Part shown: positions 1 through 64,000 of the stretch, one piece after another | Numbering within the stretch: position 1 is the stretch's first letter | Layout: every line of letters starts with the position of its first letter | NCBI RefSeq assembly: GCF_001194135.2 | Contig: NC_068982.1 | Coordinates: forward strand, 7,758,191 to 7,822,190 | Origin: Octopus bimaculoides | Taxonomy: Eukaryota | Length of the DNA stretch: 64,000 nucleotides | Direction: 5' to 3' | The notes under the pieces: model-generated | Database searches by the model: none | The model's input: only the letters and a program-made list of their open reading frames with translations | Told to the model about the DNA's origin: nothing | Made by a program: the position numbers and the translations under genes

Positions 1-1381
1 CAGTTGTGGTGGATGGTGCAGCACTTGTTGTAGTTGGGGCAGTGGTGGTGGATGGAACAGCACTTGTAGTTGGGGCAGTTGTGGTGGATGGTGCAGCACT
101 TGTTGTAGTTGGGGCAGTGGTGGTGGATGGTGCAGCACTTGTAGTTGGAGCAGTGGTTGTGAATTTTGCAGTAGTTGTTGTAGTTGGGGCAGTGGTTGTG
201 AATTTTACAGTAGTTGTTGTAGTTGGGGCAGCGGTGGTGGATAGTGCAGCACTTGTTGTNNNNNNNNNNNNNNNNNNNNNNNNNNNNNNNNNNNNNNNNN
301 NNNNNNNNNNNNNNNNNNNNNNNNNNNNNNNNNNNNNNNNNNNNNNNNNNNNNNNNNNNNNNNNNNNNNNNNNNNNNNNNNNNNNNNNNNNNNNNNNNNN
401 NNNNNNNNNNNNNNNNNNNNNNNNNNNNNNNNNNNNNNNNNNNNNNNNNNNNNNNNNNNNNNNNNNNNNNNNNNNNNNNNNNNNNNNNNNNNNNNNNNNN
501 NNNNNNNNNNNNNNNNNNNNNNNNNNNNNNNNNNNNNNNNNNNNNNNNNNNNNNNNNNNNNNNNNNNNNNNNNNNNNNNNNNNNNNNNNNNNNNNNNNNN
601 NNNNNNNNNNNNNNNNNNNNNNNNNNNNNNNNNNNNNNNNNNNNNNNNNNNNNNNNNNNNNNNNNNNNNNNNNNNNNNNNNNNNNNNNNNNNNNNNNNNN
701 NNNNNNNNNNNNNNNNNNNNNNNNNNNNNNNNNNNNNNNNNNNNNNNNNNNNNNNNNNNNNNNNNNNNNNNNNNNNNNNNNNNNNNNNNNNNNNNNNNNN
801 NNNNNNNNNNNNNNNNNNNNNNNNNNNNNNNNNNNNNNNNNNNNNNNNNNNNNNNNNNNNNNNNNNNNNNNNNNNNNNNNNNNNNNNNNNNNNNNNNNNN
901 NNNNNNNNNNNNNNNNNNNNNNNNNNNNNNNNNNNNNNNNNNNNNNNNNNNNNNNNNNNNNNNNNNNNNNNNNNNNNNNNNNNNNNNNNNNNNNNNNNNN
1001 NNNNNNNNNNNNNNNNNNNNNNNNNNGGTACAGCACTTGTTGTAGTTGGGGCAGTGGCGGTGGATGGTACAGCACTTGTCATTGGGGCAGTGGTGGTAGA
1101 TTTTACAGTAGTTGTTGTAGTTGGGGCAGTGGTGGTGGATGGTACAGCACTTGTAGTTGGGGCAATGGTGGTAGATTTTACAGTAGTTTTTGTAGTTGGG
1201 GCAGCTGTGGTGGATGGTACAGTACTTGTAGTTGGGGCAATGGTGGTAGATTTTGAAGCACTTGTAGTAGTTAAAGCTGTGGTGGTGGATGGTACAGTGG
1301 TTGTCTTGGATGATATCGTACTTCTTGTCGCTTTTGTAGAACTTATCAATGAAGCTGGAGAAACATTGAAAATAGATGAAT
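1..1381 (-). CDS. Exon 31 (partial): large mucin PTS tandem-repeat exon (e.g. TTSAAPSTTTAPT, TTTTVKSTTTAPT), gap at 260-1026
   Basis: ttctttag acceptor in phase 1. The frame is open on both sides of the gap, with 36/39-bp repeats encoding Thr-rich units. Continues beyond the window edge. Confidence 0.9.
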
Positions 1382-3357
1382 CTAAAGAAACTATATCAAA
1401 ATTTATGTTCATTTCAATAAAATAATTTTACAATTTTACAACTGAATATTATTATCTTCAAAACTTTGTCAAATATAAACAAAGATATGATTATTTACAT
1501 TTATAGTGCTGAACGGATATCATATATACTTGAATTGGTAAGAATAATTTCTAAACTGCATAGCTAAGAGCATCCAGAAATTCCGAAATGGTATACAGTA
1601 ATCCCTCGACTATTATGGGTGTTATATTCCAAAAACCCCTGCGATAGGTGAAAATCCATGAAGTAGAAATAGTACTGTACTGTACATTTTTTTTAGTTAT
1701 TTTTATAATTTGTATATACACACACATATATATAAAGTCAGACAGTTGCAGCCAATGGAGAATTATCTAGGGAAACGCAAATATTGAACTGTGTTCCCCA
1801 AGAAACTGTCGTGGAGCCACTACTGTTCATAGTAGCCCTTCTGGACATGCCCACGCTCACTCGGACAGCTACTGTCACTGGCTACGCTGATGACACAAAA
1901 CTATCTCAGGCAATAAAGAATCCTGATGATATCATAAGCCTGCAGAATGACCTAAATGCAATATACAAGTGGGCAGAGCAAAATAATATGCAGTTCAATG
2001 CAAAAAATTTCAAGTACTGCGCTACAAAGCCACGAGTGCCCCCAACTGGCATACACAGGACCTGGAGGTACTGCAATCCCAGAACCACAAACAGTGAGAG
2101 ACCTAGGCATCAGCATGTGTAGTGATGCATCATTTCACATGCACATTGTGAAGTTGACAGCAAAGTGCAGACAACTGGCAGGGTGGATACTGAGGATACT
2201 GTGTATGTATGTATGTGTGTACATACATACATACGTACGTACATACATACATACATACATACGTACGTACATACGTACGTACATACATACATACATACAC
2301 ACATACACACATACATACATACACACATACATACATACATACATACACACACACATACNNNNNNNNNNNNNNNNNNNNNNNNNNNNNNNNNNNNNNNNNN
2401 NNNNNNNNNNNNNNNNNNNNNNNNNNNNNNNNNNNNNNNNNNNNNNNNNNNNNNNNNNNNNNNNNNNNNNNNNNNNNNNNNNNNNNNNNNNNNNNNNNNN
2501 NNNNNNNNNNNNNNNNNNNNNNNNNNNNNNNNNNNNNNNNNNNNNNNNNNNNNNNNNNNNNNNNNNNNNNNNNNNNNNNNNNNNNNNNNNNNNNNNNNNN
2601 NNNNNNNNNNNNNNNNNNNNNNNNNNNNNNNNNNNNNNNNNNNNNNNNNNNNNNNNNNNNNNNNNNNNNNNNNNNNNNNNNNNNNNNNNNNNNNNNNNNN
2701 NNNNNNNNNNNNNNNNNNNNNNNNNNNNNNNNNNNNNNNNNNNNNNNNNNNNNNNNNNNNNNNNNNNNNNNNNNNNNNNNNNNNNNNNNNNNNNNNNNNN
2801 NNNNNNNNNNNNNNNNNNNNNNNNNNNNNNNNNNNNNNNNNNNNNNNNNNNNNNNNNNNNNNNNNNNNNNNNNNNNNNNNNNNNNNNNNNNNNNNNNNNN
2901 NNNNNNNNNNNNNNNNNNNNNNNNNNNNNNNNNNNNNNNNNNNNNNNNNNNNNNNNNNNNNNNNNNNNNNNNNNNNNNNNNNNNNNNNNNNNNNNNNNNN
3001 NNNNNNNNNNNNNNNNNNNNNNNNNNNNNNNNNNNNNNNNNNNNNNNNNNNNNNNNNNNNNNNNNNNNNNNNNNNNNNNNNNNNNNNNNNNNNNNNNNNN
3101 NNNNNNNNNNNNNNNNNNNNNNNNNNNNNNNNNNNNNNNNNNNNNNNNNNNNNNNNNNNNNNNNNNNNNNNNNNNNNNNNNNNNNNNNNNNNNNNNNNNN
3201 NNNNNNNNNNNNNNNNNNNNNNNNNNNNNNNNNNCATACATACATACATACACACATACATACACACACACATACATACATACATACACGCATATACACA
3301 TACATACATACACACACACATACATACACACATACAGACATACATACACACATACAT

Positions 3358-3388
<31 letters not shown>

Positions 3389-6300
3389 TACACACATACA
3401 TACATACACACAGTTATATTGACTCAGTGGCCTTCCAGAGCTTCTTGCTCCAGAGGCCAGCTCAGAGAAGAAGATCATCTCTGGTAGATGCGCATCGTTC
3501 ATTCGGACTACATGTCCGACCCACCGGAGCTGGGCCTTCATGCTGAGGGCTTGATCCCAGGCATTTCGACTTTGTGAAGCACCTCAGTGCTGTAGACTGT
3601 TCTCCCAGGAAATTCCCATGATTCTTCGCAAGCAGCGGAGGTGGAACTGGTCAAGTACTCGCATTTGCCTCCTATACAGCGTCCACATCCCACAGCTGTA
3701 TAGCAGAGAGGTGATGACGACTGCCCTATAGACTGCCGGCTTGGTGGAAAGTCTGATGCCTCGTTTGGCCTACACACTTGTCCAAAGTCTGCCAAACGAA
3801 GCTCCTGCTTTTGCAAGCCTCATGGAGACATCTTTGCCCATGCTGCAGTTTGAGGACTGGCAGCTTCCCAGGTATGTAAAGCTCTCCACGTTGTTCAGAG
3901 TTGTGCCCTCAATCTTAATCTGAGGATCAGGAGATGTCAGGCCAGGTGCAGGCTGAAGCATCACTACAGTTTTTCACAGGCTAATGGTCAGTTCGAAGGC
4001 TTTTGCTGCTTCTGCGGGACAAATGACAAGTTCTTGCAGGTCTGGTTCATTCAATGCTGCAAGCGCATAATCGTTTGCAAACAGGAAGTCTTTCACTAGG
4101 GTGTCCAGGACTTTGGCTTCTGCCTTCAGACATCTGAGGTCAAAGAATTGGCCGTCACATCTGTAGCGAATAGTGACACCAGCATCAGACTTTGACAGGT
4201 CACGGAAGAGCATGGTGGCAAACATGAGGCTGAAGAGTGTGGGAGCCATCACGTAGCCTTGCTTCACGCCGTTGGAGACCGGGAATGGATCAGAGACATC
4301 TCCGTTTTCCACAATACAAGCCATCATGCCATCATGAAATGACTAGATGATCCTGACGAGCTTTGGTGGGCAGCCTAGCTTGGACAAGATATCCCACAGG
4401 CACTCACGGCTGACAAAAGCCTTCGTCAGGTCCACAAAGAGGATGTAGAGGTTCTGGTTTTGTTCTCAGCACTTTTCTCATATCTGCCGTACTGCAAAGA
4501 CCATGCCTATTGTCCCCCTGTTGTTCCTAAATCCACACTGGCTCTCTGAGACCACATCACCCAGCAGGTGGTGTGTGATGCGGATCAGAAAAACATGGGC
4601 CATGATCTTTCCTGCGATGCTCAGCAATGAGATGCTTCTGTGGGTGTCACATGAAGCTCTGTACCCCTTCTTCTTGTACAGATGCTCGATGTTGGCATCC
4701 TTGAAGTCCTGCAGCACTGACCCTTCGTCCCAGAACTGCTGTATCAGCTCAGTCAACTTGATGGCAACAGCTTCACCTTCCTCTTTGAAGATCTATGGGG
4801 GTATTCCATCAGGACCAGGTGCTTTCCCCACGTGTAGTTGCTTGATGAATTTCTGCCAGTGTTGGGGGGTTGGGGGGGTCATCAAGCAACACCAGGACTG
4901 GGCACTGTGGCATGTCTTGAATGGTCTGCTGGTCAATCTGGGAAGGTCTGTTTAGCAGCTGACTGAAGTGTTCACTCCAGCGCTATATGATGTGTGGTTC
5001 TTGAGAAGATCTGCCAACTTCAGCAAAACTGAGATTGGAGAGTGCTGCATGTTCCACCCACACATAACAATAAAAAACAAAAATTTCACACACCCAACCC
5101 CAAAAAAACCAAACTACATCTCGTTTCTTCCTCATCTCTTCTTTTCAAGCACTGAATAACATCACTCCTCCCCAAGCCTCACCCCACATTCCTTTCCCAG
5201 TTTTCAGAGTTGGCACAGTCAATGTAGGCACACTGAAAAGTAGGTCTAGTGAGATTGTAGAAATGCTTGAAAGGAGATGTATGCTGCATACAAGAGGTAA
5301 GATGGAGAGGAGCTTCAGCTAGGTTCCTCACAGGCAAGGCACACAGGTACAAAATCTTCTGGCAAGGTAACATGGATGGAGTGGGGGTGTGTAGGCATAC
5401 TCCTTGCGGAGAAATGGGTAGATAAAGTCATAGAAGTTGTCAGGCTATGTGACAGAGCGCTTAAGCTCAGGCTAGTCTTGCAGAATAGTATAGCTACAAT
5501 TATCTCTGCCTACGCCCCACAAGCGGGTCTACCAAATGATCAGAAGGATCATTTTTATGATACCCTTCAACAGGCTACCTCAAAGATGAGTGGCAATGAC
5601 CTCATCTTTGTGGCTGGAGATTTTAATGGGCATGTTGGGCAGCAATCCGGTATCTTCATTGATGTACACAGGGGCCATGGTATTGGTACCTGAAACTACG
5701 AGGAAACTAGGCTACTAGAGTTCTGTGATGCATGTAACCTTTTAATGTGCAACACTAACTTCAAGAAGTCAGACAGCCACCTGATAACCTATCAACTGGG
5801 TGACTCTGCTAGCCAGATTGATTTCATCCTCACCAGACAGGGGACACAGGGTTGCTCTTAAATACAAAGACCCTCCTGGGTGAAGAATGTACCCCCAGCA
5901 TAGGCTAGTCATTAGTGACTTTAGACTCGAAGCCAGAAAGATACCAAGAAGCAGACCAATCCAAAAAAGAAGGATTTGGAAGCTAAAGAACCCTTCACAT
6001 GGTCAGAGAGTTTGGGACATCCTCATCAAGAAATATGAGAGGTAGGAGGAACTACGGACATCGGACATAGAAAGTAGCTGGAAATTCCTATGGGACAGCT
6101 TGCTGAGTACCACAGACCAAGTTTGCGGATGATGCAAATTCTCTTCCAGACTCAGAGTTACGTGGTGGAGGAATAGTATGGTAGACAAAGCCATTAGAGC
6201 AAAGAAACAGGCTTGGAAAGCCTGGAAAAGTGGGGGTAGCAGGGAACTGTACCAGGTAGCCAAAAGGGAGGCTGGGTGGCAGGTATACACANNNNNNNNN

Positions 6301-9300
6301 NNNNNNNNNNNNNNNNNNNNNNNNNNNNNNNNNNNNNNNNNNNNNNNNNNNNNNNNNNNNNNNNNNNNNNNNNNNNNNNNNNNNNNNNNNNNNNNNNNNN
6401 NNNNNNNNNNNNNNNNNNNNNNNNNNNNNNNNNNNNNNNNNNNNNNNNNNNNNNNNNNNNNNNNNNNNNNNNNNNNNNNNNNNNNNNNNNNNNNNNNNNN
6501 NNNNNNNNNNNNNNNNNNNNNNNNNNNNNNNNNNNNNNNNNNNNNNNNNNNNNNNNNNNNNNNNNNNNNNNNNNGAAAGACTGCTGAACATGGAGAATGA
6601 ATAGGAGGAGGAGAGCCTGCCAAATGTTGACCCAGTAGAGGGACCAGCTATCCGAATAGACAGCTACCTGGTAGATAAAGCAATTAAGGGTATGAAACCA
6701 GGAAAAGCCCCCGGCCCATCAGAAATCACTGCTGAGATGCTTAAAACATCTGGTGGTGTGGGCTATGGCCTAGTCACCCGCATTGTAAAGCAGGTAGTTA
6801 ATGATGGAGTCATACCCAATGACTGGCGTAGCAGCACCATAGTCAACTGCTACAAGGGTAAAGGTGATGCTCTAGATAGAAATAACTACAGGGGTATCAA
6901 ACCGCTGGATCAGGTGATGAAGGTCATGGAGAAGGTCAGAGCCCATCTCATTAGGGAGAGAATCAGCTTAGATGAGATGCAGTTCGATTTTGTGCCAGGT
7001 AGAAGCGCCACTGATGCTATATTCCTGGTACAGCAACTGCAGGAGAAATACCCAGCTAAAGATAAACCCCTATATTTAGCTTTTGTGGAGTTGGAAAAAG
7101 CCTTTGACAGTTCCCCCAATCCCTTATCTGGTGGGCGATGCAGAAACTGGGGATTGATGAATGGTTAATAAGGGCTGTACAGGCCCTATACAGAGAGGCC
7201 GTATAGTGAAGAATTCTGGGTAGAAGTAGGGGTCCACCAAGGATCAGCTCTCAGTCCCCTTTTATTCCTCATAGTCCTCCAGGCAATAACAGAGGAATTC
7301 AAGACGGGTTGCCCCTGGGAGCTCCTCTATGCTGATGACCTAGCCCTCATAGCAGAATCACTACCAGAACTAGAGAAGAAATTTCGGGTGTGGAAGCAAG
7401 GTTTAGAATCAAAAGGCCTTAGAGTCAATGTAGCAAAGACCAAAGTTCTAGTAAGTAGGAAGGCAAACTCATCACACACACCCTCAGGTAGATGGCCCTG
7501 CTCGATCTGTAGAAAAGGTGTAAATAGAAACTCCATAAGATGTACCTAGTGTAAGCTATGGACACATTAGAGGTGCAGCAACATCAAAGGAAGATTAACC
7601 GGGAAGATAGCTTTCGTGTGTGGCAGATGCACAGGGGCAATAAACACCACAGATGCTCAGAAAACAGATTCCATCAAACTCCAGGAGGAGAAACTAGAAG
7701 TAGTTGATAGCTTCCGCTACCTAGGTGGCCAAGTTAGTAGTGGGGGTGGATGCTCTGAGAGTNNNNNNNNNNNNNNNNNNNNNNNNNNNNNNNNNNNNNN
7801 NNNNNNNNNNNNNNNNNNNNNNNNNNNNNNNNNNNNNNNNNNNNNNNNNNNNNNNNNNNNNNNNNNNNNNNNNNNNNNNNNNNNNNNNNNNNNNNNNNNN
7901 NNNNNNNNNNNNNNNNNNNNNNNNNNNNNNNNNNNNNNNNNNNNNNNNNNNNNNNNNNNNNNNNNNNNNNNNNNNNNNNNNNNNNNNNNNNNNNNNNNNN
8001 NNNNNNNNNNNNNNNNNNNNNNNNNNNNNNNNNNNNNNNNNNNNNNNNNNNNNNNNNNNNNNNNNNAGTGAAACATGGGCCATGACTGCTGAGGACATGC
8101 GTAGGCTTGAAAGAAATGAAGCTAGCATGATCTGCTTGATGTGTAAAGTCAGTGTGCACACATGACAGAGTGTAAATGCCCTGAGAGAAATGTTGGACAT
8201 AAGAAGCATCAGATTTGGTGTGCAAGAGAGACGTTTGCGCTGGTATGGTCATGTACTACGAATGGATGAGGAGGGCTGTGTGAAGAAGTGTCACTCCCAA
8301 ACAGTTGAAGGAATCCGGGGTAGAGGTAGACCCAGGAAGACATGGGATGAGGTAGTGAAGCATGACCTTCAAGCGTTAAGCCTCACAGAGGCAATGACGA
8401 AAGACTGAGACTTCTGGAGATATGTTGTGACTGTGAAGACCCGGCAAATAAAGTGAGTTCACAGCTGTATCCTACACCAGCTTTGCATAACCAGCCCCAG
8501 CCCATTCAAAAGTACCTTGGATTGTAGGGGGTGACCTGCTGTGTTTGAGGAGACCTACTGAATCAAGTACATCAACATTAAAATGAAAATCAAATGGAAA
8601 TTGTAGTTGTAATACCTGTGCCAGTGGCACATAAAAAGCACTATCCGAATGTGGCCAATGCCAGCGCCACCTTGGCTTTTTTTTTCTATGGAAACAATTT
8701 AAAATATTAAAAAGACTTACTGAGTGTTGACTTAGATAAAGTAATTGTTGATGTAGAAATAGTTTCCTGACTTGACAGAATTGAAGAAGATACTGTTGTT
8801 GGTATGTATGCTGAATAAAAACAGAAAAAGTGCTTCTATGAGTTGTAAATTACTAATAGCATTCATTGTAATATAACTTCAGAATTCACTGTTATGCACA
8901 TGTATGAAAACTATAAAGAAAATAGGGTTAAAATTCCCTTAGAAATAGAATTTCATCTCCTAATTTTTAACACTCAACAATACAAACATACATGAATTAG
9001 AATGTTCGTCTATTCTTTTATTTGTTTCAGTCATTTCACGGCGGCCATGCTGGAGCGCCACCTTAAGTTGAACAAATCAACCCCACAACTTTCTCTTTGT
9101 AAGCCTATTACTTATTCTATCGGGCTCTTTTTACTGAACCACTAAGTTACAGAGACATAAACACACCCACATCAGTTGTCAAGCAATGGTAGGGAGACAA
9201 ACACAGACACAAATAACAAATACATACATCATCATCATCATCATCATATATACATATACATACATACGGCAGGCTTCTTTCAGTTTCGGTTTACTAAATC

Positions 9301-9521
9301 CACTCACAAGGCTTTGGTCGGCCCAAGGTTATACTAGAAGACACTTGCACAAGATGCCAAGCAGTGGGACTGAACCCGGAATAATGTGGTTGGGAAGCAT
9401 GCTTCTTAACACACTGTCATTCCTGCACCTATACACAGCCACTCCTGCACCTATGCTAATTAGATTTCTTTAATAAATATTAGAAATAATTGACACTGAG
9501 GCATTTTAAGATTATTTTGAT

Positions 9522-9558
<37 letters not shown>

Positions 9559-12500
9559 CCGTGTGTGTGTAAAACAAGTCATGACATGAATTGTAATGCA
9601 AATCAAAAATTAATTATAAGAATGAAAAAGGAGATACACTGTACTCAGGGGCATATTAGAGAAAATGGAGAACTGAGACAAAAAAAATTCTGTTACATAC
9701 TGAACAACATGATCAAAGAGAAAACTTACAAGACTGTATGAAAGAAAATTAATAAAATTCATACAGTATCATCAATGTTACACAGACAGCTTCTCTGCCT
9801 TCACACACACACATTGGAGAAGTGTTCCATTTAAATGAAATTCATCCCAAGAAATATGTTTCCCATTCGCTTGTATCATTACTCAAATCCATCTGCCATG
9901 CAAATCAATGGGAAAATGAGGTTCATGTAATGGAACCTGCTGCTAGGGCAAGATGCACCCCTCAGTGCCACAAACAGGAGATTCATGTGTCCTGCTTTTC
10001 CAAATCAAAGTTTTGAAAGAATACTTTCACAAAGTATATATCTACTTATTTATTACACGCGACATGCTTCATATTTGAACAATTATATTTCATATGCTCC
10101 TTACACCACTGAGACACTGAATATAACATATGTTAAAACAGAAAATGAAAACAATACGTTCCACATATATTTTACATTAATTTATCACAATATTTCTCCC
10201 ATATACATTCATATACACAAATATTGACATCTGAATCATACAAAATTCAATGCAGAGGAATCAAAAATAGAAGTTTGATGCTATATACAGGCATTGTGAC
10301 GTTCAGGATATAACAATTATTCCTGAAAAAAACAAAATCTTAAATTTCACACTTACTCGTTGGTTTCACACATATCTTCACAGAAACAGTCACTACCATG
10401 GGGATTTCTTTGGTAGTGGCAACAATGGTCAGTTGAATCTTTGTTTTTCCCGTTCCAGGTTTAATGCTAAAAGCCTCTGTAGGTGTCAGTAATGGAGAAA
10501 CAACCCTCTCTGGTATTACACTTACTTCAGACTCCGGTTCCTGTAAAAATCACAAGAGAATATTTAATGTAAATGGAGAAAATACACACTCAGAGAAAGC
10601 AGTGCATATCACATATCAAAACTTTGCAAACACACACACCAGGCAATTATTAAACTCACCTTTACTTTTCCAAACAATACTACTTGATAAATTTCTACAT
10701 TCTTTGATTTGACAAGATAAACTTCTCCTCCGTTGTTAAGGTCATCTCCAATATCTATATAAATAATCCTATTCTCCGTAGTATTCGTTTTCCAACCTTG
10801 TCCACTCAGTCGAATATCACTTGCATTACCAGCAGGATACAGTTTTATTGCACTGTCTGGTATCACTGCTTTGTCGTCCATTCCATAAACACTTTCACAT
10901 TTGGCTGCAAACAGGAAAACAATACACCGCACACTAAATATATATTTTCTATATACTGAAGCATATATACAATTTCATAATTGCAAGGTAAACATCAATC
11001 AAGCTGATAAATATAAACATATCGAAAGACATACATAACTTAAGATAAATGATAAATATCAGAGGTGAGATATACAAGAATTGCAATTTCAATGGGGCTA
11101 TGATTAAAAACAAATANNNNNNNNNNNNNNNNNNNNNNNNNNNNNNNNNNNNNNNNNNNNNNNNNNNNNNNNNNNNNNNNNNNNNNNNNNNNNNNNNNNN
11201 NNNNNNNNNNNNNNNNTGAATGCTTCCATTTACACAATTTCTCATTCATTTCAAGGTCACAGCCAACACAATAGATTTCATCACAAGTGATGACCTTCAG
11301 GCAAACGTTCCTGTCAGCACCTAATTGTACCTTCAGTTCTCGGCACGTATTCAGTTTTGACTGCTACTCACTTTCCGTGAGTACGCGAGGCACAAATTTT
11401 GCTGCAATTCCTCTCATTTGCAATCCATCACTCAAAACTCATTGGCACAAGCTCCAGGATACAAAAGTTATATCAACAAATTCATCAGTTATTCAGTGAT
11501 GTCTCTCCAACATCAGTTCATGAACGTTCAAGATGTTTTTATTTGCTTCGAAGACAGACAGTCGCTCTGAACAGGGTTCGTCTGCAAGCAAAAGGCGACC
11601 AGTCCTTAAACATGAAAACCACTCGTAATCTTGCATTTTTCACATGGCAGTGTATTCCTACACTGTTTGAAGAATGACAACTATTTCAGCTACCATTTTA
11701 ACTGGCACCAATTAGAATTTCACAGAAGTACGTTGTTCTTTTGTTTCAGCCATTGCAGAAATCAACATACATGGGATAAACACCGTAAAACAAACATGCA
11801 CCATGTGGGAGCATGATTTCATTCAATGCCACCAGTTAGCAGAATGATACCTGAGGGTCATATCAGCTTGCTTATTGCTGCAGAAGCCTGAACTGAAAGG
11901 GGATTGTCCCACAGAGAACATTTCTCGTTACATTTGGTTATTCGCCCGTATATTCAAAACAATGTATACAAATACATTAAATGTGATCATCAAAACAAAA
12001 ACAATCAATTATTCCTAGGAATAGTATACATGCCAATTATCTATCATAATTGCAAACAATGATAATTATCTTAGTATTTCAAAAGTGTAAAGCAAATAAT
12101 GAAGACATGGATTAATATGAGTTATACATGAGAAATTTTTTCATCTTTTTAAAATATTTTTGGCCAATAAACCTGAATCTGACATACTTACATGGTGTGG
12201 TAGACACTGTGCTCAGTACAGTGGAGACAATGGGTGACTCTGTTGTAGACACACTGGGTGACACTGTTGTAGACAAACTAGGTGATACTGTTGTTGATAT
12301 GCTAGTAGGGATCAGTGTTGAAACACTTGGTGTTGAAAGGTAAGCTAAAACATTGACAAGGATATTCCATTCAAGACACACATTGCAAATACAAACTTTA
12401 TATGCAATAATATGCATTCTAATTAACATGACATTTCCCCATGCGACACAAATTTCCTGAAAAATACCTTGAGCTTGCATAGTTTCCTGCAAAATAACAT

Positions 12501-15500
12501 ACCTCTGGACTGAGCTTTTGTCAAAATGGAGAAGGTTATTCTCATGGTCTTTTGCTCCCTTACCTGATTGTAAAAATATATGAGTGGTTGGTGGAGGCTG
12601 CAGAACCCATTGAGAATGATGCCATCAGTAAGGTTAAATTTGCCTGTGAGCAAAACCATGAATTTGGTGTTCAGGTAGTTCATGAAGATTCAGTTCTCGG
12701 CCACATCTTTTTATCGCAGACCTACAGGCCAGAAACGAGGAATTGAGACTCGCTGCGCTTTGGAGATACATTGTGTTGATGACCTAGTTGTAACAGCTGC
12801 AACACTACCAGAACTAGAGAAGGAACTTCAAGTCTAGAAGCAACCACCAAAATGATAGGCCCAGGTTTTTAAAACAATAATGAATACTGGAATTCATTTG
12901 TTCCATTAAAATCTTCAAGGTCGTGCCCCACAAGGCTGACTGGATCAAATGATTGAAACTACAAAACATAACTTCCATATGCTATATATATATTTATCAA
13001 TATTTCTTACTTATTGAAAATGCAGCTTCCATATTCATACATTTTGCAAACAAACTTATTTAGCAACTCTTTCTTTTAATCGTGTTTCTTTTCAATGATC
13101 GCCAAACATCATACATAAATGATTTCTGTTATTTAAATCATGAATTTCACACTTACTTGATGGTTTCACACACAACTTTACAGAAACAGTCACTCTCATC
13201 GGCCTTTTTGGACTACGGGGACTAATGGTCAATGCAACCTTTCCGTAGCCACCGTTTGGTTTTATTATGAATCCTTCACTGGGTTGCAATAGTGGAGAAA
13301 CAATATATTCTGGCATAGTCCTCTGGTTAGTAGCACTTTCCCCAAACACATATGTTTCCCCAGATGTAGGTTTCTGTAAAAGAATATTTTCAATACAGTT
13401 GCTGCTATGTATATATATGTATAAAATTGCACTCATCAAAAATCAAACTTACCTTTAATCTTCCATACATTTTTACTTCATAATATTTTACATTTTCGGA
13501 AACAACAAGAGAAATTTGTCCACCGGAGTTAAGCTTATCACCAATATCTATATAAATAAACCTCTTTCTTGCTGTCTTTGTTTTCCAACCAGATCCACTT
13601 GGACGGATCTTCCCGGGATAGTCCGAAGGTAACAGCACTATTGAAGTATCTGGTATCACATTTTCATTAGCCATTCCTTCAATATTTTCACATTCAACTA
13701 CAAAAAATAAATAATATATACATCACAAAACTTAGAATAACTAAACAATATCAGAATATAAAACATTAATTTTATTCGTAAGAAAGACAGCATTATTCCA
13801 TGGAAAGTATGTAGCAATTGGAACTAGCATTATTCCAAATGCACAAACAATCTCTATATTATCATGCTTCACTTCTCAACAGTGTAGTGAAAACATATTT
13901 TAACTCAATCAATTGTACATATGACACATTACATAACAAATGGATAAAATCTATTTCTCATAACGCAACAGGTAAATACAGAATCTTGCTCCCAAACAGG
14001 TATGTCTTTCAATGCGTACATGTGTGTAACATTTTCATTCAGTCTCTGTGCATTCTCTAAAAACCAATGCTTAGAATTAATTTAATGCATTCATATGTAT
14101 GTAATAGAAGAGTTAGGCAAGTTTCAGCAACAAGATTATTCATATCTGTCACAACGCAAATATCAGAAATGAAAGCAATGGAGATTAAATTTAAGAAAAC
14201 CCAACACAAATGACGCAGAAAGCTACAATTCTGAAATATATGGGAATGTTTTCAAACATCTTATTATGGCTTACCAATAAACATTAGATTATGATACTTA
14301 CATATTGTGGTAGACACTGTACTCAGTACAGTGGAAACACTGGGTGACACTGTTGTAGACACACTGCGTGACACTGTTGTAGACACACTGGGTGACACTG
14401 TTGTAGACACACTGGGTGACACTGTTGTAAACACACTGGGTGACACTGTTGTAGGCAAACTAGGTGACACTGTTGTTGATATACTTGTAGGGATCAACGT
14501 TGAAACGCTTGGTGTTGATTTGTAAGCTAAGAAGAAAACAAAAATATTCTATTCAGTTTACCAGTCACACATTTCAAACGTGAATTTTCTCATTAACATG
14601 TACGGAATAACATTTTCACGTGCAACTCTAATTTCCAATGGTTTATTTAAGAGTCATCTTATTTACTACAATACAATGAATCTCACACAACACACATATT
14701 TTTACTTTACATACAATGTGATGATAAATACATTTTATTTTACAAGAATCTTGGCAATGAGGTATCATCCACTCTTGGCTATCTGATACTACATGTTCAC
14801 TGTAATAACTATTTCTCCAAACCTAAATCTATCTTTAAGCCTGTGATATTTCAATATCGTATTCAAACATTGGGTATATAATTCCCAGGAAGCAGATGTA
14901 AAATTAATGTGTTCATCCAACCTATATTGCAAGACTCCAGAACGCCCTCTCAACATCACCTATCAACCTCTCATCTCAACCAACACGCTACTCTTTATAA
15001 AAATTCATCTAGTCCATTCTTCCAATCCCCTAGGGGTGTCAATGACTCTTCCCACATCTCCCCCTTTGAGATTGACTCCTGTTGGAAGTTAATACCATTA
15101 TTTTCATTTATTTAGTTTTGTTTCATCACATCTCCATTTTTGAGATTTTTTACCTAGAGAAGTTTAAAATTTCTTCCAGTTAGGCACTGCTTTGCCCATT
15201 CTATTTGTTTCCTCTTTCTTATGCTGCTATACCTAGTTTTGGTTTCTTATGGCTTTGAAGCTTCAGAGGCTTTTCCATATATCCATATATCTACTTTTTA
15301 GCTGATTTAAATGCCTTTGGTGTTCCTATTTTTCACCTCTTATCATACGTGTAATTTTGCCTATTCTTTTTGTTACTACTCCATCTTCCCAACCTCATCT
15401 TCCAATTTTATATATTTTGAAAATTCTCCTTGTCACCGATATTAAAATGCTGTTGTATATTTACTGTTTTCCCTATTTGCTTTTCTTACTGGTAACAGCA

Positions 15501-18500
15501 TGTCAAAAATTGACTTTAATTTTTCAAGCAATTAGTTCCGCCTGTGACTTGCTTGAAAAAGAATTTTGGTTTGACAAGATCGTTGCCAGTGCCCCTGGAC
15601 TGGTTCTTGTGCGGGTGGCACATGAGATGCACCATTTTGAGCGTGGCCGTTGCCAGTACCGCCTGACTGGCTCCTGTAGGATTTTCGAGCGAGATCGTTG
15701 CCAGTGCCCCTGGACTGGCTTGTGCGGGTGGCACATAAAAGACACCATTTCGAGCGTGGCCGTTTTCGTGCGGGTGACACGTAAAAGCACCCACTACACT
15801 CTCTGAGTGGTTGGCGTTAGGAAGGGCATCCAGCTGTAGAAACTCTGCCAAATCAGACTGGAGCCTGGTGTTGCCATCCGGTTTCACCAGTCCTCAGTCA
15901 AATCGTCCAACCCATGCTAGCATGGAAAGCGGACGTTAAACGATGATGATGATGATGATGATTATCCTATAAACCCTCAAGAATTGCATTAATGCTGTGT
16001 CATTGGCTAGCACTTTTCTTGATTTCTTTAATGCTCTTTTAAATGTATCCACAAACCTTTTCGCTTGTTTGTTTGATCTTGGGTGATATAGAGTTGTGAT
16101 ATGTTCAACTCGATACATCTTGCAAAAATTCTGAAATACATTAGCCGCGAATTGTGTACCGTTATCGGAGACTATGGCATCCGGGACACCATACCTGGCA
16201 AAAAGTTCATGTAGAAATTCCACTGTTACCGTGGATGTCAAGTTTTCCATATTTACACATTTCTGACCACTTAGTAAAGCTATCTACCACTATTAAATAA
16301 TATGATCGGTTTAACGGTCCTGCAAAGTCCTTGTGTAGTCAGGACCATGGTATATCGGTCTTGCACCAAGATTGAAATTTTTATAAGTTGTGATTTCGCT
16401 GCAAGAGCACAACCTCTGCAGGATTTTAACAGCTTCTCAATATCTAGAACAATTTCTGGCCAGTAAACAGAACTACTTATAATCGATTTCATTCCTGGAT
16501 GTCTAGTGTGGAACTCCTTTAACATTCAACCTTGTAGTGAGGTAGGCATTACAACCCTCTGTGCATACATAAGCACATTATCACATATGGAATACAAATT
16601 CAAAACCATGTCACATCCAGCCACATATATTTTTTTAGTTTGTTTTTTCTGATCTCACTATTTTTTTTCATTTTTATGATAAACTCGTCCGTCTCTGCCT
16701 GAATTTTTATTTCCTCCAATGTCACAGGTAATTCACACACAACATTGCACAATATATTTTTTATTTTATTTTCAGTTTTTAATGCCACTATCACTGTGTT
16801 TTATAGTGGTTCACTGTATTTTGTTACTAATTTTGACAAACTATCTGCATGTCCCAATTTTTTCGATGGCAAATACTCCATCTTGAAATCATAATTCAGT
16901 AGGATTGTTCCCCAGCACTGTAATCTGTTGGCTGTATGAGTAGGAACACCCTTTTTTGACTGCAGATGGAACCTTCTTCCATGTATAAATTTATGGCATG
17001 TTTTCACTACAAATATGATGGCTGCTGCCTCTTTTTCTATTTGACTGTAAGTTTTCTCAGCCGGCAATAATGAATGTATAGATGATCAAGGTGATGTGTA
17101 GTGTGACCATCTAATAATGATTCATATTGCCCCATTTTTTTGTTTCGTTATATAACATGAGCTTTTATGTCCGATTTTTCCACACTCAAAACATTTACGA
17201 TTTTTAAAAGGACAATTACTTCTAAAATGTAAACCCATAGCATGGATTTGGTCTTGACATTCGTTTTTCCTTTTTTTCATGCATTTCAGATTGACATGCA
17301 TATATCTGAGAGCAAACTTCTTTTTCAATTTTATCAGCATTATGTCTTAAATTTATATTCTTCAGCCACTGCCTGTAGAGTTAATTTTTGGTCCTGTTCT
17401 AATTTTGTTAATATACAGGAAAGTATATCAGCATCTTTTCTTGCAGTTAAACCTTGAACAAAAATTAGACATTTGAGCAAATCTGAATTTTTCACACTCT
17501 CTGTTAACAACCGCAGCATAGGTGACGAAATCTTCATCTTTTTTAGATAATAATTTGATTGTTTCAGCAAAACAAATCTCACATGGTTTCTTCGGCAGAA
17601 TATAATTACAGTATTTTTTGTGTTTGGCAGGGTGTAACTTTCTTAAAAGTAATTGCACCTTCTTCTTGTCGTTCCAATTTCTACATTCTCCTTTGAAGAT
17701 TTCTTCGTTGCTAGGCCAGCTGACAAGAACAAACCTGAAGTATTTTCAAACTGCTTCAACATTACTTCCAGTAACTGTTAGTATTGTTGCTGTTGTAACT
17801 GTTGTTGTTGCATCGTCACCATGCAAGCCAATAAAGTCTTCCATGTTAATGATTTTTTCTTTGATTTCATATCAAAAATAAATTTTAACATCTGACACAA
17901 GCTTCAAATATCTTGTCGCCATTTTTATATCTTAGACAAATGTTTGATGTATAATTTAAGGAAGTGGAGGTAAAATTAATGCGTTCACACGACATACTTC
18001 GCGAGACTCCAAAATGTCCTCTCATTAACTCCTTTCAACCTCTCATTTCAACCACTATGTGACTCCTTATAAGAGTTCAGCTAGTCCGTTTTTCCAATCC
18101 CCCAGTGATGTCAATGACTCTCACTACAACAGATGTATAAATTTCTGCAAATATTTCCACATTATTCAAAATGTATTGCACACACTGATGCACTGTAATG
18201 AAACTTAAATTCACTAACTCTTCCATTCCATTTCCATTGCATTTCAATTAGTTGTGATGAGATGCAACAATTATACATAAATGGTATTTGCTATTAAAAT
18301 TATCAATTTCACACTTACTTGTTGGTTTCACACATATCTTCACAGAAACAGTCACTACCACGGGGATTACATTGATAGTGGCAACAATGGTCAGTTGAAT
18401 CTTTGTTTTTCCCATTCCAGGTTTAATGCTAAAAGCCTCTGTAGGTGTCAGTAACGGAGAAACAACCCTCTCTGGCATTACACTTACTTCAGACTCCGGT

Positions 18501-19200
18501 TCCTGTAAAAACCACAAGGGTATATTTAATGTAAATGGAGAAAATACACACTCAGAGAAAGCAGTGCATATCACATATCAAAACTTTGCAAACACACACA
18601 CCAGGCAATTATTAAACTCACCTTTACTTTTCCAAACAATTCTACTTGATAAATTTCTATATTCTTTGATTTGACAAGATAAACTTCTCCTCCGTTGTTA
18701 AGGTCATCTCCAATATCTATATAAATAATCCTATTCCCCGTAGTATTCGTTTTCCAACCTTGTCCATTGGGTCGAATATCACTTGGATTACCAGGAGGAT
18801 TAAGTATGATCGAATCATCAGATATTACATTCTCATTGTCCATTCCATCAATATTTTCACATTCAACTGCAAAGTAAAATAAACATGTAGAGAAACAAGG
18901 AAACGCCATTTAACACATTGTATTTCTCTATATTATACATTGGAAAATGTACAACTAGTAGAGAATTCATAAAGTAGCTGTTTCTTGATTGGGGGGGGGG
19001 AATTTTCATACAGCTNNNNNNNNNNNNNNNNNNNNNNNNNNNNNNNNNNNNNNNNNNNNNNNNNNNNNNNNNNNNNNNNNNNNNNNNNNNNNNNNNNNNN
19101 NNNNNNNNNNNNNNNNNNNNNNNNNNNNNNNNNNNNNNNNNNNNNNNNNNNNNNNNNNNNNNNNNNNNNNNNNNNNNNNNNNNNNNNNNNNNNNNNNNNN

Positions 19201-19234
<34 letters not shown>

Positions 19235-22200
19235 ATTTTCGAAATACTTTCTTCAATACGCTAACCAATATATATTTAAATACTTACAAGTTGTGGTAGT
19301 CATAGTGCTAGGTGAAACTGTTGTAGACACACTGGGTGGAACTGTTGTTGATATGTTAGTGTAGAGTGGTGTTGAAAGGTAAGCTAAAAATAACATTAAA
19401 ATAAACTATAACTTTTGGCATTAAATATATACATCAATGCAACAAAAACAGAATGACACTCATTAAAGTCTTTACATAATATTTTACAATTAAAATTATG
19501 ATAGCAATTTTCTTTTGAAATTCCATATCAAAATTTTCAAACAGAAATCAAAAACATCACCAGAGAAAATCTTTGACCAAGATCCAATCTGCAAATATTT
19601 TGATTCACTCGTAGACCTCAACATGTTCCCTTGATTTGTAATGATTTGTATTTGCTTTATCAATACTTTTTATATTTTGCAAACAAGAAAATTGTTTTCT
19701 TGCACATCTTGCAACCATTCAGAAAATTCAACTCAATTTTTTGAGATCTCTGGTTTGTAATCTATCTTAACTTCAAATATACAAGGAAACTAAAAAAGGT
19801 CATTCTAAATAGCTGCATCCTACATTCTAAATAACTGCATCTTACTTTCTGCACCAGGCTCCAGTTGTCTGTTTTGGCAGGGTTTCTATGGTTGGATGCC
19901 CCTCCTAACACCAAACACTTTACTGGGTGCTTTTTATGTTCAGGAATTTTTTACATGGCACCAGCATGAGTGCTTTTTATGTGGCACCAGTATATATAAA
20001 CCAGCTACTATCAGCATACTGATTCACATGCTCATTGCACATTCTCATAGACAGCAGTTTAGATTCTCACTTCCAAATGTATGCTCTGACATTATTTCAT
20101 ATCCAACTTTCAATGCACACCAAAAGAACAACATTTGTGTCCTTTCATTTGTTGTTTTATAACCAATCCTGAATGGGTGAAGAATTTTAATTTGAAACTA
20201 ACCGAAATCTGATCTGTTAATTCTTCATTTCATCCGGCATTTCCCCTGATTTGTATTTGCTTCATCAGGACATTTTTTCTATATTTGAAATAAGACAACT
20301 GATTTTTGTTTATCTTCCAACTAAAAGTAACTTCAGCTCAACCTTTCCAGATTTCTGTCTCATAATTTATCCTCTTCATTTCAAATATTCATGGAGACAA
20401 AGAAAAGTTCGAAACAGTCATATTTTCTGACAGAGATACAGTAACAGGGGTGATGTAGTTTAGCTCTTGGCCCATAGACAAAGGGTTCAATATCTCGCGG
20501 CCATCACCATTTCAACACAACCTGCATCAGTTATAGCCAATGACTGCCAAATAATGGCTTTGTATTTTAGCACAAAACTAGCAATTTTGAAGAAAGGAGA
20601 TTACTTGATACCTCACTCCCATTACATGACTGGTACTTTATCAACCTCGGAGGGGTGAAAGGCAAGGTGAACTTGTTCCAATTTGAACTCAGAATGTAGA
20701 GTTGAAACAAACAACACAAAACATTTTTCTTTTCCCAATCTTTCTACTGGTTCTATTAGCTTTCTTATTAATTAATAACCAACTACTGACTATTAATTAA
20801 TAACCATCTACCTGTCACACTCCACTTCTCTGACCAACCACTTTACCATTATCATACAAGTGTAACCATATTTTTCACTGAAAAGCTCAACTGACTCCAC
20901 ATGAACTGTCTGAGGAAGCTGCTGAAAATCAACTGGCAAGACAAAGTCCCAGATACAGAAAGCCTCTGTTAAGCTTATCTGCTATATGTTTACACACTGC
21001 TGAGGAGAGCACAAATCAGGAGGGCAGGCCCCTTTGTTTGAATGCCTGACACACAACTCCGCAAGAGACTGTTTTACAGCTAACTAGTGGAAGGCAAGTG
21101 TTCACAAGGTGAACAGAAAAGGTGCTTCAAGGACCCACTCAAAGCCTCACTGAAGAGCTTTGATATCAACCCTGATACCTGGGAAATGCAAGCACAAGAC
21201 TGCCTTGCCTGGTAAAGCTGCACCAACAGAGATACAACTTCCTAGAAACAGAACAGAATTGCAGGGGCACAAAGAGAACTGTGTAAGTCTAGAGCCAACT
21301 CCTTGTCTTCAGTCCTAGCAGACCACAAGTGTTTGACCTACAGCAGAGCCTTGCAAGTACACACCATACTGATTGGCCACAGCTGGACACACAATGCCCT
21401 GTCTTTTTCTCCCATATGACATCCTTGGTCATCATTGATACTGATGGATGAATTAATATATTTTTCATAAGCAAATAATTTCACACACGCTGCCCAACGC
21501 ATCAATACTTGAAACAGTAGAGGTTCAAATACTAAATTTTGAAAACATTTGTAAATAAACATTTTATTATATAGCAAATATACTGTCTACATTTGTTTCC
21601 ATTTAATTTGAAATATAATTCATGTTTAAATTAACCTTGTGATGATGAATATTTCTTACCATTACATAGTTTTTCCTCATAAATACAATTCAAACTTTAG
21701 CATTGCATAATGTGCCTTATAAACTGTTTCAGTACTGATATCTAGAATATCAGTACTTATCTATACTCGTCCTTTTACATAAGTTCACATTGATGACTTG
21801 TCAATCCTTCCAGCCATTCACAACTGCCAACACTCATCCATTCTCAATACATTTACACATTTTAGAAAATGTATTTATTATAAAAATTATTTTTAGTATA
21901 TGTTCTCTGCACATATCTTCATAGTAAATGACTCTAGATATCAGTACTGAAACAGTTTATAAGGTACATAATGTAATACTAAAGTTTGAATGGTATTTAT
22001 GAGGAGAAACTATGTAATGATGAGAAATAGTCATCATCACAAGGTTAATTTAAACATGAATTATATTCAAAATTCAATGGAAACTTGTATAAATAACCAA
22101 AGAATTTGCTCACCTGTCGTTTGTGTAACAATACTAGATTCTGTAGTTGATACATAGGTGGTATACTTCACAGTGGTTGATACTGAAGAATAATGCATAA

Positions 22201-24268
22201 TTGAAATCATAGCTATATAGTTATCATCATTAAATTTTAATTTTATTTAATTTTAGTGGTAAATAAATTGGGATGAAACAGCAAATATGGTTTTTTTATC
22301 CGTATTTGAGCAAATATATAAAATGAACATTAAAGACAAAGAAAATCTGAGAACCAGTTTCTCTGTATATGTAAAAAGAAACTCCGTTTAAACCATAAAT
22401 ATCTTTCCCAGCTAATCCTAGTTTACTACCATTAAAAGAATAACTAGATTTGGATTCTTCAAAAATGACTGACTCTGTTACAATCTTTGCATCATTTCTC
22501 TCTGACCTCTACAACCTTTCCATATTCAATGCACATGTGCAAGCATGGCTGTGTGGTAAGAAGCTTGCTTCTCAATAATATGGTTCTGGGTTCAGTCTCA
22601 CCGCATGTCACCTTGGGCGAGTGTCTTCGGGCCAACTGAGTGGATTTGATAGACAAAAACTGAAAGAAGCTTGTTGTACACACACATATACATATATACA
22701 TGCATATATATATCTATATATACATATATATATATATATATCATCATCATCATCATAATCATGTTAAACAATGATAATGATGATGATACAAATATGTATG
22801 TATATATATATCTATGTGTGTGTCTCTGTATCTCTTTGTCTCCCCACTATGATTTGATGACTGGTGTTAGTATTTCAGCAAAAGAGACTGATAAAATAGG
22901 TACTAGGCTTCAAAAAACAAACCCTAGGGTCGATTTGTTTGACTAAAACCCTTGAAGGTGGTGCCCCAGCATGACCATTGTCAAATGACTGAAATGAGTA
23001 AAAGATAAAAGCTGCCCCAATATTATGTAGTATCACATTTCTAATCTTAGGTATGAGCACAGGTACATTTGGCATGGTTCAGAAGTTTGCTTCTGGACCA
23101 TGCGATTAGGGATTTCAGCACCACTGAATGAACACTGTCAGTTAATATTGTCTACTACAGCCATTATCATCATCATTTAATGTCTGCTTTCCATGCTGGC
23201 ATAGGCTGGATGGTTTGACTGAAAACTGGTAAGTCGCAGGGCTGCACCAGGTTCCAATCTGGCTTGGTAAGTTTTTACGGTTGGATGCCCTTCCTAATAC
23301 CAACTACTCCAAGTGTAATAGGTGTGTTTTACATGCCACTGACACAGGTGTCAATGACCTAACACTGGCATCAGCCACGACTACGGTCTCACTTGGCTTG
23401 ACAAGTCTACACAAGCATGGTGTATCGCCAAAAGTCTTGGGCAGCTGTCACTGCATCCATGAATCCAAACGCACAAACAGTGCTTTTTACATGCCACCAG
23501 CACTGGCAGCAGCCACGACTTCATTCGATTTGACTGGTCTTCACAAGCACAGCATATAACCCAACAACTGAAGAGTGTTTTCAATAGGCCAGTTACGCAA
23601 CACTGGCATCAGCTATAATTATGATCTCACTTGGCTATGACATCACTGCCTCAATGAGGCCCAACACTCAAATGGTGTTTTTTACGTGCCACCAGTATAG
23701 GTGCCAGTCAGATGGAACTGACATCGGCCCCCGACTATAATTTCACAAGGTTCGACAGGTCTTCACAAGCAAAGCATATTGCCCAACAATTGAAGAGTGC
23801 TTTAAACGGGCCAGTTACATGACACTGCATCAGCCATGACTACAATCTCCCTTGGCTTGACAGGGATTCACCAATACAAAATGTTGTGCAGGAACTGAAG
23901 AAGCTTGTCACATGTATGTATCCATGCATACGTGTATTTGTATGATTTCTATTTGTTTTAGGTGTGTTCATTGGCTGTAATCAAAATAACAGCCTCATTA
24001 TTGAATACAGATAGTGTCATATGCTTGCAGTCAACCATGAAAGCATGTCCTGGCTTTTGGCATGTTTTGATGCATTGCATAATCAATGTAAACAATAAGG
24101 CTCAAGACTACGTCCAGGATCTTTGTTACTCACTAGACAAGGTGATTATAACCTAACTTGAAAACAGGTGAAGGGTGGCTGCAGGAAGGGCGCTTGGCCA
24201 TAGAAAATCTGCCTCAATGAATTCCACCTAACACATACAAGCAAAGAAAAAAGTGGGCATTATGATGA

Positions 24269-24302
<34 letters not shown>

Positions 24303-26592
24303 GATGCTGATGATGGTGATGACAACAATGATGATGGCAAATTTGCAGAGTGAATAAAACATTTTGTTCCAAGCAGGTATAAAAACTCCACAAACTTTTT
24401 TCATCCATTCTATTTTCCAGCTTCTATGCAGTCATGCATATAGCACAAACACTTTTGTTTGTGCTATGTTTTGCAAATCTAAAAAACAGTCATTCATATA
24501 ACACAAACAAAAATGCTTTAAAGCAAAACTTAACAATGGTATAAGATTGAAAATATGAATTTGGTAAAATTGCAAAATTTAATGCTCACCACAGTCATCT
24601 TCATCATCTGCTAAATTGCAGTCATAAACTCCATCACAAACTTTAGTTTTATTAATACATTCTCCATCACTACATTGGTACTGGTCAAGTGTACAGTTAC
24701 AAGTTACACAAAACAGGTTTCCAGCTTTACAAGTGCTGTATTTTATAATGGTATAAAATAAAACAAATATGGGTCATTATACATGTCATAGCATCATTTA
24801 AATTATCAATTAACTTAATTGATAATTTTATTAGCAATTTTATTTTGGTGGCACAGTTTCTTTAACTGGCTGGAATTATGTTTTAATTGTTTCCTTTTTC
24901 CCATTCTGGCAAATACCAAAGTGATGAAAATTTATTGAACTTTAATAGGTTCTGCGGAGCTCTTTGAACTTTTCTTAGGATATTTAACACACCTAGAGTT
25001 TGCCAGTGTGCCTTCATGCTTGCACAAAGTTGGTCCCTATGTTGGAGTTGTAGCATCCACTTTTTAATTTACTGAATTTTAAAATTATAATTAAAAAGCA
25101 ATAATAAGATCGATATTTTGTTTTTTAAAAACTGCATAGTAGTAATTACTAGATAAGAAGAATAAAAAAAGAAATCTTGCAAGTAGATAAGAATTAAGTA
25201 AACATGTGTATAATTTCAGTTTCATTAATTAATTTCAAGGTACAGGAATAATTAACAAACAACAGCAACAAATTTGACATTTAGTTTACCTTCAATCTAT
25301 GGATAATCTCATATCCTCATTTACAACAATATTCCTTGAATGACTACATGGACATGTTTCTTTAACTTTTTAGCATTCAGATTAATCCGTTAAATATAAT
25401 ACATATTTATTCACATTCTTTTGAGTTCATCATGCATTATCTCATAGATTTTGATGATATGATTGTTTATTTTAAGAATGACATGGTCAGGTAGGTGTGA
25501 GTGGCTGCATCTGACAAGTTTGAACATAAATGAGGTAAAATATTTGGGCTGCATGTGGTCAATTTAAATGCTAAAGGGTTAAAGCAAGAATCCTCACAAT
25601 CAAAATAGAATTTTAATATTTCTTTCTTTATAAAATCTTGAGTTTAATATACAGTAAAGATTCTTCAAAACAAACTTACCAATTCTTGCAATTATTCTTA
25701 ATAATGAACGTTCCAGATGGATAAATATTCTCCTCATCTAGACATGGGCATTCCGTTTTAGGTATGCACTTATCACCTGTAAGATATTTAATGTATGTTA
25801 TGAACACAGTGATACTGAACCTGGAATCATGTGGTTGGGAAGTAAACTTCTTACCACACAGCCACAGACCTACACATAAATTAATGTTCCACACATAAAG
25901 CGTCATACCCCCCCCCCACCTTATTTTTTTACACTTGTGAAAGATATTCTACACCAGTAATTCCCAACCTGTGATCCACAGACCCCTGCAGGTCTGCAAA
26001 AGTAGTACTGGGGGTCCATGAAATGAATTCAAAATTTCATATGTGTATACATAAGGATAAGCATATTAAAAGGGGTCCATGAGAAAACTCTTTTAAATAA
26101 AAGGGTTGGGAACCACTGTTAGGAACATCATCGTCATCATCATCATCATTTAACGTCCGCTTTCCATGCTGGCATGGGTTGGACGGTTTGACTGAGGGCT
26201 GGCAAGCAAGAGGGCTGCACCAGGCTCCAGTCCAATCTGGCAAACTTTCAACAGTTGGTAGCCCTTCCTAAATGCCAACCACTCCTAGAGTGTAGTGGGT
26301 GCTTTTTACTACCCTGCAAGTGCTAGTGCCACATAAAAAGCATCCAGTTTACACTGTAAAGTGGTTAGCATTTGGAAGGGCAATCCAGCAGTAAAAACCA
26401 TGCCAAAACTGACCTCACCTATGTTGGTGCCACATAAAAATGCACTCAGCAGAGTGGTTGATGTTAGGAAGGGCATCCAGCCATAAAAGCTATGCCAAAA
26501 CAGACACTGAAGCCTGGTGCAGCCTTCTGCCAAGCCACCTCCTGTTGAACCATCCAACCCATGCCAGCATGGAAAGCAGACATTAAATAATA

Positions 26593-26623
<31 letters not shown>

Positions 26624-28682
26624 CGATGTGTTTGTCATCATTTACATAACCAGAAAAAATAGACATTATACATGTTTTTTATATATTACTGTTTGTTAAG
26701 TGAGCAAAAATATGCAAGATCAATCAATAAAGAAAATAAATTAAAATCCAAAGAAACAATTAATAGTCAACCTTAAGAAAAAAAAACTTTAAATATCTTA
26801 CCATCTTCTACTTGACCCTCTGGACAATAGCATCCTTCAGTGCAAAATGTTCCATTATCATTTATATGAGTAGAACTTAAATCTCTGCATGTTTGTGGGT
26901 TTGCAGGCCCACAAGCTCTGTACTCTCGACCACCAGTACACATGACACCTGAAAGTAATAAATTTAGTAGGATATTCAAAAATTATGAGAGAGTGTTGCA
27001 AAGTTCCTGGCTTTAAGGGTATCACAAAAGGCCCAGTTGGAGGTCCAATCTTCCAAGTTCTTTTACAGAGCTTAGAAAAACTAAAGGATTGCTGCAATAA
27101 GCGTTTGAATCTGAGAATGGAATATGTTGAATAAAACCATAATTAACTGATCCTCCTGTATTTTCTTTTATCCAAAACCAGGAACTTTTCAGCACCCACT
27201 CATATACCAAAACTTAGAAAGAAAATGCACCTACATTTTACACTAGAATAAATTTACTGAAGAGAGGTATAATCAATTGAACTGAACTAGTGTATAACTG
27301 GTACTTATTCTACATACTGCAGAATGGTATGAAACAGGGTTGATCGTATGAGGAATTAATCTCAAAATACCGAGCATCAAGACTAAATATTTTGTGACAT
27401 TAAGTCCAACACTACACCACTTCTTGTTTAATCAGTGTCCATGTGTGCAGAATGTGCAGGTATGTGTATCCACATACATATTTGAGGAGATATATGTGCA
27501 TGCAGGTGCATGTTCAAGTCTGCTTGTTGTTTATTCTTATGGATTATTATATCTAGGCAGGTAACAGCTCAGTAGCTATGGATCTTCCCTTTATTCTTAT
27601 CTCCCAAGATGATACTAAATCTACTACATATGTGGGAAATTCTGCCTGTTGTGTTTGTGGAGTTGTTAGCTAACTCCTCCTGCATTGATTTTGATGAAAC
27701 TTGACACATGAGTAGAACTCATGTCTGGAAATCTTACAGCATACTCAGATTATTGAAAAAATTGATAATAGGGCCCCCGGAAGGGATCCTTATATAGATC
27801 TAATATATTTCATGTCAAAAAACAAGGGAAATAACCCATTCCCCTGGAAAGGATCCTTATATATAACCAAGGGAAATGACCCATTCATTTTCCTAAATTA
27901 TTTGGTAAAAATGAAATTGAGTATGCTTAATTCTTAGTATTTGAACTGTTAGAGTTATTTTCACAGTTTTTCCAGTACAACCCTTAAACAAGCAAATAGT
28001 ATTTTCCTAAACAATAGATCCACTTAGTGACTTATTCACAAATATACCAACACTTGCACCCCTGAGGGTAATATTCTCTGGGAATGCACAAAAGCCCTTT
28101 TCAGAGTTATTTACTTTGAATTGTTATTATCTCATATCTGATTAGTTTGTTATTACATAACATGCTTCACGATTTTAGTATACATAACTTAGCATTTCCT
28201 CCTATGCTTTACATACACTGAGAACACATTAAAGCCCTTTACGGGCTACTTTATTTGAATTCTTACTATTGGGTAACTATTTTCATGTTATTACATAATT
28301 GACTTCACAATTTGGGTATTCATAACATATTAGGAATTCCTAAAAACAAGATCCTGTGTAAGACAGTTCAGTTTTCTCTGTAAATGCAGAAAAACCGTTT
28401 TAAGGGCTACATACTTTGTATTGTTGTTATTGGACTAGCAAAACAATTATGAGAACGAAACCAAGGGATAAGCCCCACTTTGCCAGAAATTATGGACTGA
28501 TGGAGATTTTTCCTTAGTTCTCTTTCTTTTTCTCTCTGGACTTTCCTGTTTCTGACGAAGAGCTATGCTCAAAATGGTAACAACATCTCTCTCTTTTCTT
28601 CAAGCATCCAATTAATATATTTCTTGTGCATGTCCTCACATTCATTTTTTGCTGTTCTTTTAATTGTTTGTTTATTTGAATT

Positions 28683-28718
<36 letters not shown>

Positions 28719-31700
28719 GGTCTGATCAATAAGTATCCAGACTGTTGCCATAGCAATGAAGCTAAAGCATGCAGAGACATGGCACAGACTGATCTTGAAC
28801 TCTGCTGTGCATGAGCACTAAATTTTAACTTTCTAGCACACTTCTGCTTTTACAGCAGTACTTGGGAGGAAGGTGTGTATCATGTGATTGTCGCATTGAC
28901 AATGACAGAGAAAGTTAACCAGAGAATCTGCATCAAATTTTGCCGGAAGCTTGGAGATACCTGCTCAGAGGTCTACGCAAAGTTTTCAAAAAGCTTTCAT
29001 CATTCTCGACACAATCGAGATCTTGTGCAACTGAAACACAAATGTCATTTTGGTCAACTGAAAGCAGTTTTGGCACAAACTTAGCAGACATGCATCTCAT
29101 ACCCAAATCTTCAGTGATAATGGACTGAACTGTAACTGTAACTAATCTGCACATCCTCTGGTAACTCATGGATGGTGATTCAATGATTTCCCCTCACAGC
29201 TGCACACGCATTTGTGATGTTTTTACTCAGTTCTGCTGGTTGTTGGCCTCCCAGAACGTTTGTCAAAATCAATATTTTTCAGCCATCTTGGAAACGTCTT
29301 AAACCACTCAAACACTTGTGTCTGGCTCATTACACTCCTCTCCATACACTTTCTGCAACTTTGTGTAGGCCTCTGAGCAGGTATTGCCATGACAACTTCC
29401 TCTGTCATGGTCAATGCGATGATCAAACACTACACACCTTCCTTCCAAGCACTGCTGTAAACAGTAGATGTGAGCTAAAATGTTAAAACTTAGTGTGCAT
29501 GCACAGCAGAGTTCAAGGTTAATCTTTGCCAAACAGCTTCACTCTTCATGCCTTAGCGTTTTTACTATGGCAATAGTCCAAATACTTATTGACCAATTGA
29601 TCAGACTCCATATNNNNNNNNNNNNNNNNNNNNNNNNNNNNNNNNNNNNNNNNNNNNNNNNNNNNNNNNNNNNNNNNNNNNNNNNNNNNNNNNNNNNNNN
29701 NNNNNNNNNNNNNNNNNNNNNNNNNNNNNNNNNNNNATATATATATATATATATATATAAGGGATTACCCCTAAATGATTACCAGTTTGCTCTCAGTTAG
29801 GTATTCAAAATACGTTATTCAATAGTTAACATATAAACCCAAGGCAGCATGGAATATGGATGCTTGGAATATGGAATACCAGCACTAGTGAAGTTCTCAA
29901 CAAGACAAGACTCCTCGACTGAAAGTGGTGGTGGAAGGGATCTTGTTTTGAAGGAAGAGGCTTTATATCAATTACTGAGATATATGTATATAATTTTTTG
30001 TATCTTGCTATTTCTCTACTAAAATTAACAACCTACCACAGAGTTCAGAAGAACGCCAATTTACAGGAACTCCATTAGTAGCACACTTGGTAGCAAAATT
30101 GGCTACTGCAGTACACAAACATTCACAATCACCTCCAAGATTACAGCTAAAACATGGAAGGAAGAAACAATTTTAAAATAAAATAATCTGACATCAACAT
30201 GAATTATTATCATATACATATGTTTTTTTTTGGCATGTAAACATGATTACAAGATTCAATCAAATTATCAACAAAATGTCAGTTAAAGAAGAATTGACAT
30301 CTACTTAGAGATTCAATTATGTTTACCAATTTTGAGACAAGGCCAGCAATTTCAGGAGAGATAAGTCAATTACATCAACCCCGGTGTTCAAATTGTACTT
30401 ATTTTATCGACCTTGAAAGGATGAAAGGTTAAGTCAACCTCGGTGGAATTTAAACTCAGAATGCAAAGACAGACAAAATGTTGCTAAGCATTTTGCCCAG
30501 CATGCTAATGAGTCTACCAGCTTGCCACCTTTTTCAGATTCAATGATAAAGCGACAAGTAATAGAGATAACACTGCTGAGCTATTTTGATTATCATTATA
30601 GCAAATTATAAACTTGGTTTTGTTTCAGCAGAAGTATTTATTAACACAAGTTCCGATTAATACCAGAAAATTACTGGAGAAACATAATCTAAATAATATT
30701 GCAAATAGTTCAATACAACAGTAAATTTTCTTTATGTATCATAATCACATTGTTTATCTACTTCTCTGCTACAAGTTTGAAGATTTTACTCTATTATTAA
30801 TAAAAACATAAATCTATAAATTATTTTCAGGTTTATAATTTGATATACAGAAACCTATCCCCAATAATTAGTTAGAAAAATGAGAAAACTTTATAATCAA
30901 ATTCTTAAACATTGTCATTGTTTTATTTACAGTTACAATAACCCAATGTTATTACATCTATGTTTAAAAGAATATTTTAATATTTTGTACAATTCTCAAA
31001 TGCAAAATGCCTCTTCATAGGCATGGCTGTGTGGTAAGAAGCTTGCTTCCCAATCACATGATTCAGGGAGTGAATTTGGTAGACGGAAAATGAAAGAAGC
31101 CCATCATATATGTGTGTGTACATGTCTTTATGCCTGTGCTTATCCCCTAACCACTGCTTGACAACTGGTGCTGGTGTGTTTATGTCCCTGTAACTTAGCA
31201 GTTCAGCAAAAGTAACTAATAGAATAAGTACCAGTCTTTTAATAAAATAAGTCCTGGGGTTGATACAATTGACTAAAACTTCTTCAAGGTGTTGCCCCAG
31301 CATGGCTGCAGTCTGATAGCTGAAACAAAATATAAAATATATTCTCTTAATTGTTTCAGCCATTTGACTGCACCCATGCTGGAGCACCACCTTAAGGGGT
31401 TTTAAGCAAAGAAATCAACTCCAGGACTTATTCTTTGTAAGCTTAGTACTTATTCTATTGGTTTCTTTTGTTGAACCACTAAGTGAGTAAGTGAGGGGGA
31501 CATAAACACACTAGGCATCAGTTATCAAGCAATGGTGGGGAAACAAACACATACACACACACATAAATATATACATACACTGAACTGCAAAAGAAACACG
31601 AGACATGTGTGATTGTGAAATATATTTTAATTTCGTTATATCAGAGATAACTTTTGGTAAATCTGATAAAGTCAATTTCTTGGATGCCCTTTGACCACAG

Positions 31701-33590
31701 TCTATGGGCCATTGTGATGTGTTCTGGTAGTGGGCAGATCCAGCACATCGAGATTGTAAGGTGTGACATGTTCAATACCATGTATGCTCTCCCTGGGCAT
31801 TCAAAATGAATGTACACTGTCAGTACATGGAGTGCATGATGCAGTTCACAAAAGCCATTGGCACTTGTGCCCACACCCTGAGGAAAGCTGCCTCTAGTTC
31901 CACACATGTTTTTGGCCTTGGGACCACCTGGTTCAGCCATCTCTGTATTTCATCCCACAGGTGTTCAATTGGGTTCAAATGCACTCTGAGAGTTGGCTAC
32001 AGCATGGTTCTAATGTTGTGCTGATGCAGGAAGACCATGTAGATCCTTAGCCATGTGGGAGGGAACATTTGTCCAGCTGGAACACATGGCTATGGTGATA
32101 CACAAAAAAGGGCACAATGTGAGGTCTTAGGACCTGGTCAACATAATGGTGCACTGTGATGTCATTCCCTCTGTCTGCACCAACATTTTGGAACACATGG
32201 GGCCCAATTCTGATTCAGGCCTATAGCACCCCAAACACTGATGCTTTGGCCACCCCATGTCTCTCTCCATGACACATGCGTCTCTGTAGTGTCCACCCCT
32301 CTTACGCCACACTCTCACTCTACCATCCAAGGTGGAAACACAGTACCGGCTCTCATCAGAGAAGACTATCAACCACCATTGCTGATGCCACCAATGTTGG
32401 TGGTGTGTAGCCCACTGTAGTTGTGCTTGAGTGTGGTGAGCAGTGATGACAGGCCCTCAAGCAGGATAAGAGCAACACAGATTGTTGACAGCCAGTTGTA
32501 CCGTGTCATTGCTGATGGGTCGCTGTCTAATGTCAATGGTCTCGTGAGCGGTCGTGCTGGCCCCAGTCTGAAATTATTACAGAAGTGTTACAGGTGGACG
32601 AAGCAGTCCTGCCTGGGTGCGGTCACCCAGTGGCACCCTCTGAAGGCACAGTCTGCAGTGCTGTTGGTGTTGTTGTATCACTGTTGCAGGCGATAGAATT
32701 GTACTGACATGGACATTGTAAGCTTTCGCAACAACCAGGGGACACTGCCCAGCTTGCAATTGGCCAATAGCTTGTTCTTTCTGCGCTGCTGCCAATTAGG
32801 TCGTACCTGATGCATCCAAATTACAAATGCCAGGAACGCGGTTCAAATTGATTTTTATACCCATAACCTTCACAAGATGCGGGTGCATTTCGGTTTTCAT
32901 GACAATTGTTTGTGACTACCACCCACGGCATTCAACACAGCTGCGTTTTGGCGTCTCGTTTCAGGAAAAGTTGAAAGGTTACCTGCAATTTGGGTCCCAG
33001 CCATAAACCATCATGTCTTGGAATATTTACACTTACATCCCTGAAATAAATTTTCAGAATTTAACATATAAAAATGACATTTGCTAAAAACCACGTTTCT
33101 TTTGTGGTTCAGTGTATATATTTATATATACAACAGGCTTCTTTTAGTTTCTGACTACCAAATCCACTTACAAGGCTTTGGTCAACCCAAAGCTACAGTA
33201 GAAGACTGTGGCCCAAGGTGCCACCCAGAACCATGTGGTTGGGAAGCAAGCTTCTTACCACACAGCCACCCTTGTGCCTATCGTTATATATTTATCATTT
33301 CACAATAATAAGAGTGTATAGACTTACCCGCAAGCATCATAGAGACAATCTTCATAATATTCTTTGACAACATTATCAGGTAGGATATTACGGCAGCTTG
33401 CAAACAAAGGGCCTTTTTTTATTGTACCACAACTTTCCATAGCCCACTGTTTCCTTATAGAGTTATACTGGAAAATAAATATTATAAATTCATTTATTTA
33501 CATATTTTTGGAAATTAAAAATTGCAAAATCTGAAATCACTGCAATCAAAAACATAATCCATATTTAGTAGCAGTAGCAGTAGCAGTAGC

Positions 33591-33642
<52 letters not shown>

Positions 33643-36178
33643 CTAGCAGCAGCAGCAGCAGCATGGAAAGCAGGCATTAAACAATGCCTGATAGATAGAT
33701 AGATAGATAGATAAATAACAAATGATGGATGTCAATTCATTACAGCTGTTTATAACACATTTTTTAATAGATGCTACCTATCATTTAAGTACTTGATTCT
33801 CTCCCAAATCCTTTATATTGTCGTCATCATCATCATCATCATCATTTAACATCTATTGTCCATGCTGGCATGGGTTGGATAGCTTGACTGGGCTGGCACG
33901 CTGGAAGTCTGCACCAGACTCCAGTTTGATTTGGCATGGTTTTCTACAGCTGGATGCGCTGGGTGCTTTTACATGCCACCGGCACAGGTGCTATTTGCAT
34001 GACACAGGGGTGTATTTACATGCCACCGGCATGGGTGCCAGTTTGCATGACACTGATATCTTCTATGACTGCGATTTTGCTTGGCTTGATAGATCTTCTT
34101 CTCAAGCATAACATAATGACAAAGGTCTTGGTCATTGCCTCCGTGAGGCCCAACACTCAAAAGGAACCCAGCCACTTTGCCTCCATGAGGCCTAACACTT
34201 GATAGGAACTCAGCTACCTTGCCTCCATGAGGCCTAACACTTGATAGGAACTCAACTACCTTGCCTCCATGAGGCCTAACACTTGATAGGAACTCAGCTA
34301 CCTTGCCTCCATGAGGCCTAACACTTGATAGGAACTCAGCTACCTTGCATCCATGAGGCCAACACTCAGAAGGAAGTCAGCCACTTTGCCTCTGTAATGC
34401 TTAATACTCAAGAGGAACTCAGTTACTTTGTGTGTGTGTGTGTGTGTGTGTGCATGTGTGTGTGTGTGTCTGTTAGTTATCTACCACTGCTTGACAACTG
34501 GTGGTGATGTGATTACATCCCCATAACTTAGCTGTTTGGCAAAAGAGACCAATAGAGTAAGTACAAGGCTCAAAAAAAAGTCTTGGGGGTGATTTGTTTG
34601 ACTAAAACCCTTCAAGGTGGTGCTCCAGAGCTTGGCCTCAATCAAACTGCTGAAATAATAAGTAAAAGATAAAAGAGAAGTATATAACTGAGATGATTTA
34701 TTTCTTTCCAAAAGAGTCTATATTTTATTTGTGAACATCAAAGTGAAAACAAAATTGCTTACAACACAAGGGTGAACATTATTTTCAGGCTTGTTCTGTG
34801 GAACCATTGGACAATCAAAAACTCTCCAACTGTGGGCAAATGCTGAAGGAACACGTTCAATAGATTCATACCGTGACATAAAATCATTGGTAGAATCTCG
34901 ATCAAAATTACCACACAGCCCTTGAACTTTTCCCATCCAGTTTTCTGCTAAATGCACATACACCCTTGTACCTGTTAAGTGTGAAAATCAAAACATTGAT
35001 AGCAAAAGCATTTCTTTATTTTCCTTTAAGAATATTCTCTTAAGTATAAATGTAATAAAATGAGTTTATTTAATATTAATAATATTGATGACAGCTTAAA
35101 ATATGTTTCCATAATCTCTTAATCTCAAGACAGATTTCCTACCATTTATCATTTTTATAGTGATTGTTGTCTTCAATTGTTTATATTCATGTCTGAATTT
35201 ACTCTTTAAAATCAAGGTTAACTTTTTTTTTGAAGCTCAAAATTAACTTTTACTGCATATTCCTAAACTGAATATAATACATGTAAATATATGAGCAAAT
35301 TCAATAATCATGAAAGACATTCTAACAGAAAATCATTTACTGAGTATTTGTTTTTAAAACTCACTGAAAACTGGATGAACTAAAGTGATACAACAATGAA
35401 TGCTCATTACCTTGATCCCATTGGACAGTTAATCCTATATTGGTAAATAATGAGTAGTAGAAGTCTGATTTCTTTATTGAAAATCCTGATGTTGCTATTC
35501 CTCTGTCAGAGATTTTTACACCATCAATAGTGGGAATCTTGTCCATTACAAAATGGATCTTATTATTGAGCAAATAGACAACAACGTCTTTGGTACAAGT
35601 GACTGCAGGAAAGCCACATTTGATATTTTTAATAGTAATTGCAAATGTTTTATCAACAGCCTCTGTCAAAACATATTCACAATCTCCTTCAAATGTATAG
35701 TGAATGCCATCAAAGGTAAAATAATGAGGATCACCTGATGCCCAACATGTGGCTAAAAAGAATAACAATGAATATAAAGTTAAAGCAATTAACTGATAAA
35801 ATTAATTAAAACTCAAAAGTTTAAATAATAAATTCAAGTTCTACTTTTCTGTGAGGAATACTACTTAATAATATAAATCATGAATTTTATTTTTACCTTA
35901 TTTTCTATATCATATCTACATGTGCCCATATGGCAACATGTAAAGGCACCTGTGCAGTGATATGTAAAAGCACCTGTGCAGCATCACGTAAAAGCGCACA
36001 TGTGATACCACAAGCATCCAGCACACTCTGTAAAGTGATTGATGTTAGGAAGGACATCCAGCCATAGAAACCATGCCAAATCAGACTGGAGTCTGGTGCC
36101 ACCCCACCCCAGCCTGCCAGTTATGGTCACACCACCCAACCCATGCCAGCATGAACAACACACGTTAAATGATGAGGA

Positions 36179-36227
<49 letters not shown>

Positions 36228-39200
36228 CATATTATATAAACATCGAAATTGAGGGAATAAAACTGGTAACATCCAGGCTACATATGTTTGTTTCCTAGCT
36301 AGCAAGTCCTCAGATGTAATAGTTACTCAACGAGGAGTACTCAGCCAGCTACTGATCAGGCTGATGATACCTTAATTATATGATGGTTACATTGTCATTA
36401 AGGAACACCAAAATAACCTACCACAGACTGCTTGAAGCTTATTAACTTCCTACACTTAGATCTTTGGATCTCACAATTATATATATATAGACAGACAGAC
36501 AGATATACTATATATTATATATATATATATATTGTGTGTGTGTGTATTTCTTTTAGAACTATTCTTTTTCCTAAAGATATTCTTTAGCAAATGTTTATAT
36601 TTAGGAGATTTTTAAGAAACATCTATAGATGACGCATTGTGGATGGAGATTATAGGAAATACAAATAGAAAACATTTATATGTCCACTTAAGAAGAATCA
36701 TTTTTTACAAGTAAATCATTAGAGAATGGGTGTTGCCTGTGACCTCTTGCACTGCATTTCAGCCTGATAGGAAAAAGGGAGTAAGAAACCTCAGACCAGA
36801 GTCAAATGAATGCATCAAAGTGGACCCTTCTAAAAGTGACTTTAAACTGAATTAAGCCTACAACCTAAAGACAGGTACAATATATCCAGCAGACATTTGT
36901 TGTTACCATCTACACAATACCAGGGCCAATAATGCCCCAAGTGCCACATAGTAGAAGAGAATCTAAACCTACATGATGGTGAATTACAATTTTTTCCATA
37001 TGGTCAAGCTTACATCAATAAATCTATTATGAGTTCAGAGCTGAAATTAAATTTTGTTTGAAAATTTTATTTTAACACAAAAACATAGTGAAAAAAGTTA
37101 ATCAGCTTAATGAGTAACATTACTCATTAACCTAATCAACTTTTAGCTTTACATGTAGCTAACTGTGGAATTTCTGCAAGTATGCATTTCCTGAAAACTA
37201 TCTGTATTCTTGTCTTGACACAATGTGAGTGTATAGACACACACACACACATATCAACATAGCCAAAACAATAGCTTGAAATTTGTCACTTTGCACAGCA
37301 TACTTTTCAGTTTGAAAATATACTAAATTCTACTTGTTTTTAAATGCACTGGAGAAATTTACCAAGATTCCATTAACTGTTTAGCATTCAGATTACTTTA
37401 TCAAATGTAACACATATTCACTCTCATTGTTTTTAATTAATCATACATTACCTCATAGCTCTGAAATTTCAATGATGTAATCGTTTATGTTATAAATGAC
37501 ATTATCAGGTTGGTATGAGAGGCTGGATATGGCCAGTTTGAACACAAAGCATAATATTTCAGGCCAGATATAGTCAGTTTAGATGATAAAAGGTTGAACT
37601 TAAATGTGTATAAACAAAGTTCTCTATCGTTAAGATTCATATACTCCTCCATTAATAACAATATAAAAGCTAATTAATTATAATTCTAAAATGTTAATAA
37701 AGATCATCATCATCATCGTTTAACGTCTGTTTTCCATGCTGGCATGGGTTGGACGGTTTGACTGGAGACTGCCAAGCCAGGAGGCTGCACCAGGCTCCAA
37801 TCTGATCTGGCAATGTTTCTACAGATGGATGGCCTTCCTAACACCAACCACTCCGAGAGTGTAGTGGGTGCTTTTTACATGCCACTGGCACAAGAGCCAG
37901 TCAGGGTGGAGGGCTGGCATTGACCAAGTATGAGACACTTACAGCAGCTAGGTTTCCCAAGCGGTCATCTATCTAAGTACTCACTAGGCTCAACATTGCT
38001 TACACCAGTGATCGGACAAGAACCGGTACTTTCAACGTGATATGGCTGTAACAAAATTTATATTTAAATTTTAAGTAGGGGATGAATTAGTTATTTCTTC
38101 AATATATTTATCAAAAAAGAATATAATTAAAGAAACTCTTACCGGGGCAACTGTTTTGGAGTCTGTTGTCAACCCATATTGCATTCAAACATTGCCTGAA
38201 AAATATATGCCAAATAAAGTTACTCAACTTTTGTTAGTTAAGCAAATATAATTTTATTCAGATTTCATATTTTCAAGTTTCTATCCAGTGTTGTTCAAAG
38301 CAGCATTTTAATCATTATATTCACTTTCATTGCAGTAGTTTTTATTTGAATGCTGTCATGAAACTTATTTGTTTGTTATATTTTATGCAATTTTAAGAGA
38401 AAGACTTTGGTGGAGTTAGACACACTCGTGGAAGTACACACACGAAAGTTTTATTATCAATATTGATTCCAAATTTTGGTACAAGGCTAGAAATTTTGAG
38501 GGAGGGAATAAATCAATTACATCGGCCCAGTGTTCAACTGGTACTTATTTTATTGACCTCCGAAATGATGAAAGGCAAAGTCAACCTCAGCAGAATTTGA
38601 ACTCAGCACCTAAAGACAGACAAAATGTTGCTAAGCATTGAGCCCAGCATGTCAGCTTGCCAGCTCATGATGGTGCAATATCTATAGACCACTAAAACTC
38701 TGTGATTGCTTGCTTGTCTCTAATTTAATACAGCCAAACCGATGCATAATGCGACAGTACTCTGAAAGTAAGGTAACCCTGAAATGTGAATACAAATGGA
38801 ATGAAACAACTTCTGCATAAACTAGACCACAGATTCCCAAGATACGTGGTTTTTTGGGGGTACCTTCATAAATAGCCAAAACAGTGCATTATGGGAAAAT
38901 ACTTAGAAAGTAACATAACCCTGAAATTGGACTGTGAAAATTGTTTCCATTAGTTTTATGTTTACGTTATATAACAATTCCTTTTGCATTTTTGTAGAAG
39001 TGTGCATATATGCCATAAATAAATGCTGTTAGTGGAGTTCAAGTTTATCCCAGAAATTCTATTTCTATTAAATGCTGTAAATAATCAATAAAACCTTAAA
39101 CATGAACTTGTAAACCAGACCTATGATGACACAAACAAATTGAAATATTTAACTGAATCATCATAAAATTAACTTTCATTTCAATGCAATGTTGAAATCA

Positions 39201-42200
39201 GCTTCAATGTTTTTATAACCTGATCTGTCAGTGACCCACCAGGTCACAGGTAGTCTAGTTAATGATAAAACTAAGATGGAGAACTGGCAGAAGCATTTGC
39301 ATGGTAGGAAAAATGCTTAGTGGCATTTCATCTATCTTTACAGTCTGGGTACAAATTCCGTACTGAGATCAACTTTGTTTTTTGTCTCTTTGGAGTTGGT
39401 AAAATAAGTACCAGTTGACTACCAGGGTTGATCTGATTGATTTATCCCCTCCCTCAAAATTGCTGGCCTTGTGCCAAAATTTGAAGCCAATATTGCAACA
39501 TTATATTCATCTTTTTCTTATAGTATTACCTAAGTGAAAAAATTATGCAGACTTTAGGAACAATTCTATTAATATAATCCATTGACAAAATTGCAAAAGT
39601 AATGAAAATTTTGGAAGAAAAAATATAAATAATAAATGAGTGGAAATCAAATCGGTGAGTGTGTTAGATAATAAGGCATTAAGATAATATAACTCTCCCC
39701 AGATACAACATATACATCATCATCATCATCATCATCATCATCGTTTAACGTGCTTTCCAGGCTAGCATGGGTTGGACTATTTGACTGAGGACTGGTGAAC
39801 CAGATGGCTACACCAGGCTCCAATCTGATTTGGAAAAGTTTCTACAGCTGGATGCCCTTCCTAACGCCAACCACTCTGAGAGTGTAGTGGGTGCTTTTAC
39901 GTGCCACCGGCACGAAGGCCGGTCAGGCGGTACTGGCAACGACCACGCTTGAAATGGTGTATTTTACGTGCCACCTGCACAGGAGCCAGTCCAGTGGCAC
40001 TAGCAATGATCTCACTTGAATGTCTTTTCACGTGCCAGTAAGGCGATGTTGGTAACGATCACGGTGTTACATGAAGTGGTTATGCACCACTTCTTTGTTC
40101 CTGACTAAAAATATATTTATCTTTTATTCCGGTTACCATTTATTGACATTTGAAATAGATAACCAAAATTTTCATATTCGTGTTGTAATGCTTTTCCTTT
40201 TTAAAAAAGGAGAAAATGCTGCAAGACTTGCAAAAAAATTGTGAAGATTATCTCTTTTATTAGTTTCAGTCATTTGACTGTGGCCATGCTGGAGCACCGC
40301 CTTTAGTCAAGCAAATCAACCCTAGGACTTATTCTTTGGAAGCCTAGTACTTATTCTATCAGTCTCTTTTGCCGAACTGTTAAGTTACAGGGACGTAAAC
40401 GCACCAGCATCGGTTGCCAAGCGATGTTGGGGAGACAAACACAGATACACAAACATATATACACACATACATATCAGATTGGAGCCTGGTGCAGCCATCT
40501 GGTTCACCAGTCCTCAGTCAAATCGTCCAACCCATGCTAGCATGGAAAGCGGATGTTAAACAATGATGATGATGATGATGATGATGATTATATACGACGG
40601 GCTTCTTTCAGTTTCCGTCTACCAAATCCACTCACAAGGCTTTGGTCAGCCCAAGGTGCCACGCAGTGAGACTGAACCCAGAATCATGTGGTTAGTAAGC
40701 AAGCTACTTACCACACAGCCACTCCTGCGCCTATGGTAATGATTTTGTAGGTGAATCAACTGTTTGAAGGTGATTTGAAAAATTTAAAGCTGGAGAATTT
40801 AGCTTGGGAGAATGCAGTCACAGTGGAAGACCTTCAAAATTGGATGAAGATATTTTGAAGGCAAAAATCAAAGAAAACTCAAATATATCGAGTAGAAAAC
40901 TTGCAGAGGAGTTGGAAATTTCTAAAAGTACAGTTCATGAAGTATATATCCCATTTTGCATATTAAAAAATGCTCAGAACTTTCCAGACAATTCAACATG
41001 TAAGGGAATACTTTCCCATGTACAGATGTGTTTTCACAGATGACTAGAAATGAATAACATGGCATGGACGATAGTGACACTTGCCTACAACTATCTTATG
41101 ATATCAAGGCAAAGTGACACAAACATACACATACTCGTGTATACATCTGTGACAGGATCCTTGAGCACTTATTTTTTTTAAGCCTGGTACTTATTCTATC
41201 CATCAGTTTTGCTAGTCTGCTAAGTTACAGTGACATAAACACACCAACACTGGTTGTTCAGTGGTGGTGGGGACTAACACAAAGACACAAACACATACGG
41301 TGGGCTTCTTTCAGTTTTCTTCTACCAAATCCAATAAAAAAGCTTTGGTTGGCCCAAGCCTATAGCAGAAGACACTTGCCCAAGATGTCACACAGTGGGA
41401 CTGAACCAAAAACCATGTGGTTAAGAAGCAACTTTCTTACCACACAGCCACACCTGCATCTATATAGATAGGTTTTTCCATAATAGCCTGAGTTGGTTTG
41501 TTTTAATAGCACATTGTTATAGGAATAAATATATTTTAGTCTGACACATATCAGCACAGAAAAACATGCACAATGAAAAACATAGATAATTTAGATGGAT
41601 ATTGTCTCTGTGAGTACACTATTTACATATTAATAAACAGCTCTTAAGGTACAGTATATTGCTTCACTTGTGTTTCCATTAGAAACTTATAAATCAGATT
41701 TCTAGCATCTTAACAACTCAGCTGTATTACTGTGTTTCCACAGAAAACATCTTTTTATCCTGTCTATTTTGTGCAAAGTAGATATTTAGCAACAAATCTT
41801 AATTGCTAAGTAGTTCAGTCAGTGAAGCTTTGAACTTCAGCAAATTAATGACATGTACCATTTTTTTTTCTATTCAAGTCAACTAATTATACCAATATTA
41901 TAAAAATCTGTGATCTTGTACCAAAACTAGAAATTATTATCTAAATAATTTAATCTACTTATTGTTTGAATCAAAGGTTCATTCATACAGTTTTGCTTGT
42001 TTCCACTTCTCTATGTAAACATATTCAGGCAGTTTCTTGTTTGAGAGACTTGGAGATATACACAGACAAGGTTTGATCAAAAAGTATTGGGATTGCTGCT
42101 ATAAAAAGAAAAGTACAACACATATCAATTTGGTATTTAATTGCCTTTGAAGTATCCCCTTCTGAAGTAACACACTTTATCTAGTGCTGTTTCCAGGCAT

Positions 42201-43607
42201 TTCTAGAATTCCTTTTTGGGGATAGTGAGCAGCTGCCTAATCACATTCTCTTGAATTTCCTTGACATCTTGAAATCTTGTTCCTTTCAAATAGGATTTGA
42301 TTTTTGAAAAGAAGAAAAAGTCACAAAGGGTAAGGAATATGATGCTTTGAGACCTGGAGAATGTTGGGTTTGGCCAAAAACTGCTGCACAAGCTGCACTG
42401 AATGAACAGGTGAACTGTCATATTGGAGTTGCCATTCACTAGATGCATGCAATTCTGGTGAAACAACATTACACACTGTACTTCCAAGCATTGCTATAAA
42501 ATGACAGAAGTGAGCAATAATGCTATCACTTAGTGTGCATGCATAACAGAGTTGAAGGTCAATCTGTGTCAACCGGCTTCACTCTATATACTTCAGCTCC
42601 ATTACCATAGCAACAATCCCAATACTTTTTTATGAGACATATTACCTCACTTGGAAACAAGTGGGTTTGACAACATAAAGGGCATCTAGCCACAGAAAAA
42701 CTCCGCCTCAGTGTATTCTCATTTGATCCATGCAAGCAGGAAAAATAGATGTTGGTTTCAAATTTTGTGAGAAGGCCAGCAACTTCAGAGTTCTGCTGAT
42801 TTTATTGACCCCAAAAGGATGAAAGGTAAAGTCAACATTGGTGGAATTTGAACTCAAAATGCAAAGATGGATGATTCTGCCAGCTTGCTACCTTCAAAGA
42901 AAAGTAGACATTAAAATGATGATGATTGCTTTAATCAAAGTTATGAAATGTATGACTTTATGTTGTATTCTTAACTCACAATTCTTTGCATCCAATTTTC
43001 AATATACTTTTTGGCATCATCCATGTTTCTCCATATGGGCAAGGACAAGCATCTCTGTCAATACAACTACCCTAAAAAAAAAAAAAACAATCAGAGACAG
43101 TCATAGATTAAAATATTAAATAAAACTATATTTTCCATTGTCATTTTTAAATATCTTAACCTCAAAATATAAACCACTCCAAAGATAAAGATTAACTGAT
43201 TTGTCAGAATACCAAATATCCAGCAATTAATCTCAAGATGACAAATCTGCATTGTGCAGACCTCAACATGTGATGCATTGAGAAAGTGTATTCAATAACA
43301 AATAAAATATTCATCANNNNNNNNNNNNNNNNNNNNNNNNNNNNNNNNNNNNNNNNNNNNNNNNNNNNNNNNNNNNNNNNNNNNNNNNNNNNNNNNNNNN
43401 NNNNNNNNNNNNNNNNNNNNNNNNNNNNNNNNNNNNNNNNNNNNNNNNNNNNNNNNNNNNNNNNNNNNNNNNNNNNNNNNNNNNNNNNNNNNNNNNNNNN
43501 NNNNNNNNNNNNNNNNNNNNNNNNNNNNNNNNNNNNNNNNNNNNNNNNNNNNNNNNNNNNNNNNNNNNNNNNNNNNNNNNNNNNNNNNNNNNNNNNNNNN
43601 NNNNNNN

Positions 43608-43688
<81 letters not shown>

Positions 43689-46600
43689 CAAACACACAGG
43701 CACACATACACATACAGGTGAGTTAGAAAATAATGCAAATAAAAATTGCATTACTTCCTGACTCAGCCTCATACAGAGGCACAGGTGTGGTTATTTGGTT
43801 AAGAAGCTTGCTTTACAACCATGTGATTTTGGGTCCAATCCCATTGAATGACATCTTGGGCAAGTGTCTCCTACTATAGTCTCAGGCCTAAGTTTTGTGA
43901 GTGGATGTGGTGGATTTAAAGTGAAAAGGGCCACCATGTGTCTGAATATATAAATATACGTGTGTGTGTGTATGTGAGTGTATATGTGTGTGTGTGTCTG
44001 TCCATGTATAAGTGTGTACCTATGCACATGTACATTATGCCTTTCCTCATCACCACTTAACTGGTGTTGGTTTGTTTGTGTCTCCATAGCTTAGTGGTTT
44101 GGTGAAAGAGACCAGTAGAATAAGTACCAGGCTTAAAATAAGCACTAGAATCAATTCATTTGAATAAACACTTCAAGCAGTGCCCCAGTATGGCCATAGT
44201 CCAATGACTGAAACCAAATACACACTCACGTATATATGCACACACAGCATGCTCATTTACTAATAGACCAATGTTAAAAATGCCATGTACTACCATGCCA
44301 CCAGTATAACAAGGGACGGCACCGGACCCACAAGTATTCAAAACCCAACATAACCTTCCTGTACGTAGCACAAAATGGGTGATGCTTGTGTTTGCTAACA
44401 GTCATCATTGCCTCTCTCATCTCCCAACCCTCACTGCAATCACTCAGTTTCTGCTGTCATTGTTTTATCCCTTTTATCCACTCACCCTAGTTTTCTTATG
44501 TCATCGTTCTATCTACTCTTCATCTTTTTGGTCATGCTGCACTGAGTAAATGAACACAGCATGAAGTAGTGAGGACTCATAGCATGCACGCATGCACACA
44601 CGCACACACACTCACACACACAACAATTTTCTATCTGCTTCCATCAACCAAATACATTCACAAGGCTTTGCTTAACCTGGAGCTATTGTTGAAGACATTT
44701 GCCCAAGGTAATGTGAAGCGATGGATTGGTCTACTGGTTGAATTTCTAAATTTTATACAACTTTTTTTCCATAAGGTGATGCTTAATACAGCTGAATAAG
44801 CATTTTCAAGTATGATGAACCTTTGCAAAATAATTTTTTCATTGCTGAAAGTATCAATGAATGATATAATAAAATATTTAATTATATTAATTTCCATATT
44901 AACAACAAACATTATTGATATTAAGCTGATTTTATTGAATAAAATTTCCACTTACATTTGGTGACATAACAAGGTCTTTTTCACATCTGCATCCTTCATA
45001 TTCATTACTGAAGAAAACACACTTCTCAGGTTTTGATAAAGTTGCACATGTTTCTTGGCAACTTGTAGCATTCATTGACCAAATTTGGTTTTTAGGACAA
45101 ATAATTTCTTCTTTTGCTTCTTGGCAAATCCATTTTCCACGAGTACATACACTGTTAATTTCAAAATACTTATAATTTCAGAACAGCTTTAAAAGATAGA
45201 TAATTGTTTTTCAAATAAAAGCTTACAGTATAACTGACAGGATTTAAAAATACAAATATCTCTCTCTGACCATCTCTCTGTTATTCTCTCTAACTCTCTC
45301 CCACCTTGCTTCTTCTCATTCCTTGTCTTACTGGGGTGGCCAAATATCTCCTCTATAGTAAAAGAGCAATCTCTGTCCCTCTCCCATACTCTGACCGCTT
45401 ACCTGACACACAGCCACTTCTCTCGGTTCCACTCCCTCTCTCAACTAAGAGGTCTTTGTCTTGCAAGTTACGCGATGACCCTGCTGATGCTGGTGCCACA
45501 TAAAAAGCATCTGTGCTGGTGCCATGTAAAAGATACCCTGTATCCTCTGTAAAGTGGTTGGCATTAGGAAGGACATACAGCTGTAGAAACTAAGCCAAAA
45601 CAGATAACTGAAACTTGGTGCAGCTCTCTAGCATGCCAACTCCCATCAAACTGTCCACCCATGCCAGCATGGAAAGTGGATATTAAACAATGGTGATGAT
45701 GATGGTGATATATATAAATATAAGAATTGAAGCACTTAGTTAATAGAGTTCACCATTAGGTAAGTAAACTTTCTTTTCTAACAACTAAATTTAAAATAAC
45801 ATTTACTCACGAGAATATTTTTACAGAAAAAAATATACTGCTGGTGATCCTTAGATGATATGATGAAACAGTAATAGGATACCTCTTTTTAAGTGACCTA
45901 TGTCCTTTTAATCTATACCAATCTTCAGAAGTAAGATTTCATTTGCAAGTGCTAAGATCAAAATGCTAGAGTTTCTTAAATACATCCATTTTATTATTTT
46001 TGCTGTTGCTGCTGTTGTTTTTGTCATATAGCTTTGAGCCAGCTTTCACACTGAAAGCAGTCATCTAACCACAGACTGTTGATGGAAAACATTTTCCAAC
46101 AATAATTTTCCAAAGATAATAAGCAGTTTAAACCTAGATTTAAGACCCTAGGATATATTCAGGTTGGCTCTTGTTAAAGTTTGTTTCTTCCTACTATTAT
46201 AGATGCTGCTTGCTAATAAATAAATTTCTTTGAAAGACTCCAACTGCATTGAACTTGGCTCCCAAAATAGAGAGATAACAACGGTTCACTTTCTGTTTCT
46301 TCCCCATTCTTCAAGTTTAAGAGTAAAAAATGATGATTAGGTATAAAACACAAACTCTACCAGTCAAGATGTTTAAAATTTTCCCCATACTATTTTGCGG
46401 CCACCTCCACTTACATTTAATTATTTATCAATTTTCCAGTCTTTAATGACCATCTATATTCTTATGCTTAATCTACAGATGTTGTCATGTGTTAACATCA
46501 TCTATCAACAAGCCTTCTTCCATGTACATAGCTATAATTTAGTAAAATAACTTAGTTATCATTAAGCTAGTGTTCGGAACATAAATTGTGACTAAAGTTT

Positions 46601-47968
46601 GGTGGAAGATTTTAATTCAAAACTTATGAAAACAAGACATTTGTACCCAGAGCCAGAGCCGGTTTGATAACGAAAGGGTTAACAACCCTAACACACAAGA
46701 AAATGTATGTTCTGGCCATATTGAAAACCTTACTGGCATCCATTTCACTCCTTGAAAAACTATTTCAAGTAATATTGGTTTCAAATTTTGGTACAAGGCC
46801 AGCAATTTTAGAGGAAGGTAGTAAGTTAATTACATCTACCCCAGAGTTCAACTGGTACTTATTTTCCCGACCACAAAAGGATGAAAGGCAAAGACAATCT
46901 CAGCAGGATTTGATCTTTGAACATAAAAACAGGCAAAATCTACCAGTACGTCACCTTGCCATTGAAAGTAATATTGATTCAAGAAGATATTTGTTCAGTT
47001 GTAATTTTATAAAACCAACCAATCATTTGTTGATTCTACAGCCCAAACTGAACTACCAAAAAGTATTTCACTGATATCTGAGAAACCACAGGCACACACA
47101 CACACACACACACACATTTTGATTGAATTTTAAAAGAAATGAATTTGTCTGATTATTAATTCTCCTAATCCTCAGTCATTGACAGAGTTTTTTTATTTTT
47201 TATCATTACCTCAATAGTCTCTGCTTCAGCTATCTTGTTAAATGTACCCCAATATCAATCAAGATGTTTTTTAATGAGTAATGTTTATTTGCCAACAGAA
47301 TGTGGTGCTCCTATAAAGGACGATGTTACTGTTGCTTACCTTTATCAACCATGTCTAAAATATACTACTTTTATCAATAATTAGTCTTAAACTTTAAAAA
47401 ATAAAACCAAATTACCAATCATCTCCCTTTCTCCGCAAAGATGTCCCAGCATCATAATGCAGCTGTGTGTATTTATCAAAGCAGGTGCAGTATTCAATTT
47501 TAACACATTTCTTCTGGTTATTAAGTAATGTTCCATTCGGACAACGACAACCAAAGACACTTTCTGAGTTACAATCTGTGAGCGGCTGAGATAATTCATG
47601 GCAAGTTGTCTCACATAAGGAACCACATTCTGTGTATATTTGCCCACTTCCAACAGGGCATTCCAAAGCTGAATAAAGACAATGAAAAACAATAAAAATA
47701 TTTTAACAATATAAATAATTTCATGCTATATCACTTGAACTCTTTTACTTGCTTCAGCTGTAGCCATACTGGAGCAACACTTTGAAGAGATTTAGTCAAT
47801 CAAATCAACCCCAATATTCATTTTAAGTCTGTCACATATTCCGTCATTCTTTTATATCAAACAGCTAAGTCACTAGGACATAAAAAAACATAACAACTGT
47901 CAAGCAATGAGAGATAAACACAAACATTACAATGCATGCAAACACACGTACATACAATCTACACACAA

Positions 47969-48044
<76 letters not shown>

Positions 48045-48439
48045 NNNNNNNNNNNNNNNNNNNNNNNNNNNNNNNNNNNNNNNNNNNNNNNNNNNNNNNN
48101 NNNNNNNNNNNNNNNNNNNNNNNNNNNNNNNNNNNNNGAATGACCATGGGATTGCACCTAGAAAGTTACCCTCCGAGGCACAAGTCCGGGAAAGGTTGTT
48201 TTTATGGAAGACCAGCAGTCCCCCATGCATACCAGTCTCCTCTCTCCATGCCACCGATGCTCTTGGCGATACGGCTTGACACCAGTGATGTCACAACTCG
48301 TTTCTACAGCTGAGTGAACTGGAGCAACATGAAATAAAGTGTCTTGCTCAAGAACACAACACAGCCTGGCCCAGGAATTGAACTCACCACTTCATGATTG
48401 TGAGCCCAATGCTCAAACCACTGAGCCATGTCCCTTCAC

Positions 48440-48472
<33 letters not shown>

Positions 48473-51400
48473 TGCACACACATGTACACAAACACACACA
48501 CATGTACACAAACACACACACACACACACACACATACACACAAACACAGACACACACATACACACAAACACAGACACACACATACACACACACACATGAG
48601 AAGATAAAGGATTAGGTCTTGTTAGGGTACACAATGGATAGATGCTGAGATATGGATGTGGGGAAATCTCAAAGGCAATAAGGGTAGGGTGGAAGACATT
48701 TAACTCAACAAAGGATTTGATCAAAACAAAGACAGGCAATACCATTTGTACCACGCATTTCAATAACTCAGCCCTACCTGTGCCCTCATATACAAGTGAG
48801 ACATGAGATACTACAAAGAGGATAGAACATCAATTGGCTAGGGCACAAAAGGCCATGGAAAGATCCATGCTAGAAATATCATTACAAGAGCATATTTGAA
48901 ATGAGGTAATTCAAGAATGGAGCAGAGTAAACGATCACAGAATACCAAAAACACAAGTTCCAACAATCAAAGCTTACAGATGGGCCATACAGCTGATCAA
49001 TGGCATCCAAGAGATTAGAAAAGACCACTTGGAAGGCCTCCATAAAGATGGGAAGAAGATTTCGTTAAGCAATTTAGACTAAGATAGAAAAGAATGGCGC
49101 AATCACGACAGAATTGGAAGTACATTGTGACCAGTGATGTGTAACAGCATATGATATACCAACCAGTACTGTGATATATTTGTATATATATATATATGTA
49201 TATATACGACAGCTTTCTAATCCACTCACAAGGAGAGCAGTCACCATCTTCCCTTCCATGTCGGCTACCTCTGATGAGCATATTTATATAATTGGTTTGT
49301 TGCCTAACACTCCATTGTATTTTTTTGCGCAAAACCGATTGGTAAGACCAGCCATGATGGATACTTAATACTGTAAAATTAGGATAATGTACCCACTCTA
49401 CTAACAGTCCCCCTGACTTATGGTCACTTATACAACTAAATAAATATATATATATCTGTGTATATATGCTGGACACTCCTGTCGAAGACAACATATGAGC
49501 GTTCAGCTTTCACCAAACGACCTGCACAAATTATTTGTTTATAGTGATGAAACGTTTATGCCACACATTAACTTGCTCTCTCCATCAAATCGATGTAGTC
49601 TGAACAAGTGCACGGTGTATCATGCATCAGGTGTCAAAGTGATTGCAGATCAATATGAGACGAAGTATTTTGCTCAAGAACACAATGCACAATGCAGTCT
49701 AGGAATTGAAATCACAATCTAGCTATCATGAATGCAACACCTTAAACATGAATGCAAAACCTTAAGCAATGTACCCTTGCTATGTGCTAAAAAGTTTGCT
49801 TCCCAACCACATGGTTCTAGGTTCAGTTCCACTGTGTGGAACCTTGGACAAGTGTCTTTTATTATAGTCAGGAGCTGACCAAAGCCTTGTGAGTGGATTT
49901 GGTAGACAGAAACTAAAAGAAGCCTGTCACAAAAGAGACTAATAGAATAAGTACTGGACTTACAAAGAATAAGTCTTGGGGGTCGATTTGTTTGACTAAA
50001 GGTGGTGCTTCAGCATGGCTGCAGTCAAATGACTGAAACAGGTAAAAGAAATAAAAGAAATACATGTATTTACACACCACAAGACCCCTTTGAATGAACA
50101 GCACATGGAATCTACGTCTCCACACTCTCCATTTGTAATGACAAAATATGAACTCTTATGGAATTTAGATACATGGACATAAAGCATTTCTACCACTTCT
50201 ACACACCACTTTCCTTGAATAATGGAATTGCAACTATGACATCCTACATATATTTTTTATTTTTACTTTTATTCTCTTATTTCCCTTTATACTTCTTATT
50301 TCCATCCTTTTCCAAAATAACTCCTTATACTGAACTCTACTTTTTCCTTCCATTTAACCATCTCACATCGTCTTTGATGAAGGGATATCCCTAATATCCC
50401 AGAAACAGCTGTAAGACTAACTTTCTCTTTATAAATGTCTTGAAAATTCCACATAGCCTTGGCTCTGTTGTCTCATTTCCTTTAACATATATTTATATTA
50501 TATATATATCAAAGGGTGTTCACCAAAGATTTCCCCTAACCCACTTCCGGTTATTGCAGGAAACAGAACTTGTACTGGTATAATCATACATATCTTTACA
50601 TGTCACATTGTAAATTGTAGTTTTCCATTCGTATTCGCTTGTCTTTTATGGCTGCTGAAGTGGACTACAGTATTATATTGGAGGCTGTTGAATGCAGACC
50701 AGTGATCAAGTTCTTATACTTGAAAGGTCATACACCAAAAGAGACTTTTGATGAGATGAAAGTTCATGGTGACAATGCACCATCATATGACATAGTCAAG
50801 TACTGGCATCACCATGTCAAATGTGGTTGGACATTGGTGGAAATTGCTCCTATTCCTGGACGGCCACATTCCGCCATTGATGACAACACCATCCATAAAG
50901 TAGAAGCCACCATTTTGGAGGATCGCCACATGGCTACTTGGCAACTAGCCCAAGAAGTGAAGACAAATGTAGGATTGGTGAAAAACGTCATTCACGACCA
51001 TTTGCACATGTGGAAGTTGTTTGCATGATGGATTCTAGGGAATCTATCATGCAATCCTTTCCAGAAACAGGAATAAGTCAATTGTTCCCAGGCTCTTTTG
51101 GCAATGTGCCAAGAAAATGAGGACGACTTTTTCAGCAGACTTATCACACAGGGTGAAACATGGGTTCATCACTATGATCCTGAGACTAAAATCCAGTCAA
51201 AGCAATGGAAGCATGATAACTCACCACCTCCAAAGAAGGCTCATGTCCAACCCCCAGCAGGCAAGGTGATGCTCACTCTTCTTTTATATTAAAATTAATC
51301 TTTTAGCATTCAGATTACTCTATCAAATCAAATGTTTATTTACATTGTTTTGAATTAATCATGCATTATGTTGTAACTCTGAGATTTCAATGATGTCACA

Positions 51401-53208
51401 ATTTATTTTTCTGAATGTCATTGTAGGACAGGTGTGAGAGGCTATATCTGGCTGGTTTAAACCAAAAACGTAGAATATTTGGGACAGCTTAAATGCTAAG
51501 AGGTTGAATGAAGGTATTTCTACTAATAGCACAATTGGAATGTTTGTTGTTGAAACCTACAGGTAAGCCCTTTAATTTTATCTATTTACTAATGTTTTCA
51601 TAACTGGTTCATCCATTTCTTCCCAATTATTCCTGGGTCTATTTCTAATGTGCGTAAATTCCGCATCCCCAAATTACATTTATTTTCTTGTAACCAGCAG
51701 TCATTCATCTTGTCCACCTCTACTAATACTTTTAATATCAAATAGCTTTCTCAACTGACAGTCAATGTTTCTCATAATTACTGCAAATGATAGAAAATTG
51801 CTGTAATATCTCCATATTCCCCTAATAGTAATAAGAAAGTAAAGAATAATTCTGACATATTTTTTTAAACATATTGTAGTAATTCCAGACTAAGATAATG
51901 GAAACTAAGGTTAAGAAATTAAACCAACTCACAGCAAACTTCATTTAATGTAGAGTTTTCACGCCAGTTAATAATGGCACCATTGTCAGCACATGCTTTG
52001 GCATAAGCTTGAAGTGCAACACACATTGCATTTGGATTAAATATTTCACTAACACACATATCTCGCATACATTGGTCATAATATTTTTGGTATGGAACAA
52101 TTTCAAAGCAGTATTGAAATTGCTTGCTGAATGGAATATAAGAGCAGTACTTTTTAGCTTCATCTTCATTCTGAAATATATAAATTTGAATAACTTTACA
52201 TTTGAATTTAAAATTTTGACTTTAATAAAAGTTTTAATAAAATTAAAAATATTATAATTAAAAAAAAAGTGAAAATTCTCATATCTGTAACAAAATGTTC
52301 TCAATAAACCAAGTCTCATTAAAACATAATTACTTTGTTAAATACGTTAGCTACATTAATAACTTGAGTGGTAAAAAGTATTTGCATGTATACAGAGTGG
52401 TGCAAAAGTAAGTATACAGTTATGAAAAAAGAAAACATACAATACTCATTTTTATCAAAAAAATAAAAAGTTAAGATAAAAGTATTATTATAGTTATGAT
52501 AGATGTATTATTGGGATTAATGATATTGAAAATATCAAAAATGAGGCTAACTAATTTAATATGCTTGGTTTTCTCTAGTATGAGAGAGTTCCGAACACTG
52601 CCTTTCCATGTAAAGCCACATCATGAATACATACGCAGTTTTTTAGTTGTTTGCAGAATGTCAGCTATGCTTCTGCTTCCAATTCTTCATATTAGATTTT
52701 GAAATACTAAATATTATATTTATGTTACCAATATATCAGCTATGACATTAGTAAAGAAATTCCATGATGCATAATTAGCCTTGCCGGAAGATCTTGAAGT
52801 ATCCTTATACAGAGCTCTTAAAGTTTTAAGAAAATAATTTCACTAATTTACCTTTGGGTTTGATATAAAAGTGGAGGCAAGTGGTTAAGATATTTATCTC
52901 ATAATCATAAGGTTGTGGGTTCATTTCTGGACCAAGCAGCACATTGTATTCTTGAACAAGTTACTTCACTTCATGCTGACCCTATTTAATGAGCTGTAAT
53001 GAGTACTAGCTAGATGCTACTGCAGCTCTCTCACTCTCTCTCTCTTTTTAAGACATGGCTATGTGGTAAGAAGTTTGCTTCCCAATCACATGGTACTGGG
53101 TTCAATCATCTTGCATGGCATATTGGGCAAGTGTCTTCAACTATAGCCTTAGGCCAACCAAAGCCTTGTGAGTGGATTTGGTAGACAGAAACTGGAAGAA
53201 GCCCATTG

Positions 53209-53243
<35 letters not shown>

Positions 53244-56006
53244 ATCTTTGTATCTATGTATCTCTTTTCCACCAGCACCACTTGACAACCAGTTGGTGTA
53301 TTTATGTCCCCCGTAACTTAGTCGTTTGGTAAAGAAGACCAAAACAATAAGTACCATGCTTTATAAAAATATAAGTACTGGGGTCAATTCAATCAACTAA
53401 AATTCTTCTTAAGGGTGAGATACCTGAAAGGGTATTTATGTCTGTGTGTAGTTAACTAGAAACTTGAAATAGTAAAAACAAAGTACATACTACAAAGCTA
53501 TACTCATTATTGAATGACAACTGGCTGTAATCTGATACTCCAACCTACCACCTGGCACACAGCCACTTCTCTTGGTTCCTCTTCCTCTGTCCGCTGAGAG
53601 GCCCTCTACTTGGTGACCTCACAGGAGCTAGCACCATATGTAAAGGCACCCATGCTAGCGCCATATAAAAAGTACCCATGCTGGTACCACAAACAAAACA
53701 CCCAGTACACTTTGTAAAGTGGTTGGCATCAGGAAGGACATCCAGCCATAGAAACCATGTCAAAACAGGTGAGTGGAACCAGGTGCAGCCCTCCAGCTGG
53801 CCAGCCCCTGTCAAATCATCCAACCCATGCCAGCATGGAAAATGAACATTACATGATGATGATGATGAACTATGATCATATCATTACTAAAAGTAATATA
53901 ATTTCAATTTATGTTTACATAAATAATAACTTACATTTATATTAACTTCACAGGGTTCGGACTCCACATCATCTCTTTGTGGAGCAAAGCAAGAGAAAGC
54001 AATAAATTCTTGAGCAAATTTTGTTTTATGAACAAGCAAACCAGTTCGGCTAACAAGTTCATTGTTGATATTAGAATCAAAATTGCCACAGAGACCTTCA
54101 ACCTGTCATGTAAAGTTAATATTATTTAATCAATAAACCTCAAAAGTCACAAATTAGACCAAGAAAAATAAAAAAAGCAAATATATTCTGTTTAGCTGAA
54201 AGCTTTAATATCTGTTAAAAGAACACAAGTGGTTGTCTAAGCTAAATTTTAGTTGTAAATTAAAGGTTTTTATCCAATTCTATCTCAAAATAATGCATGA
54301 AATATGAACCCTCACAGATATTAATACTCTACTTTTTTATTTAATTCCATCCACCCATCTTCTCTACCCACTATTCCTAGGAAGGTTGTGGGGATAAAAT
54401 CCTCAGGCACCTCTTCCATAGCAGAAGCAGCTATCATTATGCTTCCCACCAGGATCTCCAAACACGACCAAACTGAGACTGTGGATGTTATCCAACCATC
54501 TCATTCTTGGTTTACCCTTAGGTTTCCTGCCAGTTGACTCAGCTTCAAGAATCCATCTTGCAATTCTTTTCTGTAATGTTCTGATCACATGTTTGTAACA
54601 CCAGAGCCATGACTGCTCAAAGCAGGAAAGCAACTTATTTAATCTCAAATATTATCTAAAAGGTCTACATAGTAAAATTAACATATAAAAATGTAAATAA
54701 TAATACCAAGCAGTAAAAAGTTTAATTTACTTCTGAAATGAAATTGTAGAAAAGATTTTGTTTCATTTTTCTGTAACAATTTTTTTCTTTGCAATATATG
54801 CTTATTTAAATAAGATTTAATAAGCTTTCTGAAAACTATTTTAGAATTTCACTAATTAATAAAAGGCATTAAGAAACTTCAGAAAGTCAGAATATCTTAA
54901 AACAATTTTTTATGATTAATGTATATTCAAAATAATAGCACATTGTTTCTTTAAAGATTTTATATTAAAATTAAAAAGCTGCCTGAAGAATAATAGTTTA
55001 CTCACATATATGTTAAAATTAGTATACCATCAAAATTTCTGGAGTTACTCTTCATTTTTGTTTTTGTACTAACTTATTTCAATACTTTCAAAGATAACAA
55101 ATTCAATTCACAAATCTTATCACAAGTCATGGCTGACATTTGCATGAAAGAGAAGAGGAGGAGGAGGAGGCGACAAGGGGAGAAGTAGGAGGATGACAAG
55201 GAGAAGGGGAAGGACGATGAGGAGGAGGAGGAGGTATGGCATTGGATGCATAAGATTTTTAAAACAAAATATTATATTAAAACAATTTCTACATCATTTT
55301 ACATTTACATTTTTATATGCTCCAAAACAAAAAGTGGTTTCGTACCAAACCTCGATAATTTGACTTCAGAGTAATATAAGTTTGGGCACCAGCATAATGT
55401 AAAATACGGAAATCCAGTCCATCCACCACATAAAACAAAGACGATGCCTGTTTTATAATAATTTCTTTACTGAAAAAACTGTTATCTGATCTATAGTTGC
55501 CATTGACAAAAAATCCTTTCTTAGTGATTTTTGCAAAGAGATTTGCAGTTTCAATTTTGAGGCCAGTTGAACAATTAAATTCATCAAGATATGGGCTGCT
55601 GCATGGACCAAATTCCAGAGATATTTTCAACTCCAGTGAAGTTGATTTACTCTAAAACGACAGAAATACATCAATAATAATTAATTAATTTGGTAACTTT
55701 CAGAGTTTAGTTTTATACTAAATTTTCTACACTGAATCAATGTATTAATGCATCAGATACAATTAATTAGCCTAATAATGTTCTCTTAATCTGGTCACCA
55801 GCAGAAGTGGTGGTACATGTTCTCATGATGAATGGTTTGTCTAATTCTTCAATGTCTGCTTTAGCATGGTTTCTACAGCAGAATACCATTCTTAACACCA
55901 ACCACTCACCCACTTGGGCAAGTCTTTTGTTATAGCCACAAACCAATCAAGGCCTTCTGAGTGGATTTGGTAAGCAGAAACTGAAAGAATCATATCACAC
56001 ACACAT

Positions 56007-56037
<31 letters not shown>

Positions 56038-56270
56038 TATATGCATGTATGTATTTACATACATACATTNNNNNNNNNNNNNNNNNNNNNNNNNNNNNNN
56101 NNNNNNNNNNNNNNNNNNNNNNNNNNNNNNNNNNNNNNNNNNNNNNNNNNNNNNNNNNNNNNNNNNNNNNNNNNNNNNNNNNNNNNNNNNNNNNNNNNNN
56201 NNNNAACCAATCAAGGCCTTCTGAGTGGATTTGGTAAGCAGAAACTGAAAGAATCATATCACACACACAT

Positions 56271-56301
<31 letters not shown>

Positions 56302-59300
56302 TATATGCATGTATGTATTTACATACATACATTATAGGCCATTTGGCATCATGCCATGCTTGAGAAGAAGACCCATTAAGTCAAGTAAAACCACAGTTGT
56401 GGCCAATGCCAGTGTCACATAAATGGCACACATGACAGTGGCACGTAAAAGCATCTATTATACTCTCAGAGTGGTTGGCATTGGGAAGGGCATCCAGCCA
56501 TAGAAACCATGCCAAATCAGACTGGAATCTGGTGCAGCCTTCCAGCTTGCTAGTCCTGATCAAACCATCCAACCTATGCCAGCATGGACAACGGATATTA
56601 AATGATGATGATGAGGTGTGGATCTGTGGTGAGAAATTCACTTCACTATATGGTTCCAGCTTCTTGGCTAAGTATCTCCTACTATAGCCTCAGGCCAACC
56701 AAAGCTTTGTGAGTGGATTTGGTAGGCAGAAACTGAAAGAATCCTGTTGTATATGTGTGCGTATGTCCTCCACCACCACTTAACAACCAGTGATGGTGTG
56801 TGTACAAATCCATAACCTAGCAGTTCAGCAAAAGTGAACCAATAGAATAAATAACAGACTTAAAAGAAAGTTAGTACTGGGGTTGGTTCATTCAACTAAA
56901 AATTCTTCAAGGTACTGCCCCATCATGGCCACAGTCTAATAAATGAAACAAGTAAAAGATAAAAGATAATTAAAAAAATAGCTTTTCTCAAATTTTTACC
57001 ATAAATATGTAACAATAGAATTTTACTGAAAATGCTAGAAAGATTACTTTTTCAACTTTAATGCAAGCAAAAGATTAGTTTTTGCCAACCTATTTAATCT
57101 GTAAATAATTCAGTTTATTAAATTTAGTGGCTAAGTTTTTATCAAACTTAAAAGAACATTAATCAGCTAAGTGATGATGAATGTCTATATATAAAAAAAA
57201 AACAAAAGAAAATAATTATCTTACTTGCACTAGTGTATATCGACAAGAAACTGGTTCGATTGTGTAATCCAAATTATCAAAAGTTTTAATACTATTGCGA
57301 CCAAGTATTGTACAAGTTCCAGGACATTCTTGCTTTTCACACACCCATTTACCATATTTACAAACACTATAGAATGAAGGAAAAAAATAAAATGAAGTTA
57401 TTTCTTTATCAATATGCAGTCAAATGCAAATTTTGACTTTGAAATTTTAAAGAACATGAATACAGCTTATGAAAATGACAAACATTATTCCAAAAATCAG
57501 TTATCAATTATATTATACATAATTTCACTATATCCATAGAACTACTTGATGCCTCTGCCAAATTATTATTGTTGGGGGAAATTGATTAGTCTAATTCATT
57601 AAATTTCACACTAGTATTCTTATAGTTAGGTTGAAAATCTACTTCATCAGATCTGCTGAAGCCCATCTGAATTATATTAATCCCCAAAAACTTGATTCAA
57701 AATTAATCAGTTAAATTCAACAAATGATTTTAGTCACATACCAAAGGTTGCAATCCATCTTAACAGTAGAATTCTCATCGAATTTCTTGCCTTCATATTC
57801 ACATGGGCATTCTTCCTTATTAATACATTTGCCGTTTTCATAAAACTTTCCAACAGGACATCGGCAAGCAGCCACACAAGGTAAATCACAATCACTAATT
57901 TCATCAGTGTTGCCACAAGTTCTAGGACAGGGGGCAGTGCATTCATCAAATTCAAACCCTTCAGGGCAAGTAATTGCTAATAAATAGAATAGATACATTT
58001 TAGAGAAAAATTAAATATGTTACTTGATATATTTTTTTCTGAAAAAAAGTGAATGTCAGTAGTATCAAAGTTGTAATTTGTCAATTCAAAGAGGTAGTGA
58101 CTCTACTTGGAGAGCCCCTATTGAGAAATGTTACTCCAAAGACCTTTCAGAGCAACCCTATTTCTACAGCTTTTATTCACAATTGTATTCTTTCGGTCAT
58201 TACCCAAGATTCCTGATCACAGATAAAGGTAGGCACAAACACCAAATTGAAGATAGCGAATTTGGTTCTTACACCTACCCTTCTTCAGATGAGTGAATGC
58301 TGAACCTGGTGCATTACTGAACCAGATACTGCAATTCTTGCACTTAATCCAGCCTCTTACTTTCCATCATTCATGAAAATGGACAAAAGCCAACTAACAG
58401 GAGACCAAGTGGCAGACCACTAAGAAGATAGTTGGATAACATCCATGTACTTAGTTGGTCTCACTAGGGGATCCAACAAGATCAATTGTAGATAGTTGAT
58501 TCTCACAGGGCCTGATGGAAGGCATCCTTGTGGACTCTACTCCTATGACCCTTCAAGGCACAAGTGAACAAAGAAAATGAGATGAGATCAAAAATTGAAT
58601 ATAAGCTAGAATGAAACTGTTTGACGAAATACAAACTTTAAGAAAACTGCAAAAGAAACTAAGACCAATGAACTGTATTATTAGAATTAAGTATGCCATA
58701 GAATAAAGGTTTAAAAACATACATTTTAGATGTACAATGGTGGACTAAAAATTTCATAGGCTGAAAATGAAGGACTGATGCTAGAGCTATGAAATCTTGC
58801 ATGCATTAATTTCAACTGTTCTTATTAATAACTGATTCATTTATTTCCAGGTAGACTGACATCAAACTGTTCAAAGAAGACTTCAAAATTAACTAATAGC
58901 GACCTGCCTTGTTGAAAATGGGTAAAATTTGGCATCGTGGTATTATCAAGTACTTGCAGAAAAAAAGGTTTAGCACTACAAAGACATTCATGCTGATATG
59001 GTTGCTACATTAGGATATGATGTTCCAGCTTTATCAACAGTGCAAAAGTGGGTAGCCTATGAACTTTTCAGCTGTCCATTGTACAAAATATTTCAGATGA
59101 ACAGAAATTATTAGTAATGGTAAGAGTTGAGCAATAAACAATATTTTCTTTTTTGATAATAATGACTTCTTTTCGTAGTATGGAAGATGCATCCTAGTCG
59201 TTCAAAATCATGCAAAGACTGCATTTCAGATGCAATGAAATCATATTCATACAAATTTTGACATGTAATAATAAATGTTTAAGTGAAGTTAACAGTTTTT

Positions 59301-61625
59301 GATTGATTTTAATGGCTAATATGTATCTTTCATGCTACAAAAGTTTTAGTCTCACGTCATATCACTTGCCTAGCAAGTACAAACCCAAAATGATTTCTAT
59401 TTTTTAACAGTGCAAGAAATAATGAAATAAATTATAAGTTGTTTTAATACAAAGATCAAAATGGGAGTGACACAAACACCAAAACAGGAAAGGATTACAT
59501 ACGACAAATGTTTTGTTTTCTCCACTTTGGAATATCATTTCCATTCAAAAAACACTGATGGGCAATACTTTCAACGGCTGTACATGCTGCTGTCATAGCT
59601 TCTTCTGCAGTATCAGAGGCACGGATCATCGAGAAGCAATTGTCTATTAAAACTGGCTTCTTTTCCTAAAATGACAGGTTGTTTGAAACAAAACATAAGA
59701 ATGTATCAGATAATAAAGAAATTACATAAGAAAATGTTATTAATATTAAGAAAAGTAAATGTTCAATGCTCTTAAAATGTAGTTTTACTCATGATTAACA
59801 AATTTTATGTAAATTTCTGCTTATTTAAATACAAAAATTATTATTTCTAAACCTCTCAACGAGGGACATTCAGGCACAGTACTCTAAAGTAAAGATTATT
59901 TCCCATCATAATGCATTAGTCCTGCTTGGGACGAATGTTACTGTTATTTAGCCCCAGGGGCTGATGTAATCAACTTAGGCTCTTCCCTGAAACTGCTGGC
60001 TTTGTGCCAAAATTTGAAACCAATATTTGCAGATTTTAATACATTTGTTGATAGCATATAACAGTTTCCTGGGGCCAAATAACAGTAATATTCATCCCAA
60101 CCAGGACTGCCGCATTATGCTGGCAAATAACCTTTACTCTGTTTATTTACAAAATCAGAATCTATTAAAACAGTAAAATTGATCACTTTTGGTTCAAAAT
60201 ATAAACATGAAGTTAATCATTTCTGAGGAATAATATGCAATGTAACAATGAAAGAAAAACTAAAGCATTTAAATCAAGAGGGTAACAAAAAGTAGGAATT
60301 TTTAATTACTTTTCAAAGGAAACCAAAAATTTGCTACCAACAAATGTATTAAAACCTGCAAATATTGGTTTCAAATTATGGCACAAGGCCAGCAATTTCA
60401 GGGAAGGGGCTAAGTTTATTACATTAACCCCAGTGTTCAACTGGTACTTATTTGATTGACTCTGAAAGGACAAAAGACAAAGTCAACCTTGGCAGCATTT
60501 GAACCCAGAACATAAAGACAGATGAAAAGCCACTGAGCATTTTTGTGCAACATGCAAATGATTCTACCAACACACCTTAAAAATCTGCAAATATTGTTAC
60601 TGCAATACAGATGTATTGATTATCTCTGCTCAATATTGTAAAAACTGGGCAAAGATTAAATTACAATTTCAGTTTCAGTACAATAGTAAAACAAATTACA
60701 AAAACAAAAAACAAAATACAACCTATTGACACAAATACGTCTGCTTCGGTACATTATTGTAATGATAACAACTATCATGATAGAAACTAAAGTAAAAGTC
60801 TCATGGAAACATTACGAAAAACAATGTAATATTTAAGAAAATAAATCAAAGAGATTAGAAGTGAAACTGAGTAACACTAATTTTTTTTAAAATATAAACT
60901 TACAGAAAGATCACAATTATAGAAAGTAAAGGCAACATGGCAAATTTTGTTAGCTTCTGGATATCTGTAATCAGGTGATGTTGAAAGTCTGTTATTTTTG
61001 CACTGAAAAAGAAAAAAATAGGACTTAAAAGTTACATAAAAAGTTTATGAGAGAAAAAAATATTTTCATAATTCTGAAGGGCTTTTATTTTTACGATGTA
61101 TAAAATGAAGAAAATAGTATCTTAAGTAATTAATTATTTCTGCTTTAGGCACAAGGTCTTGAAAATTGAGTGGGGGGAGCTAGTCGATTACATCAATCCC
61201 AGGTACTTATTTCATCAATCCTGAAAGGATGGAAAGCAAAGTGGACCTCGGCGGAATTTGAACTCAGAACATAATGACAGATGAAACACCGCTAAACATT
61301 TTGCTCAGCGTGCTAACGATTCTGCCAGCTTGCCACCCTAGTATCTTAGGTAATTAATGTCATATTTCACATTTTTATTCTGTCTAAATGAAAAGACAAA
61401 TTATGAAGACCAATTAGTTCTTATTTTAGCTTTTAACTTCCATTGAAGATGAAGCAGCAGCTTAAGTCTTTCTACAGCACCGAAATTTTGAGCACCTTTA
61501 AGGAATCTATTCATTCACAATTAGTTATTACTTTAGCAATCATTGAAAAAAGATCCCTCTTAATCCCAGGCAAAATGTTTGTTTCAAAGACATTAAATGG
61601 AGAAAAAATAAAGTAAAAACATAAA

Positions 61626-61670
<45 letters not shown>

Positions 61671-63833
61671 AAAACTTTAACGAAATATAACAATTATATT
61701 TATCATAAATGCTTACTAAATTTTCATAAATATCTAGGTCAATTCATCATCATCATTTAACATACGTTGTCCAAGCTGGCATGGGTTGGACAGTTTGACC
61801 AGGGCTAACAAGCAGAGGGGCTGCACCAGACTCCAGTCTGATTTGGTATGGTTTCTACAGATGCCATTTCTAACACCAACCACTCCGAGCGTTTAATGGG
61901 TGCTTTTACATGCCACCAGCATTGGTACCAGTTGCATGACACCAGTATCTGCCACACTATGATTTTACTTGGCTTGATGGATCTTCTACTCAAGCACAGC
62001 ATATTGCCAATAGTTTTGGTCATTTGTCATTGCTAATCAACAATCTCTTGAGGGGCTACTGATATTAAATATTACTGGGAGATCAGATTACATATAGATA
62101 TGCCAGTATATGAAGAAGGATATAAATGTAAACTGATAAGCTATTTTCATGAAATAACTTGCAATATCAGTAATAATTTAGTATCAGTAATAATTTACTT
62201 GCAATATCAGTAATAATTTTGATAATTAAAGTTATCAAAATTTGAATCTAATTAAAATTTATCTAAATTTCAATTACCTGATTTTAGATAAATTTGAATT
62301 ATCTAAATTAAATTCACTGAAGATCGAAATAATGTTGGTAACTCCTTATTACATGGTAATTAGTTACACACATAGATATCCTGGACAACAGTCAAAGAAA
62401 AACTATTCAAGTGATTGACATGAAGCCACCCAGAAACACACTCCATCATCTCTTCATCACTCACACCTCCTCTTCCCATTGCCTTTTCTTTTCAGTCACT
62501 GGCATTATTGTCTCTACTTCTCAGAGATGGATGGTCTCATGCCACCTCCACCCAAGTTCAGTCACTCTATTCATCATTTATGCAGTTGCCAAATTGCAAC
62601 AGACAGTCTAAGTGCTACATTAATGCTATCAATCCCTCCAGTTATGCAAGACTAGCAAAGGCTTGATGCACTGGTCCTTCTTTTAGACCTGCTGTTTTTC
62701 CCCAACATTTTTTCTTCCTTTTGTAGCATTAGCAGGGCAGTCGAATTACTTCGCCCCAGCGTAGCAGCACATTGGTGCTGCGTTCCTCCGCTCTTTAAAA
62801 GCTAACAGCAGAGGAATATAAATGACGACTTCCACTAGCTTTTAAAGAGCAGAGGAATGCAGCACCAATGTGCTGCTACACTGGGGCGAAGTAATTCGAC
62901 TGCCCTGCTAATGCTATATCATCGCCCTCGTTTGTTGTTGTTTAACACAGGTGAGCACTAGTCAGATAGTGCTATGATCAAAGGTTTTTTCAATTCTGAT
63001 CTTCCAATCTTTACTTGAAGCATTACGTAGCCAAAGCTAAATTATTTGATGTATCCTTCTGTGGCAAAGGAGATGTTGGTTAATGCAGGGTACGTATTTG
63101 AATGAATGCGTGTCAGAGGGCTAGTAACATTTAAATATATGTTTGCATAAAAGGCACAATAAAATACCACAAGACAATGTTCTCTTTAGGTTAACAAACC
63201 TGAGAATTTATTCTAGTGCAATCAAGATATTACCAGAGCTTTGCAGGTAAGCCTTCCTAATAATCGGGAAGGAATCAAGTGTCCATTCATTAATAATTGT
63301 TCAGTCTGTGTATCGTAGATATCAGCATTCCCGTCAATCGGGAGGGCTTACCTGCAAAGCTCCGGTAATATCTTGATTGTATTAAGGAATTAACTCATGC
63401 CTCCTACACCTTGTTGTCTTGTACGCTTATCTCTGTTGTGCCAACTACTTCATGTGTGAGCAAGGAATAAATTTGTTTGTTAACCAAAAGCATTACCTTC
63501 TGATTTTTATCGTTACCTTTATGTACCTTTTTTTCCTGTTTCTTTGTATTTAAATGTTATAAGTTAAAATGTGATCTTTTGTATAATTGTCCATAGAAAT
63601 AGAGAAAATTCTTTGTTTCATTGCAAATAGCCAATAGAAATGTTCATATTCAAAGACCCGTGTTCTTTTTATAATTTTGGATATCAAGTAACTTTTACTA
63701 AAACAGATATTAAATTTCAAAAAATTTATTTGCAAACCAATTGAAGTACCTACTTTATTTGGTGGTGTTATATATGCTTGAATAAATTCTTCTGAATTCG
63801 CTAAAATGTCACCTTCTCGATTGAAAAAGTCAT
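1..63833 (-). CDS. Partial multi-exon gene (31 exons here) for a large secreted polymeric-mucin/SCO-spondin-like protein: VWD-C8-TIL x3, LDLa, 3x divergent discoidin-like domain, PTS repeats
   Basis: 31 minus-strand exons with GT-AG boundaries join in matching phase without stops. They translate to VWD (TFDG, GLCGNFD), C8 (WR...C), TIL (C-x8-C...GCxC), LDLa (C...CDGVYDC..DEDDC) and Thr/Ser/Pro-rich segments. Start and stop lie outside the window. Confidence 0.93.
1596..1690 (+). mobile_element. pogo/Tigger-like DNA transposon terminal fragment
   Basis: TA|CAGTAATCCCTCGACTAT resembles a Tigger-type TIR; partner end not found. Confidence 0.5.
1755..2200 (+). mobile_element. CR1/L2-like LINE reverse transcriptase fragment (degenerate)
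   Basis: VPQETVVEPLLF..YADDTKL..LQNDLNAIYKWAEQNNMQFNA (RT domains 4-6), frameshifted. Confidence 0.85.
2205..3413. repeat. (TACA)n/(CA)n microsatellite with an assembly gap
   Basis: Visible tandem repeats on both sides of the N-run. Confidence 0.95.
3415..5050 (-). mobile_element. RTE/BovB-like LINE, 5'-truncated and decayed
   Basis: Minus-strand pieces: SISLLSIAGKI, QCGFRNNRGT, NGVKQGYVMAPTLF, FANDYAL, QLRWVGHVVRM. Confidence 0.92.
5215..8410 (+). mobile_element. RTE-clade LINE, near full-length (APE endonuclease + RT), with stops, frameshifts and two gaps
   Basis: IISAYAPQ, GDFNGHVG (APE); GKAPGPS, FVELEKAFD, LYADDL (RT); RLRWYGHVLRM, GRGRPRKTW (RTE C-terminus). Confidence 0.95.
8721..8810 (-). 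CDS. Exon 30: Ser/Thr linker (TYIPTTVSSSILSSQETISTSTITLSKSTL)
   Basis: tattcag / gtaagt, 90 nt, phase 1-1. Confidence 0.82.
10357..10540 (-). CDS. Exon 29: repeated domain copy C, C-half (EPESEVSVIPER...VKICVKPT)
   Basis: tttacag / gtaagt, 184 nt, phase 0-1. Confidence 0.92.
10660..10904 (-). CDS. Exon 28: repeated domain copy C, N-half (SKCESVYGMDDKAVIPDSAI...FGKVK)
   Basis: gtttgcag / gtgagt, 245 nt. Confidence 0.92.
11270..11720 (-). mobile_element. mariner transposase fragment
   Basis: Minus-strand YEWF...GIAAKFVPRVLT...KVITCDE, interrupted by stops. Confidence 0.75.
12192..12344 (-). CDS. Exon 27: PTS exon of cassette C (YLSTPSVSTLIPTSISTTVSPSL...VSTTP)
   Basis: gttttag / gtaagt, phase 1-1. 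Confidence 0.92.
12560..12850 (+). mobile_element. RTE RT fragment
   Basis: Similar to 7200-7400 (gatgacctag...ctaccagaactagagaag). Confidence 0.65.
13157..13373 (-). CDS. Exon 26: repeated domain copy B, C-half (KPTSGETYVFG...VTVSVKLCVKPS)
   Basis: tttacag / gtaagt, 217 nt (11 codons longer than copies A and C), preceded by a 79-nt intron. Confidence 0.92.
13453..13697 (-). CDS. Exon 25: repeated domain copy B, N-half (FECENIEGMANENVIPDTSI...YGRLK)
   Basis: ttttgtag / gtaagt, 245 nt. Confidence 0.92.
14302..14526 (-). CDS. Exon 24: PTS exon of cassette B with 24-bp (STTVSPSV) repeats
   Basis: cttcttag / gtaagt, about six tandem 8-aa units, phase 1-1. Confidence 0.92.
14842..18128 (-). mobile_element. 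Decayed Ty3/Gypsy LTR retrotransposon with both LTRs and most of pol deleted
   Basis: Diverged direct repeats at ~17925-18128 and ~14842-15056, both starting TG on the minus strand. PBS TGGCGAC at 17915-17921, PPT aagggggaga next to the 3' LTR. Gag CCHC knuckle CFECGKIGHKSSC, RNase H YSQIEKEA/ADSLS, integrase zinc finger HPG...C..C and core IVSDNGTQF. Confidence 0.92.
15530..15960 (+). mobile_element. SINE/RTE-tail repeat with (GAT)n tail inserted into the Gypsy element
   Basis: 3' end ...gcatggaaagcggacgttaaacgatgatgat is shared with many intronic copies. Confidence 0.85.
18319..18502 (-). CDS. Exon 23: repeated domain copy A, C-half (EPESEVSVMPER...VTVSVKICVKPT)
   Basis: tttacag / gtaagt, 184 nt, phase 0-1. 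Confidence 0.92.
18622..18866 (-). CDS. Exon 22: repeated domain copy A, N-half (FECENIDGMDNENVISDDSI...GWKT...YIDIG...FGKVK)
   Basis: ctttgcag / gtgagt, 245 nt like exons 25 and 28. Confidence 0.92.
19288..19383 (-). CDS. Exon 21: PTS exon of cassette A (AYLSTPLYTNISTTVPPSVSTTVSPSTMTTTT)
   Basis: atttttag / gtaagt, phase 1-1, homologous to exons 24 and 27. Confidence 0.88.
20860..21440 (+). mobile_element. RTE LINE 3' fragment
   Basis: HMNCLRKLLKINWQDKVPD...KRCFKD.LKASLKSFDINP; same clade as 3415-5050. Confidence 0.8.
21595..22084. repeat. Fold-back/MITE-like element with ~152-bp inverted arms (21595-21746 / 21933-22084)
   Basis: Arms are reverse complements at roughly 90% identity by eye. 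Confidence 0.88.
22114..22182 (-). CDS. Exon 20: short Thr/Ser linker (VSTTVKYTTYVSTTESSIVTQTT)
   Basis: ttcttcag / gtgagc, 69 nt, phase 1-1. Confidence 0.82.
24590..24735 (-). CDS. Exon 19: end of E3 plus single LDL-receptor class A repeat (CTLDQYQCSDGECINKTKVCDGVYDCNLADDEDDC)
   Basis: Six-Cys LDLa with acidic D-x-x-D-E Ca-binding tail, aatacag / gtgagc, phase 2-1; absent from the ORF track. Confidence 0.93.
25362..25582. mobile_element. TTAA-flanked piggyBac-type MITE (related copies at 37373-37597 and 51295-51507)
   Basis: ttaa-c(tt)tttagcatt ... aatgctaaaggg-ttaa termini; three similar ~220-bp copies. Confidence 0.7.
25680..25776 (-). CDS. Exon 18: end of TIL-3 / E3 (GDKCIPKTECPCLDEENIYPSG...NNCKN)
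   Basis: cttacag / gtaagt, phase 1-2. Confidence 0.92.
26802..26948 (-). CDS. Exon 17: TIL-3 (GVMCTGGREYRACG...EGCYCPEGQVED)
   Basis: ctttcag / gtaaga, phase 1-1. Confidence 0.93.
26986..27202. mobile_element. mariner-derived MITE
   Basis: TA-flanked TIRs tgagagagtgttgcaaagttcctgg / ccaggaacttttcagcacccactca; interior resembles a transposase 3' end. Confidence 0.75.
28717..29612. mobile_element. mariner derivative built from two 5' ends in opposite orientation
   Basis: TIRs tctgatcaataagtat..gact.ttgccatag at both ends. Transposase N-terminus on + (QRICIKFCRKLG) and on - (VFEWFK...RSGRP...SAKFVPKLL). Confidence 0.8.
30037..30146 (-). CDS. Exon 16: C8-3 second half (GCNLGGDCECLCTAVANFATKC...NWRSSELC)
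   Basis: GGDCECxC hallmark of mucin/VWF D3, gttttag / gtaggt. Confidence 0.95.
31578..33114 (-). mobile_element. Full-length decayed Tc1-family transposon (1537 bp)
   Basis: TA TSDs; TIR cactgaactgcaaaagaaac matches 18/20. Minus-strand EQAIGQLQAG (paired-like HTH), VFSDESRY, LNPIEHLWDEI. Confidence 0.92.
33328..33467 (-). CDS. Exon 15: C8-3 first half (YNSIRKQWAMESC...YYEDCLYDAC)
   Basis: ttttccag / gtaagt, phase 0-2. Confidence 0.93.
33571..33663. repeat. (TAG)n/(CAG)n microsatellite
   Basis: Direct observation. Confidence 0.95.
34137..34430 (+). repeat. 42-bp minisatellite, about 7 copies, within a SINE-like repeat
   Basis: Unit gcctccatgaggcctaacacttgataggaactcagctacctt starts at 34179, 34221, 34263, 34305, 34347, with degenerate flanks. 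Confidence 0.92.
34763..34971 (-). CDS. Exon 14: VWD3 C-half (GTRVYVHL...VQGLCGNFDRDSTNDF...HPCV)
   Basis: GLCGNFD...NDF...SW motif, ttaacag / gtaagc. Confidence 0.96.
35411..35752 (-). CDS. Exon 13: VWD3 N-half (ATCWASGDPHYFTFDG...VQWDQ)
   Basis: GDPH and TFDG motifs, ctttttag / gtaatg. Confidence 0.96.
38143..38195 (-). CDS. Exon 12: end of E' (LQCLNAIWVDNRLQNSCP)
   Basis: tttttcag / gtaaga, 53 nt, phase 2-1 bridges exons 11 and 13. Confidence 0.85.
39231..39258 (+). mobile_element. Possible Helitron 3' end
   Basis: Hairpin gtgacc-cacca-ggtcac, 7-nt spacer, then CTAG followed by T; 5' end not identified. Confidence 0.35.
39716..40070 (-). mobile_element. SINE/RTE-tail repeat with (CAT)n tail
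   Basis: Close reverse-orientation match to 15530-15960. Confidence 0.85.
40590..40731 (-). mobile_element. tRNA-derived SINE (representative; other copies near 9265, 22545, 31020, 33130, 41290, 43780, 49790, 53055, 56620)
   Basis: A box tggctgtgtgg and B box gggttcagtctc, followed by a conserved body ...ggtagacggaaactgaaagaagccc. Confidence 0.88.
40760..40940 (+). mobile_element. mariner HTH fragment
   Basis: HSGRPSKLDEDILKAKIKENSNISSRKLAEELEISKSTVHE. Confidence 0.75.
42063..42642 (-). mobile_element. Internally deleted mariner
   Basis: TIRs aaaaagtattgggattg at both ends; C-terminal LCDFFFFSKIKSYLKGTRFQDVKEIQ. Confidence 0.85.
42980..43071 (-). CDS. Exon 11: end of TIL' / E' (GSCIDRDACPCPYGETW...GCKE)
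   Basis: ttttttag / gtgagt, phase 0-2. Confidence 0.9.
44956..45151 (-). CDS. Exon 10: end of E2 plus TIL' (CVCTRGKWIC...CPKNQIW...EGCRCEKDLVMSPN)
   Basis: ttaacag / gtaagt, phase 2-0. Confidence 0.92.
47416..47668 (-). CDS. Exon 9: TIL-2 plus start of E2 (LECPVGSGQIYTECGSLC...GDD)
   Basis: TIL Cys pattern, tattcag / gtaatt, phase 1-2. Confidence 0.93.
47970..48044. repeat. (GT)n microsatellite running into a gap
   Basis: Direct observation. Confidence 0.95.
48139..48437 (-). mobile_element. Second tRNA-derived SINE family
   Basis: Minus-strand A box tggctcagtgg and B box gagttcaattcc; a related copy lies at about 49480-49740. Confidence 0.8.
48650..49140 (+). mobile_element. RTE LINE 3' fragment
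   Basis: GWKTFNSTKDLIKTK...AQKAMERSMLEISLQEHI, degenerate. Confidence 0.75.
49263..49353 (+). ncRNA. Degenerate type-I hammerhead-ribozyme-like motif
   Basis: CTGATGA core, gca/tgc stem II closing a long loop, GCAAAA in place of GAAA, near-palindromic ACCGATTGGT stem III, GTA triplet, interrupted stem I ggctacct/agaccagcc. Confidence 0.4.
50370..50417 (+). ncRNA. Minimal type-I hammerhead-ribozyme-like motif (Penelope-type)
   Basis: Stem I gtct/agac, (T)TGATGA core, stem II gggatat/atatccc, GAAA, palindromic stem III ACAGCTGT, GTA triplet. Confidence 0.6.
50508..51285 (+). mobile_element. mariner transposase 5' two-thirds, decayed
   Basis: IKFLYLKGHTPKE...GRP...; ITQGETWVHHYDPETKIQSKQWKH...GKVML. 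Confidence 0.9.
51933..52170 (-). CDS. Exon 8: C8-2 (NEDEAKKYC...YYDQCMRDMC...AYAKACADNGAIINWRENSTLNEVC)
   Basis: Canonical C8 Cys spacing, atttcag / gtgagt, phase 0-1; absent from the ORF track. Confidence 0.93.
53935..54102 (-). CDS. Exon 7: end of VWD2 (VEGLCGNFDSNINNEL...EPCEVNIN)
   Basis: GLCGNFD motif, gacag / gtaagt. Confidence 0.92.
54400..54640 (-). mobile_element. RTE 3' fragment (same family in + orientation at about 58270-58520)
   Basis: ARWILEAESTGRKPKGKPRMRWLDNIH. Confidence 0.7.
55346..55651 (-). CDS. Exon 6: VWD2 core (SKSTSLELKISLEFGPC...ITLKSNYRGL)
   Basis: 306-nt open frame, gttttag acceptor, weaker gtacga donor, phase 0-0. Confidence 0.85.
57225..57366 (-). CDS. Exon 5: end of E1, start of VWD2 (CVCKYGKWVC...CPGTCTILGRNSIKTFDN...CRYTLVQ)
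   Basis: ctatag / gtaaga, phase 2-0, TFD motif. Confidence 0.93.
57742..57976 (-). CDS. Exon 4: TIL-1 plus start of E module (ITCPEGFEFDEC...CPCEYEG...DCNL)
   Basis: Full 10-Cys TIL pattern, ttattag / gtatgt, phase 1-2. Confidence 0.95.
58735..59081 (+). mobile_element. mariner-derived MITE retaining the transposase N-terminus
   Basis: TA-flanked TIRs caatggtggactaaaaatttcataggct / agcctatgaacttttcagctgtccattg; MGKIWHRGIIKYLQKKG...STVQKWVA. Confidence 0.85.
59503..59665 (-). CDS. Exon 3: C8-1, EKKPVLIDNC...AACTAVESIAHQCFLNGNDIPKWRKQNIC
   Basis: cattttag / gtatgt, 163 nt, C8-terminal WR...C motif. Confidence 0.9.
60904..61002 (-). CDS. Exon 2: start of C8-1, CKNNRLSTSPDYRYPEANKICHVAFTFYNCDLS
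   Basis: tttttcag / gtaagt, 99 nt, phase 0-0. Confidence 0.85.
62724..62916. repeat. Near-perfect 81-bp inverted repeat with a 31-nt loop (MITE-like)
   Basis: 62724-62804 versus 62836-62916 match at 78/81; begins and ends with TA. Confidence 0.95.
63219..63379. repeat. Inverted repeat with ~39-bp arms and internal sub-hairpins
   Basis: 63219-63257 versus 63341-63379 match at 37/39. Confidence 0.9.
63754..63833 (-). CDS. Exon 1 (in window): end of VWD1, DDFFNREGDILANSEEFIQAYITPPNK
   Basis: Acceptor cattcttag, donor gtaggt. Phase-0 end joins exon 2. DDF...F pattern of VWD C-termini. Confidence 0.75.
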
Positions 63834-64000
63834 CTAAGAATGAATACAAATAATTGTATATGATGAAAATTACAGAAAAACATGTAAGGAAGGATAAAAT
63901 TTAGAATTTACAAAGAGAATCTTTTCATTAAAAGTTTAATGATTCTGAACAAGTAAAAACCAAAAGACACATGAGTTGAGAAATATGATTATGTTTCTAT

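Follow-up and report, generated by a model that had tools for sequence, protein, structure and literature searches.

Does the stretch of Octopus bimaculoides DNA analysed here (the window: 64,000 nucleotides, 100% identical to chromosome CM046602.1 of assembly GCA_001194135.2) hold one gene or several, and is the product a mucin, a SCO-spondin or, as a sequence-only reading of this DNA had it, a chimera of the two? The evidence presented below favours, at a probability of roughly three in four, the interpretation that the window covers the central 64 kb of a single gene of very large size on the minus strand, whose secreted product is a mucin-like protein belonging to the SCO-spondin family.

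Exon structure of the locus

The exon chain put forward in the sequence-only reading is real and lies on the minus strand, running exactly from position 63833 down to position 1. Thirty exons were rebuilt (Table 1); all introns are of the GT-AG type and the spliced product is a single open frame of 1817 codons up to the assembly gap at 260-1026. The domain order of this model is the tail of D1, D2, D', D3, one LDLa, three successive pairs of a PTS mini-exon and a two-exon cassette, a fourth PTS mini-exon and the large PTS exon. This is the order originally proposed, completeness of D1 apart: the window contains only the D1 tail (the last 26 codons of VWD1, C8-1 and TIL-1), with the N-terminus and the body of VWD1 encoded past position 64000. 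There are thus two complete VWD-C8-TIL assemblies and the tail of the first in the window, while the homologues P0002 and P0003 have three VWD domains. Pfam analysis of the joined product returned VWD (8.7e-53), C8 (6.3e-29), TIL (5.1e-22, four copies) and one LDLa, the single copy predicted (31.2 bits for the exon ORF and 22.2 bits after splicing).

The exons are identical (100%) to UniProt entry A0A0L8FUP5. That entry misses the 53-nt E'b exon and carries a repeat-derived exon near 39650-39823 instead; inclusion of E'b restores a colinear alignment with the Argonauta protein P0002. Over residues 1-1072, the two proteins are 56.3% identical with no insertion or deletion of four residues or more. 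The same segment is colinear with the D1-D3 region of MUC5B, MUC5AC, MUC2 and VWF.

In the downstream part, all eleven exons are open and bounded by canonical splice sites. The cassettes number three, as proposed, and are intact, each split over two exons (phases 1-0 and 0-1), and every junction leading from the LDLa to the large PTS exon is phase 1. The large PTS exon, also recognised at the outset, extends from position 1381 down to 1 and beyond; Ser and Thr account for 56-60% of its residues and it is built on a 75-nt tandem repeat.

Table 1. Exons of the octopus gene within the window, listed in the direction of transcription
Exon	Position (strand)	Evidence and remarks
VWD1 last exon (DFFNREGDILANSEEFIQAYITPPNK)	63754..63833 (-)	Phase-1 acceptor; tblastn of O. 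sinensis P0007, splice sites read
C8-1 exon a	60904..61002 (-)	
C8-1 exon b	59503..59665 (-)	
TIL-1 exon	57742..57976 (-)	Pfam TIL 1.5e-10; 100% identity to P0001
E1 + VWD2 start	57225..57366 (-)	
VWD2 middle exon	55346..55651 (-)	
VWD2 end	53935..54102 (-)	VEGLCGNFD; without CGLC motif
C8-2 exon	51933..52170 (-)	Pfam C8 4.4e-16
TIL-2 exon	47416..47668 (-)	Pfam TIL 1.6e-10
E2 + TIL' (D' start)	44956..45151 (-)	Pfam TIL 4.8e-06
E' exon a	42980..43071 (-)	
E'b, 53-nt exon (QCLNAIWVDNRLQNSCP)	38143..38195 (-)	Pattern search and splice sites
VWD3 exon a	35411..35752 (-)	Pfam VWD 9.2e-21
VWD3 exon b	34763..34971 (-)	VQGLCGNFD; Pfam VWD 3.9e-08
C8-3 exon a	33328..33467 (-)	
C8-3 exon b	30037..30146 (-)	Pfam C8 1.6e-09
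TIL-3 exon	26802..26948 (-)	Pfam TIL 1.1e-06
E3 exon	25680..25776 (-)	
E3 end + single LDLa (CTLDQYQCSDGECINKTKVCDGVYDCNLADDEDDC)	24590..24735 (-)	Phase-1 donor; Pfam Ldl_recept_a 31.2 bits (exon ORF)
PTS mini-exon 0	19288..19383 (-)	32 aa, 53% S+T; phase 1-1
Discoidin-like cassette 1 exon A	18622..18866 (-)	Phase 1-0
Discoidin-like cassette 1 exon B	18319..18502 (-)	Phase 0-1; joined to PTSa in P0053
PTS mini-exon a	14302..14526 (-)	75 aa, 24-nt repeats; phase 1-1
Discoidin-like cassette 2 exon A	13453..13697 (-)	
Discoidin-like cassette 2 exon B	13157..13373 (-)	11 codons longer than B1 and B3
PTS mini-exon b	12192..12344 (-)	51 aa
Discoidin-like cassette 3 exon A	10660..10904 (-)	Spliced alike in RefSeq XP_052821907.1 (P0054)
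Discoidin-like cassette 3 exon B	10357..10540 (-)	dN/dS 0.32 against orthologue in another octopod
PTS mini-exon c	8721..8810 (-)	30 aa; also in P0054
Large PTS exon	1..1381 (-)	Acceptor 1381, or 1354 as in P0054; includes gap 260-1026; runs off the window

Nine of the ten assembly gaps are intronic, the exception being the one at 260-1026, which falls within the PTS array. The 75-nt unit is found on both flanks of this gap, and the apparent frame shift across it corresponds to 767 mod 3, the gap length being an estimate. Three gaps (2359-3234, 6292-6574 and 7763-8066) share the 8721-1381 intron with fragments of LINE-type reverse transcriptase. Another (11117-11216) occupies the intron between PTSb and A3, where the matching stretch of the orthologous contig (L002) contains a mariner-like ORF only. 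The gap at 19016-19200 lies in the 421-nt intron separating PTS0 from A1; it may conceal a small exon, and the phases fit without one. The gaps at 29614-29736, 43317-43607, 48045-48137 and 56070-56204 harbour no coding sequence, since the alignment with P0002 is gapless in these places.

A probable single gene annotated in pieces

The public annotation depicts the locus differently. GenBank and RefSeq call models of 826, 309 and 774 aa here, UniProt holds a 902-aa model, and the introns are long and contain transposons, all of which would suit a set of separate head-to-tail genes: one for the VWD/LDLa part, at least one small gene for cassettes and PTS, and one for a TSP1/TIL protein. We consider this arrangement improbable. 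The models begin inside domains or in transposon- or intron-derived sequence (for example, with MYLFYLL... in the intron before TIL-1, or with MRGIAAKFVPRVLTET), none has a signal peptide, and they finish by reading through into introns. The 826-aa GenBank model, listed with an LDLa, ends at window position 18571, at a stop just past exon A of cassette 1. At the other end of the window, the PTS frame proceeds without a stop beyond position 1, past a gap of 2236 Ns and through the ATG of the next model (774 aa), which lies in frame within the open PTS exon, to reach a phase-1 donor inside that model, whose first exon it thereby enters. The precomputed domain list assigns TSP_1, TSP1_spondin and TIL domains to the latter. 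The junctions are all phase-compatible, and some are shared by independent models: B1-PTSa by P0053, and A3-B3-PTSc-big PTS by P0054. Finally, the same order recurs in the flatworm protein P0082 and in Argonauta, where PTS mini-exons and at least four cassettes come directly after the LDLa, with strand and intron phases unchanged.

Taken together, the phase-compatible junctions, those shared by independent models, the end point of the 826-aa model and the LDLa-PTS-cassette layout of Argonauta support the notion of one gene rather than two. The LDLa-PTS0 junction and the junction between the PTS exon and the TSR part are predicted on the basis of phase, frame and comparison only. Assembly gaps and transposon-filled introns appear to have led public annotation to divide one SCO-spondin-type gene into three or more models that look unrelated. 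Literature searches retrieved no paper on A0A0L8FUP5, LOC106867630 or XP_052821907, and an exact-sequence look-up returned no record for P0053, P0004 or P0001.

Relationship to SCO-spondins and mucins

Database names already hint at the affiliation of the gene. The O. sinensis orthologue is called SCO-spondin-like by NCBI and a paralogue on the same chromosome SCO-spondin; the nearest named match outside cephalopods is a Branchiostoma SCO-spondin. The closest non-cephalopod relatives either combine D1-D3 with six LDLa (P0005, P0006) or are SCO-spondins by name. The heads of the homologues are Cys-rich and EGF-like (weak match to Pfam EGF_PEAR1L; JAG1-like EGF2). Argonauta P0002 was considered as a possible orthologue and rejected, being 79.5% identical to O. 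vulgaris P0009 versus 56% to the window gene. The Argonauta locus is therefore a paralogue, which illustrates the plan of the family and not the orthologue of the octopus gene.

The succession D1-D2-D'D3 followed by PTS in a large repetitive exon, the colinearity with MUC5B, MUC5AC and MUC2 (see above) and the name mucin-2-like borne by one Argonauta paralogue might suggest orthology with gel-forming mucins of the vertebrate type (MUC2/MUC5 plan), an LDLa having been gained. We regard this as very improbable. The Pfam scan of the spliced product gave no match to Mucin2_WxxW (CysD); an LDLa is present, and the homologues have an EMI/EGF-like head; the downstream model is listed with TSP1/TIL domains in place of D4-B-C-CK; and outside cephalopods its best relatives are SCO-spondin-type proteins. 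Furthermore, Lang et al. could assign invertebrate mucins to no vertebrate MUC family (PMC4948705). The D assemblies diverge from this group in one more respect. The CGLC motif is absent throughout residues 1-1071, VEGLCGNFD being found in D2 and VQGLCGNFD in D3; D1 of the O. sinensis orthologue reads LRGLCSNYD. The CGLC (CxxC) motif is linked to multimer formation in VWF and mucins. With EGLC and QGLC in place of CGLC, N-terminal disulfide polymerisation is therefore not assured.

The chimera hypothesis is weakened by the 3' end: the gene does not appear to end as a mucin, since the PTS exon continues in frame into the model listed with TSP1 and TIL domains. The plan would therefore be that of a SCO-spondin into which PTS sequences have been inserted, rather than an even mix of the two. 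The term chimeric is itself an overstatement, as Lang et al. (2016; PMC4948705) had already reported that mucin-like proteins of invertebrates group with the SCO-spondins, with F5_F8 domains as a hallmark of those from lophotrochozoans. Such proteins being known in invertebrates, the present findings amount to a useful re-annotation and not to a new kind of protein.

Hemolectin offers another precedent, its plan consisting of three VWD units, F5/8C domains and two more VWD units (Lang et al., PMC4948705). The three VWD domains, discoidin-type domains and small PTS stretches of the octopus gene match the first half of this plan; we nonetheless find a hemolectin/hemocytin-type protein hardly credible, for neither the part of the window after the cassettes nor the 7 kb that follow the window contain further VWD units, the domain list gives TSP1/TIL for the next model, and the LDLa and EMI/EGF-like head are foreign to hemolectin. 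No paper on an invertebrate gel-forming mucin with discoidin domains was found in the literature.

A divergent discoidin-like module

The cassettes had been described as discoidin-like, a label that Pfam does not give. Neither the single cassette exons nor the joined cassettes matched any Pfam family at E <= 10, PF00754 included, and the same was true of their relatives. Searches of PDB sequences with cassette profiles gave chance lipocalin matches or nothing, and a word-indexed protein search with the cassette profile found two fragments only. AF2 modelled cassette 3 with a pLDDT of 92.7 and a pTM of 0.85 (P0054, run without an alignment, gave an unusable model with a pLDDT of 36.5). The best PDB matches returned by Foldseek were the discoidin domains FVIII C2, NRP2 b1 and FV C2 (TM 0.57-0.62, probability 1.00, E about 1e-3), with identities between the cassette and solved discoidin domains of 13-18%. 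When compared by hhalign to an alignment of hemichordate F5/8C domains and FVIII C2, the cassette profile gave a probability of 93.5%, end to end, with both Cys residues aligned; the comparison with human FVIII C2 alone was not significant. Residues C2 and C138, conserved without exception in 23 members of the family, align with the discoidin Cys pair, and an N-terminal C..GM...IPD motif is common to cassette and discoidin domains (an example of a cassette peptide is IIYIDIGDDLNNGGEVYLVK). The fold matches and the profile comparison support the label despite the lack of a Pfam match. The cassette is thus predicted to form a divergent discoidin-type beta-sandwich of about 140 residues. It belongs to a family of its own, with relatives in a chiton, a flatworm and metagenome eukaryotes.

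That the cassette/PTS part might be a decaying pseudo-exon remnant behind a shorter functional gene, as the density of transposon insertions and assembly gaps in this part and the 95% identity of cassettes 1 and 3 over 300 nt, intron included, could be taken to mean, is most implausible given eleven open exons with canonical splice sites, a cassette dN/dS of 0.32-0.34 against another octopod in which the splice sites are conserved, RefSeq models that splice cassette and PTS exons, and a domain family that is widespread and has a high-confidence fold. Since the identity between cassettes 1 and 3 extends to the intron, some of their resemblance is attributable to gene conversion or a recent duplication and not to constraint.

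Proposed function

The idea of an uncharacterised polymeric glycoprotein, advanced in the sequence-only reading, holds, with polymerisation as a prediction. By comparison with its homologues, the part of the gene upstream of the window would encode a signal peptide and an EMI/EGF-like head ahead of the VWD1 body; downstream, the PTS exon would be spliced to TSP1/TIL repeats. The N-terminal D assemblies may, like those of VWF and gel-forming mucins, bring about multimerisation in the secretory pathway, and the Ser/Thr-rich exons would, to judge from their composition, yield densely O-glycosylated, extended and water-binding stretches. The fold of the discoidin-like beta-sandwiches suggests that they might serve as folded, probably ligand-binding knots between PTS stretches, which, like the CysD domains of mucins, could form cross-links in the polymer or anchor it to matrix or glycans. 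The product would then be a component of mucus, of an adhesive or of a fibre-type extracellular material.

Related proteins are encountered in such materials. The pedal adhesive mucus of the limpet contains SCO-spondin-like proteins (PMC7333891), and the flatworm adhesive Mlig-ap2 consists of VWD-TIL-LDLa, central repeats and then TSP1 repeats (PMC6410801). A SCO-spondin-like protein of O. vulgaris skin mucus (A0A7E6F2Q3) was considered and set aside as a different gene with multiple LDLa. Peptides of the window gene were not found in the examined parts of the O. vulgaris skin-mucus proteome supplements.

A broader scenario can be offered tentatively, as something that we believe to be possible rather than likely. 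In octopods, a small family of SCO-spondins, with at least three paralogues, may have turned into mucins. In these, the LDLa array would have shrunk to a lone repeat, and copies of the once single discoidin domain would alternate with O-glycosylated PTS exons. Their discoidin-like module might represent a so far undescribed domain family common to a chiton mucin-2-like protein and flatworm VWFD proteins, and the window gene might encode the main polymer of one cephalopod secretion (for instance a Reissner-type fibre, the egg coat, or the mucus of suckers or skin), with the cassettes acting as glycan- or matrix-binding cross-links.

The immediate outcome is a corrected structure for an octopus gene now annotated in pieces. 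The results, none of which will surprise specialists of mucin evolution, also show that mucin domains can be built into the SCO-spondin plan. This lends support to the common origin of invertebrate mucins and SCO-spondin advocated by Lang et al., and bears on the relation of the Reissner's-fibre protein to mucus polymers. In addition, a discoidin-like family missed by Pfam appears repeatedly between the PTS stretches of proteins from molluscs and flatworms; it could join domain libraries as a candidate glycan- or matrix-binding module in mucus or bioadhesives.

Comparison with known systems

The cassette resembles canonical F5/8C domains (PF00754) in its AF2/Foldseek fold, its length, the aligned terminal Cys pair and the C..GM...IPD motif, and differs from them in giving no Pfam match at E = 10 and in forming its own family. 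Gel-forming mucins share with the octopus gene the D1-D2-D'D3 arrangement followed by a large PTS region in a tandem-repeat exon, and the CysD domains within their PTS recall the folded domains interspersed in that of the octopus. Unlike these mucins and VWF, however, the octopus gene lacks CysD domains and has no CGLC in D2 or D3, has LDLa and discoidin-like domains, and shows a listed TSP1/TIL continuation where the mucins have a D4-VWC-CTCK C-terminus.

Flatworm and limpet adhesive proteins provide further parallels. Macrostomum Mlig-ap2 has, like the octopus gene, N-terminal VWD, TIL and LDLa domains, long central repeats and C-terminal TSP1 domains. Patella P-vulgata_3, expressed in the pedal sole, comprises three VWD domains, C8, TIL and five LDLa (PMC7333891); P-vulgata_6 is another limpet adhesive/mucus protein that can be set beside the octopus gene. 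The Macrostomum VWFD protein P0082 combines EGF, D1-D3, an LDLa-like module, PTS and members of the octopus-type cassette family. The adhesion roles of the flatworm and limpet adhesive proteins were shown by experiment and their repeats are of other types, whereas an adhesive role of the octopus product is a prediction.

The octopus gene belongs to the class of invertebrate proteins defined by Lang et al. (PMC4948705), with multiple VWD-C8-TIL units, PTS and clustering with SCO-spondins; it departs from other members in that its discoidin domains are too divergent for PF00754 and alternate regularly with PTS mini-exons.

With vertebrate SCO-spondin it shares the order of modules, namely three VWD-C8-TIL units, LDLa, F5/8C-type domain, then TSP1 mixed with TIL (a part predicted for the octopus gene from the domain list of the next model), and the EMI/EGF-like head of the vertebrate protein is paralleled in the homologues of the octopus gene. 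The main differences lie in the number and nature of the modules. Vertebrate SCO-spondin has about ten LDLa repeats; the product of the window has a single one in place of a cluster after D3. Likewise, one canonical F5/8C domain in vertebrates contrasts with three divergent discoidin-like domains after the LDLa in the octopus, whose gene also possesses the long Ser/Thr-rich mucin exons that vertebrate SCO-spondin lacks.

The exon chain and its domain order

On the minus strand of the window (G+C content 36.5%; ten runs of N; microsatellites and transposon ORFs abundant), Cys-rich and Ser/Thr-rich open frames lie in a line. Exon cores were located by tblastn with the Octopus bimaculoides UniProt entry A0A0L8FUP5 (P0001; 902 aa), its O. 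sinensis orthologue P0007 and Argonauta P0002 and P0003 as queries; junctions were set by a donor/acceptor pair search and direct reading of the DNA. The resulting chain comprises 30 exons, from 63833 to 1, with all introns GT-AG, and once joined these form a single open frame of 1817 codons as far as the assembly gap at 260-1026. P0001 is up to 100% identical to the window exons, and positions 1-16417 are 100% identical to loci of GCA_001194135.2 chromosome CM046602.1. The 53-nt exon E' (QCLNAIWVDNRLQNSCP) is missing from P0001, which carries a repeat-derived exon near 39650-39823 instead. The latter encodes ...SNSPTHASLESTLNDDDDDDDD... and belongs to a dispersed repeat with further copies within the window. 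The P0001 model starts inside the intron preceding TIL-1, and its false C-terminus comes from one of the window's transposase-like ORFs.

Pfam domains in the spliced product are VWD (8.7e-53), C8 (6.3e-29) and TIL (5.1e-22; four copies), together with a VWF-like module and one LDLa. Residues 1-1072 are 56.3% identical to P0002, with no indels of four or more residues, and are colinear with the solved N-terminal regions of MUC5B, MUC5AC, MUC2 and VWF; both matches are far above chance. The domain order put forward in the sequence-only reading, D1-D2-D'D3 followed by LDLa, stands on the 30 exons, their one frame and the Pfam matches, except that D1 is present as its tail only (26 VWD1 codons, then C8-1, TIL-1 and E1). 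The first exon in gene direction is the final VWD1 exon, the head of the protein lying beyond position 64000; in the O. sinensis and Argonauta homologues this head consists of a Cys-rich EGF-like region and VWD1.

Downstream of LDLa, Ser/Thr-rich (PTS) mini-exons alternate with three two-exon (A+B) cassettes up to the large PTS exon, in matching phases (see table). The PTS pieces contain 53-60% Ser+Thr and no Cys. Independent gene models cover parts of this chain: P0053 splices exon B1 to PTSa, in agreement with the rebuilt junction, and RefSeq XP_052821907.1 (P0054) splices A3, B3, PTSc and the big PTS exon, with the final acceptor 27 nt further in. An 826-aa GenBank model (listed domains TIL, VWD, C8, TIL, LDLa) ends at 18571, at a stop codon following read-through of cassette exon A1. 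In Argonauta hians, the DNA straight after the annotated end of a "SCO-spondin-like, partial" protein, just past its LDLa, carries on the same strand PTS mini-exons plus four or more cassettes whose intron phases are identical to those in the window.

Positions, sizes and intron phases of gene parts, assembly gaps and transposon-related ORFs (window coordinates unless stated)
Feature	Position	Strand	Size or phase	Context
Exon E'	38195-38143	-	53 nt	Found by pattern search
LDLa exon			Donor phase 1	
PTS mini-exon after LDLa			96 nt; phase 1-1	
Cassette exon A			245 nt; phase 1-0	In each of three units
Cassette exon B			184 or 217 nt; phase 0-1	In each of three units
Closing PTS mini-exon			Phase 1-1	In each of three units
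Large PTS exon			Acceptor phase 1	
PTS continuation	L007 21418-24068			Outside window; contains 2236-N gap
Gaps	2359-3234, 6292-6574, 7763-8066			7.3-kb intron, 8721 to 1381, among reverse-transcriptase fragments
Gap	11117-11216			Intron preceding cassette 3
Gap	19016-19200			421-nt intron, PTS0 to cassette 1
Gaps	29614-29736, 43317-43607, 48045-48137, 56070-56204			Intronic
LTR-type remnant ORFs	15936-16250, 16801-17067	-		
RVT_1 fragments	1784-2122 (+), 3974-4327 (-), 6692-7168 (+)			7.3-kb intron before large PTS exon
Mariner/Mos1-type transposase HTH (HTH_48, 1.4e-05)	50639-51028	+		Intron C8-2 to TIL-2
Further transposase-like ORFs	28875-29169, 32130-32456, 40804-41043			

Assembly gaps and transposons

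The gap at 260-1026, inside the large PTS exon, is the sole gap within coding sequence and has the same 75-nt tandem unit on either side. The PTS frame is open over the full length of each flank and offset by 767 mod 3 across the gap; the gap length is an estimate, and frame continuity across it is putative. The four gaps between 29614 and 56204 hide no coding sequence, as the P0002 alignment has no indel of four or more residues. The counterpart in another octopod (orthologous contig L002) of the stretch around gap 11117-11216 contains a mariner-like ORF only. Gap 19016-19200 may hide an exon, though the model does not need one. Most gaps are bordered by (CA)n/(TA)n-type microsatellites (2130-3420, 19201-19260, 43204-43740, 47900-48620 and 55890-56340), which give rise, on either strand, to long but spurious ORFs rich in Cys, Val, His or Thr.

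The intron between B1 and PTSa houses an LTR-type retrotransposon remnant (14887-18128) with integrase core (rve, 7.1e-08) and reverse transcriptase RNase H (2.8e-07) domains. It lies between 170-nt direct repeats, 78% identical (14887-15056 and 17959-18128), that may be its LTRs.

Probable continuation of the gene beyond window position 1

In L007, a locus spanning the window start and the DNA beyond, a second gap of 2236 N adjoins position 1; it is larger than the gap at 260-1026 and lies in the same PTS array. On its far side the same PTS frame is open again and stays free of stop codons, through ...TTSTTGITASTVIYFVKPVTKIILTLPPFPPVSTRNVTVMNYTVATTTPSAIITPG, up to a phase-1 GTATGT donor. The annotated ATG of the next model (774 aa; precomputed domain list TSP_1, TSP1_spondin, TIL) falls in frame within the PTS exon. 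Going by the frame and this domain list, splicing of the big PTS exon to the TSP1/TIL exons is the most economical interpretation. In that case the gene as a whole would have the layout of SCO-spondin, with three VWD assemblies, LDLa, discoidin and then TSR/TIL, and PTS domains as insertions.

The cassettes form a discoidin-like family

The joined cassettes are 144-155 aa long, with one Cys close to either end. They had no Pfam match at E <= 10, and a PDB sequence search with them gave none. A full HMMER scan with an exon-A profile returned 35 relatives, including a chiton Liolophura "mucin-2-like" protein (seven copies alternating with PTS stretches), a multi-copy VWFD protein of the flatworm Macrostomum lignano and multi-copy proteins of metagenome eukaryotes; in all scanned relatives the repeated module was unmatched by Pfam. 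The profile also matched, weakly, the beginning of F5/8C domains that Pfam does recognise in a hemichordate protein. An AlphaFold2 model of cassette 3 from a 47-sequence alignment reached pLDDT 92.7 and pTM 0.85, and its top Foldseek matches in the PDB were factor VIII C2, neuropilin-2 b1 and factor V C2 (TM 0.57-0.62, probability 1.00, E ~1e-3). APC10 and CBM16/32 modules came next; the predicted fold is therefore of the galactose-binding-domain-like type, with discoidin the best match. Aligned by hhalign to hemichordate F5/8C domains plus FVIII C2, the family scored 93.5%, end to end and with both Cys aligned; against FVIII C2 by itself the result was not significant. The earlier designation of the cassettes as discoidin-like is thus supported, as a modelled fold and a remote homology, for a divergent family outside Pfam.

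Cassette dN/dS against another octopod is 0.32-0.34 and splice sites are preserved, indicating purifying selection. Cassettes 1 and 3 share 82% protein identity, and over a 300-nt stretch of A-B intron and exon B (18296-18595 and 10334-10633, respectively) they are 95% identical, much closer to each other than to cassette 2. This likeness, intron included, suggests recent duplication or gene conversion.

Five proteins from JGI metagenome contigs (P0062, P0070, P0073, P0078, P0084) have TIL and VWC modules and, after them, three or four copies of the discoidin-like module, some copies being linked by His-rich stretches (HPHDEHHPH...). P0078 and P0084 carry an additional unassigned repeat upstream, between PTS stretches.

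Octopod paralogues

Pairwise identities distinguish at least three octopod paralogues. Paralogue A comprises the window gene and P0007 (94% identity). Paralogue B comprises Argonauta P0002 and O. vulgaris P0009 and P0004 (79.5% to P0002; 48-59% to the window gene). Paralogue C comprises O. bimaculoides XP_014768181.2 ("SCO-spondin") and Argonauta P0008 ("mucin-2-like"); the XP_014768181.2 locus spans 133 kb on the same chromosome as the window gene. The Argonauta cassettes belong to paralogue B; the plan of LDLa and then repeated PTS-cassette units is therefore older than the duplication. By these identities, they illustrate the family plan, not directly the window gene's own orthologue. A second O. 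bimaculoides locus with Argonauta-type cassettes, P0061 (XP_052834281.1), lies on an unplaced 4.6-kb contig and probably represents the end of paralogue B, stranded there. The more distant relatives P0005 and P0006 have six LDLa repeats past D3. The best named non-cephalopod match is Branchiostoma SCO-spondin.

Possible function and comparison with known systems

While the architecture, the intact frames, the conservation and the fold have been shown, the functions proposed here are inferred. By analogy with VWF and mucins, the D assemblies could drive multimer formation, although D2 and D3 lack the CGLC motif; the Ser/Thr-rich exons would supply O-glycosylated spacers, and the discoidin-like domains are candidate glycan, lipid or matrix binders, hence candidate cross-linkers. 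The material could be a mucus, an adhesive, an egg coat or a fibre. In the accessible part of the Octopus vulgaris skin-mucus proteome supplements, the SCO-spondin-like protein is another gene product (A0A7E6F2Q3, with multiple LDLa), and peptides of the window gene were not found.

The observation from which this analysis started was in essence correct, and its gene model has been improved. The case for a new chimeric plan is weaker: SCO-spondin-like, F5/8C-bearing invertebrate mucins were already described (PMC4948705), and the name SCO-spondin-like is already in use for the relatives. New here are the corrected single-gene structure, the way PTS and discoidin-like domains alternate regularly, and a discoidin-like family lacking a Pfam model.

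According to Lang et al. 2016 (PMC4948705), SCO-spondins are the closest match to the mucin-like proteins of invertebrates, F5_F8 domains are characteristic of the lophotrochozoan ones, and hemolectin combines three VWD units, F5/8C domains and two VWD units, in that order. A limpet SCO-spondin-like protein with three VWD and five LDLa, produced in the pedal sole, is present in adhesive mucus (PMC7333891), and the flatworm adhesive Mlig-ap2 runs from VWD-TIL-LDLa through central repeats to C-terminal TSP1 repeats (PMC6410801).

Follow-up and report, generated by a model that had tools for sequence, protein, structure and literature searches.

Probable diverged discoidin domains alternating with PTS linkers in a putative hemolectin/mucin-type gene of Octopus bimaculoides

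Main finding

The window (the whole stretch of DNA that was analysed, 64,000 nucleotides) carries part of one Octopus bimaculoides gene on its minus strand. We put the probability at about 0.8 that this gene encodes a secreted polymer of the hemolectin/gel-forming-mucin type, built from VWD-C8-TIL assemblies, an LDLa module, PTS segments, three diverged discoidin domains and a PTS array; the function is one that we infer. A layout of VWD-C8-TIL, F5/8C and PTS is already known from published work on insect hemolectin and other invertebrate mucin-like proteins. The new element is the discoidin-like domain itself.

Three two-exon cassettes in one reading frame

The discoidin-like domains, called C, B and A in transcript order, are encoded by three cassettes of two exons each (245 + 184/217 nt) with GT-AG introns. 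The cassette phases are 1-0-1, hence each cassette is a symmetrical 1-1 module. The cassettes and the PTS exons between and around them, which have a P+T+S content of 57-69%, are as follows.

22114-22182, minus strand: PTS exon, 23 codons; X9 4549-nt RNA contig, borders
19288-19383, minus strand: PTS exon upstream of copy C, 32 codons, 66% P/T/S; X9 4549-nt RNA contig
18622-18866, minus strand: copy C exon 1, 245 nt, phase 1 to 0, encodes ECENIDGM...FGKVK; AG/GT borders
18319-18502, minus strand: copy C exon 2, 184 nt, phase 0 to 1, encodes EPESEV...VTVSVKICVKPT
14302-14526, minus strand: PTS linker C/B, 75 aa, 68% P/T/S, TTVSPSVS-type repeats; RNA joints on both sides
13453-13697, minus strand: copy B exon 1, 245 nt; AG/GT borders, RNA
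13157-13373, minus strand: copy B exon 2, 217 nt; AG/GT borders, RNA
12192-12344, minus strand: PTS linker B/A, 51 codons, 69% P/T/S; RNA joints to B exon 2 and A exon 1
11117-11216, no strand: assembly gap (N run) in the intron that separates PTS exon 12192-12344 from A exon 1; non-coding
10660-10904, minus strand: copy A exon 1, 245 nt; AG/GT borders, RNA
10357-10540, minus strand: copy A exon 2, 184 nt; AG/GT borders, RNA
8721-8810, minus strand: short PTS exon after copy A, TYIPTTVSSSILSSQETISTSTITLSKSTLT; tblastn of P0003/P0037, AG/GT borders, open frame
1-1354, minus strand: start of a large PTS tandem-repeat exon; contains gap 260-1026, extends beyond the window; frame open

The domain and PTS exons lie in one uninterrupted reading frame, which is open through 13 exons and runs to the large PTS exon at 1354. 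Tblastn of P0003/P0037 against this large exon gave 100% identity over 1032-1352. In the database protein P0001 copy C exon 2 continues directly into the next PTS exon, and RefSeq XP_052821907.1 includes copy A. Thus the borders, the phases, the open frame and tblastn all agree with the initial annotation, which had proposed triplicated two-exon units alternating with PTS.

Transcription and copy number

Spliced contigs from two public RNA runs (X9 and X16) carry the cassette exons; their junctions extend from the PTS exons that precede C to A exon 2. The X9 4549-nt contig places C8, TIL, LDLa, two PTS exons and copy C on one transcript with 0 mismatches; its joints include 22114/19383 and 19288/18866, and it covers 18707-18866 of copy C exon 1, again with 0 mismatches. 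The joint of the two copy C exons (18622/18502) was spanned by no RNA contig among those listed. Position 18319 is joined to 14526 (C exon 2 to PTS linker) in both runs. A 641-nt X9 contig reads PTS, B exon 1, B exon 2, PTS, with joints at 13373/13453 and 12344/13157, and a 507-nt X16 contig has 10359-10539 spliced to 10659-10903 (A exon 2 and A exon 1).

RNA of both runs has 12194 spliced to 10903, skipping the gap 11117-11216; exactly the three expected letters lie between the two positions, so the frame is kept. In an X1 DNA contig 662 nt take the place of the 100 in this gap. The RNA joint of 19288 to 18866 shows that another gap, 19016-19200, is likewise intronic.

The window contains 10 gaps, and copies A and C share a tract of 96-97% identity. 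DNA contigs differing from the window by 1-9% had k-mer depths of ~310-410 (X1) and 32-60 (X8), as against ~45-55 (X1) and ~5 (X8) for contigs identical to it. These features would be expected if the triplication were partly an assembly artefact, in which the copies represented haplotypes or collapsed repeats of a smaller or much larger number of cassettes, so that neither the number three nor the order was biological. We consider this unlikely. Both the N-terminal part peculiar to C (0 mismatches) and that peculiar to A (2 mismatches) occur in RNA, the RNA joints reproduce the assembled order PTS-C-PTS-B-PTS-A, and the introns flanking A and C cannot be aligned to each other, so these two copies are not simple duplicates. 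At least three distinct cassettes are real; from read depth, the real genome may hold more than three. Within the window tblastn found no fourth copy.

Sequence of the copies

The spliced domains are 142 (C), 153 (B) and 142 (A) amino acids long. All three start with C-E-x3-G-M-x4-V-I-(P/S)-D-x2-I, contain GWKT and YIDIG, end with VTVSVK(I/L)C, and have exactly two cysteines, one at each end of the domain; the motifs and the cysteine pair described from the genomic letters thus hold on the spliced translations. Judged by tblastn, the similarity among the copies is far beyond chance (A versus C, E=2e-58; B versus A or C, E=1e-24 to 1e-33). Exon 2 of copy B carries an 11-aa insert, which falls in the exon-junction loop. 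Between copies, conservation is lowest in the N-terminal third, and the copy comparison gave pN/pS of ~0.5-0.7, with no indication of positive selection.

Net charges counted from Cys to Cys are -6 (C), +8 (B) and -2 (A). The first two agree with the earlier hand count, whereas the +2 given for A does not. The basic KTKTARKR cluster ascribed to copy B is found in the window, whereas B exon 1 as observed in RNA, which departs from the window at 25/243 nt, lacks it. Given the miscounted charge and the missing cluster, the functional non-equivalence of the copies that had been suggested from their charges is a possibility at most.

Modules upstream of the cassettes

Exons for C8, TIL and LDLa precede the cassettes and are connected to them by RNA contigs; those for VWD are found still further upstream. 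The exons of the upstream D assemblies (34718-59665, minus strand) were delineated as ORF-scan pieces with Pfam hits, and their coordinates are not exact exon borders.

24590-24735, minus strand: LDL-receptor class A module exon, Pfam PF00057 (Ldl_recept_a) E=6.6e-6; X9 4549-nt RNA contig
33328-33467, 30037-30146, 26802-26948, 25680-25776, minus strand: exons of the third C8-TIL unit; X9 4549-nt contig, 0 mismatches
35364-35801, 34718-34963, 57219-57419, 53890-54105, minus strand: VWD pieces; ORF scan, Pfam VWD
51922-52221, 59498-59665, minus strand: C8 pieces; ORF scan, Pfam C8
57720-58010, 47415-47702, 44935-45177, minus strand: TIL pieces; ORF scan, Pfam TIL

The third C8-TIL unit matched Pfam C8 with E=1.9e-16 and TIL with E=4e-7. 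Altogether 2 VWD, 3 C8 and 4 TIL pieces were identified in the window.

Predicted fold and relation to F5/8C

Pfam PF00754 matched no member of the family even at E<=10, and searches of PDB sequences by phmmer or hmmsearch gave no match. By these sequence searches, the copies are too diverged for detection by standard domain databases. No match to a described mucin domain family was found in Pfam.

An AlphaFold2 model of copy C, made with a 28-sequence alignment, had a pLDDT of 90.1 and a pTM of 0.83; its only low-confidence loop is at the position of the copy B insert. The top Foldseek matches of the model were neuropilin b1/b2 (leading), DDR2 DS, CASPR2, FV/FVIII C, CBM32 and CBM16, with TM 0.45-0.57 and modest E-values (4e-4 to 1e-2). 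Members of the superfold outside the discoidins, PITH (1xpw) and CBM16, ranked equally high, with TM similar to that of neuropilin.

Hhalign against seven Pfam-validated F5/8C domains gave a probability of 90-91% (P ~1e-6 to 1e-7); the alignment spans 136-138 columns from one end of the domain to the other, with the Cys, GM and W positions of the two sides matched to each other. With six vertebrate F5/8C domains only, the probability was 72-74%. The score of the real alignment was 41-43, whereas thirty column shuffles stayed at or below 17.2, with probabilities of at most 1.1%. The three octopus copies alone gave no F5/8C profile signal (probability 0.2%); it is thus the wider alignment that carries the homology. 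The model, the jelly-roll matches and the profile alignment with its shuffled controls support the earlier guess of a diverged F5/8C fold: the domain is probably a strongly diverged discoidin, with a galactose-binding-like jelly-roll and remote homology to F5/8C.

The octopus copies resemble F5/8C domains (PF00754; FVIII C1/C2, neuropilin b1/b2, DDR1/2 DS, MFG-E8, retinoschisin) in size (~140-155 aa) and in the predicted jelly-roll beta-barrel. The cysteine pair at the ends aligns with the canonical pair of the terminal disulfide and would correspond to it. Shared elements are the N-terminal C-x3-4-G-M-x4-I-x-D-x2-I (DDR1 GMQDRTIPDSDI, octopus copy A GMDDKAVIPDSAI) and a conserved Trp with a hydrophobic x-(I/V)-D-(I/L) strand after it. 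Unlike F5/8C domains, the copies lack the 'ASS' and 'GN-D' motifs, the loop aligned to discoidin spike 1 is shorter than in FVIII C2, and identity to canonical F5/8C is 12-18%.

Wider family of the domain

A full HMMER profile search yielded 36 relatives, which come from octopus, the flatworm Macrostomum and other marine eukaryotes; among them are O. bimaculoides XP_052821907.1 and XP_052834281.1 and Macrostomum VWFD proteins. Nearly all long relatives are VWD/TIL/VWC proteins. The relatives supplied dozens of Cys-to-Cys units, 117-155 aa long, most of them in proteins bearing VWD, TIL or VWC; Pfam detected none of these three in P0032, the one PTS-rich protein with such units. Across 28 distant members GM, I-P-D, a (D/E)-(I/L)-R-P-x-G-x-G-W block and GNVK, around the barrel start, are kept. 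In a locus of another organism (L001), C8 and LDLa are followed, in this order, by three copies that alternate with PTS, and in P0042 / L001 the order D3, LDLa, discoidin-like domain is the same as in the octopus gene. In P0039 a family member comes directly after a bona fide PF00754 domain (E=1.6e-11).

This last arrangement, together with the position of the domain, which is exactly that of canonical F5/8C domains in hemolectin-type proteins, and the end-to-end profile alignment, with landmarks in register and far above shuffles, argues against an independent jelly-roll family, CBM-like or PITH-like, that converged on Cys-x-GM and a terminal cysteine pair. Such a family would account for the failure of PF00754 to match, for PITH and CBM16 among the top Foldseek matches and for the low identity to discoidin domains. 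The profile comparison, which took in F5/8C domains alone among the superfamily, weakens this alternative, which we regard as improbable.

Comparison with known polymeric proteins

In insect hemolectin F5/8C domains follow three VWD-C8-TIL units, sometimes beside small PTS stretches, and for lophotrochozoan mucin-like proteins F5/8C after VWD-C8-TIL has been termed 'characteristic' (Lang et al. 2016, PMC4948705; for hemolectin/hemocytin, Goto et al. 2001, as cited therein). The octopus gene shares with these proteins discoidin-type domains that come after VWD-C8-TIL and adjoin PTS. They are secreted and polymer-forming, and the octopus protein would be of the same type. It differs in the divergent discoidin-like subtype, for which the databases have no model, in having three such domains with a PTS exon between each, and in the LDLa module before and the long PTS array after them. 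The three VWD-C8-TIL units of the known proteins (PMC4948705) compare with 2 VWD, 3 C8 and 4 TIL pieces in the octopus window. The 3′ part of the octopus gene lies beyond the window; it may hold two further VWD-C8-TIL units, as in the 3+2 layout of hemolectin, or a C-terminus of the mucin type.

The CysD domain has many cysteines. CysD (Mucin2_WxxW) of vertebrate MUC2, MUC5AC and MUC5B embodies the same design idea, small globular domains stabilised by disulfides and interrupting the PTS of a VWD-type polymeric mucin, but is unrelated in fold and sequence to the octopus domain, with its two cysteines and discoidin-like fold. CysD, described by a WxxW motif, coexists with F5_F8 domains in lophotrochozoan proteins (Lang et al. 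2016, PMC4948705), so neither is simply a substitute for the other. The earlier description of the domain as a lineage-specific analogue of the CysD-PTS design does not stand: the divergent domain also occurs in VWD/TIL/VWC proteins of Macrostomum and other marine eukaryotes, and the hemolectin and lophotrochozoan mucin-like layout was already published (Lang et al. 2016, PMC4948705).

The octopus order of D3, LDLa and discoidin-like domain matches the order of VWD, LDLa and F5/8C in SCO-spondin. There, N-terminal VWD assemblies are followed by LDLa modules and an F5/8C domain, then by many thrombospondin type 1 repeats; SCO-spondin is not known to have a PTS array, whereas the octopus window has a PTS array and no TSP1 exons were seen in it.

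Proposed role

The encoded protein would consist of VWD-C8-TIL assemblies, LDLa, two short PTS exons, three repeats of a discoidin-like domain with its PTS linker and a long PTS array. The D assemblies may polymerise it, as in VWF, MUC2 and hemolectin. Each discoidin-like domain would form a closed bead on an extended O-glycosylated thread, because its only two cysteines, at the domain ends, align with the canonical terminal disulfide pair.

The beads could be true discoidin derivatives that bind no ligand and serve as structural elements, stiffening the glycosylated thread or aiding granule packing. The shortened spike 1 loop, the weak conservation of the N-terminal third and pN/pS without positive selection are compatible with this somewhat unlikely reading; against it, the motifs kept in 28 members suggest a conserved surface. 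We favor beads that act as non-catalytic binding modules, possibly for glycan, lipid or protein. Binding by the beads may enable the polymer to adhere or cross-link multivalently, a role that has been put forward for the F5/8C domains of hemolectin/hemocytin, with CysD in vertebrate mucins as an analogy. In summary, the host architecture is a known one, and what is new is a probable diverged discoidin variant for which there is no domain-database model.

Three two-cysteine domains in one spliced reading frame

The minus strand encodes three two-exon domains (cassettes or copies C, B and A, in this order), which alternate with exons rich in Pro, Thr and Ser (PTS). All motifs described in the initial annotation, C-E-x3-G-M-x4-V-I-(P/S)-D-x2-I, GWKT, YIDIG and VTVSVK(I/L)C, are present in the copies, and each copy has the two cysteines noted there and no others (positions 2 and 138). 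Thirteen exons, from an LDLa exon to a large PTS exon, form a single stop-free frame with AG/GT borders throughout.

Exons of the reading frame in order of transcription
24590-24735, minus strand: LDLa exon, first of the 13
22114-22182, minus strand: PTS exon upstream of cassette C
19288-19383, minus strand: PTS exon upstream of cassette C
18622-18866, minus strand: cassette C, exon 1 (245 nt)
18319-18502, minus strand: cassette C, exon 2 (184 nt)
14302-14526, minus strand: PTS exon between C and B
13453-13697, minus strand: cassette B, exon 1 (245 nt)
13157-13373, minus strand: cassette B, exon 2 (217 nt)
12192-12344, minus strand: PTS exon between B and A
10660-10904, minus strand: cassette A, exon 1 (245 nt)
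10357-10540, minus strand: cassette A, exon 2 (184 nt)
8721-8810, minus strand: PTS exon after cassette A
from 1354 downward, leaving the window at position 1, minus strand: large PTS exon, 13th in frame

The intron phases are 1-0-1 in all three cassettes, thus each is a symmetrical 1-1 module. The spliced domains comprise 142 (C), 153 (B) and 142 (A) amino acids, and the Pro/Thr/Ser share of the linker exons is 57-69%. In tblastn searches of the 64-kb window with each copy, A and C matched each other with E=2e-58 and B matched the others with 1e-24 to 1e-33; a fourth copy was not found. From cysteine to cysteine, the net charge is -6 in copy C, +8 in B and -2 in A; the value of +2 assigned earlier to one copy was a miscount of the last of these. 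The suggestion, drawn from these charges, that the copies are not equivalent in function gained no support.

Transcription of the cassettes

The initial annotation had named RNA support for the cassette exons as a point on which its reading depended, and such support came from spliced Logan RNA contigs of two runs (X9 and X16). These contain the joints A exon 2/A exon 1, A exon 1/PTS, PTS/B exon 2 and PTS/C exon 2, and one 641-nt contig runs from PTS through both exons of B into the next PTS exon. For cassette C, none of the listed RNA contigs spanned the joint of its two exons (18622/18502); this proposed joint is based on the AG/GT borders, on a frame that stays open and on the corresponding joint in copy A. 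An RNA contig of 4549 nt includes, with zero mismatch, two C8 exons (33328-33467 and 30037-30146) and two TIL exons (26802-26948 and 25680-25776), and it continues through the same-strand LDLa exon and the two PTS exons upstream of cassette C into C exon 1. This linkage shows that the cassettes belong to the transcript encoding the D assembly. No reads of the gene were present in two deep raw-read RNA runs (X23 and X24); we take this as a sign of tissue-restricted expression rather than of absence.

The RNA contigs were also informative about the assembly gaps. The gap at 11117-11216 (100 N) falls in the intron that separates A exon 1 from the PTS exon 12192-12344. The contigs of X9 and X16 splice 12194 to 10903, and the three letters between these positions are exactly those expected, so the reading frame is kept across the gap. 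A DNA contig from run X1, which matches both flanks, spans this gap with 662 nt, not 100. The gap at 19016-19200 is intronic, because RNA joins 19288 to 18866.

Architecture of the gene

Upstream of the cassettes, minus-strand ORF pieces match the Pfam families VWD, C8, TIL and Ldl_recept_a.

Pfam-matching pieces of the D assemblies
35364-35801 (E=3e-20), 34718-34963, 57219-57419 and 53890-54105, minus strand: VWD pieces, Pfam on ORFs
51922-52221, 59498-59665 and the RNA-supported pair 33328-33467/30037-30146, minus strand: C8 pieces, Pfam
57720-58010, 47415-47702, 44935-45177 and 26802-26948, minus strand: TIL pieces, Pfam on ORFs

In the window these were counted as two VWD, three C8 and four TIL pieces, and the first VWD may lie at or past its edge. 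Judged from these matches, the upstream pieces are the putative N-terminal D1-D2-D'D3 layout of VWF-type polymers. Downstream of copy A, a long PTS repeat array extends from 1354 to beyond position 1; it is also found in two database proteins (P0003 and P0037). The gene has the N-terminal VWD-C8-TIL assemblies and the long central PTS domain of gel-forming mucins, whose C-terminal VWC/cystine-knot dimerisation region would fall beyond the window. It also has the N-terminal features of the hemolectin/hemocytin type (3+2 VWD), with VWD, C8 and TIL upstream and the series C8-TIL-LDLa-PTS-copy C on one RNA contig; since the gene leaves the window inside the PTS array, the two further VWD-C8-TIL units that this type carries after its F5/8C region would also lie past position 1.

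The RefSeq protein XP_052821907.1 (uncharacterized protein LOC106867630, 309 aa) consists of copy A and downstream PTS sequence. Its residues 1-16 (MRGIAAKFVPRVLTET) map to 11358-11417, in transposon-derived-looking sequence of the gap-holding intron. Since the first 16 residues are intronic, the LOC106867630 model is a fragment with a spurious first exon, and its annotation should be corrected to that of a part of a large VWD-C8-TIL/LDLa/PTS gene.

A short interspersed-repeat-like element at 15492-16079 ends in a (GAT)n run; in the RNA runs it is represented by thousands of raw reads and by a contig depth above 1e5, and ORF fragments resembling it (…WHGLD…LEGCTRLQSDLAWFLWLDALPNANHSE…) occur at about 23.3, 26.4, 33.9, 36.1, 53.7 and 56.5 kb. 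On the minus strand at 15936-17700, in the intron from C exon 2 to the following PTS exon, there is an LTR-type retroelement remnant with Pfam matches to the integrase core (rve, E=7e-8) and RT_RNaseH (E=3e-7) and with a CCHC-like ORF. The intron between the PTS exon 8721-8810 and the large PTS exon carries RVT_1 ORF fragments on both strands (1784-8400) and several gaps. Fragments of mariner/Mos1-type transposases were seen in introns of the D assemblies at 50639-51028, 28933-29169, 40804-41043 and 42203-42572 (HTH_48, E=1.4e-5).

Relatives of the domain

When 1.84 billion representatives were searched in full with an HMMER profile, 36 matched at E<=1e-3, many of them genomic ORFs spanning exon 1 only. 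The long relatives include a second O. bimaculoides protein, XP_052834281.1, with two copies alternating with PTS. In the flatworm Macrostomum lignano the relatives are 'VWFD domain-containing proteins' with VWD, C8, TIL, VWC and EGF domains, and relatives from JGI and Logan assemblies combine VWC/TIL with 3-6 tandem copies. Cutting the proteins at consecutive cysteines 115-200 residues apart yielded 69 two-cysteine units, from which an alignment of 28 non-redundant units of the ~140-160 aa type was built (A2). The (nearly) invariant positions of A2 are both cysteines, the Met of 'GM' and one Asn; many members also have a (D/E)-(I/L)-R-P-x-G-x-G-W block. A word-indexed search of proteins yielded only two fragments with copy C, three matches with the 411-aa segment from C8 to copy C, and nothing new with A2.

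In database protein P0039 residues 157-305 form a bona fide PF00754 domain (E=1.6e-11), directly before a member of the family. At a locus of another organism (L001), C8 and LDLa ORFs are followed by a 570-aa ORF in which three divergent domains alternate with PTS, the same local order as in the octopus gene. Protein P0042 has VWD-C8-TIL and then LDLa modules. Giant proteins (P0030, P0039, P0033 and P0038) carry up to ~20 tandem copies of a shorter two-cysteine unit (117-128 aa; CxKxMxxxGxVPxxxL…AC), which in the comparison of P0030 and P0039 with the family had only the first ~23 columns in common. A connection with the Macrostomum adhesive proteins ap1 and ap2 was considered and dropped, as the paper on them makes no mention of this domain.

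Predicted fold and homology to discoidin domains

Pfam gave zero matches for copies A, B and C at E<=10, and PF00754 matched none of the 28 A2 members even at this threshold. The gathering score of PF00754 is 28.2 bits, and six vertebrate domains used as positive controls scored 80-107 bits; by the curated HMM, neither the copies nor the 28 members of A2 belong to the family. No described mucin-domain family was matched by the copies or by the 28 relatives, a check that the initial annotation had proposed. Searches of PDB sequences with phmmer and profile hmmsearch gave chance-level matches only (alginate lyase, E 0.6; 3lft, E 0.8).

AlphaFold2 run with an alignment of the three octopus sequences produced an unusable model (pLDDT 46). 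With A2 the model was all-beta and reached a pLDDT of 90.1 and a pTM of 0.83; it owes its usability to the distant relatives from the full HMMER search. Its sole weak stretch, residues ~81-92, lies where exons 1 and 2 join, precisely at the site of the 11-residue insert of copy B. Foldseek comparison of this model with the PDB returned almost exclusively galactose-binding-domain-like jelly rolls. Neuropilin-1 b1b2 (2orx) was matched with E=4e-4 and TM 0.56 and NRP2 b1 with TM 0.57; for neuropilin b1/b2, DDR2 DS and FVa C the probability was 1.00 at TM 0.50-0.57, and CASPR2 had TM 0.47. Further matches were factor VIII C domains, CBM32, CBM16, the PITH protein 1xpw, IFT25 and lectinolysin. The predicted model thus has the jelly-roll beta-barrel of the galactose-binding-domain-like superfold.

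Homology to F5/8C domains was assessed with hhalign. The reference set comprised six vertebrate discoidin sequences, validated with Pfam (PF00754, E=1e-22 to 1e-31), and as seventh member the P0039 unit 157-305.

hhalign comparisons with F5/8C domains
A2 against all seven F5/8C sequences: 90-91%, P=1e-6 to 1e-7, score 41-43, 136-138 columns
A2 against the six vertebrate sequences only: 72-74% (132-138 columns across both comparisons)
Control, 30 column-shuffled versions of A2: at most 1.1%, score at most 17.2
Control, reversed A2: 0.3%
Three octopus copies alone against F5/8C: 0.2%, no signal

The match between A2 and the seven sequences extends from the first to the last cysteine and keeps GM, I-x-D-x-x-I, the Trp and the x-I-D-L strand aligned; homology is detectable at the profile-profile level. 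Cys2 and Cys138, the only cysteines and (nearly) invariant in the 28 members, align with the terminal cysteine pair of F5/8C domains. Discoidin domains bind their ligands through loops ('spikes') that project from one end of the barrel; the loop aligned with discoidin spike 1 is shorter and is the most variable part among the copies and sequence forms. The domain is, on this modelling, of a strongly diverged discoidin type, which the curated HMM misses but structure prediction and profile-profile comparison recognise. The diverged discoidin fold guessed from the sequence thus agrees with both the AlphaFold2/Foldseek jelly roll and the hhalign match. Taken with the gene architecture, we consider that this is a divergent discoidin-type module in a gene of the hemolectin/gel-forming-mucin type, at a probability of roughly four in five.

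Variation between copies and copy number

Copies A and C share a tract (10357-10805 and 18319-18767, 96-97% identical) that runs from the middle of exon 1 through the intron and exon 2; the internal intron is 97.5% and exon 2 95.7% identical. In exon 1 codons 34-81 there are three differing sites, all non-synonymous (pN 0.026), whereas the first 33 codons have diverged (pS 0.46, pN 0.24; 18 of 33 residues differ). The flanking introns of A and C cannot be aligned. From the sequence comparison, the tract looks like the product of gene conversion that spared the N-terminal third. Positive selection among the copies was considered and is unsupported (pN/pS 0.5-0.7).

The RNA form of B exon 1 (X9 and X16) departs from the window sequence at 25 of 243 nt, in a cluster at 13555-13650; the exons flanking it are nearly identical. 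Through the 22 changes listed, 15 residues out of 32 are replaced (PDTSIVLLPSDYPGKIRPSGSGWKTKTARKRFI to PNAAIILFPQDYTWNVRPTGSGWETKTAGNRFM) and the ARKR cluster is lost. The variant form, introns included, is present in DNA contigs with a k-mer depth of ~380 (run X1) and 38 (run X8), whereas window-identical contigs have depths of ~50 and ~5, respectively. Forms 1-9% off the window exceed the window-identical ones by ~7-8:1 along 10350-13800 in X1 and X8. In the segment 13535-13800 the window-identical form was at low depth in X5 (60) and X13 (9.6) as well. The ratio could reflect several further cassettes of almost the same sequence, as paralogues or in a collapsed array, or else unusual libraries. 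Three distinct cassettes are a firm minimum, because RNA contains the parts specific to A, to B (variant) and to C, in the order of the assembly.

These data bear on a further reading, in which the domain would represent an unrecognised Spiralia-wide discoidin-like subfamily whose N-terminal loop (residues ~1-47, aligned with spike 1) is kept diverse while the rest is homogenised. It draws on the A/C pattern, the B variant (15 amino acids in 32) and the depth hint of ~7-8 further cassettes, and we regard it as improbable. If true, the gene would carry an array of diversified recognition modules, lectin-like and possibly immune, on a mucus polymer.

Comparison with mucin-like proteins and possible function

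Among the mucin-like proteins of lophotrochozoans the F5_F8 domain 'is characteristic', and CysD domains are found in the region of F5_F8 domains in such lineages (Lang et al. 2016, PMC4948705). The octopus gene conforms to the architecture of these proteins. Its domain differs from CysD (Mucin2_WxxW) in having no Pfam match, no WxxW and two cysteines only. The initial annotation had seen a lineage-specific analogue of the CysD-PTS design, a view that is not supported: the same divergent domain occurs beyond cephalopods, in Macrostomum, and the architecture has been published (PMC4948705). Given the fit to the published architecture and the order at L001, the design is neither cephalopod-specific nor a CysD swapped for a new fold. 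What is new here is the divergent subtype that has no Pfam model, together with the way its phase 1-1 cassettes strictly alternate with PTS exons.

A Pfam-less domain, present many times over in the giant secreted proteins that octopus, flatworms and further marine animals have, is assigned a fold and a family. Some F5/8C domains of protostome mucin-like proteins are too diverged for HMM surveys, which extends the published picture of a standing component, and the octopus domain would be useful for annotation and as the basis of a future Pfam family.

By its sequence, the gene encodes a putative secreted-type multidomain protein in which D assemblies and LDLa precede three discoidin-like beads, spaced by PTS, and a long PTS array. 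Going by the families, the D assemblies would form disulfide-linked polymers, and the PTS parts would be O-glycosylated and extended. The terminal cysteine pair would close each discoidin-like domain by a disulfide, giving a bead that projects sideways from the thread. Such beads might provide multivalent, non-catalytic binding, either for cross-linking or adhesion of the polymer or for capture of particles or microbes. A binding role is assumed for the F5/8C domains of hemolectin/hemocytin. By this analogy, we give the same role in the octopus domains about even odds. If they are binding modules, they would be candidate contributors to adhesion or microbe trapping by cephalopod mucus.
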